A DNA stretch of 64,000 nt from Haliotis cracherodii. Lineage: Eukaryota. Below the pieces are notes generated by a model, which was given only the letters and a program-made list of their open reading frames with translations, was not told the origin of the DNA and made no database searches. The stretch is from contig NW_027266269.1 in the NCBI RefSeq assembly GCF_022045235.1, positions 8,308,001-8,372,000 of the forward strand. Direction: 5' to 3'. Positions 1-64,000 of the stretch are shown here, piece by piece. The position numbers and the translations under genes are program-made. How positions within the stretch are numbered: the first letter of the stretch is position 1; each line of letters opens with the position of its first letter.

Positions 1-4
1 CTCT

Positions 5-58
5 CACACACACACACAACCTCTCACACACACACACACACTCACAAACTCACACACA
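5..58. repeat. (CA)n-rich microsatellite
   Basis: Interrupted CA runs, directly visible. Confidence 0.9.
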
Positions 59-703
59 TGTCTTCTACTAATGTCTTCTATAAACATTAATGTACTGAAG
101 CCTTTGACAGTATATATAATTATATATTCCGTGCAATGAAGTTTGGAAAATATAAGATGAGTGACCTGAACAATTAGAAATCAATACGAGCACCCACTCT
201 CCACAAACTTGTATACTATAGGCCTATGACAGCATTTCTGCAATAAAGATTGATTGATTGACGCACACACACACACATACACGTAATATAATCTTGAACG
301 AGACGCCAAACCCCACTTCACCCCACCTCAGTTCAAAGATCACCATAAGCTGGTTACTGACTGACTTTGGGTCAGTGTAGCAAGTATGAAAATGCTCAAT
401 ATTACTATTACTATGAGATATCTGAGCCGAGTCAGTGTTTGGGGAGTGTACCTACATATTGACGCCCGATGCACATTGTGATATTGTACGTACCGACTAC
501 AGCGTGAATCTTTGAACTCAACTCAATTCACGAAATGGTTTTGATTCATAATGCCAGTCTATCTATGTTTGTAGATATGTCTGGGAGAAAGAAAGTTTCA
601 GTGACATTGAGGGTGACTGGTTTCTTTCATATTGACGCCAGATGCACACTATGATTTTGTAAATACCGACTACCCACGCGTGAATCTTTGAAATCAAATT
701 TCA

Positions 704-860
704 GTGAGTGAGTTTGGTTTTACGCTGGTGTTAGCAATATTCCAGCAATATCACGGCGGTGGACACCAGAAATGGGCTTCACACATTGTCCAGGTCGGGA
801 ATGGAAACCGGGTCTTCGGCGTGACGAGCGAACTCTATAACCACTAGGCTGCCCGACCGT
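704..860 (-). mobile_element. tRNA-derived SINE (tRNA-Asp-like head), (ACTC)n tail; related copies at ~41688-41860 and ~62930-63070
   Basis: Reverse complement reads gcctagtggtta...cgctcgtcacgccgaagacccgg...; the 3' tail gatattgctggaatattgcta...aaactcactcac is shared with other repeats. Confidence 0.75.
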
Positions 861-915
861 CTCTGACTCAATTCTGGTTTTGATTCATAACGTCAGTCTA
901 TCTATGTTTGTAGAT

Positions 916-951
916 ATGTCTGGGAGAAAGAAAGTATCACGGACATTGAGG
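916..951 (+). CDS. TRP gene candidate first coding exon (MSGRKKVSRTLR)
   Basis: tttgtag acceptor 2 nt before the ATG; phase-0 donor gtgact at 952 matches the phase-0 acceptor at 1036. A near-identical copy lies at 577-612. Confidence 0.5.
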
Positions 952-3900
952 GTGACTGTTTTTTTTCATAACGAAATTTCCAATCGGTGCGCTGGGCACC
1001 CCCTGCCATGACATAAGTGCATGTTTGTGACACAGGTTAACGATAAAGAAGCTGGACAGAGCCTCGTCGACTTACCCACAATGCACAGCAACTGGAAACA
1101 CAGTGGGACCACCAGAAGCATTCTTCGCCGTAAACAGTCAAAACGTGCTGACATAGCACTCTTGGACATCAGCGGTCGAGGCAGGTTTAATGTTTATTGA
1201 TTACAACCTACGAACCCATGAGCGGTCACTCGGTATGAATCCAGACTAATAACCTGCAGTAGGAATTCATGAAAACAGTTACACACGTATTCGTATGGTA
1301 TACAAGCTATTTATGTCTACACGAGAATGCTTTTAGATATATTTTGTTTTGCTGGCTTTTAATCATTTCTGAGACAGCCAGTGGAAATCTGTATTGGAAA
1401 TATCCTTCAAAACGTTTCTGCTACACAGTAATTATAAACTATGTATTGTACTTTGACATAGAAAATCCCTTTGCAGAATATCTGATTCCATTGTACTTTT
1501 AATTGTATTTTAATGAGCAGCACATAATACTTTTTGGTTTTATGAGAGTGATATTTGTATATCCTTGAACTTGAACTCCCTTAACATGTGACTAAACCTT
1601 TCTCCTAAACCATACAGCGTAGCGACTGAAAGTCAACACAATGTTTGGTATGGTGACTGAACACATTATGCAACGCTATGTAGGGTGTATTGTATGAATG
1701 TATATATGTATGAATGGTCAACTCAATGCTATATAGTGTCATGGCTGAATAGTTAGCTTACTGGGTCGCTGTGTCATATGCGCTACTTTACAAAATGTAA
1801 CTGTACATATCACAAACCAAAGGCGACTTGATACGCCCAATACATGTTATTACCTTCACAATGTGCTGACCTGTTTCCCACCTCCTGCAGGCGAGATGTC
1901 CCCCGCCGTGATATTGCTGGAATATAATTAAAAGAGGCGTAAAACCATATTCACTCACTCACTCAATAGACGAGATTTTTCATTGTAAAGGATATACATG
2001 CTGATATTTCCCATATGTTTGACACCTATAGACGAGTATATTCATTGTAAATGATATACATGCTGATATTAGCCATATGTTTGACACCTCCTGTAGACGA
2101 GTATATTCATTGTAAATGATATACATGCTGATATTAGCCATATGTTTGACACCTCCTGTAGACGAGTATATTCATTAACAAGGATACATATGCTGATATT
2201 ACTCATATGTTTGACACATCCTGTAGACGAGTATATTCATTGCAAATGATATACATGCTGATATTAGCCATATGTTTGACACCTCCTGTAGACGAGTATA
2301 TTCATTAACAAGGATACATATGCTGATATTACTCATATGTTTGACACATCCTGTAGACGAGTATATTCATTGCAAAGGATACACATGCTGATATTACCCA
2401 TATGATTGACACCATCTCCAGGTAGGACTGTGTCCTTGGAATCGTGCCGCATCAGTCAGTTGTCTGTTGGCATCACCGATGAAGACTTCAAGGCGGAGGT
2501 AACGAACACACTTTCTAACATAACATTTTGTACATAAAGAAAGAGTTTGATATAAAGCCAATTCATTGAACTAACTGCAAACTCCAGGCGTGTTCAAACA
2601 TACTTGCCTGACGTTATCAGTTGGTCATTGATGTTTAATACCACAGATAGCTAAATCACTAAACTGCCTGTCACGTTTGGGGTATTGAACAGGCATAGCC
2701 AGTGACCGAAATTATGTTTAACAACTACCAGCTCTTACCGCATACGTGTGGATATATTCTTCACCAAACTCACACTGAGATATTGCAAACCGAATCACCG
2801 CAGGTTGAAATCATGATCAAGACTGTAATGATGTCTACTTCTTTATGATATAAACGAAAGATAAAGGTAGTGTCACAGTTTCGTAACCAAATCCATGTAG
2901 GAGAAATTGGAAACAAATTTGAATAGCAGCAGATGTCAAGTGCAGTAAAACTGGTGATACTTGGTATATACTTGTACATGTAGACTTCAGGTTCTTGATA
3001 TGAGGTTTAGGCTAACAAACTAAATATTATATCACACTATACAAGGAGTTGTGGGGTTTTCGAGATTAATGGGATCTGAAGAAGGACTTTGTACACACAA
3101 GGTGTGTCATTCATGAAGATGTTGATTGAGTGAGTGAGTTGGGTTTAACGCCTCTTTTAACAGTATTCCAGTTATATCATGGCGTGTCAGCTTAATGTGG
3201 GAAGAAAGCCCAAAGTGATGCAGGTCTTAGACGTTTACCACTTCGGTGAAACCCACGAGCACGGGTATGGTGCTGACAAACCCAGGAACTAAATCGGGGC
3301 GAAATGGGACTCGAACCCACAATCATAGGTTTCTGGCTTGCCCAAGGGACGCAACTCTGCAAAGCGAATTGTGGCGGCTTTCACGACTGGGCCACCCGTG
3401 CCCCCAGAAGCTGTTGAAACAACATGTTTTGCACAACAGCTTTACATTCATTTTCAAGTATTTGTATCGCTGAAAGTCCATGGTTTATGTGGCAAATGTA
3501 CTTAGAGCAACCTTTTATTACGTATAGTACATCGTTCCCTCTATATTAGGTTCTGCAGAAGAGACAGTCCAACTTTATCACAAAGCTCGATGCAGCGGCT
3601 GCCGTTTTGATTGAGCGACTCATCAAGAAGAAGGGGAAGGATGAGGCCTTGTTACAAGTTGTCTCCAAACGAGATGACGAGAAAGAGGTACTGGTGAAGT
3701 ATTGGAGTACATTCACATTATATTGTTTTATGTTACCTTCTATGAAGTGCACAATATCAACCTGCATTCCGGCCATTTATACCTTGAATCAGTATTGAGT
3801 GAGTGAGTGAGTTTGGATTAACGCCGCTTTTAACAGTATTCCAGTTTTATCGCAGTGTGTCAGCTTAATGGGATGCAGGTCTCAGACTTTTACCACTTCG

Positions 3901-4854
3901 GTGAAACCCACGACCACGTGTATAGTGCTGACAAACGCAGAAACTTAATTGAGGCGAACCGGGATTCGAACCCACAATCATAGGTTTCTGGCGTGCCCAA
4001 GGGAGGCAACATGGCACAGCGAATAGCGGCGCCTTAGACAACTTGGCCACCCGTGCCCCCTTGAATCAGTAAGGTGTATACCATCACAATTTACATTGTT
4101 TCATATTTTTCATATTACCTCCACAAACGAGTGGCTAACGGGATCCGGTGGTATCGCAATATGGATCGATTGGTTGGTTGGTTGTTTAACGCCACACTCA
4201 GCAATATTTCAGCTATATGACGGCGGTCTGTAAATAATAGAGTCTGGACCAGACAATCCAGTGATTAATATCATGACCATCGATCCACGCAATTGGGATC
4301 GATGACATGCATTAACCAATTCAGCGAGTCTGACCACCCGATCCCGTTAGTAGCCTCTTACAAGCATAGTCGCCTTTAACGGCAAGCATGGGATGCTGAA
4401 GTCCTATTTTACCCTGGATCTTCACGGGTCGTACATATTGTACCTGTGACATGTCATGTTTAAAAGGTGCTGAGATTGGTGAGCAGTTTGCTTCAGCGAG
4501 GGGCAACTTTGTCAGCCAAAGACAGCACTGGACAGACTGCCCTTCACGTTGCAGTCAGAAAACAGTTCAAGAGTGTGTGTAGAAAATTGACAGAGGGAGA
4601 CTGTTTGAGTTATGACAGAGACAACAACGGCAAGATGCCCTACCACCTCGCTATTGACCACAGGAACGACTACATCGCCGCTCTGCTACTCAACCACATG
4701 CCAAACGCCCTGTGAGCTGACTTCATGTATTGTGTACATTCGAGTGTCTGTGTTGAAATGACTGTGATATTGCACAAATTTATTTGCACTGTCATGGTGG
4801 TGATGTGTTTATGATGTATGATACGAGACAAGAATAATCAGCCACACACACACA

Positions 4855-4889
<35 letters not shown>

Positions 4890-4929
4890 CACACAGCACA
4901 CAGAGCACACACACACAGCACAGCACAGC

Positions 4930-4968
<39 letters not shown>

Positions 4969-7900
4969 TTGCAAGTCGGTGTATACGTGAAATAGTCTCC
5001 AACGCGACATTGAATCCCATTCCACCTCACCTCACCTATATCCATTATTTCTAGTGTCCGAGATCTCTACATCGCCTCGACAGCGGAAGACAAAGCAGAA
5101 TGCAACTTCATGACACCCCTGCAGAAGAACATGCCGGTAGGTCAATAGATCGCTTATATCAAATTGCAGTAACATCACCAGAAATAGGTCCATGGACATG
5201 GGCTTTACACATTGTAACCATGGGTGGAATCTAACGACACTGTTTTATGATATTGTGAAATGAATAGTGAATAATACATATGAAAATCTTTATATTACCA
5301 AAGAAATCCATCGATTATCTTCCATGTATTTGCATACACACAATGATGACTGGTAGCAAGGGATGTCTCCTTTCAGTGATTTCCAAAAACCTATTACAAT
5401 CTAAAATGTTAATTCGCTGGGGTATAAAAAAACCCTTTATGACACAGTAAGTGATTGTGTGCTTGTAAAAGTTGCTGACCACGCCCGATGGCTGATAGCA
5501 ATGTTGGCTTCGTCCCTTTACTGTTCTAAAGTGTCTCATTCTGATAGATACGTGCAAAGTTATTGCTTCTCTTCTGTGTACAGCAAACAGCTATAGGAGT
5601 TTTGGATTCCATGCTGGACCCTGTCGATGACTTTGGGAACATGGAAGTATTCTTTGATCTTCTCGAGTCTGATGAACAGGGCAGAAGTCCTCTACACCCG
5701 TCCTTTAATACAAAGAGTAAAACCTATCTTTACCACATTGCGCATCTCCAGCCAAAGGTGATCCAGACATCAGTCTTGTACTCTTCTTAATATAAAATAG
5801 CGTTTTTCTTATTTGGCTCTGCAGTTGCCTGTTCTCTAAAGTTGATATGAACTTCAAAGTAATTGAAGTCAGTCAGACAGATGCGCTGTTTTAGACTCGC
5901 CACCTATGATATGAGGCAGCTGTAAACATATTTAAGATGCTTGTGTTACTGCAGTATATCTTGTAACTATTTTGTCCAGGAGGTGGCGTTTCACAGTGTT
6001 GTTCGCCTCCTGACCAGGAAGAAGTGGAAGCGCTATGGCAGATACTGGTTCCTGTGAGTGCAGAAATGGAATATATAGCACATATGTTCACATTAATTAT
6101 ATCCTGTAGAAGGCTTTTCATCCATGGCCCAGAACAAAACTCTGACCAGCAGTGATCAGCAAAGTTCCACGACATCACAATCAGGGTGCAGGGAACTTTA
6201 ACCTTCCAGGAATACCCTACAAGCAACAATTAAATAATGTCCTTTCCAAGTTATTCTTGTTATTTGTGAATACCACATGAAAATGAAATTAATGTTACGC
6301 CCGTCTCTCCCTAGGATGAAATGCATGTTGTTTATTGCTACCCTGTTTGCAATAACATTTTCTGCAATCACTGGCGCCATGGCTTCTGACCCCCAGCATT
6401 ACAGCACAGCCCTGGACAAAGCCCGTGCCTTCTTTGAAGTTTTGAGCTGCTTGGCTGTTGTCGCCACTCTGGCTTTTGAGGCATACCAGATGTTAAAGTA
6501 AGTACATAGTATTCCTCAATTATCCCCACCACAAATATGGAGGGGGATATAGGATTCAGTGCTGTCCGTCCTTCTGTCTGTCACATTTTGTTCTGGCGCA
6601 CTTGCACTAAGCGATCTTAGCGCTTAGGCTTAAGATAATCTTAGCGCTAAGATCGCTTTCAGCAAGTGGCCCCTGGAGATCTGCTCAAAGGCAATTTCAT
6701 ATATCTTGATCGAAGTTAGCACAGCTCTCCACATGGCCATGAACTGGTGCCATGTGCTATTTAGAAAGTTCGGAAATTCGTATTTTGTTCTGGGTTTTCA
6801 TAACAAATAAATCAAATCAATGAACTATTGATGAAGAATTCGTATATCTATCAAATTATCAACTGATTACCATTATGTTTTTCTCTATAAATTCTAAAAC
6901 TCCTTTGAAACAAATGGCAAATCCCAGTGCATCCAGTGATAACCACTGCTCCCAGTGATGTTCTCTTATAAACATCATGAAACTTCACTCCATCTCCTGG
7001 TGGGTTAAATCTCATAATCGAGGATGCTACCACGTCCAAGCGATATTATATGCATAAGAGGGAAAAAGTCTTGTGCGCTATAAAAAATCACATCAAAATA
7101 AAATTGCGCTGGACTTTGAGAATCATGCATGATTATCACTTGATGACCCCGAAATTGCACGTGTATCCCAGGCATTGCATGCATATATCCTGTTAGAAAT
7201 TCGTGTTGTCCATATTTGTTGTTTGTATAGTTGACCAGTGAACATTTGCTAAAAAAGCTATTACATCAACCTATTGGATGTCACTTTATGCTGACTTTGC
7301 AGATACAGATGCGACTACTGGAAAGACAGGACCAACTATTTTGACCTCTTGGCATCCATCCTGCTGCTGCTCGTCATCCCTCTCAGGTTCGCCCATCAAC
7401 AGGAGCAGTGGCACGTCTTCTCTGTTGGCTATCTCCTGTGGACGCTCAGAATATTCGAATACGCAGTGGTCTTCAGGTTGTATAAGGCAGACACTATAAG
7501 CATTTTTATACTAGGATATACTGATATTTATACTTACACTATTATTGATAGTCTGGTTTTAGAAGTTGTGTGGGATCTCACACCTGTGAATCAGCCTTAT
7601 GTTTATGAAACGTGAGTGGGGCTTGAAACTGATTTCTTTCAGATGTATCATGTTGGAGAGATACATATTGACCATAATCTTTAATATAACAGAAAATATT
7701 AGACCTTGTAGACAAGTAGACCTGTGGATTCTGAAAAACTCAAAGGAATCTGAGAAAAGCTAAGCTTGGTAACTACATGTACTGAAACCTATATGTTCAG
7801 AGGTTCAGGAATATTTGTCAGAAATGTAAGTTTATGCCATTTCATTGAGTGAGTTTGTTAACATTTAACGTCAGATCGGCAATATTTCAGCCATACCTTG

Positions 7901-10900
7901 ACGAGCATGCCATCTGAAGTTTACTCAGAAACCCATATGTAAATGCTAGACTTGCTCACTGATGACAGCCCCCTGGGCACCCATTGTGTTCCCTTTGTAG
8001 CTGATCTGTTTCTTTATGCATATGAATCGGAAGTTCCATGGATTTACCCACATGAACGAGTAATAAAGAGACGAGTCTGTCCCATCTTTCTAACATTAGA
8101 TCTCTGTGTAAAGATTGAGAGATGACTTCAACTTTGCAATTGCCTGCTACCCCTTTATGTTGAGCAGTATTCCAGAAGCTCTATCCTTTCTTGTCTACAC
8201 TTCACAACTTTTGAGGTACTATCAAGAATGTGTTTTCTACCAATATTTGAAAGAGTGCTGTAAGACACTTGCTGCAAAGTTTTTGATCAGGGCTCAACAT
8301 TCAAGGCTGCAGGAACACTATTTCAAAGTTTAATGGTCGACATGTGGAGGACAGTTCAAATTTGACGCATCATTGAAATGAAATGGTGTCTGATGCAATT
8401 ACTGATTTTGAAAACCTGGTATCATAAATATTTTATAAGGAGTCATAAACACATGCTCATGAAATAGTCGGAATCGTACAATGTACTGTGTAATATGATT
8501 ATGGAAATGATTTTGTCTTGTTTAATTGCATGATGCTATTGTGGATCGTTTCAGATTAATTGATAAGTGATTAATGCAACATTTAGATAAGACAACTAGT
8601 CATTTTGTATCTTATGATACGTGTGGTGAAATTGACTAACGCACCACAATAAGTTGAAGTCTTTTGATTAGTGTTACAACATTCATGGCCACAGTAAAGC
8701 TTTCAAACGTTTTCATGGTGGACATGTCCAAATTTGCCGCATCCACGCCCAAAATGATATCCAATATAATTCCCCTTATTACATGTACCATACACTTTTT
8801 AAGGTGAACAATTGACTTACATTTACAAGTGCTTCTGATTGGGGGCACTGGTGGAGCAGGATGCACTTACCTTTTTCACAACACCTGGTATCTTATAGAT
8901 AATAATTCATAAAAATTTGCGTATGATATGGTTAGAATCGTATATTGGATTGTTTTTCAAGCAGAGATTTCTTATGATTAGAAACATAGTGTTTATTTTA
9001 TTTACATACAGCTGTGCCTGGAATGAATAATTGGGGTTCGAAGCTCACGCCTTTTTCAAAGGTTTATTTCCCAAGAACTATGACTAATAAACTTGTAAAA
9101 TCTGCGCTACTAAAGGTTTTCTCTCAAACTAAAATGATACATCTGAAATAATATTGGTATTAAAATGTTCACAATGGTTGCAGACACAGTGGAGCCCACG
9201 CTCAGATTCTGTGGCGCATCATCACGAGTGACTTCTTGCAGTTCTTACTCGTGTTTGTCATCATCCTCCTTGCCTTTAGCGGATCACTCGTCATGGCGCT
9301 CAGGGGAGATAACTCTCTCCAGGTGCATACTGAAACAAGGTACTAAGCATTTATATAAAGCTAAAATAAAGCTAAAAATAACTGCTGGAAAGAACTGTTT
9401 GAATGTGCAGGATACTGGATATGACAAGAGAAATGGTTATGTATGGTTCAATGAAGTGATTCGTAAGTGGTAAGGTGGTCAGTTCTTGAATTCTTTAGAG
9501 CTTGAGTGGCAGGGTGTTTAACAGCGAAGGCGCAGGTCTTGCAAAACAGCTATCCACACAACTAGATGTAGGAAAGAAGAGTAGGTGTTGACTGTATGAT
9601 CTTGATGACTGATTCCCTGTACATGAATCTTGTTCTGTATTCCACCAACAACATTGAGGCACTGACGATGCATTGCAGTTATCTGGGTGTGACCTAACAC
9701 AGGACTCCACCAAAGTCGCCCCTTCGTATTGGCTGATGTTCCTGATGTTGTGGTGTACTCTCTTCACACGTTTTTAATGTGGGATGCTGCATCTGGGGAA
9801 GGGTCGAGTACAACACCCACATTACGAGACTCCTTGGTGATTTCAGTGATGCAATTCCCGATCTTAAGCACCAGGAGTGTCAGTTTGCTTTTTGTGGACT
9901 TAATGGCCATAATGCAGATGAACTTGTTCCAGATAGATATTAGTTTAGCCAGGCATGTGCATCTTCTTTTACGCTAAATGTTTGCTTGCGGATGATGGGG
10001 AAGGTGGAAGGTGTCTAGTAACACCACGTTGGCAGCCTGATCAGAGTCAGCTGCATGGAAAACACTATTTTACACACGAACTAGCATTGGTGATGCGACC
10101 ATATCTTTAAGCAGCTTGCATCACTTTACCATATCAGTTTACTCATCCAGTTAATGTATCAGTGACTTGTTTGGTGGAAAAAGTCACACTAAAATACTGC
10201 ATTTCCTTCATTCTAGCGCAATGAGTATAGGATTTGACTCCAACCAGAAGAGTGTTTTTTGCATGTATTTACCATGTTTGTACCATGTGAAATATTTATT
10301 TACTTTCAATTCGCAAAATGAATGCAGGTGAAATCAAAGTATCAGTTTTAAAAACCTTACCAAAATATCACACTAACGTGACCAATTTTACACTTACATG
10401 ACTACCTGTGCACTAACATGACTAATTTGAGACTCACATGCCTATCCTAACATAAACACTCACGGCTGAGCAATGATGAAGGTAGGTGGCCAAAAATCGA
10501 TAAAGGCATGATAAACTTTATGTGATCAAGGTATAGGGGATGAATATAATTATTTACTTGTATGTGTTACGCATGATGCTATTATCACTGCTATCACTAT
10601 GCTTGTTTGTTTTTCATGCGTATGAACAAAGAAATTATTTGTTAAACAATTTTTCAAATGATGTATTTTGCCACTACAAAACTTGCAAATTGTTCAAGTC
10701 TTTGAAAGGCGTTCAGAAGTGATACTCATAAGGAAGAGAATTTATTGATGTCAACTTCTTTATTATGAGGAACACAGGCGCTGTGAAATATTTATTAGCT
10801 TTTTATGAAGAAGTTGACATCCATAAATTCTCTCCGTTTTGTTAATTGTTATTGGTATATGGACCTATGATCTTCATACTTAATAAAGTATTGATTGATT

Positions 10901-13900
10901 GATTGATTGATTAATTGAACCTTACGTTAGCACTCACTGACTTAATATCCGTTGACCCTTTCTTGTGAAGTACTTTCTGGGACATTCTGTTCACGGGTTT
11001 ACGGATACTTGTGGAGGGATCGCCCGTGGTGACCTACACAGGATCCCGTGGATATGGGTATGTATGATGAGGACGGCCAGAATACAGCTGTATTGATCAC
11101 TGTAAACCTTAATATGGGGGTTTGAAACGGAGCTTTCAAGAGCTTGATTTTAAAGTGACCAACGCTGACTTTTTTTTTTAATCCTGTAAGGAACCTACTT
11201 TATTATAGACTCAATCTATGATTGATTCTTAAGAAAGAGAGTTTTACATTTAAGACAACCCAATCTCACCTGTAAGTAGATTCTCAAAACGCAGATGGAA
11301 AAGGTTTAAGTTACTGTCTGGACGTGCTTGCTCAATCAGGTATGTCAACACAATTAGCTATTTACGGTCAAACATATTCACTCGTTGTCGGAAAGAAGCT
11401 TGAAATGTCAGGTGCTTCTCGTCACATTTCTCATAACTTGACGCAAAACGGGCATTGTTGATATCTCCTGCCTCGTAAGTTGACAAACATTTAGAAGAAC
11501 CTTCTGTTACTGTTGTGCGACGTGGTGAGGTGAGGTGAAATGGGATTTAACGTCGCGTCCAAGATTATTACACTTATACAGCGACGTGCACTACGTGTGT
11601 GTGTTTGTGTGGCTGCTTGTACTAGTCCGGACTGATGCCGATTTATAGTGCTATCTCACTGAGATACCATGCGGCAGTTTAACATGAATGCCATACTCAG
11701 ACACAGCGTACTGACTCCGAGCCGACAAGTCCTTGTTTTAGCACCTTAACAGGGTAACAACAAGTACCGTCTTTAAACGTCTTTTGGTATGACGCGGTCG
11801 GGGATCGAACCCTGGGACCTTCCGCTCTCTGGGCGGACGCTCTACCACTAGACCACGGAGGCGGTCGTAGTGCGACGTCATTCGAGGTTTATAATTTGGC
11901 ATATATCCTGTGTTCCTACCTTGACAGGACTCTCAGTTGCATCCTGATGCTCATCTTCCTCTTCACCTGCATCGTCGTTCTCCTCAACATCCTTATCGCC
12001 CAGCTCAGTCACACCTACCAGAACGTGCAGCAAGATGCCCAACGTGCTGTCGAGCTAAACAGGGCATGGATAATAACCAGGGGTGACTTCGAGCTGAATG
12101 GGTTTCCCTTTATTAAAAGGGTATGATTCAGAGGAAGTATCATTTAGAGAAACGACAAACAAAAAGAAAATTCTTTATAAACATCATATACTGTATTTAA
12201 CATTAATAAAGTTATTTATGTATACCAATGCAATATTTAGCCATATTAAACCAATAACAGTATGTCGATGCCCTGTCTCATTTTCGAATAAGCTCCATTG
12301 CATGTAAGGTATCAAGAAAAATATGTTGAGCCTCCTAAGCCAAGCGTGTATGTCCCAAAATTGATATAATTTGTATGTTAATCCGTCTTGTGACTCATCT
12401 GTAGATTAGCATGCATACTTCACAGGAAGTCGAGAATATGATTCCATCATATTCATGTCAATACATCACCGACTAGTGATGCCTCCTGCACTTCTTTGTG
12501 GTCTCTTTTAGCTATACTTATTCAGGGTCTTCCTGAGTGTGTTTGTGAAGTGATTTTCGACCTGCCAGGTTTCCCCCTTATATTGAGCTACCCACTTAGG
12601 GTGATATAACTGAAATATTGTGAAAAGTAGCTGCCACCAAAGTCCAGCCATCGACTTTGGTTGTGATTCACATTAAGAACACAATCAACATAGTGTGAAG
12701 ACAATCACCAACGTTAACTGTACTTTCAGTTTTTCAGCACTGCTGAGAAGCAGGGCGAGGATAACGTTATCAATGTAGAGGAGGTCCTGGAGGCTTGGGA
12801 ATGTCCCACCTCCAGCGAACAAACAACAGATATCAGACACATCAGGGAAGCCCTTGACGCATGCCAACTCCACCACAACACCGTGAACACCAAGCTGGCC
12901 CAGCTAGAACACATCCTCAGAACAAATCAGTGAGTATGCTTCATGCCCTCACAATCCTTCCATCCAGAGTGAGTGTGTGAGTAGCTGGTAGGGTGGTCGC
13001 TCGGTCGGTTTGGGTGAGTGGATCAGTGGATGAGTAAGTGAGGGACACTCGTCACCATTTGCAAACTGTGTTAAGCCCTTGTTTGGTTTCAATCACAGTA
13101 GTATTGTCAGATCAGAGAGAAAATCATAATACACATTATCCGAATTATGTACACTAAGACACGTGGCTGTATTGGGTGCTTTATACTTCACGGAATCACC
13201 TCCACTGTTACCACTGTAATGATGCCCAACTCTTCCAGTAAATCCAGCCATGTATCTTATACTTCCAGGATGGTATTTACAATGAGTACATTAAAAGCTC
13301 TATACATGTTATGATGCCGGTTTACGTAAGGCTTTTTAACCTCGTTTTTGACACTGGAGTTTTACCTGAAGCTTGGCTTGTTGGCAAAATAAAACCAATC
13401 TACAAAAACAAAGGAAACCAAGCAGACCCAGACAATTACAGAGGTATTTCTATCCTAACCTGATTAGGTAAATTGTTTACTACACTATTGAATAATCGTT
13501 TACAAGCTTACTCAGTTCAGACTAATCTAATAAGCAAAGCGCAAGCAGGATTTAGAAAAACATACTCAACAATTGACAATATGTTTATTCTTAAAGCTCT
13601 CATTGATATCTATAGAAAATGTTTTAATGTCATATATAATATGTATCAAATATCAAATCTTGTGTTTCTCATAATAACAAGGTGTCAGGTTTCTTCCCAT
13701 GTCAAATTGGTGTAAGACAAGGTGAAAATTTGTCACCTTTCCTGTTTGCTTTTTACCTTAATGACCTTGAACAATTTTTATATGAAAATGACTTTGAAGG
13801 ACTGCATAATGTAAATAACCTTTTAATAGATTATCTTGAACTGTACATAAAAAAATGCTCATTTTGTATGCCGATGATACTGTTTTAATGGCCGAAAGCC

Positions 13901-15341
13901 CAGAAGATTTAAGAAAGTGTCTCACTATATTTGAAGAATATTGTACTATGTGGAAACTTAAAGTCAGTGTTGACAAAACGGAAGTTGTTATTTTTGCCAA
14001 GCGCTCCACAAATAGAGTCTTCAATTTTATGTTAAATGGCTCGATTTTTCATGTTGTTAAAGAATATGTTTACCTTGGGGTTTTATTTGTAAGGCCCTAA
14101 AAAGACTGACAGATCAGGCATCTAGAGCAATGTATACTGTATTTTGTAAAATTAGAATATTGGAAATTCCTATTGACTGTCAATTGAAGTTATTTGATCA
14201 ACTTGTTCAGCCAGTATTGTTATATGGATCTGAGGTGTGGGGTTTTGAAAATGCTGTTGTCATTGAACGTGTACATCTTAAATTTTGTAAATATATTCTC
14301 AAGTTAAAACAGTCAACATCCGATTTCATGGTATATGGTGAACTAGGGAGGTATCCTCTCAGCATTTTCATCAAGATAAGAATGATTTCATATTGGTGCA
14401 AGCTAACATCATCACAAACTAGCCTTTCTAGTATAGTATATAAACTTATGTTTCAAATGTCCATTGCAAATCCAAATTACCATTTCCCAGTATTAAAAGA
14501 AGTAAAATGTATTCTTCAAAATATAGGCTTTAATTACATTTGGTTGTCTCAAACCTTTATTAGTGTCGCTTGGTTGAAACAAAATATGAAACGTGTTCTC
14601 ATTGATAATTTTCTGCAAAGATGGAGAGAATCAAAGGAAAATTCATCTAAAGGTTACTATTATAACATGTTTAAAGAGTTACCATCCCTAGAACCTTATT
14701 TACCAGAACTACCAATCACCTTACGCATCGCTCTTGTTCGTTTTAGAACAGCAAATCATAGATTGCACATTGAAACAGGAAGATGGTATAATATTGTAAG
14801 AGAGGAAAGAAAATGTACATTGTGTAAAAATTTGATATGTGATGAAATGCACTTTTTATTAGAATGTCCCAAACTCTCAGAATTTAAGAAACAATTTTTT
14901 ACCTCAATACTACTGTATGTATCCTTCTGCCGTAAAATTCTCTCATTTGATGCCCATTACTTATAAGCCAATTCTATTAAAACTTGCGAGTTATATAAGA
15001 TCATGTATGGAAATGTTCCACTGACATGTTTTCTCCTATTGTATCTAATTCCTGTATCCAATTACATCTCTGTATCACTGCCGTGATTTACGAGAATAAA
15101 CATCATTCAGGATCACCTACATAACCCAAAAACTTCCAGTAAATCCAGCCATGTATCTCATACTTCCAGGGATCACATACACTGTAATGATGCCCCAACT
15201 CTTCCAGTAAATCCAGTCATGAATGCAATCCCCGAAGATGAAGAGTCGGTTTCCATGGTAATGAGGAGGGGGCCGCAGGTGGAGCCACTGGGAGATCCTG
15301 CTGGCCTAGAAGAGGACTCAGTTGACGTCACGTGTGCGTGA
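916..15341 (+). CDS. Multi-exon ankyrin-repeat TRP cation channel gene (TRPA/TRPV-like), 15 coding exons, ~711 aa
   Basis: Exons 916-951, 1036-1184, 2426-2498, 3550-3687, 4467-4711, 5055-5136, 5584-5757, 5980-6053, 6315-6497, 7303-7476, 9184-9339, 10971-11057, 11928-12120, 12730-12929, 15170-15341. All have GT/AG boundaries with matching phases and total 2136 nt with no internal stop. Motifs: ankyrin (GQTALHVAV, GKMPYHLAI), pre-S1 HSVVRLLTRKKWKRYG, six hydrophobic segments, pore FWDILFTGLRILVEG, S6 VVLLNILIAQLSHTY, TRP-like helix, C-terminal coiled coil. The first three exons are less certain than the rest. Confidence 0.9.
1036..1184 (+). CDS. TRP gene exon 2 (VNDKEAG...DISGRG)
   Basis: cacag acceptor, open frame, CAG|gtttaa donor (phase 2). 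Confidence 0.55.
1967..2420 (+). repeat. 65-bp minisatellite, ~7 copies, ending at the exon-3 splice acceptor
   Basis: Unit tagacgagtatattcattgtaaatgatatacatgctgatattagccatatgtttgacacctcctg, repeated. Confidence 0.92.
2426..2498 (+). CDS. TRP gene exon 3 (RTVSLESCRISQLSVGITDEDFKAE)
   Basis: Acceptor ccaggtag (an alternative AG at 2420-2421 would give a start at 2422); GAG|gtaacg donor in phase 0 with exon 4. Confidence 0.65.
3128..3404 (-). mobile_element. tRNA-derived SINE (same family as 3795-4058, 53186-53407 and partial 17340-17560)
   Basis: Shared body (gggttcga B-box, atgattgtg, tttgtcagcac) and (ACTC)n tail. Confidence 0.8.
3550..3687 (+). CDS. TRP gene exon 4
   Basis: tattag acceptor; VLQKRQSNFITKLD...KRDDEKE; donor gtactg; phase 0/0. 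Confidence 0.8.
3795..4058 (-). mobile_element. tRNA-derived SINE with 13-bp target-site duplication
   Basis: ccttgaatcagta at 3782-3794 and 4059-4071 flanks the element; B-box ggttcgaatccc on the minus strand. Confidence 0.88.
4169..4430 (-). mobile_element. ~260-bp bipartite non-autonomous retroelement (copies also at ~18940-19195, 19880-20148, 28421-28690, 46045-46316, 47630-47872, 54908-55120)
   Basis: Copies share gacccgtgaagat...gtagaataggtcttcagcaacccatg...gtcgtaagaggcgac and the tail atagctggaatattgctgagtg...ttaaacaacaaacc. Confidence 0.8.
4467..4711 (+). CDS. TRP gene exon 5, ankyrin repeats
   Basis: LLQRGATLSAKDSTGQTALHVAV...DNNGKMPYHLAIDHRNDYIAALLL; donor gtgagc. Confidence 0.92.
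4843..4968. repeat. Compound (CA)n/(CACAG)n microsatellite
   Basis: Directly visible; it explains the VCVC/HTHT ORFs. Confidence 0.95.
5055..5136 (+). CDS. TRP gene exon 6
   Basis: tttctag acceptor, VRDLYIASTAEDKAECNFMTPLQKNMP, donor gtaggt; phases 2/0 fit. Confidence 0.85.
5584..5757 (+). CDS. TRP gene exon 7 (linker domain)
   Basis: tgtacag acceptor; QTAIGVLDSMLD...HIAHLQPK; donor gtgatc. Confidence 0.85.
5980..6053 (+). CDS. TRP gene exon 8 (pre-S1)
   Basis: EVAFHSVVRLLTRKKWKRYGRYWF matches the H-x-x-V-x-x-L-L-x-x-K-W pre-S1 motif of TRPA/TRPV channels; donor gtgagt. Confidence 0.92.
6315..6497 (+). CDS. TRP gene exon 9 (S1-S2)
   Basis: ccctag acceptor; two hydrophobic segments ending FEAYQMLK; donor gtaagt. 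Confidence 0.92.
6593..6676. mobile_element. Short palindromic MITE-like insert inside a Helentron/HINE-like repeat (~6520-6800)
   Basis: Inverted arms cacttgc..aagcgatcttagcgc / gcgctaagatcgctt..gcaagtg, flanked by ctgg on both sides. The host repeat starts tatccccaccacaaa...ggggatatagga...tgtccgtcc. Confidence 0.55.
7303..7476 (+). CDS. TRP gene exon 10 (S3-S4)
   Basis: YWKDRTNYFDLLASILLLLVIPLRF...GYLLWTLRIFEYAVVFR, the typical N-x-x-D S3 start. Confidence 0.92.
7930..8400 (+). mobile_element. Decayed Penelope-like reverse transcriptase fragment
   Basis: PLGTHCVPFVADLFLYAYESE and RDDFNFAIACYPF...VYTSQLLRY resemble the G-x-P-M-G-T-N-C-A-P and D-K-R-D-D-F-x-F motifs. A related fragment lies at ~15990-16140. 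Confidence 0.65.
9184..9339 (+). CDS. TRP gene exon 11 (S4-S5 linker, S5)
   Basis: HSGAHAQILWRIITSDFLQFLLVFVIILLAFSGSLVMAL; frame not in the ORF track; AAG|gtacta donor. Confidence 0.92.
9480..10150 (-). mobile_element. Highly decayed L2/CR1-group LINE ORF2 remnant
   Basis: Minus-strand pieces such as NSVFHAADSDQAANVVLLD, HNIRNIS and CFARPAPSLLNTLP. Confidence 0.45.
10736..10832. mobile_element. MITE-like inverted repeat, 25-bp arms with 1 mismatch
   Basis: gagaatttattgatgtcaacttctt ... aagaagttgacatccataaattctc. Confidence 0.6.
10971..11057 (+). CDS. TRP gene exon 12 (pore helix/filter)
   Basis: TFWDILFTGLRILVEGSPVVTYTGSRGYG; phases 2/2 fit; donor gtatgt. Confidence 0.88.
11525..11866 (-). 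mobile_element. tRNA-derived SINE with (CCTCA/CCTGA)n tail; related copies at ~41244-41550 and ~62449-62770
   Basis: Reverse complement head ggtctagtggtagagcgtccgcc...ggttcgatcccgaccgcgtcatacc contains A and B boxes. Confidence 0.8.
11928..12120 (+). CDS. TRP gene exon 13 (S6 and TRP-like helix)
   Basis: LMLIFLFTCIVVLLNILIAQLSHTYQNVQQDAQRAVELNRAWII; donor gtatga. Confidence 0.93.
12730..12929 (+). CDS. TRP gene exon 14 (C-terminal coiled coil)
   Basis: tttcag acceptor; ...IRHIREALDACQLHHNTVNTKLAQLEHILR; donor gtgagt. Confidence 0.85.
13269..15100 (+). mobile_element. 5'-truncated, decayed non-LTR retrotransposon (RTE-X/CR1-like) in TRP intron 14
   Basis: RT motifs NYRGISIL, QAGFRK..STIDNMF, GVRQGENLSPFLF, LYADD; C-terminal CTLC...DEMHFLLEC; stops and frameshifts; ends in AATAAA. 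Confidence 0.9.
15170..15341 (+). CDS. TRP gene last coding exon
   Basis: cttccag acceptor, phase 2; DHIHCNDAPTLP...DSVDVTCA then TGA; AATAAA follows at 15554. Confidence 0.75.
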
Positions 15342-15553
15342 TTGCCATGACAACGATCGACCAATATATCTAACGATTACAATTAGTGATGTATTATTGG
15401 AGTTATTATGGTACTTATCAGAGTCGGATCAAGAATTCTATTTTTTTACACAGAAGTCTACCTAAAAAATAACAGACACCATCAACCCCCTTCCCATGAG
15501 CCATGGACCCGCCACTGACATATATATGTGTTGTTTACATACAGAAATTATGT

Positions 15554-15559
15554 AATAAA
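15554..15559 (+). promoter_or_regulatory. Candidate polyadenylation signal of the TRP gene
   Basis: First AATAAA about 210 nt after the stop, followed by GT/T-rich sequence. Confidence 0.45.
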
Positions 15560-16146
15560 CATGTTGAAATTGTAAAGTGTTTGAAACAGATATGTCCTTT
15601 GTTATTTTGTTACTTGTTCTGTGGCTGTCACACAGAGCACGTATTCATTGTTAATTAATATACACTAATGAAGTAGTGCCATGAATGTTGGAATTATTGT
15701 GACATCATAAGCATCCATTAATTTTATATCATCCATAATTTCATGTAAGATGGGCTGATACAAAAGGTTCCCTTGATCTTAACCATATGTGGTTACTGAA
15801 CAGTATGAACCTTCGACCTCTTGACCTCCCATATTGTTTGCATACATATTTATTTTTACCTGCTGCATCCAATTTTCTTATTTATTGCTTCAGTAAAATA
15901 TACCCTTGCAGTATACAATGTGAGATAATGTCTGGATTCCTTTCCTCAAAGTAGACTTTTAAATGTCTCCACAAATAAATATTGAAACCGATATCTTCTG
16001 TTGTCTTCCTCAGGCAGCTTGACTTTGTACATCTACCAAGATGTTAAAGAACGTTATACGACTCTTGGTCAGAAGTTGTTTGATCAACGTTACAACATTC
16101 AAGGCCTCAGTAAAGCTTTCAAATTTTTTTTGGTAGACATGTGGAC

Positions 16147-16388
16147 GACATCAACAATCAAGAAATATCAAGAATTTAGAATATTCAACCCATACCGTTT
16201 TCGACTCCAAATAGTTTACATGAAGGAGGACATCAACAATCAAGAAATATCAAGAATTTAGAATATTCAACCCATACCATTTCCGACTCCAAATAGTTTA
16301 CATGAAGGAGGACATCAACAATCAAGAAATATCAAGAATTGAGAATATTCAGCCCATACCATTTCCGACTCCAAATAGTTTACATGAA
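16147..16388 (+). repeat. 82-bp tandem repeat, 3 copies
   Basis: gacatcaacaatcaagaaatatcaagaatt... starts at 16147, 16229 and 16311. Confidence 0.92.
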
Positions 16389-16659
16389 TCATTTCGTCGT
16401 CCACCCGTGAAGGTCCCGGTTAGAATCTTTAATAAGCCTGTCCACTTGCGAAAAACAACAAAATGACGTAGACGCCCCAAGCTTGTTAATTTATAACTTG
16501 GATATTGCGTCAAGCGGCTTGGATTCCTTTAATCCGACTTTGATTAATTTTTTTGTATGAAACCAGAGTTTCTAATACTAACAATCACTGGATTGTCTGG
16601 TCTAGACTGGATTATTTACCGCCGTCATATTCATGTTGGTGGAATACAGCGTGCAAGAA

Positions 16660-16856
16660 NNNNNNNNNNNNNNNNNNNNNNNNNNNNNNNNNNNNNNNNN
16701 NNNNNNNNNNNNNNNNNNNNNNNNNNNNNNNNNNNNNNNNNNNNNNNNNNNNNNNNNNNNNNNNNNNNNNNNNNNNNNNNNNNNNNNNNNNNNNNNNNNN
16801 NNNNNNNNNNNNNNNNNNNNNNNNNNNNNNNNNNNNNNNNNNNNNNNNNNNNNNNN
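16660..16856. other. Assembly gap (N run)
   Basis: 197 consecutive Ns. Confidence 0.99.
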
Positions 16857-19800
16857 TAAGACATGTGCTCGAAAACTATCTAAATAAATCTATTTGTCCT
16901 CCTCTAGTCTAACAGACTAAAATTGTATATATTCTTCAGTTGAGGTCGTTTCGTTTATACAATTACAATGTTATCGTTTTGCAGTCGTGTGTGGTCGCTG
17001 GTAATCTCAATGCACACGTAGCTGTTGACACCACGTTGCTTGGGATCACTATCATACTGCATTGAAAGGCGTACATTCCTGACAAGTCGGGCACTCGGAA
17101 TAACAATACACGCCACCCCATGTTAAACACTTGTCATGCCGACATGCGTGTATTATATCGCCTCTGTCATCTGTCCTTATGTTAGCATGCACCAGGACGT
17201 GTAGCGGGGAGACCGTCGAGGGGAAGGTAGACGAGAGCTACAACAACGTTGCTTTGGTGTAATTGTATGTGTGCATGTGCGATTATTATTTTCAAGAAAC
17301 CAATTCTAGCCCAGATACCCCACGTACACCAAGTCAAGATGTGCAGAGTTGCATCACTTCGACACGCCAGAAGCCTGTGATTGTGGGTTCGAATCCCTAC
17401 TCATACCGATAATGTTTCTAGGTTTGTTAGCACCATACCCGTGCTCGTCGGTTTCATCAGAGTGGCATTACTTCGAGCTTTCTCCCACATCAAGCTTCAA
17501 GCTGACCAGCCGCTGATATAACTGAGATACTGTTAAAGGCGGCAATAAATCCAACTCACGGAGGCACTTGTAACGTGTTTACTCACTACGTAGATCGATG
17601 CTCATGATGTCAATCACTGGATTGTCTGGTCTTCAGTATTTACAGACCTTTTCATATAGCTGGAATATTGCTCAACAAACAAACATGCACCTAGATTTCC
17701 TCGGAGTACAATCAGCAAAATGCTGTCGCTCGTACTCTTCACCAAAGTGGAAAACCTTTTCCGTTGGAAAGCTTGGGGTTTGATACAGCTGACCTGGCTC
17801 ATTAGACATAATGGTGAAAAAGAATGTAGCTTACACACACACTTGATAAACTGACCTGAACAATTGAGTTATGCAACATTGTGCGAAGGAATATCGGAAA
17901 ATTAACTGTATACTTTTGAAAGATCGATATTATTATATGACACTGTTTGACCCATGAAAATGTGTACGGCCTCAAATGGTCATCTTGAGAATCTGTTTGT
18001 TAGGTCCCGTCACGTGATGACGCACGAGCAGACGACAGTTTCCCCGTGTGCCATTGAACATTGTTTGACAACAATGTGGATATTTCATTCACACACTCAC
18101 TCCCACTGAGATTGTGTATTGAGGTTAGATATTTTATTCAGCTACAGCTACAAAAGCAGATATATTTTTATTTAAAACTGTGATCCTCGATAAGTTCAAC
18201 AAATTGTATTTGGGGGCAGCCAATTTTTTTAACAGTCTGAAGCATAGATATTTTTGTCAAGAATTTTCGGGGAGAACATATTTTTTTTTGCAATAGAATA
18301 CCAGTTCGGTCCCATATAAGCACCCACCCTCCAACCCCGCCCTACGCCCCGCGCCACTGATCAGGTACCTTGTTGGACAACAATGTGCACATTTCTGTCA
18401 ACGTAACTGTTACAAAACAAACACCCAGTGCCCTAACTTGTTTTAATGGCTGACTACAGTGGGAATCGGATCGTCAGGCTGTTAGTTGACGATGTCCTGT
18501 CATCGTACTCCGAATACAGCCTTCTCCTAATAGCATTGAACATTACGTACAACCGAGGAACATACACACGTTTATCTTGGTGTGTTTGAAGCCCCATATA
18601 CAGCAGGGGGGGGGAAGTGAACATGTCCTCAGCTCTGATGCTGGTTGCTAAGTTATTGTCATTAAATTTGTCGACTAATCGTGTCACAATACACCCCTTG
18701 GATTGTGGGCATTTTACTGACATCGACATGTTGTACACAGTTAAGGAAAGGAAACCCATCAAACATGCAACAGCGCAACAAATATCTGAGGTCTCTCCAG
18801 GTTTCTCACTGGAAGACAAACACGTGTTCCCTTCATACCTGTTTCCTTTTGTCTGACCATTAGTATGTTTGAATCGGGTCACAATAAGTATTTGGCCACA
18901 ATAAGCTTATAGTCAAATATGTACATAATCAACAAGACACATGACGATCCGGGTAGAATAGGTCTCTCAGCATCCCATGCATGCCATAAATAGCTTGTCG
19001 TAAGAGGCGACTAACGGGATCGAGTGGTCGGGCTCGCTGACTTGGTTGATGCATGTCATCGTATCCCCATTGCGTGGATCGATAATCATAATGTCAATCA
19101 CTTGATTGTCTGGTCCAGACTCTAATTATTTATAAACCACCATCATATGGCTGGAATATTGCTGCGTGCGGCGTTGCAACACACAAACAAAACAAACATG
19201 CTCAAATACTACAATTCTTAATACCACACTTCTCCATGGTATATTTTCCAGGCTGTTTTATTTTAACTAAAACTAGAATACTTACAACATGCACCTTTGA
19301 CCACACGAATAGGATTACGCTACCGCCAATGCCCCCATAAACACACCTACGTATGTGTAATGTGCTTTTAACGCCATTATCAAACGTTTACTTGTTTGAT
19401 AGCCTATATGTTCGTCACATCGTGGCACATGGTAAATAGCTGAGTCTTTGCCAAACATACAGTGACTAAAAGAATGAAAACATACCAAGCTGATGTAGTA
19501 CGATGACATGACATTCTGAAATGGCTAATATATGCTTTAGATTGTATGGATTCAGTCGTAAAGCCCGTAACTATCGTTCGGAATACACCATGTTAAAGTT
19601 TTCAGGGTTATATGATTAGAAATCATAATCCGACTGTCAATTTCGGGATCTGGTAAACAACGCTCTGATTGGTTGGATGAAAGGTCGTTCTGACGTGACC
19701 CCTAATGGGATGTCTTCAGATCTTTGTCTGGCAGTATCGAGAACTAAGATCTGATTTTAATGAGGTTGTTCTGTAACCAACTTTAAGCAAACAGAAAATA

Positions 19801-20852
19801 GTGAATTAGTAAACGTTCACCTCACGACGGACGTATTTCAGTGTATACAGTGACAAGAACAGTTAATCTGATAATGTTTATTTGTTTGCTTGTTTGTTGT
19901 TTAACGCCGCACTCGGTAATATTCCAGCTATATGACAGCGGTCTGTAAATAATCAAGTCTGGACCAGACGAACCAGTGATTGACATCATGAGCTATGATC
20001 CACGCAATTGGGATACAATGACATGCTTCAACCAAGTCAGCGAGCCTGGCAACCTGATCCCGTTAGTCGCCTCTTACGACAAGCATAGTCGCCTTTTACG
20101 CCAAGCATGAATTATTGAAGACCTTTTCTACTCGGATCTTCACGGGTCCAAAATAAAAGATATGTAAACGATGGACACGATTCCCCTAATAACTACCTGG
20201 ATTGAATCCATTGTTTGTTTCTTTGCATCAGGGTACATGTATTTACGTACACAGTATTCTGGTCAAAACAATGCTCTAAAAGGTCACGGGAAAACAAAGC
20301 TTAATTCAAGGATACTTTTAATAAAAAACAATAGTCCTATTTAATTTCTTTATCTATGTCTTTGATCTGAAAACAAAACCTTTCAGCTTTAATGTTTTAA
20401 AGAGAAACATTCAGAATCATAATTACTACAAACCTTTTAGTGCAATGAAGCGGCGACCAGACTGTGGGATAAATTGCCTTTTCACCACACAGAGATTCAT
20501 TCGTGGGATCAAACTGGGAAGAAACCACGTTAAATCGACAAACGTGAGTAGTTCCTTTTTCAAATCGTGCATCCCTTCTAGTATATATGTTACATATGAG
20601 TATATAATTACAAATGACAATGCGTCAGTCATGTATTATGTATCTGTTATTTCATCTGGCTATTTAAAAAGATTGCAAGATGTTTAAGGACGATTTCTTC
20701 TTGGGCAAATCTCTGGGAAATTCCATCAGTATTCTGTGGGGAGGAATACTTGGATTCTAAGCAGTACAGCTAATTTCAGTTGACGTTCAGAGACGTTGAG
20801 CCAACGTTATTTTGAGCGTCAGCCCTGCGTATACTTTGAACTCAATCTCATC

Positions 20853-23800
20853 AGTGAGTGAGTGAGTGAGAACACGTCACATCGGCAATATTTCAGCTAT
20901 ATTGTGACGAGATTAGACATCGTCAAGAAAGATATTTTCGATTGCATAAAACCTGTCTCCGAAGGAAATTACAATAACTAGATTATTACAGATTTGAGGA
21001 AACACTAGTTTGAGAAGATGTGAAAGAATAAACTATCATCAAACAACACAATGTATTATATGCAACTTTAGCCAACAATTAAAATGACAAATATGCTGCG
21101 ATTAAAACTAAGGTAGGAATAACATACGTTGTAAGACACAGCCTTACAAAGCCCTCTCAGGGGACAATCATTTTACAGTACTTCAACCCCCGTTAAGGGC
21201 ACAGCCATAAACAATCTCAGTTAATAGTTATACACTACCACTTTATCAGAAAAAACTATTTCCATTAAAATATATCAATAACTTCTATCTCTTTTAAAAA
21301 AACACCCGATAATTTAATGAGAGCTGATATGGTTGAAAAGATCAGATCTTTTAGCGATGAAACTTTGGAATATTGATCCCTTGTCCTGGAAAGATTAAAA
21401 TTTATCACTAAGTTCAATCAATATTCGTGTGTATATCGAGGCATCGTCTTACCATGACCTCTTCAAATCAGGACTAAGTGTGTGAGTGAGTTAAATTTTA
21501 CATCACATCGGCAATATTTCAGCCACATAGCGATGGAAAGTAGGTATTAGATTTAAAATATCTGTAGACAAGGACAGTAAAATAATAAGGTATATCACAT
21601 TTTCATAATAAAACAAACTAGATCATTTTAAAAAAATCATATACAGTAAACCACGGTTATAACAAACACGCTTATAACGAACTGACGGATATAACGAACT
21701 TACTTTTTGGTCACGACTAATTGCTGTAGTTATGCTGTATATATGCTTATAACGAACTACGGTTAGTTCGAACTAATATTAGTAGTCCCTTTGAGCTTGT
21801 TATAACCGTACTTTACTGTAGTTATACATTGATTAAGTCTCATCCATTTAAACAAGGCTATAGACCACCAATAACCAAAGATAGACCACATTACTGGATA
21901 TCATGGGAACTTACAGTACCTATGCCTCCTGCATGATCTCACAGCAGGATTTATGGTTACCAGTGGCAGTAACATATGCTAGCCAATATCCAAAGAGACA
22001 CAATACGATCTTACTTCTAAAACACAAGTCAATATTACTTACCTCAATCGAGAATGGATTAACGTGTCACTAACAGGACAATATTTTAACGCTACTTTAA
22101 CCACCCAAGTGGCACCACCATCAATAATCTCAGTTGATGCTAATGTTTAACTTATTAAAATGCATATTAACTAATCAAAATTTATATATTAGTTCTATTT
22201 CCCTTTAAAAAAAGAATTACAGGAGTACATAGATTATTAAAAAGGTCCCTTACAGAAGATGTATGATAATATCTATCCCTTGTGATAAGATAATCGACAC
22301 AGTAAAGCAAATCTGGACTGACAGGTGAAACCGATATTCGGTTTGATTTCATGTAACTGATTTATACCTACTTGAGAGTCCCACTTCTTTTGCATAAGAT
22401 CTCGGATGTAACATTTAATCACAGATTTGTAATTGCTGTATGGGATAAGAAATGGTGTCACAGATTTGTTGAGTGCTACTGTTTCTGCAGCATCCGTCAT
22501 TGTGTTGACTTTTATACCCACATGACTGGGCAACCAACAAAAGAGATGTCGTATTGGCCAGTTGAAAGCTCATTGAATAATTCTAAAATATTCACAATAA
22601 CTGGATGATTAGAAGAGACATTTTTCAGTGCATATCCCTGTTGATATACCAGTTGATTTGTGTCAGATTTTATAAAACGGGTTAGGGAAACATCTACTTC
22701 GGGCCTTACCAACTGCCAGGGAGATAAGAGCTGACATTATGGGGAGATAATTTCTTGGTCCAGATTAGCAGCATTATTGTGTAATTTGATCCGAACCAGC
22801 TTTGGTTTCCTCTGAACCAGTTCTTGATAGAGTGGATGAGTCATTGTCAGGTGATAAGAGGGATTGGAGTGTAATTAAGTGATATATTGAAGAGATAATT
22901 TAATACGGAGTTGTTTCAAAGAATATTCATTGGGAGAAGTTCTAAGACCACCAAGATATAGTATTAGTCCTTGGTGGTGGACTGAATCTAACTTTTTTAA
23001 ATTCATCTTTCAAGCTCCAGCATACACGATGGGGCCACAGTCTAAATTAGAGCGGATTAATTATCTCTTTAAGTGAAAAAGAGTTGTCTGATCCCCTCCC
23101 CACGTTGAATTAGCCTAGGGCCTTCAGACATTTTGTCTTTAAATATTTAATATGTGGCAAAAACGTCAAAAGTAGTCGAAAATCAACCCGCAAGATTTGG
23201 TTTATTTTACAAGCTTAATAGGAGCGCAATAAAAAAAGAGCCCTAGGTCTTTATAGGGATTATGTTTCGGACGGAAATGTATACAATTGGCCTAAAAGCC
23301 ATTCTTATGACATCATTTATGAATTTTATTAAGACACAGCAGTAAATGTCATTCAATGGTACACATATTTGTACTCAACATGAAATATTAAAATCATCCA
23401 CAAACAATTACCAATCTTTTGAGTCATCATAGACTTTGGACAAACTATTTATTGTATACTAAACAATGTGACAGACACAATACTGCCCTATGAGACCCCT
23501 TGATCCTGATTATAATGATCACACAGGGTTGATCCAACACGAACCTGAAATTGTCTGTCTGTTAAATACTGCGATACAAATTGAAGCAAGGGGCCTCTTA
23601 AACCCATGCGCTCCATGGTTTTACAAACACAGCTTGTTTATCAAATGGATCGATAATTTGATGGGTCTGTAGGACCCCTGCTAGGCTTGATATGGGTACG
23701 ACTATGACATGTCTCCACGAAGGAGGGAAATGCCTTTTGTCCAAATATCATCAAAAATATTCAGTGGTGTTGCGAGACAAGAGTCAGGTAAGTATTTTAG

Positions 23801-26800
23801 GAACTTATAATGGATATCATCAGCCCCGGTCACAATAGCATGAGCTTGTGCTAAAGCAGTGTGTAACTTTTATAGTGTAAATACTTTGCTGTTATCTTAG
23901 CTATTGTCACAATTAATTAAAAAAAAATTCTCTTGTTGTTTTTTTACACTTCTGAAACTTTGGGTTATATTTTGACGAAGAAGAATGTTTAGCTAATGTT
24001 TCTCCCAACTTATTTGCAATATCAGATTTTTCAGTCAATAAAGTTTTGTCATCCTTGAGATTATGAGTACTAGACTTGGAACCTTTGCCTTTGATTTTTT
24101 TTAATCATATTCCATACCTTTGCCATGGGCATTCGTGAAATAATTTTGGAAAACATAATTCTTCAAGTCTTACGTTTAGTGAGTTTAAAAGTTCGTCGAG
24201 CCTTGGCATAATTTATATATTATCTAAATTATGAAAAGTGGGATGGCATCAAAATAATTTATATGCCTTCTTCCTACGCTTTCTAGCTTGTTTGCATTCG
24301 TCATGAAACCATGGTTTACGAATATGTGAGTTCACAGAGGACTTAGGAATATGGTATATGCTATGTCAGATATATGCTTAGTTTGTCAGAGAATAACTGA
24401 AATGGGTCAGGAACATCTATAAAAAGGTCTAGTTGCAATTTGTCAGAATACATGGACTGAAATAATGGCCAATTGACTTTGGAAACATACCATCGTGTTT
24501 AAGTAGGGATTTATAGCTGTAATTACTGTCGGAAAATGGTCACTGCCACAAAGATCATCCCTAACCGACCATTCACATTCATTATATATGTTTAAATTTG
24601 TGATTGACAGCTCTAGAGCAGAGTATGTTCAAGTTGCAGGATGTAAATATATGTTCGAGCCATCTGACCATGCATAAATTATTATTTGCAATAAAATCTT
24701 CAAGAAGTTTCCCTATATTGTTAGTATCGGAACGTCCACATAGAGGGTTATGTCCATTAAGATCACCCATGATGATACAGGGCTAAGGGAGCTGGTCAAA
24801 TATATCCTGAAGATTGGACTGCTGAAGATTTGAAGATTTAGAAATATACAAGGAACAAAGTGTAAAGGTTATTTGTAAAGTGAGACGAACAGCAGCAGTC
24901 TGAAGGTTGCAGTTTAGAGGAAGAGGGCTGTGGATAATGCCCTGCCTCGACAACGATATCAGCATGGCGGGGCAACCAACTAAAGACGATGTCATATTGG
25001 CCAATAGCTAGATTATTGTGTAATTCAATTATGTCACATAAAACTTGATGCTGACACGAGATTTTTTAATTGGCTGGAGACAGGACAGCGAGTGTGAAAA
25101 GAATAATATATAGTTCTTATGTTTAGACTGTTTATTTACATATTCTTGAGAAGTTAAAATGGTCTTTGATTCAGCTGTTAGAATGGATGAGTTATCTGGT
25201 AATCTTGGTGATAAAGTTATGGATCAAATGGTAGTGGCGCTGGCAACAGCATAACCATCATTGGATCCATTTGTAAAAATGGATTTGTAATTATGATATT
25301 TGCTTCTTAACTGATTATATTCTAGTTGATATTGTAGTTGATTAGTATCAGATTTCTTTTGTTTAGATAAGGTAATATCCACTTGTGGCTTTACCAATTG
25401 CCAAGGAGGAGAAGAAAGCAGACGGATATATAAGCAGGAAATATATTTTCAAGTTTAATATCAGCAGCAGAAATAAAAGGTTTAGTTCTTATTCCAAGAG
25501 GCGGAATAAGAGATGACTTTTACCATACAGATCCTCATAAAGTGGATGAAACACACAGCTGCGTACAACATTGGACTCTTTAGAATGTAACTTTATGATA
25601 TACTGTAGAGAAAGTTTACAGCTTATGGCGTTGTTTAAGAGATGGCTCTTCAGCCTCATCGTACAGACTGTCAATCGGAGAAGTCCTGAAAGATCCAAGA
25701 CAAAGTCCTTTACCGTGGTGATGTTTTGGATTGAGTAATTTAAGGATATTTTTACAAGCCCCACCATAAATAATGGAGCCAAAAATCGAGTTTAGAACGG
25801 ATGAGTGATCAAGAAAAGTGAAGAAAGGTTAATTGGACTCCTCCCCACTCGGAGTTAGAAACCACCTTTAATACCTCTAGTGCCTTCAGACATTTAATCA
25901 GTTTAGATATTTGTTATTAATGTCAAATTTTGTCTCCTCACGATATGGCTGAAATATTGCCGATATGACGTTAAATATTAACTCACTCTCGCACTCATTC
26001 AGACATTTAGCTTTCAAATATTTAATATGTGGTAAGAAAGTAAGGTGATTATACAAAACTATTCCTAAAAAATAAGCCTCTTTTGCTTGACTTTAATTGG
26101 TGTTCCAGCCAGATGTAATTCTGAGTGGTTTATATTTTCAACAGAAATGAATGCAATTTATTTCAAGTCGTTCGGCTCTGCCCAAACATTGATTTTATTA
26201 AGACAAATTTGCAACTGTCTCTCAATCGTGTGCATACTTTTACCTCGACATGATACATTAAAACCATCAACAAACAAAGACCCGCAACAGAGACATTCAA
26301 AACCTTAGATAAACAATTTATTTTTTATGCTTAACAAAGTATTGTAAAAATCAAACAAGGTGCATCCAACACAAACCTGGAAATGTTTATCTGTTAAAAT
26401 CTGACACAAAATTTAGGCAAACGCCCTCTCAATCCCATTTTATGAAGATATTTCTCCATGTTTCCAGGTGGTATCGTACACATTTTCTAAATCGAAAAAT
26501 ATTGATACCGCATGTTGTTTGTTATGATAGCACTTTACACAAATGTCTTCATTCTAACCAAAAGACCAACGGTACTTCTTTTTTACCACATTGTATACCT
26601 TTCAATGGTCTTGCATGCACAGCTAGTAAGTAATGTCGGCATATAATTAGAAGGATCAGTATGATCACGGCAAGATTTTGGTATCGATATTACAACAGCA
26701 TTTGAAGGGAAGGGAAGTTCCCTGTTGTCCAGAAACGGTCCAAGATATATAATAATATTTCTAAGCATGACTCCGCTAAATGTTTGAGTTACTGATAGTA

Positions 26801-27030
26801 AATATTATCAGCACCTGTAGGAGTATCATGAGCTTGTCCTAGAACCGTTATCAGCTCATGAATAGAGACGATTTCAGTATAGTCATCGCCGTTATCAGAA
26901 TTAAAATTAATTTTCTTTTTCCTCTGTTCTTTAAATTTCTGAAATTTTGGGGTGTAATTTGTCGAGGAAGAATGTTTAGTTAACGTTTCACCTAGTCAAT
27001 TTGCTATGGCTGATTTATTGTTATTAAGGT
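20853..27030 (-). mobile_element. Nest of decayed minus-strand I-group LINE fragments (3' tails, RNase H, RT, APE)
   Basis: Minus-strand ORF pieces PSHVGIKVNTMTDAA, MGDLNGHNPL and YMPTLLTSCACKT are homologous to the 33805-40002 element. The paralogous remnant lies at ~47100-49935. Confidence 0.85.
21644..21818. mobile_element. Tc1/pogo-type MITE with TA target duplication
   Basis: TA|cagtaaaccacggttataacaa ... ttgttataaccgtactttactg|TA; internal repeats of ataacgaact. Confidence 0.85.
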
Positions 27031-27256
27031 GTGACCTAATACAGTAGTGACCTAATCTTGCACCCCTTTGGTCTCAAACATGGCCAATCAGCATGGAACG
27101 CATTACCACCCTTTGACATTCCCAGTGGAATATAGGTGCAGTCACAATTGTTGATTCCAGGTAATATTTCAAACATGTTTTACCATATACCTACCACAGT
27201 CAATGACCTTAGCCATATTTTACTTTGTGCTTGCAGCAACATCCAGGTTCAGAAAG

Positions 27257-29560
27257 ATGCTTCCTTTCAGAGGATCTGGTTGTACACTTCAAATAGTCTG
27301 CACTGTTTTTATCGTGGTGGTCACTGCAACATTTGACCAAGAGAGGCAGCCAGTCGGACTGGAAATGTGCAAAGATCACTGTGGCAAATGCAATGATTGC
27401 ACTTTTTGCATATTTCTGATAAAAAGGCTGGCCTGCATAGCGACATGGTCCAAATATCCACTACAGACAAACGGAGAGGAGGCAGTCATTCTAGACATCA
27501 GCAAGGTACCAGGTTTTACTTAGACTCTCGGAATGTCTTGTTAAAGGTTAAGGTTAATGAAACAGAGAATTTCAACATATATTTATTCATTTATATCATT
27601 CTAAGTACTTGGTATGAATGCTGATATGAAATGGATGTTTCTGTCCTAGAAAGCACAAGGATCTATTTCTGAGAGAGATGAGCTTTCTCTTGTTTGTAAT
27701 ACAATCATTGTGTGCGATTCCTTTATGTATATTCTAAGTCATTTTTTATGACTACATTTCTAACATCAATGAGTCTGTCCTAGGAAAGACATGGTTCGAT
27801 TTCACAAAGAAAGGGAAAATGTGAAGAGGAACAATCAAGGATTGTGTTTACCAGATCAAATGACTTTCGATGTATAAAACGTAAGTGTTTAATATTTGCT
27901 CTTGTACTTATTTGAAGACATACTAACAACAAAATGATAAATAATGATGTTTAATCTAATTATTTCGATCCAAGATATCACATGTTTAATAATGTACAAA
28001 CACTTTGAAAGTCATCCCTTTTCCACCTTGCAGTGTCTATTTGAGAAATTTTACATTTGCATAGTTATTTATAGCAACACAGCTATTAACATCATCCTCT
28101 CTCAGTCGACCATATTATGTACCTTGTCACTCTAACTATAAATCATGCTCTCTCGATAAACACATCTCGTGTCGTGACTGAGCCGACATGGGAGTTACAG
28201 TGTTACTTGATCCATGATCGCATTGATGCTGACTAGTGTGTCTGTAAGGATTCAACAAACTAAACATGTCCCCTTCTATCAACTAATTTCCCCTCTGGTC
28301 ATGCGTTGTAATGCAAACAACTGATAATTAGTTGTTATTATGACACTCAATGTATATGATATAGAACGATTCGACAACAGCCAATCATTTGGACATCTGA
28401 GGTGCTTACAGATTACACATGACCCGTGAAGATTCCAAGGTAGAATAGGTCTTCAGCAACCCATACTTGCTGTAAAAGGTGAATATGCTTGTTGTAAAAG
28501 CCAACTAACAGGATCGGGTGGTCTGGCTCGCTGACTTGGTTGATGCATGTCATCGATCCCAATTGCATGGATCGATGCTCATGATATCAATCACTGGATT
28601 GTCTGGTCCAGACTCGATTATTTACAGACTGCCGTCATATAGCTAGAATATACCTGAGTGTGGCTTTCAAACAACAAACCAAACCAAACCAAAAACAGAT
28701 TACACACTTGTTTTTCGATTCATTACCTGATCACCACAAATACATGTTTCTTGTACCCGTCAATCACTATATAAAATATTAAAATTATCTTCTTCCAGTG
28801 AGAACAGAGGAAAAGACAGGTCTCTTGATTGCACCACGTGCCAAAACGCCAATGCTATTACGTTCATTCAACCTTCTGAACAGCTCCATTACAACGTATC
28901 ATCATATAAAACCACGGTATGTCAGTGCCATAGCATATGTAGCAACAATCCAACACGTTTTGATATCTACCTACATACCGAAGAACATCCTATCCTTCTC
29001 ATTACACACTAATGTCAGTGTCACTGTAAAGAAGAAGATATCTGTTAGGGCAATTGCATTGGATGATGCTCAACACCTGGTGTTCCTGGCTACATGGTGG
29101 CCATTTTCCTGTGTAACTAGCATGACACCTGATGGGAGATATTTCAAGAACATCACCTGTCAAATTAATTCACGGGTTATTTTTTGTTGATACAAGGCGG
29201 AATCTATTGTATGTCTCCAACAAGAGAGCTATCTACTCGTTCACATACGATGGGCAGGAGCGACAGCAGATAGCATTATCACATTTAGTGTATGGCATGA
29301 CTCTGAGTGAAAATGGAGACATGATTTATTACAACGACGTATTCAATATCATGGAATTGAACTTGGTCAGAAACGGAACAAAAAGAAAAGTAACTATGAA
29401 AGATATTGTGGTGATTAACATTCTTTATAATAACGGTTTTCTGTACATAAGTTCTCGGAAAAGCAAGTACATCTATGTATGGCATGAGTCAAATTATTCT
29501 CGTTTAAGGGAAGCTTATCCTAGAGGTAAAACTGAATCATTAATAGCTCTGATGCCATAA
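27257..29560 (+). pseudogene. Secreted PAN/apple-like + YWTD/LY-type beta-propeller gene, copy A (exons 27257-27505, 27784-27880, 28799-29560); +1 frameshift at ~29180-29185
   Basis: Same GT/AG exon structure as copy B. A T6 run (gttattttttgttgat vs gttatttgtgttgat in copy B) shifts the frame and gives a stop at 29188-29190. This may be a homopolymer assembly error. Confidence 0.75.
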
Positions 29561-29636
29561 AGTGCTTGACATGATTAAATGAAATTGTATTATAAGGCAC
29601 ACTTGTATATATATGATCTAAATGTTTTTAGAAATA

Positions 29637-31103
29637 TACTCTTCAAAAATAAAGCAAAATCAGTCCAAAATTATTGTGAGTGAATAAAGTGTTGTAAATA
29701 TGATACATAATTAGAAAGCGGGCCATTTCCTGCACAGTTTTACCCAAATGAATGAACATGTCGCCCAAACGAATCACTTACGAGACACGGTCGTTAAAAT
29801 GATCCACATGTGCCCAATTTTTGCACGTGCAACTGAACTTGACTCCGTTGCACGTGCAGTCAGTGTGTGACAAAGGGGTATAAAGCTGCAGGGTGTTCAA
29901 TCCCGTCACTTCACCTGTTGTCTGTATTGCTTGATGAAAGAATGCCACGTGTGAGGCCGGAAAGACTCAACAAACTGCCACAGCCATGAATGTGTCCCGC
30001 GCAACCATCAACAGGCTATGGATGCGGTACTCAACGACAAGAAGTGTTAATGATCGACCTAGAGCAGGAAGACCAAGAGTTACCACCCCTGAACAAGATC
30101 GCTACATCCGACTTCTGCATCTTCGCGATCGCTTTAGAAGAGCTTCACAAACAGTAAACAGCGTACCTGGGTTGAGACGCATCTCCGATCAGACAGTTCG
30201 CAACCGATTGAGAAAAGCAGGCAACCGATTGAGAAAAGCAGGAATCCGAGGACGTAGACCTGTTAGGCGCAACGTCTTGACCCCACGTCATTACGCTGAA
30301 CGCCTACAGTGGAGTAATCGTCATCGTGTCCGACCACATGCATGGTGGAGAACAGTTCTCTTCAGTGACGACTCCCGTTTCATGCTTAACAGGGCTGATG
30401 GAAGAGCCAGGATTTACAGGAGACGTAATGAACGTTAACAGGCCGACCGTTTTGGAGGCGGAAGTGTGATGGTGTGGGCCGGTATCACTCACAATGGCCG
30501 AACAGATCTAGTGCAAGTTGCAGGTGCAATCACAGGCGTACGATACAGGGATGAGATCTTGCAACGTCATGTTGTGCCATTTCTGCACTGTCGTGGAGGG
30601 ATTTTCCAGCATGATAATGCCAGACCGCATATTGCATGTGTGTGTCAGGAGTACCTGCAAAGAAACAACATCAATGTACTACCCTGGCCTGCCCGATCAC
30701 CAGATCTCTCACCGATTGAATATTTGTTGGATGTTCTTGACAGGCGAGTTCGACAACGTTTTCCACCTCAGGGAAACTCCAAGAACTGTTCCAGGTCCTA
30801 CACTGGGAATGACAGAATATCCCACAACGCACAGTGCAACATCTCATTGCTCCTATGGGTAGGAAATGTCAGGCAGTGATAGACGCTAACGGTGGACATA
30901 CCCGGTATTAACAATCTGACACCACCTCGTGCTGTTCATTATCATTGCCGTGTCATTTTGTGATCAAGGTATCAGTCTTATTGGAGACATGATTAGCTTA
31001 TGACCTCAAACCATGTATTTGTTATTGTTCTTTGCGATACTGCCTTTCAAAGTAAAATATATCCCCTTGGACTTTGATGTAACATTTCTTTGTTTGAAGA
31101 GTA
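29637..31103 (+). mobile_element. Tc1/mariner DD34E transposon, decayed transposase, in the 3' UTR of propeller copy A
   Basis: TA TSD; terminal tactcttcaaa/tttgaagagta; GRPRVTT, FSDDSRF, FQHDNARPH-34-SPDLSPIE; internal 21-bp duplication at 30201-30242; empty site in unit 2 at ~56065. Confidence 0.93.
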
Positions 31104-33444
31104 TATAAACTTCCTCAAATGTGCCTGTAGCAACACTATCTGCAGTCTCGAGAAATATCTGCTCACTGTAATTGTCGTTAATTAAAACTGTTAAATGAGA
31201 TCATAATCATTATGCAGGCCAAGTGTCTAAGTCGCTAAGGCCATGACCAGGTTTCGCTGTTCGCAGGGGTCGAAGATCCCGCATCCTTGGTTAACGTACG
31301 AAACTACCGATTGAGTTTAGGTTGCAAACGTAAACCCATCGTCTGTAAGATTCGAATGTAATTCAGTCGTGGGTTCATCAAATTGTTAAAACGCACACGA
31401 TTTCAGGGCTAGGAACACCTCTCATATATGAAAGATACAAAGATATTAAAACGTGAAGACATGAAGTCTTTGGAGTTTAGCCTAGTGGTTAAAGCCGTGT
31501 CACATCCTCTCTAAGCAGGTATCTCTTTGTACCTGGATCATGCTTCAAGCAACTGGGTGAAGGTCATTGCCTGTGGTAGGCCTATGTCGAACTAGAAAAG
31601 AGTTTTGTAACACATCCACACATAGAAGTAGCTGCATCCCCGTCATTTCGTGAAGGCCCCAAAACATTCACACCAGAAATTTGTGTCAGGAACCATTTGA
31701 ACAAATCCGGTGACAGCTATCTGACATCAGCAACTGCACTTCCGGTTTTGTTACAACACCACTAAATGTAGGACAAACAAATGTAAAATGCAGAACACAT
31801 TTGAAACAGAAAATACAATGTTACTTGTTCCTAAGCTATAAGCACTTCCGGTTTGGGAAATCACATACCCCAAGCAGTAAAAAGACATCACGTCCCGGTG
31901 GTAAACATATGTCAAATGCCAGACAGCTGAACAGCAGAAAGTCACATTCATCCGCCTCAATAAGAAAGTCACATTCTTCCAGCTAGCTTAATGGGAAAGG
32001 CACATGCACTTCTAGTTAAGTTACATTGACCCTCAATTGTGTGATAATTTCGTGTTAAAAACATGTGTGCTTTCTCTTACAGTGAGTGAGTGAGTGAGTG
32101 AGTTAAAGCTTTATGTCACATCGGCAATATTTCAGCCAAATCGTGATAAGAGAAATTTCAGTTTTTAATACATATGTTAAAACTAAATTAAAACCTGTCA
32201 TCGATGGACAGTAAATTTCTCTTGTGACCAGAGACCTTGTGCAGGAACAAGGAGACAAAACTACCTTTGGACTGACCATTTCATTCACCTACCCGGGGAA
32301 TATTCCAAATTTCATCTTACAACACTGAACACGCCTTGAACTATCACAGATATAATATGTTTCCTTGTGTATGATCTTGAGAGTTTATTTGACTTTCAAT
32401 ATATGAGAAAACTATTTCAAGAACATCCTAACAACATTTTTACGATGCTGATAGAATAAAACGTAGGACTTATTTGTAACGGATTATTACCAATTGATTA
32501 TAATATAACATAATCCTCGATTGTATTGCCTGTTGTTGTCACGGTGACGTAGATTAAAGCGTTTATGCCGCGGATATACAACTAAATCCGAAGGAACCCC
32601 CAAACAGAAATTTGACTCTGAAGAATGATCAATCCAAAAACATAAGGTTTATTTCCTCGTTCAAAAACGTTTGTTGATGGAGCCATTTGGTAGCATGGAC
32701 TCAGCATTGCATCAACCGCAGTAGTTTGACCTGTAATAGAATAGTATACATTAAACCACAGAGACTGTATTGGGGTTGTGTTGGATTACGTCAGAGTTGC
32801 GACCTTCAAGGCCTCGGCACGAACACAGTATATTGAAAGTCGCACTGTTTACCTATTCACCTACATGTTCTCAAAGTAAGAGCAGACACCACGATGCCTG
32901 CTAAGGTGGAATTACTGTATCTGTCAATGAACACACACAATATGTGCTGCTTTCAAGACTCTTTAACTTTTGGGTCAACAGAGGAATTGTTGGTATACAA
33001 CATATTATATTGTTTCATTGTCAAAACGTTATTACACGTGACCTACCACGCATGTGTGTAATACCCACATTACCATTACCCGTCCTTGGACGACAACCAA
33101 ACCATAAATCATGGCGTCAGACACACATCCAAAATTAATAAAAATATATTACAGTGGTTCAATATGGCGGACTGTGTCTACTCATGAGGGACGCTATGCT
33201 TGATCATACCTTCATAACTTCTTTATCAAGTTTTGGAAGATTTCACAGTGGAAATTCCAATTGCAAAAGATATTGTAGATATGAATTCCACTCACACATG
33301 GTTGGTAACTGACAGAATATTTGTAAATATCTACCTGTACATTATATTTATAACGTAACTAATATAATGTATCAAAGACAACAATATCCAACTTCTCACT
33401 TACCAATACAATGGAAGTTGATCGTTCATTAGATAAGGCAAAGT

Positions 33445-33740
33445 GAGTGAGTGAGTGAGTAAGCAAGTTATTTTTTTATGTCAACAAAGGACAGTAAAAT
33501 AACTAGACTTATCACAAATTATGATTTAAAACAAGCATGGAACCATGAAAATACATCTCTAGACAGAACAATGCATTATATAAACGAGCTATAGATCACC
33601 AGCAATTGAGGGTAGATCACCATACTAGGGACCATGGGGACTTACAGTACCTTTGCTACCTGCATGGACAGATAAGACAAAGATGGCCAAAGAAATCATG
33701 GATGGGCTCAAATTTTTCTACATTTGTCTTTTCTGAATGT
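33445..33740 (-). mobile_element. Short 3' fragment of an I-group LINE
   Basis: Reverse complement matches the 3' UTR of the 33805-40002 element (ggtactgtaagtccccatggtccctagtatggtgatct). Confidence 0.7.
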
Positions 33741-33804
33741 TAAACTGATTTCCTCACATCAACCAATGCTGATATCAGTGACATGAAGATTCCCTTGACA
33801 GTTC

Positions 33805-33862
33805 GGCACTCGTGAAGAGCAACCTCCTCGTGGTGAGTGCTGGGTAACGCTAATAGCTCTTC
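33805..33862 (+). ncRNA. Predicted minimal HDV-like (nested double pseudoknot) self-cleaving ribozyme at the LINE 5' end
   Basis: P1 GGCACUC/GAGUGCU with G1-U wobble; P2 GAAGAGC(A)/(U,A)GCUCUUC; P3 ACC/GGU; L3 UCCUCGU; P1.1 CC/GG; J4/2 GCUAA with the catalytic-position C at 33850. G1 is the first base after the TSD. Confidence 0.85.
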
Positions 33863-36800
33863 CCCCGTGTGGACTCGGAGTAGAATTTGTCCACAGCACC
33901 CCATTGCTGGTCGTAAAAGGCAACCGAATTGGGCAACCTGTTTGCCGTAGGTTGAGCCCCTGTGTCGGTGGAGGAAGGGATTCTGGTGGTTGAGGGCACT
34001 GGAACCAGGAACCAGTGTTCCATTTGCCCAACACACCACTTTGACCCTAACTTCACCTAGAAGGTGGTAGAATGGGCCCGATTCTATCAATCGGCTGGTC
34101 ACGCCATGCCCTGTACATGGACTACCTGATTATTTACATGTCTCACATGTTACAATCTTGTTTCAGGATAAAAAGATGACCTTGACTCTATTTATTATAA
34201 TTTTGCCTAGAGTCGATGCCGGAAGGCGGTGGCTCATGGGCCAATCTGGCTATATATCAACCTCTGGGTTCTATTGACTTCAAATTACTGTCAAGGGCCG
34301 AACCAGCCTGACTTTAAATTCTGTTTGTCAATAATAGCTACCTATGTTTATATTGCTTGAGTATAACGCCTTTGTAACCCTGGTGTTGTAGATTGCTTTC
34401 CTATGCATCATCGTCCTTGTTGACACTCGATGGCGGGTGGGGAGCAGAGGTGTCGAATCAAATAATCACACAATGTCTCACTACAAATCTCCTGGTTCTT
34501 TCAAAGCTAACATACTTCGTCATGTCGATTCTGTTTCGTCTGACGATGAGGTATCGCCTATTGTTGCTGATTCTTGGCCACGATTCATTGTTATTGTATC
34601 GGTCGATGAAACTCCTTTAAAACTTAATCCGTTTGCCATATCAAAGGGCATCCAAAGTACTTGTGGTGAAGTGAAGAACATCAATCGTCTTCGTTCTCGT
34701 TCCATTCTTATAGAATGTGCACGGAGACAGCAATCTATCAACTTACTGGGTATCCAGCAGTTTGTGAACACGCAGGTTGCTGTCTCAGAGCACAGGACAT
34801 TAAATTCTAGTCTAGGTATCGTGAGAGATCGAGCACGATGTCTTGCAGAAATGACAGAAGTAGAGATTGCAGCTGAACTTAAACATCAGGGTGTCACTGC
34901 TGTCAAGCGATTCACACGAAAAAAAGAAGATGGAAATATTATTAAAACACAAACCTACCTTTTCACATTCTCAACGTCTACTGTTCCATCATCAATAAAA
35001 GCTGGATACTTCAACATCGGAGTGGAGGTTTATGTTCCAAATCCACTCCGGTGTTTCTACTGTCAACACTTTGGTCGCGGGGCCAAATCTTGCACAGCCA
35101 AGACGAGGTGCTCCCGTTGCAGTGGTCCCCATGAGGGCACAGAATGCTCAAATGAGATCAAATGTGCTAACTGCAGTGGTGAGCACTTGTCATCGTCCAA
35201 ATCATGCCCGATTTTCGATCGCGAATCGAAAATACTTAAAATCAAACATACAAATAACATTACCTACTCTGACGCCAAAAAAAATCCTTTTACCCTCTCA
35301 GACCCCTTCCAATAAATCATATTCAGCTGCAGTCTCTTCTCCGAGTCCAGGAAAAAAATCACCATGACATCCACTCACTGTCAGACTGATATTTCGTGGA
35401 TCACCAATGACCAGATCATCATTGATGAAGCACCTACATTATCTCCAAACAAGCCAACAACAATGACGTCTTCATCTCAAACAGAAAACCTGCAACCTTC
35501 ACATAGTCAACCCACTGAACCAGAACCTATACAGGAATCCGAATCAGTTCAGGGTGAAGCCCATCTGTCAAAAAACCAAAAAACCAAAACGCAAATGAGG
35601 AGAAAGGTCAGAGCACTCCAACACTTGGAGGAGCCTTCTCCTGACCCGTGACCTGTAACGGTTCATAATTTATTTGAACCATTGGGCATGAAGGTCACTC
35701 CTTCCCTCCCAGTACATGGGATGTCCCTCCCAGTACATGGGATGTCCCTCCCACTCGTTCACCTGTCCCCGTTGATCCTCCATGAGTGGAGCTACTAACT
35801 TAATACAATGGAATTGCAGAGGACTTAGGAACAATTTTAATGATCTACAGTTATTATCACAGGATTTTAAACCATCAGCTTTTAGCTTACAAGAAACATA
35901 CCTGAAAAATACAGATAAATTTGATTTTCGTCAGTACAATTCGTATCATTCGTTTTCACCTCCAGGTGAAAAAGCCACTGGTGGCGCTTCCATTTTGGTG
36001 TGGCGGGATGTCATCCATAGCCCCGTCCCTCTTAAATGCAACCTTCAAGCTGTTGCTGTCCGTATGTCTTAACATATTACCTTCACACTTTGCTCTTTAT
36101 ACATTTCACCATCGTCTACTCTTCAGCAGTCTGATCTTCAGGATTTGTTTGATCAGCTCCCAAGGCCCTGTGTCATTATGGGCGACCTAAATGGACCTAA
36201 CCCCCTCTGGGGAAGTAGAGATACCAACAACAAAGGGAAAATCCTGGACGACTTAATTTAAAAAAACAATTTACGCCTATATAATGATGGATCCGACACA
36301 TATTTACATCCCGCTACTGGAACTTATTCTGCTCTTGATTTGTCGCTCACAGATCCAAATATATATAACGAATTTGAATGGTCAGTCCACAACGATCTAT
36401 GTGGAAGCGACCATTTCCCCACAGTACTTTCTGCTATTAAACCGAATGATGAACCGCCTGTGTCAAGGTGGAATTTTAAAAGGGCCAACTGGCCATTATT
36501 TCAGACACTTTGTACTGACAAATTGACATCTGACATTTTTATTAACGTCCCTGATCCTATTCAGTTGTTCACGGCCATACTGAATAATATTGCTGATGTA
36601 ACTATTCCTAAGTCCTCTATTAAACCACACATTCGTAAACCATGGTTTACAGATGATTGCAAACAGGCTAGGAAGGGTAGGAGGAAGGCTGAAAAATGCT
36701 TTCGCCGTCATCCTACAGGTCACAATTTAAATACTGTAAAGATAAATGGTGCCAAGGCTCGACGTACGTTTAAACAAAATCGGCAACAGTCTTGGAGAAA

Positions 36801-39800
36801 TTTTGTATCAAAGATTAATCCCCGTACACAAATGACAAAGGTGTGGAACATGGTACAAAGAATCAAAGGGAAGGGTTCAAATTCTGGCGTTCATCATCAT
36901 AAAGATGATCATAGTCTACTAACTGACAAAGTAGACATCGCAAATTTTTTGGGCGAAACTTTAGCCAAACACTCTTCGTCTTCCAATTATAATCCCAAAT
37001 TTCAGTAATATAAAAATCAACAAGAAAAGAAAACTATTAATTTTAATTCAGATAATGGTGAAGACTACAATGAAATATTTTCACTACATGAGCTCAATAC
37101 TGCCCTAGCGCAAGCCCATGATACCGCAACAGGAGCTGATAATATCCACTATCAGCTCCTTAAACATTTACCCAATCCATGTCTTGAAACACTTTTAAAT
37201 ATGTTTGATAATATTTGGACCACTGGACACTTTCCTCCTTCCTGGCTCAATGCTATTGTTATCCCTATACAAAAACCTGGCCGGGATCATACTGATCCAT
37301 TTCATTATCGACCTGTTTTATTAACTAGCTGTGTATGTAAAACCATGGAACGCATGGTCAATAAACGATTAGTATGGTTTTTAGAAACAATGAATCTTAT
37401 TACCAATATTCAATGTGGTTTCTGCAAAAATCGCAATACTATTGACCATCTGGTTCGTTTAGAATCATTCATTAAAAATTCCATTGTAAATAACCAGCAT
37501 GCTGTATCAATCTTTTTTGATCTTTAAAAAGGTTATGATACAACATGGAAACATGGTATTTTAAAAGATTTGCACGACTTCGGTTCACGAGGCCGTTTGC
37601 CTCATTTTTATATCTCAATTTTTATCGGACAGACAATTTCAAGTTCGTGTTGGATCAACCCTGTCTGATCATTATAATCAGGATCAGGGAGTTCCACAAG
37701 GCAGTATTTTATCTGTCACATTGTTCAGTATAAAAATAAATAGTTTATCAAAAGTATTAAATGACTCAATTGATGAAGTCATTCTTTGTGGATGATTTTA
37801 ATATTTCATGTTGTGGTAAAAATATGCGTACTATTGAACGCCAATTACAGTTGTGTCTTAATAAAATTCATAAATGGTGTCTTGAGAATGGATTTAAGTT
37901 CTCACAGACCAAGACCAATTGTATCCATTTTTGTCGGAAATATAAACCTCATAAAGATCCTGAACTCTTTTTAGATGGCACTCCAATCAAGATTGTAAAA
38001 GAAGCAAAATTTTTAGGGTTAATTTTCGACCATCATCTAACTTTTTTGCCAAATATTAAATATCTAAAGACAAAATGCCTGAAGGCCATAGATTTGTTAA
38101 AAGTCGTCTCAAATTCAAAGTGGGATGGGGATCAGAAAACCCTTCTTCACCTCTATCGATCATTGATCCGTTCTAAATTGTACTATGGCTCCATTGTGTA
38201 TGCTGGAGCTTGCCAGAGTAATTTAAAAAAGCTGGATCCAATCCACCATCAAGGATTAAGACTTTGTCTTGGTGCTTTTCGGACTTCCCCAGTTGACAGC
38301 CTCTATGTTGAGTCTGATGAACACTCCTTCGAACAACGCCATATTAAATTGTCTCTCCAGTATATTACTAAATTACGTTACAATCCCTCAAATCCTGCTT
38401 ATGACTCCGTTTTTAATCCCCTATATGAAGAATTGTTTCAGAAGAAACCAAAGATGGTTCCTCCACTTGGTATTCGGCTCAAATCTCATATTAGTGCTGC
38501 AAATCTTGATTTGGACATCACCTCTCCTTACCGACTTTTGTCTGCTCCTCCCTCGCAGTTGGTGAGGCCAGAAGTGGACATTTCCCTCACGTGTTATCTT
38601 AAATCTGACATAAACCAGCTATTCTATCAACAGGAATATTTACAATTATGAAATAAATATGACACTCGCCATTCAATCTATACTGATGGGTCTAAGGATG
38701 GTGGCAAAGTAGCAAGTGCCACTGTCGTTGGATCAAAAATAATATCCTCCAGAATACCAGACAATAGCTCTATTTTCACTGCTGAGGCCAATGCTATTCT
38801 TACAGCATTGATATCCATTCAACAACAGTCTGCATCATTATCATCTTTTCTGATTTTCTTTCTTGCCTTCAGGCACTAAATAATGTGTCTTCGACTCATC
38901 CACTGATTTTAGATATTATGGAACTGTACAATGATCTTTCCACTGGCCAATTCGACATCGTCTTTTGTTGGTTACCCAGTCATATGGGCATAAAAGGTAA
39001 CACAATGGCTGATGCTGCTGCAAAAGCAGCACTCAACAAATCTGTGACACCACTTCTGATCCCATACAGTGATTACAAACCTGTGATTCGATGTTACATC
39101 CGAGATCTGATGCATAAGAAGTGGGGCACCCAAGCAGGTATCAATAAATTACATCAAATTAAACCAAATATCGGTTACACCTACTTGGGTTGTCAGTCCA
39201 GATTTGAAGAGGTAATTTTACGACGATATCGTATTGGCCATAGTAGATATACTAATGAATATGTATTAAAAGGTGAGGATCCTCCGTTTTGTATCCCTTG
39301 TGATGAGAGAATCACAGTCAAGCATGTCCTGCTTGACTGTATTGATTTTTCCATCACAAGGGATAAATATTTTAATGTCAAAACAGTGAAGGACCTTTTT
39401 AGAAATGTTAATTCACATTTAATCATTAACTTTTCTAAAAAGATATAGAGCTAATTCACAAATTTGGATGTAAAAAGTTATGTATTTTATAAATCGGTAG
39501 TGTATACTTAGTAACTGAGACTGTTCGTGGCTATACCCCTGACGGGGGTTGAAGTAGCGTAAAATTATTGTCCCCCTGAGAGGGTATGTAAGCCAACCTC
39601 TTTCAAAGAATATTTATATCTACCTCTATTTTAACTGCAGAATATTTGTTAACTTTTAATATCTGGCTAAACTCGCCATAATCACCAGTAACTTGGGGAA
39701 GTGCAAATCCTGCTGTGGAACCATGCAATTGGCAGAGGTACCGTAAGTCCCCTTGGTCCCCAGTATGGTGATCTTAACCTTGTTGCTGGCGATCTATAGC

Positions 39801-40002
39801 CCCATTTTTATATTGTGTCGTACCTTAATAATCAGATGTTTTTAGTGTTCTACAACTAGTTTTAACTTAATACGTGATATATTGCTAGTTATTATACTGT
39901 CCCTCGTCGACAGTTTTAATGACTATTGTATAACTTGTTCAAGTCACATTATGGCTGAAATATTGCCGGCGTGACTTTAATTAAACTCTCTCACTAACTC
40001 AC
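33805..40002 (+). mobile_element. Full-length I-group (Nimb/I-like) non-LTR retrotransposon, inactivated
   Basis: 14-bp TSD tcccttgacagttc at 33791-33804 and 40003-40016; empty site in unit 2 (~60820). ORF1 (34437-~35650) has 3 CCHC knuckles. ORF2 (35782-39448) has APE (WNCRG, LQET, GDLN, SDH), RT (GVPQGSILS, FVDD), RNase H (YTDGSK, WLPSH.GIKGN..AD) and C-terminal CxxC..H..C, with several stops and frameshifts; (ACTC)n-like tail. Confidence 0.95.
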
Positions 40003-41022
40003 TCCCTTGACAGTTCTTCAAAACTCCTTGTCACCTCACCAGTCTCAGCCGATATCAGTGATATGAAGATTCCCTTGACAGTGCTTCAAGACTCAAGCAG
40101 TTTAATCAGAACTCAACTTGTTCAGAAAACAGATCTATCTTAGACTTAGTTACTGATGAACAACTAGAGTTTTTAAGACAAAACGTTAACTGAATATGGT
40201 TCACGCAAGAACCCGCAAGTGGAACATAATAACATAACGAACATAAACTTCGTCTAGACTAAGGACGAGTCATGACAGATGAGGCCTTCTCCACACTAAG
40301 CAAATGAAAGTGGACGGCGATCTTGTCGTAAAAATATTTGAATTCTCAACAAACCAAAAGTATCGACAGTCATGAACATCAACACACCCGAAATTTTCTG
40401 TATAGTAAATGAGAATCACGAACATGATAAAACAATTTTGAGCTAGAATGAAATTTTAATTGGGAAATGGTTGCCCAAACACCGGTACTGTTACAACACA
40501 ACACTGACTATAAGTATAGCACTGCTAAACTGGAACAATGTCTGTCTGTCTGTCTGTCTGCCTATTTCTGGTGTCTCCCGCCGTGTTATTGCTGGAATAT
40601 TGCTAAAAGCGGCGTAAAACCATACTCACTCACTGAAGCTATATGGCGGTGACAGGAAGGCTTCAGTGTTTGGGAGTCTTCACATTTTCCGAAAAGTTCT
40701 TGGTGTGTATGGCAAGGAAGCACATCCCGGGATTAGTCCAATTCGCTGTCTGGTTTGATTGTTTATTTGTTATTTACCACTGCACCCAGCAATTTTCCAG
40801 CTATCTGACGGCGATCTGTACATAATGACATCTGGACAAGACAATCCAGTGATTGCCATCATGTGCATCTATCCACGAAACTGGGATACAATGACATGCA
40901 TTAACCAGGTAAGCGAGCAGTTATGCTTCTCACGGTTATTAGACCTTTTCTAAACCGGATCTTCATGGGTCGATAATACATCTAAGGGCTCATAAGGAAA
41001 CTATAGCTACTTGACTTCTCAC

Positions 41023-41237
41023 AATTTCAGTATCATTACCTGGAACAGTGTTGTAGGCGTATCCGTAGGGCGTCAGCAGATACCGGGAATAGCAGTGGAC
41101 GGAGATGTAGGCGGAGATGACGCCCTTTGTCGCCTTGATGGTGCTGACCAGGTCATGCATGTTGCGACTCTCCGCCTCAGAGAAGATGCTGGGGCCTCGA
41201 TATGTGTCTGATGCACAGCTGCCAGAAAACCCACCTC
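41023..41237 (-). pseudogene. Orphan exon of an M14A zinc carboxypeptidase (CPA/CPB-like), unit 1
   Basis: cttcag acceptor and gtgaga donor; GGFSGSCASDTYRGPSIFSEAESRNM...ISAYISVHCYSRYLLTPYGYAYNTVPGNDTEI matches the C-S-D-T-Y-x-G-P-x-x-F-S-E and Y-I-S-x-H-S-Y-S-Q...PYGY motifs (third zinc His). No other exons were found. Confidence 0.8.
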
Positions 41238-42043
41238 CTGAAGGTCAGGTCAGGTCGGGTCAGGTGAAATGGGGTTAAACGTCGCGTTCACGATTATTGC
41301 ACGTATGTGTGTAGCTGTTTATATTAGTCCAGAATGATGCCGATTTTATACTGCTAGCCCCCTGAGATACCATGCCGCAGTACACTGACTCCGAGCCGAC
41401 CAGTTCTTGTTTTAGCCCCTTAATGCCGAGCGCCAGACAAGTATCAACAAGTACCATCTTTTAACGTCTTTTGGTACAACACGACCGGGCATCGAGCCCC
41501 CGACCTTCGGCTGTCCTTGATGAGCACTACCACTAGACGACGGAGGAGATGTTCGTGTGAAACAGACGCCGAGAAGAGCTGCCAGGCGAACCACTATTGT
41601 GACGTCACGCTGTTGTTGTTGCAGTCAGTAATTATAGAAAGTAGCAGAGAAAATATATATCAACCATAACATAGTATAAATCGGATTGAGTGAGTGACCA
41701 TGTTTTTTTCGGCGCTTTTAGCAATATTCCAGAAATATCACGGCGGGGGACACCAGAAATGGGCTTCACACATTGTGCCCATGAATCGAACCCGGGCCTT
41801 AACTGTGACGAGCGAACGAGCGGACGAACGCTTTTACCACTAGGGTTACCCTACACCCCTAATCGGGAAATGGAATCAACAGATACTCATGATTTCACCG
41901 AATACACAGTGCGTTTCACGTTTTTACGCCACAGAAAAGAAGCTGAGATTCAGGATTATTCTATCAACAGCTGCCTGACGAACGGACTCCTGAACGGACC
42001 ATATTAAAGTCTGCAATACTTTAAACCTCCATAACTCAAAACT

Positions 42044-44803
42044 CCAGACGCTGCGTCTCGTCAAAGGCTACCAGGCCTCAGACAAGATGCTCTGTCTCGT
42101 CAAAGGCTACCACAACTCAGACATGACGCTGTGCCTCGTCAAAGGCTACCAGAACTCAGACAAGACGCTGTGTCTCGTCAAAGGCTATCAGAACACAGAC
42201 AAGACGCTTTGTCTCGTCAAAGGCTACCACAACTCAGACAAGACGCTGTGTCTCGTCAAAGGGTATCAGAACTCAGACAAGACGCTGTGTCTCGCCAAAG
42301 GCTACCACAACTCAGACAAGATGCTCTGTCTCGTCAAAGGCTACCACAACTCAGACATGACGCTGTGTCTCGTCAAAGGCTACCAGAACTCAGACAAGAC
42401 GCTGTGTCTCGTCAAAGGCTATCAGAACACAGACAAGACGCTGTGTCTCGTCAAAGGCTAAAATAACTCAGACAAGACGCTGTGTCTCGTCAAAGGCTAC
42501 CACAACTCAGACAAGACGCTGTGTCTCGTCAAAGGCTATCGGAAAACAGACAAGACGCTGTGTCTCGTCAAAGGCTACCACAACTCAGACAAGACGCTGT
42601 GTCTCGTCAAAGGCTATCAGAACACAGACAAGATGCTGTGTCTCGTCAAAGGCTACCACAACTCAGACAAGACGCTGTGTCTCGTCAAAGGCTATCAGAA
42701 CACAGACAAGACGCTGTGTCTCGTCAAAGGCTTCCACAACTCAGACAAGACGCTGTGTCTCGTCAAAGGCTATCAGAACACAGACAGGACGCTGTTTCTT
42801 GTCAAAGGCTTCCACAACTCAGAAAAGACGCTGTGTCTCATCAAAGGCTACCACAACTCAGACAAGACGCTGTGTTTCGTCAAAGGCTATCAGAAGTCAC
42901 AAAAGACACTGTGTCTCGTCAAAGGCTACCACAACTCAGACAAGACGCTGTGTCTCGTCAAAGGCTATCGGAAAACAGACAAGACGCTGTGTCTCGTCAA
43001 AGGCTACCACAACTCAGACAAGACGCTGTGTCTCGTCAAAGGCTATCAGAACACAGACAAGATGCTGTGTCTCGTCAAAGGCTACCAGAACTCAGACAAG
43101 ACGCTGTGTCTCGTCAAAGGCTATCAGAACACAGACAAGACGCTGTGTCTCGTCAAAGGCTAAAATAACTCAGAAAAGACGCTGTGTCTCGTCAAAGGCT
43201 ACCACAACTCAGACAAGACGCTGTGTCTCGTCAAAGGCTATCGGAAAACAGACAAGACGCTGTGTCTCGTCAAAGGCTACCACAACTCAGACAAGACGCT
43301 GTGTCTCGTCAAAGGCTATCAGAACACAGACAAGATGCTGTGTCTCGTCAAAGGCTACCACAACTCAGACAAGACGCTGTGTCTCGTCAAAGGCTATCAG
43401 AACACAGACAAGACGCTGTGTCTCGTCAAAGGCTTCCACAACTCAGACAAGACGCTGTGTCTCGTCAAAGGCTATCAGAACACAGACAGGACGCTGTTTC
43501 TTGTCAAAGGCTTCCACAACTCAGAAAAGACGGTGTGTCTCATCAAAGGCTACCACAACTCAGACAAGACGCTGTGTTTCGTCAAAGGCTATCAGAAGTC
43601 ACAAAAGACACTGTGTCTCGTCAAAGGCTACCACAACTCAGACAAGATGTTGTGTTTCGTCAAAGGCTATCAGACCTCAGACAAGATGTTGTGTCTCGTC
43701 AAATTCTATCAGAACTCAGACAAGACGCTATGTCTCATCAAAGGCTACAAGAACTCAGACAAGGGGCTGTGTTTCGTCAAAGGCTATCAGAACTGATACA
43801 AAACACTGTGTCTCTTCAAATGCTATCAGAACTCACAAAAGACACTGTATCTGGTCAAAGGCTACCACAACACAGACAAGACGCAGTGTCTCGTCAAAGG
43901 CTACCAGAACTCAGACAAGATGCTGTGTATCGTCAAAGGCTATCAGAACTCAGAGAAGACACTGTGACTCGTTAAAGGCTATCAGAACTGATACAAGACG
44001 CTGTGTCTCGTCAAAGGCTATCAGAACACAGGCACGACGCTGTGTCTCGTCAAAGGCTACCACAACTCAGACAAGATGCTGTGTCTCGTCAAAGGCTATC
44101 AGAACACAGACAAGATGCTGTGTCTCGTCAAAGGCTACCACAACTCAGACAAGATGCTGTGTCTCATCAAAGGCTATCAGAACACAGACAAGACGCTGTG
44201 TCTCATCAAAGGGTACCACGACTCAGACAAGACGCTGTGTCTCGTCAAAGGCTACCACAACTCAGACAAGACGCTGTGTCTCGTCAAAGGCTATCAGAAG
44301 TCACAAAAGACACTGTGTCTCGTCAAAGGCTACCACAACTCAGACAAGACGCTGTGTCTCATCAAAGGCTACCAGAGCTCAGACAAGATGTTGTGTTTCG
44401 TCAAAGGCTATCAGACCTCAGACAAGATATTGTGTCTCGTCAAAGGCTACCACAACTCAGACAAGACGCTATGTCTCATCAAAGGCTACCAGAACTCAGA
44501 CAAGGGGCTGTGTTTCGTCAAAGGCTATCAGAACTGATCCAAGACACTGTGTCTCGTCAAATGCTATCAGAACTCACAAAAGACACTGTATCTGGTCAAA
44601 GGCTACCAAAACTCAGACAAGATGCAGTGTCTCGTCAAAGGCTATCAGAACTGATACAAGACGCTGTGTCTTGTCAAATGCTATCAGAGCTCAGAAAAGA
44701 CGCTGTGTCTCGTCAAAGGCCACCACAACTCAGACAAGATGCTGTATCTCGTCAAATGCTATCAGAACTCACAAAAGACACTGTGTCTCTAATGCTATCA
44801 GAA
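42044..44803 (+). repeat. 39-bp minisatellite, ~70 copies, with 78-bp and 702-bp higher-order structure
   Basis: Unit ctcagacaagacgctgtgtctcgtcaaaggctaccacaa alternates with ...ggctatcagaacacagac. Variant blocks recur 702 bp apart (ORFs at 42482/43184 and 42633/43335). Confidence 0.97.
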
Positions 44804-47800
44804 CTCGCTGACTTGGTTGATGCATGTCATCGTATCCCCATTGCGTGGATCGATAATCATAATGTCAATCACTTGATTGTCTGGTCTTTATTATTTATAA
44901 ACCACCGTCATATGGCTGGAATATTGCTGCGTGCGGCGTTGCAACACACAAACAAAACAAGCATGCTCAAATACTACAGTTCTTAATACCACACTTCTCC
45001 ATGGTATATATTCCAGGCTGTTTTATTTTAACCAAAACTAGAATACTTACAACATGCACGGTTCACCACACGAATCGTACTTTCGCTACCGTCAGTGCCC
45101 TCATAAACACACCTACTCATGTGTAATGTGCTTTTAATGCCATTAGCAAGCGTTTACTTGTTTGATAGCCTATATGATCGTCACATCGTGGCACATTGTA
45201 AACAGCTGAGTCTCTGTCAGTGACTAAAAGAATGAAAACATACCAAGCTGATAGAGTACGATGACATGACATCAGCCAAGTCAGACCACCAGCCCCAAAT
45301 ATGTTGACAAGCAATTCGATGTTGGGTATGAAGTCTAGCCCCTGTCTCATAGGAACCATGCTTGTCATGCAGGTTTGTTGAGAGACAAGGTCATGACTTA
45401 CTAAATTTGAAACATGATGTACACCTTCATATAAATAAAATGTAGCACTGGAACCAATGTTGTTAAAATCAGATCTGGCTATGGCTACTGCTAAACAAAG
45501 ATCCCAAGACAATACCATTCGAGGTCATATCAGACTGACCTTGCGCGAACTTTGACTGACCAATGAAATGACTGACAAGAAGTCGACAAATTAAGGAAAT
45601 CAGAAGGTAATATCAAATTTGCGATGACGCTTCGAAACATATTTTGACAAATTCTTGATAAAAGATTTGAAACCTGAACAAAACAACATTCTGAAATGGC
45701 TAATATATGCTTTAGATTGTGTGTCGTTAAGCCCATAACTATCGTTCAGAATACCCCATGTTAAAGTTTTCCATGTTGCATGATTAGAAATCATATTCCG
45801 ACTGGCAATTTGGTGATCTGGTAAGCAACGCACTAATTGGTTGGATGAAAGTTCGTTCTGACGTGCCCCTAATGAGATGTCTTCAGATCTTTATTTAGCA
45901 GTATCGAGAACTAAGATCTTATTTTCAAGAGGTTGCACTGTAGCCAACTTTAAGCAAACAGCAAATAGTGAATTAGTTAACGTTCACCTCACGACGGACG
46001 CATTTCAGTGTGTACAGTGACAAGAACAGTTAATCTGATTATGTGTGTTTGTTTGCTTGTTTGTTGTTTAACGCCGCACTCGGCAATATTCCAGCTATAT
46101 GACGGCGGTCTGTAAATAATCGAGTTTGGACCAGACAATCCAGTGACTGATAACAAGAGCATTGATCCACGCAAATGGGATACGATGACATGCATCAACC
46201 AAGTCAGCGAGTGTGACCACACGATCCCGTTAGTCGCCTCTTACGACAAGCATAGTCGCGTTTGACGGCAAGCATGAGTTATTGAAGACCTATTCTACCT
46301 CTGATCTTCACGGGTCCCAAATAAAAGATATGTAAACGATGGACACGATTCCCCTAATAACAACCTGGATTGGCTCTACTCATAATCTCAGTTGAATTTC
46401 AACTTTCAAAACGCGAAGAGAACCTGAAACTTCACAAGAAATCCACTGAATCCATTGTTTGTTTCTTTGCATCAGGGTCCATCTATTTACTTACACAGTA
46501 TTCTGGTCAAAACAATGCCGAAAAAGGTCATGGGAAAACAAAGCTTAATCCAAGGATACTTTCAATCAATACCAATATTTTGTCCTATTTAATTTCTTTA
46601 TCTATGTCTTTGATCTGAAACCAAAATCTTTCAGCTTTAATGTTTTAAAGTGAAACAGAATCTTATTTACTACGAACCTTTTAGTGCAATGAAGCGACGA
46701 CCAGAGTGTGGGATAAATTGCCTTTTCACCACACAGAGATTCATTAGTGGGATCAAACTGGGAAGAAACCACGTTAAAACGATATACGTGAGTAGTTCCT
46801 TTTTCAAATCGTGCATCCCTTCTAGTATATATGTTACATATGAGTATATAATTACAAATGGCAATGCGTCAGTCATGTATTATGTATCTGTTATTTCATC
46901 TGGCTATTTAAAAAGATTGCAAGATGTTTAAGGACGATTTCTTCTTGGGCAAATCTCTGGGAAATTCCATCAGCATTCTGTGGGGAGGAATACTGGGATT
47001 CGGAGCAGTACAGCTAATTTCAGTTGACGTTCAGAGACGTTGAGCCAACGTTATTTTGAGCGTCAGACCTGCGTACACTTTGAACTCAATCTCATCAGTG
47101 AGTGAGTGAGTGAGTGAGGTAGTGAGTGAGTGAGAACACGTCACATCGGCAATATTTCAGCTATATCGTGATGAGATTAGACATTGTCTCCGAAGGACAT
47201 TACAATAACTAGATTATCACAGATTTAAGGAAAAACTAGTAAATGTAAAAGGAAAATGTAAAAGAATAAACTATCATCAAACAACACAGTTTATTATATG
47301 CAACTTTAGCAATCAATTGAAATAACAAATATGATGCAATTAAAACTAAGGTAGGAATAACATACTTTGAAAGACACAGCCTTACAAAGCCCACTCAGGG
47401 CACAATAATTTTTCAGTCCTTCAACCCCCGTCAAGGGCACAGCCATAAACACTCTCAGTTAATAGTCAATATGTTTAATAGTGTGTAAGGAGAAGACAAG
47501 AGCTGATATGGAGAGATAATATCTTGATCTAGATTAGCAGCATTATTGTGTGATTTGATCCGAACCAGCTTTGGTTTCCTCTGAATCAGTTCTTGATAGA
47601 GAGGATGAGTCATTGTCAGTGATTAGTGGGATTGGTTGGTTTGTTGGTTTGTTGTTTAACACCGCACTCGGCAACACTCCAGCTATATGATGGCAGTCTG
47701 TAAGTAATCGAGTCTGGACCAGACAATCCAGTGATTGACATCATCGTGATTGGGATAGATGACATGCATCAACCAAGTCGGCGAGAGCCTGACCACACGA

Positions 47801-50800
47801 ATCCAATAAACACCTTTTACGGCAAACATGGGTTGCTGAAGGCCTATTCTACCCCGGAATCTTCATGGGTCCCAGGGATTGGAATGTAATTTAGTGATAT
47901 AGTAATATAATACGGAGTTGTTTCAAAAATATTCATCGGTAGAAATTCTAAAAGCTCTAAAATATAGTTTTAGCCCTTGGTGTTGGACTGAATCTTACTT
48001 TTTAAAATTATTTTTTCAAGCTTCAGCATACACAATGGAGCCACAGTCTTACTTAGAGCAGATTAATATCTCGAAAGTGAAAAAGAGTTGCCTGTGGCAT
48101 AAACGTCAAATGGTGGTCGAAAATGAACCCCAAACATTTGGTTTATTTTAATAGGAGCGCAATCTAAAGAGAGCCCTGGGTTATGTCTTTGACTGTGAAA
48201 ACTAAAAGCCATTCTCATGACATCATTGATGAATTTTATTAAGACACAGCAGTAAATGTCATTGTACGCATATTTTTACGACAAAATGAAATATTAAAAT
48301 CATCCACAAACAATGACCCATCAATTGAGTCATCATATACTTGAACAAACTATTTATTGTATACTAAACAATGTGACAGACACATTTCTGCCCTATGAGA
48401 CCCCTTAATCCTGATTATAATGATCACACAGGGTTGATCCAACATGAACCTGAAATTGTCTGTCTGTTTAATACTGCGATACAAATTGAAGCAAGCGGCC
48501 TCTTAAACCTAGGTCATATAAATCTTTAAAAGAAGCATGCTTCCAAGTGGTATCATTAACGTTTTCAAGATACAAAAGATAGATACAGCTTTCTGTTTAT
48601 TGACAAAAGCATTATTCATAAAAGATTCTAAATGAAGTAAATGGTCAATTGTACTTCGGTTTTAACGAACACCGTTTCGGATATCACTGATTAGATTGTT
48701 GGTTCTAAAAAAACAAACAAATCGATTATTTACCAGGTGCTCCATGGTTTTACAAACACAGCTACTTTATGAAAATAGGTCGATAAGTTGATGGGTCTGT
48801 ATGATCCCTGCCAGGCTTGATATGGGTACGACTATGACATTTCTCCACGAAGGAGAGAAATGTCCTATTGTCCAAATATCATCAAAAATATTCAGTGGTG
48901 TTGCGAGAGAAAAATCAGGCAAGTATTTTAGGAATTGATAATGGATATCACCAGCACCGGTCATCATGAGCTTGTGCTAAAGCAGTGTGTAGCTCAGATA
49001 GTGTAAATACTTCGCTGTAATCTTACCCATTGTCAGAATTAATGTTAACTTTTCTTTCTCTTGTTGTTTTTTTACACTTCTGAAACTTTGGGTTATATTT
49101 TGACGAAGAAAAATGTTTAGCTAATGTTTCACCAAACTTATTTGCAATATCAGATTGTTCAGTCAATAACGGATTGCAAACTTTGAGATTATGAGTACTA
49201 GACTTGAAACCTTTGCCTTTGATTTTTTTATCATATTCCGTACCTTTGACATGGGCATTCATGAAATAATTTCGGAAACATAATTCTTTCAAGTCAGACA
49301 ATTTAGTGAGTTTAAAAGTTTGTCAAGCCTTGGCATAATTTTTACATTATCTAAATTATGAAAAGTGTGATGGCATCAAAAGATTTTATCTGCATTCTTC
49401 CTACTCTTCCCTGCTTGTTTGCCTTCGTCATTAAACTATGGTTTACGAATATGTGAGTTCACAGTGGACCTCGGAATATGCTATATGCTATGTCAGCTAT
49501 ATGCTTCAGTTAGTCAGAGAATTACTGACATGGGTCAGGATCATCCATAAAAAGGTCTTGATGCAATATTTGTCAGAATAAATGGTCTGAAATAATGGCC
49601 AATTGGCCTTAGAAACATCACTTGAATTTGTGATTGACAGATCTAGAGCAGAGAATGTTCAAGTTGCAGGATGTAAATATATGTTCGAGCCATCTTGACC
49701 ATGCATGCATTATCATTTGCAATAAAATCTTCAAGAAGTTTCCGTATACTGTTAGTATCGGATCGGGCACCTAGAGTATTGTGTCCATTAAGATCACCCA
49801 TGATGATACAGGGCTAAGGGAACTGGGCAAATAAATCCTGAAGATTGGACTGCTGAAGATTTGAAGATTTAGAAATATACAAGAAACAAAGTGTAAAGGT
49901 TATTCGTAAAGTGAGACGAATAGCAGAATGGAAGCAGCGCCTGTGGCTTTAACACCGGGTGGTGAAAATAAATGATCAGATGTATAGTGACACATTTAAA
50001 AACATTCATGTTGATGATATCTTTCTTGGTTGAAAATGTTGTGCTAATTATTGACAAATTTAGAAAATGTTAAATGAACATATACTCTTCGATTAAAATT
50101 TTGGTGGTGAAAAACTTCTTTGAATGACGTGGTTTTACATATTCTCTCTGGGGAACAATCCTTTTTTAAATTTCTTCATCCCCGTCAAGGGTACAGTCAC
50201 TAACAATCTAAGTTAAAAAATTCTTTCTACCAAGTCTATAAAACATCATTTATTAATTACTAAACATATTGTTTGAAATTGATTTAACAATTCTATTTCT
50301 ATCTTTCTACTTCCAAGAATTAAATAAGTACTTTCCTGATTAAAAAGATCCTTGATGGATGAAACTTTGAAGTATTGATCCCTTGTACGAAGAACGAATC
50401 AAATGCTGTCAGTGACATTTACATTTTATATTGTATATTTTTTAATCATTGATAAGTAAAATTTTGATTGCTGTATTTTTTAAATAAATAAATAAATTAA
50501 CTGTTACAATTGGCAGTATAAATCGGTAGCTGAGATTGTTAGTGGCTATATTGTTGAAAGGGGTTAAAGTAGTGTAAAATTATTGTCCCAATGCAATCGT
50601 CCATAAATTCTTCAATGCAGCTAAAAATATTTGATTTTCCAAAGTATGTGCAGATTAAAAACTATCAGACAATAGGCCCTGCACAAGTCCCCACATAATG
50701 ATTTGAAACCTTCAGCATTAAGGGCAAGATTGAGACTAGTAAAATAGTGAATGCACCTGATGCCCCATGATCCATTTATCTCACTGAAGCAATAAATAAA

Positions 50801-52171
50801 AGTCAATATCAAAGCAATGTTATCACAAGGGTTGGGTGACAATTGTCTTTTTGTTATCATTTTTTGAACACATTGATCTTGTGATGAGTGGCGCCAGAGA
50901 CCTTTTAGTGCTGAAATTAAGAGTCAGAAGGGATGATCTTCGACTGTACCCATGGTATTCCTTTGTGACTTGGCCACTGAATAATACAATTAAAAATATA
51001 AACTAATGACTTAACTAGGAATATGTCTGAACATAAACAAAAAAACTCTTTTAGAAAAAATAAATGAAAATAAATGTCCATTTTTAAAAAAAAATCTAAG
51101 CTCCATATACTCTTGAGCAATAAATGATCATATTGTTAATAGTTGGTCCGGTAATAATAATACTAGGAAACATTCAACCCTACAACCACATATCAGACTG
51201 GACGCCGGTTGCCTACAGACTTCTGTTGTGTGGGACCGTATGATGGAAATTGGAGATAGGTGTCCTTGGGGTAATACTATGGTTAAAATAAGTGAAGCCC
51301 AATCTGGATTTAGAGAAGGCTATACAACTACCGATAATATGTTTATGCTACCTGCAATCGTACAAAAGTAGCAAAAGGGGGAAAGTTGGCCTTGCAAACG
51401 ACATAAGTTTTGGTCACTTCTGTATTCACATAATCTTAGTTGTAAAATGAGCACACTTCTATGTAATATTTATGAAAATGTTACAGTGTGTGTCAGAAAT
51501 AACCGAAAATTGACGGAAACGTTTGATAGAGAACTTGGAGTGAGACAAGGCTCCATACTAAGTCCTTTTTTGTTCTCATTTTTTATTAATGATTGGTTGG
51601 TTGGTTTGATGTTTAATGTCACTGATATTAATGAATTAGCAACACAAATTCAAGATAAGTGTGCAAATGGAATTCAACTACATCCTGACATGACACTATT
51701 ATGCAGGGATGATATTATAATATTCTCAAGTAGTACTGGTGACTTACAGACACAAATTAACAAATAAGAAAAATACTGTGATGAATGGAAATTAACTGTA
51801 AACAAAGATAAAACGAAGATCGTAGTTTTTAAATAGGGTGGGAATCTTGCTCAAAAGGAAAAATTGTTCTACAAATGGGAAGGCCTAGAAGTAGAAAGTA
51901 CCTCATTCTGCAAATGTTAAGGTGCATATTCTACAAATCATCTTACCTCGTCTATGCATGCAAAGCAAACATTAATGCAAGCTCAAAAAGTAATAATTTG
52001 TGTGCTTAAAGAAATCTATACTCTTGCAAATGTCATGTACAAGTCGTTCTTCAAGATATTTGATTTAAGGATAAGTCTGATATTGGTATATGGAGAAAAA
52101 AAATTATTATATGATGGTAATCTTTGATAAAAATGGAAAACGAATGTGGGTAACCGACGTTAACGACAATC

Positions 52172-52672
52172 TTCCTGAGGCGAGAGAGTTAACTGACTTT
52201 AAAAGTCCAGTTGCCACCCTTGTCGAACTAGGCTGGAATCCCGGGGCGCGATCGATGCACCACCAGCGGTTATTGCGAGTTATGTCCCTTCTAAGCCTCT
52301 CCTATCGACGAATCAGATTCAACCTCAAGTATCACTTGCATTTGTTTTAAACAAAATGGCGGTTATCAAGATCTTTATTGCGATAAAACAGCCTTACATC
52401 GCGAAGTGCATCAAATCACATGAGCACCTTGATTAAAAACATGACAAGATCTGGAAAATATCTGTTGACAGTGAGTTAGCGGTACACAGTCTTTGCAAAT
52501 CCTGCAATCTGCATGACAGTTTACCAACCGGATTTCGATTTCGTTGCACGGTTTTGATTGGACTATACTCAGACTTGTTAGTCCAGCCAAAATGTAACTC
52601 CATAATAGAAGCCTTTTTCGGCAAGGTTGGAAACTTGACTTTTAAAGTCAGTTAACTCTCTTGCCTCAGGAA
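52172..52672. mobile_element. ~500-bp MITE with 36-bp terminal inverted repeats
   Basis: ttcctgaggcgagagagttaactgactttaaaagtc ... gacttttaaagtcagttaactctcttgcctcaggaa (1 mismatch). Confidence 0.85.
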
Positions 52673-53185
52673 CATGTAAAAGACTTGCTGTTTCCGTTGG
52701 TTATGGCTATGTATGGTGTGAATAAAATATACAATATCATTCTTATTTCATTAGGTCATTAACACAAAGACTAAAATATATATATTTACAAAATTGTTTT
52801 AATCTGTATCTGAATCAAAAAAATGTATTTATTACAAAATGGTAAAAAATCATTTATATCCCGAACGGTATTTATCTTGTTTAAATTTTAAAAAATCCGG
52901 GTTTCGTGGTCAAGATTTTGATGTTGTTCACACGATGTATTTATTGAAACTTGGCATTACATGGGTATTAAAAGAGAAGAACGCATTTGGCACCTTTGCG
53001 CCCTGAATGACATTGAAGAGAAATAACACTTCTTTTTATATGCTCATTTTATGCAACATTAAGGGCTAATTACATACCTGAATATTACTATGTCAATCCC
53101 AATTTCTTTAAATTCACATCTCTGTTTAACAACTCGAAGTTGTTACTTTTACAAAATTTATCTGTGTACATTCATTATGAAATGG

Positions 53186-53407
53186 GGGGCACAGGTGGCC
53201 CAGTCGTATAGGGCGCCGCGATTCGCTGTGCAGCGTTGCGTCCCTTAGGCACGTCAGAGACCTATGATTGTGGGTTCGAATCCCAGTTCGCCCTGATCAT
53301 GTTTCTAGGTTTGTCAGCACAATACCCATTCTCGTGGGTTTCACACGCTGTGATATAACTGGAATAATATTAAAAGTGGCGTTCAACCAAATTCACCCAC
53401 TCACTCA
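53186..53407 (+). mobile_element. tRNA-derived SINE
   Basis: ggggcacaggtggcccagtcg A-box-like sequence, ggttcgaatccc B-box, cactcactca tail. Confidence 0.8.
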
Positions 53408-53744
53408 TTATGCAATGTGACACGGGAAATATATTATGTTCTTGTATCTGCTGCTCAGAATGTACTAATTATAAATGTTCTATAAGTCTGCGTACGGAAA
53501 TAAAGATTGACTCTAAACATGCTGAATAAAGTAGTGTCATAATCTTGCACCCCTTTGGACTCAAACATGGGCAATAAGCATGGTACGCATTACCACCCTG
53601 TGATATTCACAGTGGAATATTAGCGCAGTCTTTGTAATATTTCAAACTTATTTCACCATACAACTACCACAGTCACTGACAATAGCAATATTTTACTTGT
53701 AATAGCAATATTTTGTGGTTGCAGCAACATCCAGGTTCAGAAAG

Positions 53745-55988
53745 ATGCTTCCTTACAGAAGATCTGGTTGTACGCTTCAAATAGTTTGCACTGTTTTTAT
53801 CGTGGTGGTCACTGCAACATTTGACCAAGAGAGGCAGCCAGTCGGACCGGAAATGTGCAAAGATCACTGTGGCAAATGCAATAATTGCACTTTTTGCGTA
53901 TTTCTGATAAAAAGGCTGGCCTGCATAGCGACATGGTCCAAATATCCACAACAGACAAACGGAGAGGAGGCAGTCCTTCTAGACATCAGCAAGGTACCAG
54001 GTTTTACTTAGACTATCGGAAATGTCTTGTTAAAGATAAAGGTTAATGAAACAGAGAAGTTCAACTTATATTTATTCATTTATATTATTCTAAGTACTTG
54101 GTATGAATACTGATATGAAATGGATGTTTCTGTCCTAGAATGCACAAGGATCTATTTCTCAGAGAGATGAGCTTTCTGTTGTTTGTAATGCAATAATTGT
54201 GTGCGATTCCTTTATGTATATTCTAAGTAATTTGTATGACTACATTTCTAACATCAAAGAGTCTGTCCTAGGAAAGACATGGCTCGATTTCACAAAGAAA
54301 GGGAATATGTGAAGAGAAAGAATCAAGGATTGTTTTTACCAGATCAAATGACTTTCGATGTATAAAACGTAAGTGTTCAATATTTGCTCTTGTACTTATT
54401 TGAAGACATGCTAACCACAAGATGATAAATAATGATGTTTAATCTAATTATTTGGATGCCAGATTTCACATGTTTAATTATGGCAAAAACTTTGAAAGTC
54501 GTCCTTTTTCCACCTTGCAATAGCTAGTTGACAAAGGTTACATTTGCATAGTTATTTATAGCAACACAGCTATTAACATCATTCTCTCTCAGTCAACCAT
54601 ATTATGTACCTTGTCACTCTAACTATAAATCATGCTCTCTCGATAAACACATCTCGTGTCGTGACTGAGACGACATGGGAGTTACAGCGTTGATTCATGA
54701 TGGTAATGATGCTGACTAGTGTATCTGTAAGGATTCAACAAACTAAGCATTTCCTCTGCTATCAATTAATTTCCCCCAACATGCTTTGTAAAGCAAACAA
54801 CTGATAATTTGTTGTAATTATGACACTCAATGTATACGAAACAGAACGATTTGACTACAGTCAATCATTTTGCCCACGAACATCTGAGGCGCTTATAGAT
54901 TGCACACGACCCGTGAATATTCCGGGATAGAATAGGTCTTCCTAAACCCATGCTTGCCGTAAAAGGTGACTATGCTTGTTGTAAAAGCCGACTAACAGGC
55001 TCACTGACTTGGTTGATGCATCAACTGGATTGCCTGGTCCAGACTCGATTATTTACAAATCGCCGTCATATATCTGGAATATTGCTAATTTTGGCTTTAA
55101 ACAACAAACCAAACCAAACCAAACATGGATTACACACTTATTTTTCGATTCATTACCTGATCACCACAAATACATGTTTCTTGTACCCGTCAGTCACTAT
55201 ATAAAATATAAAATTATCTTCTTCCAGTGAGAACAGAGGAAAAGACTGGTCTCTTGATTGCAGCCGAGGCCTTTGCGCAGGTACCATTACGTGCATTCAA
55301 CCTTCTGAACAGGACCATTACCACGTATCGTCATATAAAACCACGGTATGTCAATGCCATAGCATATGTAGCAACAATCCAACACGTTTTGATGTCTACC
55401 TCCATACAGAAGAACATCCTATCCTTCTCATTACATACTAATGTCGGTGTCACCGTAAGGAGGAAGATATCTGCTGCGGCAATTGCAGTGGATGATGCTC
55501 AACACCTGGTGTTCCTGGCTACATGGTGGCCATTTTCCTGTGTAACTAGCATGACACCTGATGGGAGATATTTCAAGAACATCACCTGTCAAATTAATTC
55601 ACGGGTTATTTGTGTTGATACAAGGCGAGATCTATTGTATGTCTCCAACAAGAGAGCTATCTACTCGTTCACATACGATGGGCAATGGCGGAAGCGGATA
55701 GCATCATCACATAGAGTGTATGGCATGACTCTGAGTGAAAATGGAGACATGATTTATTATGGCGACCAAGACAATATCATGGAATTGAACTTGGTCAGAA
55801 ACAGAACAAAAAGAAAAGTAAATGAGAGACATATTTGGGTGAGGAACATTCTATATAATAAAGGTTTTCTGTACATCAGTTCTCGGAAAAGCAAGTACAT
55901 CTATGTTGTGCATGAGTCAAATTATTCTTATTTAAGGGGAGCTTATCCTAGAGGTACAAGTCAGTCATCGATAGCTCTGGTGCCATAA
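53745..55988 (+). CDS. Secreted PAN/apple-like + YWTD/LY-type six-bladed beta-propeller protein, copy B, 368 aa (exons 53745-53993, 54272-54368, 55228-55988)
   Basis: Hydrophobic signal-like N-terminus (LQIVCTVFIVVVTA); C-x3-C-x5-C-x11-C cysteine spacing typical of the PAN core; blade repeats AIAYV, AIAVDDAQHLVFLA..MTPDGR, ICVDTRRDLLYVS..FTYDGQ, GMTLSENGDMIYY, ILYNKGFLYIS; phases 0/0 and 1/1 fit; 1107 nt open. Confidence 0.82.
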
Positions 55989-56399
55989 GGTGCTTGACAT
56001 GCTTAAATGAAATTGCATTATAAGGTACGATTCTATACATATATGATCTAAATGTTTTTAGAAATATATACTCCCTGAAATGTGTCTGTAGCAACAATAT
56101 CTTCAGTCCTTAGATATATCTGCTCATTGTAATTGTCGTTCATTAAAACTGTTAAATGACATCATACTCCTTATGCAGGCCAAGTGTTTAGGTCTCTAAG
56201 GTCATGACCAGGTTTTGCTGTTCGCAGGGGTTGAAGACCCCACATCCTTGGTTAACGTACGAAGCTACCGATTGACTCTAGGTTGCAAACGTAAACCTGT
56301 CGTCTGTAAGGATCGTATGTAATCCAGTCGTGAGTTCTTCAAATTGAAAACGCATACGATTTCAGGGCTAGGAATACCTCTCAGATATTAAAGATACAT

Positions 56400-59300
56400 A
56401 GAGGATTCACCACTGTGTTCGGTTGTTACCGAAAAATCTATACACGAGTGATTAATCTGTCACGATTAGAACGAGGCTTTGCCGAGTTCTAATCGTGGCA
56501 GATTAATCACGAGTTCTAATTAATAACGAGTTCTAATTTCCGAGTTCTAATTGTGGCAGATAAATCACAAAAGTGTAGATTTTCCCTTTTCTCCCATAAC
56601 AATATGCCATAAAAAGTCGAGCTCGTAATTGAAGATTTCCCGTGTTTAGTAACCACTCGGGATTCCCCCAGCCTTGTTTTCGAATATGGTAAGTAGGACA
56701 ACTGCACAATAAACTGGCTAAAAGGATCTAGCGAAGACAACTCACACAAGTTTTCCGTGACAGGCAAGCCACTTGTTAGCATTCACATTATGTTTTTGTT
56801 AAATGTTAATAGCTGATGGGAGTAACGTTTTGAGAATTAGTAATGCGATTTGATATTTGTTTAATGGTTTTGGATTACTCGGACCATAACTTTATTTGCA
56901 TTTGTATCGGCGTGACTATCATTCTCAATGCGCAACACCAAATAGGCCCACCTTTTCAGTGTATGTAAATACGTTAATCATTTATTTGTTCACTAGAAAC
57001 AAATGTTATAAACCCAATTAAGAGAAAATTAAATATATATATTGTGAAATATTGTTAACGAAAAACAAGTTCCTAAAGGAACTGTCAGCAGGATTGATCA
57101 GGCAAGATTCTATAAATACAAACTCAGGCAACTGATCAGCTGATCAAATCTTCTGAAATCGATCAATGGATTGATATATTTTTGGACGAATTTTCAGCTA
57201 TAAAACTAATTTTACAGTGAATATTTTAATATGTAAAATGATGACTATTTCATGTCATCTTTTTTGGAATATTGTTTTGTTCCTGAACATGGTGAGCACA
57301 TGTGTTTTTATCATATAAAAAAACACTTATTCAGGGGATATTTTTTCTTTTGAACATAATATTTAACATCAAGACACCACAAATGTCACTAAATGAATTA
57401 TCTAATTTCCCCATATTTGTGAATGACAAGAAACAATGTGAATTTGACAAGCACAATAATTTATTGTGCGTGAAACATAAATGCAAAGGACATGTAAACA
57501 ATAAACTTTCATTTCGGTAGCTCTACAAATATTTGCATTTTTATACCCTTGTAATTTTACATTGTTATTTTACTGCAACAGTTTCCGCCAAACTTTATTC
57601 TTTTGTTATTATATCAGATTCGTAGTTAAGACTTACAGATTAACATTTTCTTCTTTTTATCTTCATGAAAACAAGACATAATGATAAATAAATTTGTGTG
57701 ACCAGTTCATATGTGATTTTTTTGGTAAAAAGTATCAAATTAAAATTAGACATTGCTAATGTAAAGAAATTAGGTTTATGGTAAAATGTTATAAGAGGAC
57801 CTCTTGTTGGTCACTTCTTCATCACCCATACATTTGAGTTTTTCTTTGCTTACCATTTTCTGAAAATTTACACATTAGAATAATTTCAGGACTCTGATTA
57901 AAATAGCGACACAGCTTTCCACTCCCAGGCAGACAATTATATTATGTGAAAAAGTAAACCACTGTAAACCTTGTAATGGGACAAAAATAAATAAAAATGC
58001 ATTTCTGATTTTGTCTTATGTCCAGTTTATCATCCCTGGAAATTCTAAATAATTATCTTTATCTGCTATGATAATATAGCAATTGCATTATTAAAGACGT
58101 GTTTTTATCAGTAATCATGGTAAATAATAAATCTTTGGTTTAAAGAATATATATACATGAGACAAACCTAATTCTACATGTCTTAATACTCTGTATTGTC
58201 TGTTAATTCTGAAAATAATTAACTGTGATATTGAGTTTCTACCTAAAACTAATAATATGATATTAATTTTGAGATTATTACATCCTATCTAAAATACAAA
58301 ATATATTATAAGAAGCATACATCATTGTTGAAAAAGAAATATTGTTTTTGAAAAAAAACACCTAACAAGGTTGATTGGTGCCCACCATCTTTATCTTCAT
58401 CATTTTGTCTGCTCCCTATAATAAATCAAAATAGTTAAGAAAAAATATATAAACATATATTACTCTGGATTTTATTTAGATTCAGGTATGACTTAATACA
58501 TTCAAGTATAAACGGGGTAATGCTGTTTTTTTCATAATGCGTTTCTTAATTTCCTGAGATAGTATGTTTAAATAATTGAAGTCTTCATGTTTAAAAAAAA
58601 ACACCAAATAATTATAGGCCAAAATACATTAATTAAATTGATCTCGATAAACTCCACCTGTTGAAAGGGGAAACTGCTGTGGTTGCAAAACATCTTGGTC
58701 GTGAGGTTATACGGTCCGTCCGGAAAATATTGATGTATCCTGCATTAAAATTGAGTATTGCTTTAGATCCAAATTATCTGAGTGTTTATTTTCTTAAAAT
58801 ATGAAATTTAAGTCTCGATTATTTTAATAGAACTATGAAATATGTTTTTGATCGATCGGCTCTAGATCAACACTTCGTAACGTGACATTTCTCTTGTGGT
58901 TGACATTTTTTTTTGTTTTTTTTAAATACCAAACAATATGGTTTGTTTCAATATTTCATCGGCATTTTAACATGAATTAATTAACTGTTTCATTAGCTTT
59001 GTTATTAGCTTTGAAAACACCCAGTAAAGAATGTACCTGAGTTGCTCACCTGGTCCTGTAATATCGATGTGGTATCTCACTTCGGTTACCGTCTTCTCCT
59101 TCTGGAACTGAATCTGGTACATTGGGAAGCCGAAATTCTCTGATATATCTTCAAATATCACACCCATTCTTTCCCCAGAAATTTTCTCTCATTCACCAAC
59201 TTTCGGCAATTGAAACATTGTCACTACGGTAATGTTTTGCCAGCTGGGGATTTCCTGTACTGGACGACCTCGGGTATCCCCGATCCGAAAATAATGCCTT

Positions 59301-59452
59301 CAATCATTTTTAGCCAGCAAATCAAAACGCGATTACACAACTCTCCACTCTCAGCCAGCTAATCATATTGAGTGAAAAAAATAAACCACTGCGAATAAAC
59401 CGCTGCTGGCGATTGAAGATCAAGCCCTGTTATGGGAGAAAAATACATTATA
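56400..59452. mobile_element. ~3-kb AT-rich insertion specific to unit 2, with a terminal hairpin and subterminal inverted repeat (class uncertain)
   Basis: Absent at the paralogous site in unit 1 (~31440). Hairpin at 56448-56510; ttttctcccataac (~56587) and gttatgggagaaaa (~59430) are inverted copies. Confidence 0.65.
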
Positions 59453-62228
59453 ATCGTGAAGACAAGAAGTCTAGTGGTTAAGGCTATGTCACATCCTCTC
59501 TAAGCAGGTATCTTTTTGTAACTGGATCTTGCTTGAAGCAAGTGGGTGAAGATCATTGCCTGTGGTAGGCGTATGCCGACCTAGAAAAGAGTTTTGTAAC
59601 ACATCCTCACATAGAAGTAGCTGCATTTCGTGAAGCGCCCAAAACATTCACACCAGAAATATGTGTTAGGAACCATTTGACCAAATCCGGTGACAGCTAT
59701 CTGACTTCACCAACTCCACTTCCGGTTTTGTCACACCACCACAGAACACATTTTGAACAGAAAATACAATGTTACTTGTTCCAAATCTAAAAACACTTCA
59801 GTTTTGGGAAATCACATACCCCAAGCAGTAAAAACACATCACGTTCTGGTGGTAAACATATGTCAAATGCCAGACAACTATACAACAGAAAGTCACATTC
59901 TTCCAGCTAGCTTAATGGGAAAGTCACATGCACTTCTGGCATTGACCCTTAATTTTGTGATAATTTCTCGTTGAAAACCTGTGTGCTTTCTCTTACAAAC
60001 ATGTCACACAGGGAACTTGTGCAGGAACAAGGAGACAAAACTACTTTTGAACTGAACAGCACATTTACCTACCCCGGGAATGTTCCAAATTTCATCTTAC
60101 AACACTGAACACGCCTTGAGCTATCACAAATATAATATGTTTCCTTGTGTATGACTTTGAGAGTTAATTTGACTTTCAGTTTATGAGAAAACTATTTCAA
60201 GAACATCCTAACAACATTTGTACGATGCTGATAGAATAAAATGTAGGACTTATTTGTAATGGATTATTACCAATTGATTATAATGTAATATAATTGTGTT
60301 AGATTGTATTGCATGTTGTATCCACGGTGACGTAGATTACAACGCTTATGCCGCGGATATACAACTAAATCCGAAGGATGATCAATCAAAAACCATAAGG
60401 TTTTTTTCCTTGTTCAAATGAAATTTCCGTACATCCATTCAGCATAACATCACGCAAATCTTACAAAACGAAATATTTATCTCCTAAATGATCAACTTAA
60501 AATGCTCACAATAGAAGGATAAAAACAACATCGCACGAACAGCTTGTGTGCAATTCTCTTCCTTCTTCGGTGACAACTGTGTAGATATGAATTCCACGTA
60601 CACATAGTTGGTAACAGACACAATATTTGGAAATCTCTACCTGTAAATTATATTTATAACATGACTAATAGAATGTATCAAAGACAACAATATCCAACTT
60701 CTCACTTACCTATAGACTGAAAGTCGATCGTTGATTAGATAAGGCAAAGTGTATGAGTGAGTGAGTAAGCAAGTAAAAAATTGCAACAACCAATGCTGAT
60801 ATCAGTGACAGGAAGATTCGCTTGACAGTGCTTCAAGACTCCTTGTCAACTCTCCAGCCTCAACTGCAGGTAACTTACGTCGTAAGCTTCCAAGGTGGCG
60901 ATCTCAGATGAATTTGGAGCAGTTTAATCAGAACTCAACTTGTTCAGAAAACAGATCTATCTGAGACTTAGTTACCGATTAACGACTAGAGAGTTTTAGA
61001 CAAGACGTTAACTGAATATGGTTCACGCAAGCGTTAAGAACCTGCAAGTGGAACATAATAACATAACGAACATAAACTTCGTCTCGACTAAGGACGAGCC
61101 ATGACAGGTGAGGCCTTCTCCACACTAAGCATATGAAAGCAGACGGCGATCTTGCCGTAAGCAAATATTTGAATTCACAACAAGCCAAAAATATCGACAG
61201 TCATGAACCTCAACACAGGGTGTGAATTATGGCTTGAAAAACCCACACGATCACAAAGCATTAATGACTGCCTTTGTTTGCCGGATTTGGGGCTGTTCTG
61301 ATTTTGCATTGAACTGTTTGTTCTGACATATACATGTAATTCACATAGTTGACAAAACCCCAAAATCCGTCAAATTTATACATAACTGACAATCTAAAAG
61401 TTTTGTCATTGAAATGAATCACTTACTGGGCCTGTGTCGTTTGATATGACGGTTTACAACTGAAAATCAAACATTTTCAAATGATGATGATTGAGATATT
61501 GAGAATGCTCTAACGACTTTTTGATACTAAATATATTCATAAATAAAGATAAGCATCTCACCAAACCGAATTTTTCTGTATAGTAAATGAGAATCACGAA
61601 CATGATAAAACAATTTTGAGCCTGAATGAAATATTAATTGGGAAATGGTTGCCCAAACACCAGTACTGTTACAACACAACACCAACTATAAGTATAGCAC
61701 TGCTAATCTGGAACAATGTCTGTCTGTCTGTCTGTCTGAAGCCTATTTCTGGTGTCTCCCTCCGTGTTATTCCTGGAATATTGCTAAAAGCAGCGTAAAA
61801 CCATACTCACTCAGTCAAGCTATATGGTGGCGACAGGAATACAGCCCTTCTGACAATTGCAGAAGGCTGCAGTGTTTGGGAGTCTTCACATTTTCCGAAA
61901 CGTTCTTGGTTGGTATGGCAAGGAAGCGCATCCCGGGATTAGTCCCATTTGCTGTCTGAATCGATTGTTTATTTGTTGTTCACTACCGCACTCGGCAATA
62001 TTCCAGCTATATGACGGCGATCTGTACATAAGGACATCTGGACAAGACAATCGAGTGATTGCCATCATGGGCATCGATCCATGAAACTGGGATACAATGA
62101 CATGCATAAAGCAGGTAAGCGAGCAGTTATGCTTCTCACGGCTATTAGAACTTTTCTTAACCAGATCTTCATGGGTCGATAATACATCTAAGGGCTCATA
62201 AGGAAACTATAGCTACTTGACTTCTCAC

Positions 62229-62443
62229 AATTTCAGTATCATTAGCTGGAACAGTGTTGTAGGCGTATCCGTAGGGCGTCAGCAGATACTGGGAATAGCA
62301 GTGGACGGAGATGTATGCGGAAATGGCGCCCTTTGTCGCCTTGATGGAGCTGACCAGGTCACGCATGTTGCGACTCTCCGCCTGAGAGAAGGCACTGGGG
62401 CCTCGATATGTGTCTGATGCACAGCTGCAAGAAGAACCACCTC
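62229..62443 (-). pseudogene. Orphan M14A carboxypeptidase exon, unit 2
   Basis: GGSSCSCASDTYRGPSAFSQAESRNMRD...AYISVHCYSQYLLTPYGY...PANDTEI; 215 nt, open, splice sites intact. Confidence 0.8.
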
Positions 62444-63254
62444 CTGAAGGTCAGTTCAGGTCAGGTCAGGTCAGGTGAAATTGTGTTAAACGTCGCTTTC
62501 AAGATCATTGCACGTTTATAGGGACGTGCATGCACGTATGTGTGTAGCTGCTTGTACTAGTCCGGACGGATGCTGATTTTATACTACTAGCCCCCTGAGA
62601 TACCATGACACAGTGTACTGACTCCGAGCCCACCAGTTTTTGTTTTAGCCCCTTAATTCCGAGCGGCAGGCAGGGTAACAATAAGTACCTTCTTTTAACG
62701 TCTTTTTGGTATTACGCGGTCGGGGATCGAACGCCGGACCTTCCCCTGTTTGGAATGAGCTCGACGAAGGAGGCGATCTTCGTGTTAAACAGAAGCTGAG
62801 AAGAACGGCCAGGTGAAACAACGCCTGAAGATTGAACCATTATATTGACGTCACGCTCTTCTTGTTGCAGTCAGTAATTATATAAAGTTGAAGACAAAAT
62901 ATATATCAACCATGACATAGTATGAATCGGAGTGAGTGGGTGATTGTGGAAATATCACGGCGGAGGACACCAGAAATGGGCTTCACACATTTTTTTCCCA
63001 TGTAGGGAATCGAACCCGGGCCTTCAGCGTGACGAGCGAACGCTTTCACCACTAGGCTTCCCTACCGCCCCGAATCGGGAAATAGAATCAACAGATTCTC
63101 CTGATTTCACCGAACACACAGACAGACAAGTACGCAGTGCGTATCACGTCTTTACACCACAGAGAAGAACCTGATATCCAGGAACTGTTCTGTCAACAAC
63201 TGCCTGACGAACGGACCAAATTAAAGTCTTTATACTTTAGACCTCTATAACTCG

Positions 63255-63448
63255 GAACTCCAGACCGGCTACCGGAATTTAGACAAGACGCTGTGTCTCA
63301 TCAAAGGCTATCAGTACTCAGACAAGACGCTGTGATTCGTCAAAGGCTATCAGTACACAGACAAGAGGTTGTGTCTCGTCAAAGGCTACCAGAACTGAGA
63401 CAAGACGCTGTGTCTCATCAAAGGCTACCACAACTAATGCTATCAGAA
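63255..63448 (+). repeat. Short paralogous 39-bp minisatellite (~5 copies) at the end of unit 2
   Basis: agacaagacgctgtgtctcatcaaaggcta units. Confidence 0.9.
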
Positions 63449-64000
63449 CTCGCTGACTGGGTCGATCATTGGATTGTCTGGCCGCCGTCATATAGCTGGA
63501 ATATTGCGGCGTGCGGCATTACAACAAACAAACAAAACAAACATGCTCAAATACTACAGTTCTAAATACCATACTTCTCCATGGTATACATTCCAGGCTG
63601 TTTTATTTTAACCAAGACTAGAATACTTACAACATGCACGGTTGACCACACAAATCGTACTAACGTTACTGTCAATGCCCCCATAAACACACCTACTTAT
63701 GTGTAATGTGCTTTTAATGCCTTTATCAAACCTTTACTTGTTTGATAGCCTATATGTTCGTCACATCGTGGCAGATGGTAAACAGCTGTGTCTTTGTCAA
63801 ACATACAGTGACTAAAATAATGTAAATAAACCAAGCTGGTGTAGTACGATGACATTGCAAGTTTTCAAGATGTCATGATTAGAAAATCATATTCTGACTG
63901 TCAATTTCGTGATCTGGTAAGCAACGCTCTGATTGGTTGGATGAAAGGTCGTTCTGACGTAACCCCTAATGGGATGTCTTCAGATCTTTGTTTAGCAGTA
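63449..64000 (+). repeat. Start of tandem duplication unit 3 (cut by the window end)
   Basis: Same junction as at 44804, then matches 19033-19740. Confidence 0.9.

What the first reader, a model, noticed from the sequence alone, without database searches (positions are those of the whole stretch)
27257..55988. Tandemly amplified secreted PAN-like + beta-propeller genes with clustered amino-acid diversification: candidate recognition/immune family
Seen: two paralogues (a third unit begins at the window end) encode signal peptide + C-x3-C-x5-C-x11-C module + basic six-bladed LY/YWTD-like propeller, with no transmembrane segment. By eye, exon 3 differs at ~47 of 253 residues but at only about ten synonymous-only codons; exons 1-2 differ at 10 of ~115 residues. 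Changes come as multi-nucleotide clusters next to the first and second strands of successive blades (IAPRAKTPML/IAAEAFAQVP, STYIP/STSIQ, SVRA/SAAA, YYNDVF/YYGDQD, TMKDIVVI/NERHIWVR, KTESL/TSQSS). Established: the 4-1 and 2-3 loops form the ligand-binding top face of beta-propellers. Inference: this is a diversifying-selection array of soluble ligand-binding proteins (pathogen, mucus or gamete recognition), the best candidate here for an undescribed system.
Basis: partly seen in the sequence, partly recalled or inferred. Interest (0 to 1): 0.8.

Follow-up and report, generated by a model that had tools for sequence, protein, structure and literature searches.

The report
Abalone secreted PAN–propeller gene family, diversifying
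Two neighbouring abalone genes, one of them broken, belong to an unnamed family of about fifty probably secreted proteins whose six-bladed propeller changes fastest on the face that related receptors use to bind partners, which makes the family a candidate recognition system with no known target and no expression evidence yet.

Summary
The window has two copies of a 3-exon gene inside a tandem segmental duplication. Each encodes a signal peptide plus PAN/apple-like module, a short Cys-loop exon, and a one-exon, basic, EGF-less six-bladed YWTD-type propeller.

- Correction 1: copy 1 has a 1-base frameshift in exon 3, and a LINE piece cuts its upstream homology.
- Correction 2: no third unit starts in the window.

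The own genome (Haliotis, probably H. cracherodii) has at least 144 propeller matches and 50 PAN-exon matches.

In 10 close paralogues, 8 of them intact, my own codon-model code gives M1a vs M2a 2dlnL = 55, with ω about 7 at 11.5% of sites. This survives a neutral-hotspot control, tree splitting and removal of the broken copies. It recurs in a second clade.

Selected sites sit in the 2-3 and 4-1 loops on one face (ω 3.85, against 0.6 on the other face). Synonymous change is not raised there. The PAN exon is conserved (ω 0.2-0.4).

No RNA evidence was found, and function is inferred only. All named relatives are "uncharacterized protein" of Haliotis. The scan met this family before on other DNA of this genome (s1-839773, s1-826233; sister family s1-826173).

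The parts
27038..45267 (+). Tandem duplication unit 1 (gene copy 1 plus downstream flank, enlarged by transposon insertions and a 70-copy minisatellite)
   Evidence: Self-BLAST collinear blocks with 53525-63855
27257..27505 (+). Copy 1, exon 1: signal peptide plus PAN/apple-like Cys module (83 codons, phase 0)
   Evidence: Translation and GT donor; 92% identical to copy 2 exon 1
27784..27880 (+). Copy 1, exon 2: 32 codons plus 1 nt, basic Cys-loop linker (C-x17-C)
   Evidence: AG/GT borders, open frame 0
28799..29560 (+). Copy 1, exon 3: propeller, broken by one surplus base in the T-run 29180-29185 (frameshift; pseudogene or homopolymer assembly error)
   Evidence: Two overlapping ORFs; alignment to copy 2; two-piece match with TGA in the own-genome search
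26601..27011 (-). LINE-like fragment that ends copy 1's upstream homology 219 nt before its ATG
   Evidence: 72% match to 36933-37350 on the other strand; upstream p-distance of copy 1 to all other paralogues 38-40% against 0-13% among the others
53525..63855 (+). Tandem duplication unit 2
53745..53993 (+). Copy 2, exon 1: signal peptide plus PAN/apple-like module
54272..54368 (+). Copy 2, exon 2: Cys-loop linker
   Evidence: the same C..C loop is present in H. rubra homologues P0056, P0082, P0083
55228..55988 (+). Copy 2, exon 3: intact six-bladed YWTD-type propeller, 252 codons plus stop
   Evidence: ORF 55227-55988; model pLDDT 92.1, pTM 0.90, 24 strands; Foldseek nidogen/LRP6/LDLR E 1e-14 to 1e-11, TM 0.80-0.87
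29986..30879 (+). Broken Tc1/mariner-type transposase inserted just 3' of copy 1; absent from unit 2
   Evidence: HTH_Tnp_Tc3_2 E 1.4e-9 and DDE_3 E 1.4e-8 in two different frames; gap in unit collinearity
34437..39448 (+). Non-LTR retrotransposon ORFs in unit 1; absent from unit 2
   Evidence: RVT_1 E 1.9e-5; collinearity gap 33468-40096
42046..44789 (+). 39-bp minisatellite, 70.4 copies (unit 1); counterpart 63267-63435 has 4.3 copies
   Evidence: Tandem Repeats Finder

Best explanation
These are members of a Haliotis-restricted multigene family of probably secreted, N-glycosylated proteins. Each has three parts: a constant N-terminal PAN/apple-like domain, a short disulfide loop, and a basic, EGF-less, six-bladed YWTD (LDL-receptor class B type) beta-propeller. 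The family grows by tandem segmental duplication; units are about 20-26 kb, and arrays lie in both orientations over about 0.9 Mb of contig C6. Copy 2 in the window is an intact member. Copy 1 is probably a decaying duplicate. Shown here: the propeller, not the PAN module, is the fast-evolving part, and amino-acid replacement is favoured (ω > 1) in the 2-3 and 4-1 loops, which lie together on one face of the propeller. Inferred: that face is the ligand-binding top face, as in LDLR/ApoER2 and in WD40 recognition proteins. On this reading the paralogues form a germline repertoire of soluble binders with different specificities, held by a common PAN handle that binds a constant partner (a glycan, the matrix, or another subunit). 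The ligand class (pathogen, gamete or other fast-evolving partner) is unknown.
For: Anatomy. 10 close paralogues share exon sizes and splice borders, and 8 of 10 are intact. The propeller model is confident and matches nidogen G3, LRP6, LDLR and LRP4. The family profile hits bona fide LRPs carrying Ldl_recept_b (P0012 E 1.7e-62; Pfam PF00058 E 1e-199). For PAN: homologue P0073 has PAN_1 at E 2.7e-6, above the curated cut-off. C38, C42 and C60 are invariant and C48 nearly so in 18 sequences. The 11 best of 48,161 chains aligned to the exon-1 model are all PAN/apple (Z 4.8-6.9, rmsd 2.1-2.6 over 50-56 residues). For secretion: an N-terminal hydrophobic stretch, no other TM-like segment, and 3-5 sequons at conserved places with sequon-keeping changes (NRT/NSS, NRT/NGT).

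Functionality. About 245 substitutions fall on the exon-3 tree. 8.8 nonsense changes are expected under neutrality and 0 were seen (P about 1.5e-4). Exon 3 has 3 gap blocks in 787 columns, against 8 in 286 for intron 1. PAN exon ω is 0.2-0.4 even where the propellers are only about 50% identical.

Selection.
- Exon-3 ω exceeds 1 in 35 of 40 between-lineage pairs, and M0 ω is 1.29.
- M1a/M2a, M7/M8 and M8a/M8 each give 2dlnL about 55 (p about 1e-12; ω 7 at 11.5% of sites).
- 25 of 25 data sets simulated under M1a gave 2dlnL of 4.65 or less.
- A class with free ω beats a neutral hot-spot class (2dlnL 12.4, p 4e-4; ω 5.0, rate only 1.4x).
- The test stays significant without the two broken copies (38.6), in each half on its own tree (37.5 and 18.5), and with five lineages (47.2).

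Structure.
- 11 of 60 codons in the 2-3 and 4-1 loops have P>0.5, against 8 of 192 elsewhere (Fisher p 9e-4). Only 1 of 56 codons in the opposite-face loops does.
- Partition ω is 3.85 for those loops (p 2.4e-4 against 1), 0.60 for the opposite loops and 1.02 for strands.
- Pooled dS is not raised in those loops (0.071 against 0.105 and 0.093).

Replication. In a second clade of 7 paralogues, 2dlnL is 33.4. There 26 of 60 top-loop codons are selected against 16 of 191 elsewhere (p 5e-9), and top-loop ω is 1.86 (p 0.015). In a young third cluster, variable sites are again enriched on that face (10 of 60 against 11 of 191, p 0.014).

Literature. The d-a and b-c loops form the top interaction platform of propellers and carry the selected sites in the Podospora NWD genes (PMC1805685, passages read). 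The top face of YWTD domains is a binding interface in LDLR/ApoER2 (PMC5452030, passages read).
Against: No transcript evidence. No listed run is on record as RNA. No contig skips either intron. Pieces of the run guessed to be RNA cross the exon 2/intron 2 and intron 2/exon 3 borders unspliced. The close subfamily is absent from a 5.8-billion-protein collection that does hold other H. cracherodii RefSeq proteins: only 1 hit, 50% identical, among 196 candidates. The genes may therefore be unannotated or little expressed. 2 of 10 close copies are broken. Strands evolve at ω about 1, and M2a puts about 60% of sites at ω = 1, so much of the domain is barely constrained. A neutral hot-spot model already recovers most of the M1a-to-M2a gain (-2240.0 against -2261.5 and -2234.0). 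Exon 1 and the two exon-3 halves give partly different trees, which indicates recombination or gene conversion; this can inflate site tests. 18 of 47 replaced codons in the W1-W2 pair have 2 or more base changes, and multi-nucleotide mutation is not modelled. The site models are my own code with NEB posteriors, not codeml or HyPhy. The top/bottom assignment comes from strand order and the LY-repeat register (recalled), not from coordinates. The exon-1 model is only moderately confident (pLDDT 60 overall, 65-77 over residues 30-83) and its best Z is below 8. The hydrophobic N-terminus, about 18 residues long, could be a signal anchor rather than a cleaved signal peptide.
Confidence: 0.7

Rival explanations
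1. Relaxed constraint only. The copies are young, redundant duplicates, many of them on the way to pseudogenes, that drift nearly neutrally. The apparent ω > 1 is noise, and loops merely tolerate change better than strands.
For: Whole-domain ω is close to 1 (M0 1.29). Strand ω is 1.02. 2 of 10 copies are broken. Copy 1 also lost its upstream homology. No RNA evidence. Absent from protein collections.
Against: Relaxation cannot push ω significantly above 1, yet top-loop ω is 3.85 (p 2.4e-4) while the equally exposed loops on the opposite face have ω 0.60. 0 nonsense changes were seen against 8.8 expected, and there are few indels. The PAN exon is under purifying selection. Sequons are conserved. 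The same pattern recurs in a second clade.
Confidence: 0.15
2. Mutational artefact. Short-tract gene conversion between paralogues, or multi-nucleotide mutation, or local hot spots create clusters of differences that codon models misread as positive selection.
For: Changes are clustered: 18 of 47 replaced codons have 2 or more base changes. Trees disagree between exon 1 and the exon-3 halves. The neutral hot-spot model gains 21 lnL units over M1a. Introns also show some clustered differences.
Against: Synonymous divergence is not raised in the variable loops (0.071 against 0.093-0.105). Free ω in the hot class is favoured (p 4e-4) with only a 1.4x rate. A mutational process should not pick one face of the fold in two clades. 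The halves analysed on their own trees stay significant.
Confidence: 0.1
3. The proteins are real but are not a recognition repertoire. For example they could be matrix, shell or mucus structural components, or type II membrane proteins, whose surface evolves fast for reasons other than ligand diversity.
For: There are no functional data at all. The N-terminal hydrophobic stretch is long, about 18 residues. YWTD propellers also occur in matrix proteins such as nidogen.
Against: One-face concentration of selected sites, with a conserved second domain, is the pattern of binding-surface diversification. Homologues P0082 and P0083 have ordinary short signal peptides.
Confidence: 0.05

Closest known systems
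YWTD / LDL-receptor class B beta-propellers (nidogen G3, LRP5/6, LRP4, LDLR, ApoER2, megalin)
   Same: Six blades of four strands. Foldseek E 1e-14 to 1e-11 and TM 0.80-0.87. The family profile finds LRPs with Ldl_recept_b. In these receptors the top face is a binding surface (PMC5452030, passages).
   Different: There is no EGF module after the propeller: the protein ends one residue after the last strand. There are no LDL-A repeats and no membrane anchor. Pfam PF00058 does not reach E <= 1 on the window's own protein. The YWTD motif is degenerate (LVFLAT, LLYVSN, MIYYGD, FLYISS). It is a single propeller in a protein of about 370 residues, present as dozens of fast-evolving paralogues.
PAN/apple domains (plasminogen/HGF N domain, factor XI and prekallikrein apple, apicomplexan MIC4 and SML-2 lectins)
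   Same: A helix packed on a small sheet, with the four core Cys spaced C-x3-C-x5-C-x11-C. The 11 best structural matches are all PAN/apple. Homologue P0073 passes Pfam PAN_1.
   Different: The window's own exon 1 gets no Pfam hit at E <= 1. It has two extra Cys. The structural Z is only 4.8-6.9, on a model of moderate confidence.
Podospora anserina HNWD/het-d/het-e genes (WD40 propeller recognition repertoire)
   Same: A multigene family in which positively selected residues sit in the d-a and b-c loops on the top of a beta-propeller (PMC1805685, passages read). Here they sit in the 4-1 and 2-3 loops.
   Different: Those are intracellular NLR-like proteins with WD40 repeats that diversify by repeat shuffling and concerted evolution. 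Here the proteins are extracellular, with a YWTD fold, and diversify between whole-gene tandem duplicates.
Other abalone families noted by this scan: coiled-coil stalk plus propeller (s1-826173) and PAN-fronted families (s1-826233, s1-839773)
   Same: Same genome. The propeller is of the same superfamily, including the C-terminal ..LIP/..LVP ending. The same SP-PAN front was reported 629 kb upstream.
   Different: The coiled-coil members are single-exon genes of about 480-580 codons with a helical stalk in place of PAN. The galectin-ended PAN family was not examined here.
Expanded secreted recognition families of molluscs such as FREPs and C1q-domain proteins (recalled, no call)
   Same: Lineage-specific tandem expansion of secreted binding domains with fast-evolving surfaces.
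   Different: Different folds. For those families, expression and immune roles have been shown experimentally. Here nothing is known about expression.

Membership tests
YWTD / LDL-receptor class B beta-propeller | Six four-stranded blades closing into a propeller | tested here: met
   24 strands in the model, pLDDT 92.1, pTM 0.90
YWTD / LDL-receptor class B beta-propeller | Structural match to solved YWTD propellers | tested here: met
   1npe_A E 1.1e-14, TMq 0.84; LRP6, ApoER2, megalin, LRP4 and LDLR follow
YWTD / LDL-receptor class B beta-propeller | Sequence homology to Ldl_recept_b repeats | tested here: inconclusive
   Pfam PF00058 gave no hit at E <= 1 on the window's protein. The 38-sequence family profile does hit LRP-type proteins (P0012 E 1.7e-62, P0013 E 3.5e-60), which carry PF00058 at E 1e-199 and 7.5e-108. 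27 of 30 Atlas feature hits are Ldl_recept_b sets.
YWTD / LDL-receptor class B beta-propeller | YWTD motif on strand 2 of each blade | tested here: inconclusive
   Only degenerate forms are present (MIYYGD, LLYVSN, FLYISS, LVFLAT). That the motif sits on strand 2 is recalled.
YWTD / LDL-receptor class B beta-propeller | C-terminal EGF module packed against the propeller, as in the LDLR family and nidogen | tested here: not met
   The stop codon follows the last strand directly (..IALVP*)
PAN/apple domain | Pfam PAN_1/PAN_4 match | tested here: not met
   Window exon 1 gave 0 families at E <= 1. It is met only in homologue P0073: PAN_1 E 2.7e-6, 27.6 bits against a cut-off of 21.4.
PAN/apple domain | Conserved core cysteines | tested here: met
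   C38, C42 and C60 are invariant and C48 is conserved in 90% or more of 18 sequences, including P0073 and P0152
PAN/apple domain | Helix-on-sheet PAN fold | tested here: inconclusive
   Model pLDDT is 65-77 over residues 30-83. The best Foldseek E is 0.35, but the top rows are PAN proteins. VIA-align ranks 1-11 are all PAN/apple at Z 4.8-6.9, below the tool's own caution line of 8. In the profile-against-PDB sequence search, the 5 hits on the Cys module are PAN/apple-bearing chains at E 0.08-0.36, which is not significant.
Secreted protein | Cleavable signal peptide, no other membrane segment | tested here: inconclusive
   Hydropathy is 2.08 at residues 8-26, with V-x-A before residue 24. There is no other segment above 1.6. 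Sequons are conserved. No SignalP-type predictor was available.
Gene family under diversifying selection | A site class with ω > 1 that survives controls, located on a coherent surface | tested here: met
   (own code; recombination only partly controlled)
Expressed gene | Spliced transcript | tested here: inconclusive

The most novel reading that the evidence does not exclude
Abalones carry a germline repertoire of dozens of soluble receptors that use a YWTD beta-propeller face as the variable recognition surface, on a constant PAN/apple handle. This would be a recognition system on a scaffold not known to serve this role in animals. It might be used against pathogens (black abalone is devastated by a bacterial withering disease; recalled) or in gamete or settlement recognition.
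Probability: 0.3. Interest if true: 0.8.

Novelty: new variant of a known kind. Interest (0 to 1): 0.62.

Why it matters
If the proteins are expressed, this would be a new example of how an invertebrate builds binding diversity. The diversity would come from whole-gene tandem duplication plus positive selection on one face of a YWTD propeller. That fold is otherwise known from conserved receptors (LDLR, LRP5/6, nidogen) and is not known as a hypervariable scaffold. The family is large: at least 144 propeller matches and 50 PAN-exon matches in one genome. Among named relatives it is confined to Haliotis, and every one of them is annotated only as "uncharacterized protein". It also gives a testable split of labour, with a constant PAN module and a variable propeller face. 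For abalone biology (disease resistance, fertilisation barriers) it names candidate genes. For genome annotation it shows a block of well-preserved genes that seem to be missing from the protein sets.

Tried and rejected
- Pfam on the window's own exon products gave nothing usable. The domain calls therefore rest on folds, profiles and homologues.
- The search for homologous proteins with exon 3 found one protein only, so no close orthologues from other species could be used for a between-species test.
- The RNA route gave nothing. No run on record as RNA holds the gene. The laid contigs showed no intron-skipping joints and were dominated by a dispersed repeat in intron 2.
- I considered that the propeller might be an NHL/TRIM-type propeller, which is common in molluscs. 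I rejected this because the best structural matches are all YWTD, the profile hits are LRPs, and the distant paralogues carry a coiled coil plus signal peptide, not RING/B-box.
- I considered that exon-1 conservation is due to gene conversion alone. Exon-1 dS (0.27-0.38) is somewhat below exon-3 dS (0.46-0.52) in the second clade, but the main difference is in dN (0.08 against 0.39). Some conversion does occur, for example the L031-L036 grouping in exon 1.
- The third, young cluster had too little divergence for the site test (2dlnL 1.2).
- Three literature searches found no paper on this family. Supplements were not consulted. Subscription journals are outside the library.
- Joined step left out: the spliced full-length protein was never assembled, searched or folded. 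Every search, fold and codon analysis was done exon by exon.

Full report
WHAT IS THERE.

The window is G000:C6:8308001-8372000. Earlier scan notes call the genome an abalone. I have two independent supports. A Haliotis cracherodii RefSeq protein (P0152) lies on a contig of 40,864,218 bases, exactly the length of C6. And all 12 named relatives that I looked up are Haliotis "uncharacterized protein" entries; 6 further entries are unnamed Logan proteins.

Self-comparison shows a tandem segmental duplication. 27038-28512 matches 53525-54999 at 89.4%, and 28590-29638 matches 55020-56068 at 90.1%. Further collinear blocks run to 44902-45267 against 63482-63855. Unit 1 is longer because it has extra insertions:
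- a broken Tc1/mariner element at 29986-30879,
- a non-LTR retrotransposon at about 34437-39448,
- 70.4 copies of a 39-bp minisatellite, against 4.3 copies in unit 2.

GENE MODEL.

Each unit carries a 3-exon gene with canonical borders and fitting phases.
- Exon 1 has 249 nt. Its product begins MLPYRRSG, followed by a hydrophobic stretch, then C-x3-C-x5-C-x11-C.
- Exon 2 has 97 nt and encodes a basic C-x17-C loop.
- Exon 3 has 2 nt plus 252 codons plus a stop.

Copy 2 is intact. Copy 1 has one surplus base in the T-run 29180-29185, so exon 3 reads as two ORFs. Its homology to the other paralogues also stops 219 nt before the ATG, at a LINE-like fragment. Copy 1 is therefore probably a decaying duplicate, though a homopolymer assembly error cannot be excluded.

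No third unit begins in the window. The window end is the tail of unit 2. The next propeller sequences are two 3' relics of about 330 nt, in inverted orientation and outside the window. One of them has a stop codon.

THE FAMILY.

- Exon 3 finds 144 places in the own genome at E <= 0.001, with 150 of 168 candidates scored.
- Exon 1 finds 50 places. 46 are on C6, and 4 have stops inside.
- Nine other copies are 76-91% identical to copy 2 in the propeller.
- Five of them sit at 20-22 kb spacing on the minus strand at 7.91-8.00 Mb.
- Minus-strand members lie to the left (7.68-8.12 Mb) and plus-strand members to the right (8.29-8.60 Mb).
- In the 10 close paralogues, all exon sizes and splice borders are kept, and 8 of 10 reading frames are intact. 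The exceptions are copy 1 and L032, which has a 7-base insertion in exon 2.
- More distant members on other contigs are single-exon genes with a signal peptide, a long helical stalk, and the same propeller ending in ..CLIP.

FOLDS.

Everything was done exon by exon. The joined protein was never built, searched or folded.

Propeller.
- The model, built from a 38-sequence alignment, has pLDDT 92.1, pTM 0.90 and 24 strands.
- Foldseek puts nidogen G3 first (E 1.1e-14, TM 0.84), followed by LRP6, ApoER2, megalin, LRP4 and LDLR.
- Pfam does not see Ldl_recept_b in the window's protein.
- The family profile finds 7,384 proteins, among them giant LRP-type proteins that carry PF00058.
- 27 of 30 Atlas feature hits are Ldl_recept_b sets.
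- There is no EGF module after the propeller.

Exon 1.
- Pfam finds nothing.
- Homologue P0073 (H. rufescens) has the same architecture and passes PAN_1.
- The core Cys align across 18 sequences.
- The exon-1 model has pLDDT 65-77 over residues 30-83, with a helix at 35-44 and three strands.
- Its 11 best matches among 48,161 chains are all PAN/apple domains, at Z 4.8-6.9.
- Foldseek gives no significant hit, but its top rows are the same families.
- I call this module PAN/apple-like with moderate confidence.

Other features. The propeller is basic (pI 9.7-10.0). It has 3-5 sequons at conserved positions. There is no hydrophobic segment beyond the N-terminus.

ARE THE GENES ALIVE?

- The exon-3 tree holds about 245 substitutions. 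About 8.8 nonsense changes are expected under neutrality, and none is seen.
- Exon 3 has 3 gap blocks in 787 columns. Intron 1 has 8 in 286.
- Exon 1 stays 81-84% identical in paralogues whose propellers are 49-51% identical. There dN is 0.08-0.09 against 0.38-0.40, and ω is 0.2-0.3 against 0.7-0.9.

Against this, I found no transcript. No run on record as RNA holds the gene. No contig skips an intron. Pieces of the run guessed to be RNA cross exon borders unspliced.

SELECTION.

Exon 3 diverges about as fast as the introns. For the W1-W2 pair, the p-distances are 10.3% for exon 3, 5.8% and 9.6% for introns 1 and 2, and 3.6% for exon 1. Nei-Gojobori ω for exon 3 exceeds 1 in 35 of 40 between-lineage pairs, with a range of 0.61-1.95. 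The 5 pairs of near-identical copies give 0.15-0.38 or are undefined.

No codeml or HyPhy was installed, so I wrote GY94/F3x4 site models. The results on the 10 close paralogues:
- M0 ω is 1.29.
- lnL is -2261.46 for M1a and -2233.97 for M2a.
- M7/M8 and M8a/M8 agree, with 2dlnL about 55 and p about 1e-12. ω is about 7 for 11.5% of sites.

Controls:
- 25 of 25 data sets simulated under the fitted M1a gave 2dlnL of 4.65 or less, against 54.5 for the data under the same procedure.
- A neutral hot-spot class (ω = 1, rate 5.8x) reaches -2240.04, so rate variation explains much of the gain. Freeing ω in that class still improves the fit (-2233.82, p 4e-4), with ω 5.0 and a rate of only 1.4x.
- Without the two broken copies, 2dlnL is 38.6.
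- The first and second halves on their own trees give 37.5 and 18.5.
- Five lineages only give 47.2.

Trees from exon 1, the introns and the two halves differ in part. Recombination is therefore real and only partly controlled.

WHERE THE SELECTED SITES ARE.

I used the model's strand order and the LY-repeat register. That the YWTD-like strand is strand 2 is recalled, not tested.
- Of the 19 sites with P>0.5, 11 lie in the 2-3 and 4-1 loops, 1 lies in the 1-2 or 3-4 loops, and 7 lie in strands.
- Five of the 7 strand sites are near the start of a strand 1 or at the end of a strand 2, next to those loops.
- Fisher's test for 11 of 60 against 8 of 192 gives p 9e-4.
- With the partitions fixed in advance by structure, ω is 3.85 in the 2-3/4-1 loops (p 2.4e-4 against 1), 0.60 in the opposite loops and 1.02 in strands.
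- Pooled dS is not raised in the variable loops (0.071 against 0.105 and 0.093), while dN is three times higher (0.197 against 0.062 and 0.082). This argues against hot spots or imported tracts.

Replication:
- A second clade of 7 paralogues (74-82% identical, plus one pair at 97%) gives 2dlnL 33.4. There 26 of 60 top-loop codons are selected against 16 of 191 elsewhere (p 5e-9; 12 insertion columns left out). Partition ω is 1.86 (p 0.015), 0.53 and 0.91.
- A young third cluster is underpowered for the site test (2dlnL 1.2). It still shows the same enrichment of variable sites, 10 of 60 against 11 of 191 (p 0.014).

Alternate loops of a propeller lie on opposite faces, so the one-face result does not depend on which face is named the top. 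The d-a and b-c loops form the top interaction platform of propellers. They carry the selected sites in the Podospora NWD repertoire (PMC1805685, passages read). The top face of YWTD domains is a binding interface in LDLR/ApoER2 (PMC5452030, passages read).

HOW IT PROBABLY WORKS.

Shown:
- a constant PAN-like module and a variable propeller,
- one-face positive selection,
- preserved reading frames,
- tandem birth and death of copies.

Inferred:
- the proteins are secreted,
- the variable face binds ligands that differ between paralogues,
- the PAN module binds something constant.

Unknown: the tissue, the ligand, and whether the role is immune, reproductive or something else.

COMPARISON AND NOVELTY.

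The domains are known. So is the principle of a tandem family with a positively selected binding surface; the nearest parallel on a propeller is the fungal NWD family. What is new:
- the architecture: signal peptide, PAN/apple, Cys loop, and a single EGF-less YWTD propeller,
- its expansion to dozens of genes in Haliotis,
- the use of a YWTD face as the variable surface.

Three literature searches found nothing on the family. Supplements and subscription journals were not covered.

This scan has met the family before on other DNA of the same genome. s1-826233 has a follow-up that confirms a PAN-plus-YWTD gene 629 kb upstream. s1-826173 describes the sister coiled-coil family.

VERDICT.

Interest is 0.62.

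Noticed in passing
42046-44789 and 63267-63435: A 39-bp minisatellite sits downstream of each gene copy, with 70.4 copies in unit 1 and 4.3 in unit 2. It stays open in several frames (ORFs up to 670 codons, 13-residue repeat). Whether that is the same repeat was not checked.
   Followed up: partly
28421-28702 and 54908-55131 (intron 2 of both copies); also 4170-4430, 19875-20148, 46031-46316 and others: A dispersed repeat of about 270 bp (SINE-like) lies inside intron 2. It has many copies in the window and word depths of 1e5-1e6 in all four laid runs.
   Followed up: no
29986-30879: A Tc1/mariner-type transposase is split over two frames (HTH_Tnp_Tc3_2 and DDE_3). It is inserted right after copy 1's 3' end and is absent from unit 2, so it arrived after the duplication.
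   Followed up: partly
33468-40096 (ORFs 34437-39448): A non-LTR retrotransposon with a reverse-transcriptase fragment is present only in unit 1. This was not tested here.
   Followed up: no
G000:C6 7.68-8.12 Mb (minus strand) and 8.29-8.60 Mb (plus strand): The PAN-propeller genes form two arrays that point away from each other, with the window at the start of the plus-strand array. Further clusters lie at 10.6-10.9, 28.5, 33.8-33.9 and 37.5 Mb of C6 and on C23 and C51.
   Followed up: partly
G000:C6:8379355-8379564 (+) and 8394846-8395055 (-), outside the window: Two relics of the last third of the propeller exon plus its 3' flank lie in inverted orientation about 15 kb apart (84% identical to copy 2's 3' end). 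The first has a stop codon.
   Followed up: partly
L032 (G000:C6:7953548-7958306), exon 2: An otherwise well-kept paralogue, 91% identical to copy 2 in the propeller, has a 7-base insertion in exon 2 that shifts the frame into a stop.
   Followed up: partly
L054 and L055 (G000:C56:12599125-12603315; C23:45413938-45419451): Distant family members carry long internal tandem repeats ahead of the propeller. One has a repeat of about 28 residues containing CTCPSSREEEAEEVLKPENAP. The other is an 1,154-codon open frame with repeats of about 60 residues.
   Followed up: no
16660-16856: A run of 197 N (assembly gap or masked stretch). It was left alone.
   Followed up: no

Follow-up and report, generated by a model that had tools for sequence, protein, structure and literature searches.

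5'-end processing by HDV-like ribozymes is known for the elements R2, L1Tc, RTE and Baggins (PMC6765202, PMC3185411, PMC3774820). In Trypanosoma cruzi, the first 77 nt of L1Tc, an APE/RT/RNase H LINE of the ingi clade with dispersed insertion, form the ribozyme L1TcRz (PMC3185411, PMC3383444, PMC4035085). L1TcRz frees the RNA of the element from read-through transcripts, its cleavage site being the first base of the element. The R2 ribozymes are likewise HDV-like double pseudoknots, located at the 5' end of a non-LTR element where they process a co-transcript (PMC3774820, PMC6765202). RTE and Baggins, the latter of the LOA clade, are described as LINEs without a promoter, which are transcribed by read-through and cleave themselves at the 5' end (Ruminski et al. 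2011, as cited in PMC6765202).

Minimal forms that lack the P4 stem have been described in metagenomes and gut phages, and are reported to be active in vitro (PMC10879173; PMC6326823, citing Riccitelli 2014). Among them, the minimal drz ribozymes (drz-Mtgn-1) and the theta ribozymes of gut phages measure ~50-60 nt and have the same core (PMC10879173). They are nearly confined to Caudoviricetes, where tRNA 3' ends are a frequent location (PMC10879173). The eukaryotic genomes covered by the P4-less phage survey were those of human, mouse and protists only (PMC10879173).

Here, we describe a predicted P4-less HDV-like ribozyme at the 5' end of a LINE from Haliotis cracherodii, found in a stretch of 64,000 nt that was analysed as a whole (the window). 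As in L1TcRz, the predicted cleavage site coincides with the first base of the element. L1TcRz is longer, doubles as the Pr77 promoter and has an activity shown experimentally, whereas the present ribozyme belongs to an animal LINE, has 58 nt and no P4, and is known from its sequence. R2 differs more, being specific for a site in 28S rDNA, with a restriction-like endonuclease, a single ORF and a ribozyme that reaches ~184 nt and includes large peripheral domains. RTE and Baggins belong to other clades and, in the account cited above, carry conventional P4-bearing ribozymes. With theta ribozymes, the present one has only the P4-less architecture in common: it resides in a eukaryotic LINE, has no tRNA context and is thus not a theta ribozyme. 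Our literature search found no report that connects Nimb elements or molluscs with HDV-like ribozymes. The mechanism is known; the P4-less form, which we did not find reported for animal LINEs, is unusual there.

The predicted ribozyme and the LINE that carries it

The initial annotation had assigned an HDV/CPEB3-like fold element by element (P1, P2, P3, L3, P1.1 and J4/2), with P4 essentially absent and GUAAC in its place, and had put C33850 at the position equivalent to C75. Each of these assignments is recovered here (Table 1). All helices are fully paired and compose the nested double pseudoknot. P1 terminates in a wobble pair between G33805 and U33841, G33805 being the G1 expected at the cleavage site of HDV-like ribozymes. 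J4/2 displays the C-N-R-A motif, C33850 lying within GCUAA. The alignments to RF00094 and RF02682 both place C33850 in the catalytic column. This cytosine (C46 in ribozyme numbering) is invariant across 33 copies in the genome. In genomic HDV (RF00094), the helices come in the same order, and the numbering is almost identical (G1, U37, G38/G39, CC in L3). L3 reads UCCUCGU here versus UCCUCGCU in genomic HDV, while GCUAA occurs in J4/2 of both; L3 and J4/2 also resemble the sequences of drz-Agam. Genomic HDV differs by the presence of P4 and by its biological context. With the GUAAC linker of the present ribozyme, the positions bordering P4 in HDV are separated by a single nucleotide. This is tighter than in L095, a P4-less relative discussed below.

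Table 1. Coordinates of the predicted ribozyme, of the LINE and of related loci. Positions without a prefix refer to the window.
Feature	Position	Strand	Description	Basis
5' target-site duplication	33791-33804	+	14 bp, TCCCTTGACAGTTC	exact repeat at 40003-40016
P4-less HDV-like ribozyme (predicted)	33805-33862	+	GGCACUC-GU-GAAGAGC-A-ACC-UCCUCGU-GGU-GAGUGCU-GG-GUAAC-GCUAAUA-GCUCUUC; predicted cleavage 5' of G33805	sequence, Rfam alignments, descriptor
P1	33805-33811 / 33835-33841	+	GGCACUC / GAGUGCU, 7 bp, G1-U37 wobble	
P2	33814-33820 / 33856-33862	+	GAAGAGC / GCUCUUC, 7 bp, crosses P1	
P3	33822-33824 / 33832-33834	+	ACC / GGU, 3 bp, closes 7-nt L3	
L3	33825-33831	+	UCCUCGU, 7 nt	
P1.1	C33826, C33827 / G33843, G33842	+	2 bp, CC of L3 with GG after P1	
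Linker replacing P4	33844-33848	+	GUAAC, 5 nt	
J4/2	33849-33855	+	GCUAAUA, contains C33850	
Predicted catalytic cytosine	33850	+	C75 equivalent, in J4/2	GCuAA column of RF00094 and RF02682
Conserved, apparently structured 5'-UTR RNA	33894-34112	+		cross-species identity, RNAalifold
ORF1 remnant (gag-like)	34413-35705	+	47% identical to 474-aa ORF1 of uninterrupted paralogue	tblastn
ORF2 remnant (APE, RT, RNase H)	35782-39445	+	pieces in frames 1, 2, 3, 2	tblastn
Degenerate 3' tail	39985-40002	+	…CTCTCACTAACTCAC; corresponds to (ACTC)n tail of other copies	
3' copy of target-site duplication	40003-40016	+	TCCCTTGACAGTTC	exact repeat of 33791-33804
Relative ribozyme without P4	L095:1-64		contig starts at G1	
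Relative ribozymes with P4 stem	L116:2308, L093:1070, L103:426, L152:3817, L082:149			
Relative ribozymes with P4	L101:1, L102:1		contigs start inside P1	
UTR homologues	L078:1-215, L045:5-213, L047:3979-4207, L059:1-190			compared with window 33894-34112

In a scan of 201 nt around the site, two HDV models align end to end from base 33805: RF02682 with 29 bits (E 7e-4, gathering threshold 44) and RF00094 with 24.8 bits (gathering threshold 50). RF01787 matches the P3/L3 core with 15.2 bits, versus a gathering threshold of 37. In the whole window, Rfam gives no match at gathering thresholds, those of these three models included. The low scores are largely due to the missing P4, the models having an insert of 15-30 nt where a single nucleotide is present here. 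HDV covariance models thus recognise the site from its first base but do not bring it to the gathering score.

We also used a strict descriptor. It demands a G1 and helices P1 of 7 bp, P3 of 3 bp and P2 of 6 bp or more; P1.1 has to be Watson-Crick, and CNRA has to precede the 3' strand of P2. Over both strands of the window (128 kb of strand), this descriptor matches once, at 33805. Locally shuffled windows contain 0.15 matches each, and the chance of a match exactly at the first base of the element is roughly 1e-6 (0.15 per 128,000 positions). The nested minimum-free-energy fold of the site is not unusual (z = -1.38), a result that is uninformative because the program cannot model pseudoknots.

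The exact copies of TCCCTTGACAGTTC on both sides delimit the element to 33805-40002, that is 6,198 bp; 0.03 repeats of this kind are expected by chance. As had been proposed, G1 lies exactly at the insertion junction, the target-site duplication (TSD) ending directly before G33805. The LINE is inserted into one unit of a ~68-bp host tandem duplication (33768-33804 plus 40017-40044, compared with 40045-40110). A third copy of the TSD sequence, with one mismatch, is found at 40071-40084.

The description of the element as a full-length LINE holds for its extent but not for its coding regions, which are split by frameshifts and stops; in ORF2 of the window copy, RVT_1 and RNase_H are matched only as fragments. 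The closest relatives of this copy within the genome share 93% of its ORF2 DNA sequence. Together with the broken ORFs, this indicates that the window copy is old and coding-dead. Despite this, its ribozyme sequence is the commonest form in the genome. In uninterrupted copies, ORF1 measures 421-474 aa and weakly matches a zf-CCHC knuckle, and ORF2 measures ~1,230 aa; in the latter, Pfam finds Exo_endo_phos, RVT_1 and RNase_H in this order. A C-terminal Cys/His motif of ORF2 (C1174, C1177, H1185 and C1190) is invariant in the ORF2 alignment. The 3' tails of the family are made of 2-5 ACTC units rather than poly(A), and the TSDs have 12-14 bp. The ORF1 of the paralogue and the ordered domains of ORF2 fit the proposed gag-ORF1/APE/RT/RNase H organisation of the I group. 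Judged by its domain content, the element is consistent with an RNase H-bearing LINE of I-group type.

Copies in the genome and conservation of the 5' region

In the genome (1.18 Gb, 80 contigs), ~1,746 candidate sites were found for the first 120 nt of the element. A covariance model built from genome copies (R1) retrieves at least 150 full-length copies of the 60-mer at 95.9-96.6 bits, most of them at the top score of the window copy. Copies of the 5' end are strongly concentrated in a small number of megabase-scale regions, at 20.8-21.6 Mb of contig C2, 35.3-35.9 Mb of C23, 30.4-30.9 Mb of C3 and 4.2-5.6 Mb of C6 (genome G000).

The expectation that full-length copies start at G1 is verified at most junctions. 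Homology begins at GGCAC beside unrelated flanks in 27 of 29 loci. A TSD of 12-14 bp adjoins G1 without extra bases in 10 of 12 other full-length copies, the remaining two being nested insertions. The first base of the ribozyme is therefore also the first base of the element, as is the case for ribozymes at LINE 5' ends.

Conservation was compared as mean per-column pairwise identity in 33 copies from lineages with different ORF lengths. It falls from 0.984 in nt 1-58 to 0.92 in nt 59-300 and to 0.43-0.67 in the ORF1 region. Copies picked solely for their common 5' end have ~75% ORF2 DNA identity and 47% ORF1 protein identity to the window copy. Variable sites of the ribozyme are position 24 in L3 and positions 40 and 43 in the linker replacing P4, as well as position 3 of P1 in one copy. 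The covariation anticipated among copies is absent within the genome, since the helices almost never vary; it is across species that the three helices differ in sequence and yet pair. The near invariance of the helices may reflect strong constraint or repeated exchange of 5' ends between lineages, rather than covariation.

Downstream of the ribozyme, a UTR region of ~220 nt is 70-80% identical across species in which the ORF2 proteins are only ~45-55% identical. RNAalifold predicts 52 pairs in this region, 17 of which have double compensatory changes. The region is a candidate IRES, promoter or protein-binding RNA.

Relatives in other DNA

Many metagenomic and other contigs carry ORF2 homologues with 50-64% identity; such homologues are also found in contigs filed under clam or worm symbionts and in JGI metagenomes. 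Relatives of the LINE were also sought among viral contigs, and none was found there. Bacterial or archaeal MAG and symbiont contigs (L043-L075; Thiodiazotropha, Solemya symbionts, Chloroflexota, Sulfurovum and others) carry the eukaryotic LINE. In these contigs, the LINE is likely to be host-animal DNA binned into the assemblies.

Ribozymes were searched for in relatives whose contigs have enough upstream sequence. In relatives with a 42-52% identical ORF2, the coding strand bears HDV-like ribozymes at a distance of 1.6-2.2 kb upstream from ORF2. The flank of the L116 ribozyme is an antisense LINE ORF2 that the insertion disrupted, and the homology of this flank to intact copies ends exactly at G1 of the ribozyme. 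The 5' end of the element coincides with the first base of P1 in three families whose P1 sequences differ. Just 5' of the L152 ribozyme, a near-perfect hairpin of 83 nt (L152:3717-3799) scores 41.5 bits with mir-609 (gathering threshold 98); the flanking DNA probably contains an inverted repeat here.

Helices of the window ribozyme and of six relatives (L095, L116, L093, L103, L152 and L082; L101 and L102 were left out) were tabulated by script. The seven sequences, of which the examples were chosen with a descriptor for pairing, show seven P1, five P2 and four P3 sequences, all paired. When strands are swapped between sequences, 57-71% of positions pair. L3 as UCCNNGN, P1.1 as CC/GG and J4/2 as C-N-R-A are fixed across the tabulated ribozymes. 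The 100% pairing across species is partly obtained by construction, since the descriptor used for selection requires pairing. The weight of the cross-species evidence lies in the position of the ribozymes and in the hallmarks that the descriptor does not demand.

On 1.04 Mb of related loci, the strict descriptor gives four matches: two are ribozymes at element 5' ends and two lie within ORF2. No match is found on the minus strand of these loci. Looser descriptors give tens of matches on both strands; these were accepted only at the expected place and with HDV hallmarks. An Rfam scan of eight related loci (53 kb) detects no HDV family at E ≤1, the models being narrow. Model R1 is too sequence-specific, and matches nothing real in the related loci.

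Six relatives (L047, L044, L096, L087, L098 and L107) have the conserved UTR and no recognisable ribozyme upstream of it; L084 and L085 have no homologue of the ribozyme of their sisters. Copies of relatives without a ribozyme may be truncated or rearranged. The metagenomic contigs L045, L059, L078 and L088 begin 86-90 nt into the element, immediately after a short GTGGAC...GTCCAC hairpin, and are therefore devoid of the ribozyme. Their starts probably correspond to an assembly break at the edge of a repeat.

In an ORF2 tree that was made quickly and left unfinished, the window family and the P4-bearing L082 share a group that has support, and the P4-less L095 is found elsewhere. This tree suggests that P4 may have been lost independently at least twice.

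Interpretation and biological significance

The predictions that could be computed came out as expected, in overall support of the HDV-like ribozyme reading. Judging by sequence, region 33805-33862 is probably a working 5'-processing ribozyme of the LINE. The LINE copy would be transcribed from an upstream host or neighbouring promoter, and the nascent RNA would fold into the nested double pseudoknot. With C33850 acting as general acid, the chain would be cut 5' of G33805, leaving an element RNA that has G1 as its first base and a 5'-OH on it. Copied to its end by target-primed reverse transcription, this RNA would then yield new copies that start at G1 directly after the TSD. In this scheme, we infer catalysis and co-transcription with upstream sequence, as well as any further role in uncapped translation or protein binding.

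Several other explanations of the conserved 5' end were considered. The 58-nt form could be the relic of an ancestral P4-bearing ribozyme that no longer cleaves efficiently, with 5' ends set by an internal promoter at G1 within the conserved first ~300 nt. Such a promoter would fit the conservation of the whole first 300 nt (at least 0.92), well beyond the ribozyme, and L1Tc offers a precedent, the same 77 nt being both promoter and ribozyme (PMC3383444); the P4 replacement is also extremely short. We nevertheless find this explanation improbable, as conservation is higher in nt 1-58 (0.984) than in nt 59-300 (0.92) and as, position 3 in one copy excepted, the variable sites are free of constraint from the fold. 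Moreover, the element 5' end stays at the first base of P1 in the three families that differ in P1, and P4-less forms are reported as active elsewhere (PMC6326823 for work it cites, PMC10879173).

Sub-threshold Rfam scores and the lack of covariation within the genome would also be expected if the terminus were mainly a protein-binding or promoter module that matches the HDV fold incidentally. The chance that a descriptor match falls by accident on precisely the first base is ~1e-6, and relatives show the same architecture at the same location with different helices, which leaves this possibility more doubtful still. A chance resemblance in a single decayed repeat copy might be invoked because the window copy is coding-dead. 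It is so unlikely, given the rarity of descriptor matches, the copy number (at least 150 full-length copies with R1, ~1,746 candidate sites) and the junctions and TSDs of many copies, that we reject it.

Beyond the reading as a 5'-processing ribozyme, a broader proposal can be made, to which we give limited credence. P4-less ribozymes could belong natively to the 5' end of a large clade of LINEs of marine invertebrates, as a module under strong selection, with P4 lost independently at least twice. The 58-mer would then do more than cut and, with the UTR, might act as a promoter, initiate translation or offer a platform for protein binding. The near invariance of the 58-mer, while ORF2 DNA differs by ~25%, suggests a role beyond cutting. 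By analogy with Pr77/L1TcRz of trypanosomes, the 58-mer and the UTR may have a dual role.

Since the mechanism is known, the practical novelty is modest. So far, reports of natural P4-less forms come almost entirely from gut phages and metagenomes. If the 58-nt form cleaves, the minimal architecture extends to an active, high-copy animal retrotransposon, and the precise 5' end of promoter-poor elements is explained. The P4-bearing and P4-less relatives would then provide a natural series to study the contribution of P4. If the proposal of a native module is true, animal DNA is a possible source of the minimal delta-like ribozymes seen in metagenomes. Finally, many coding-dead copies would keep a potentially active cutter, which could cleave host read-through transcripts.
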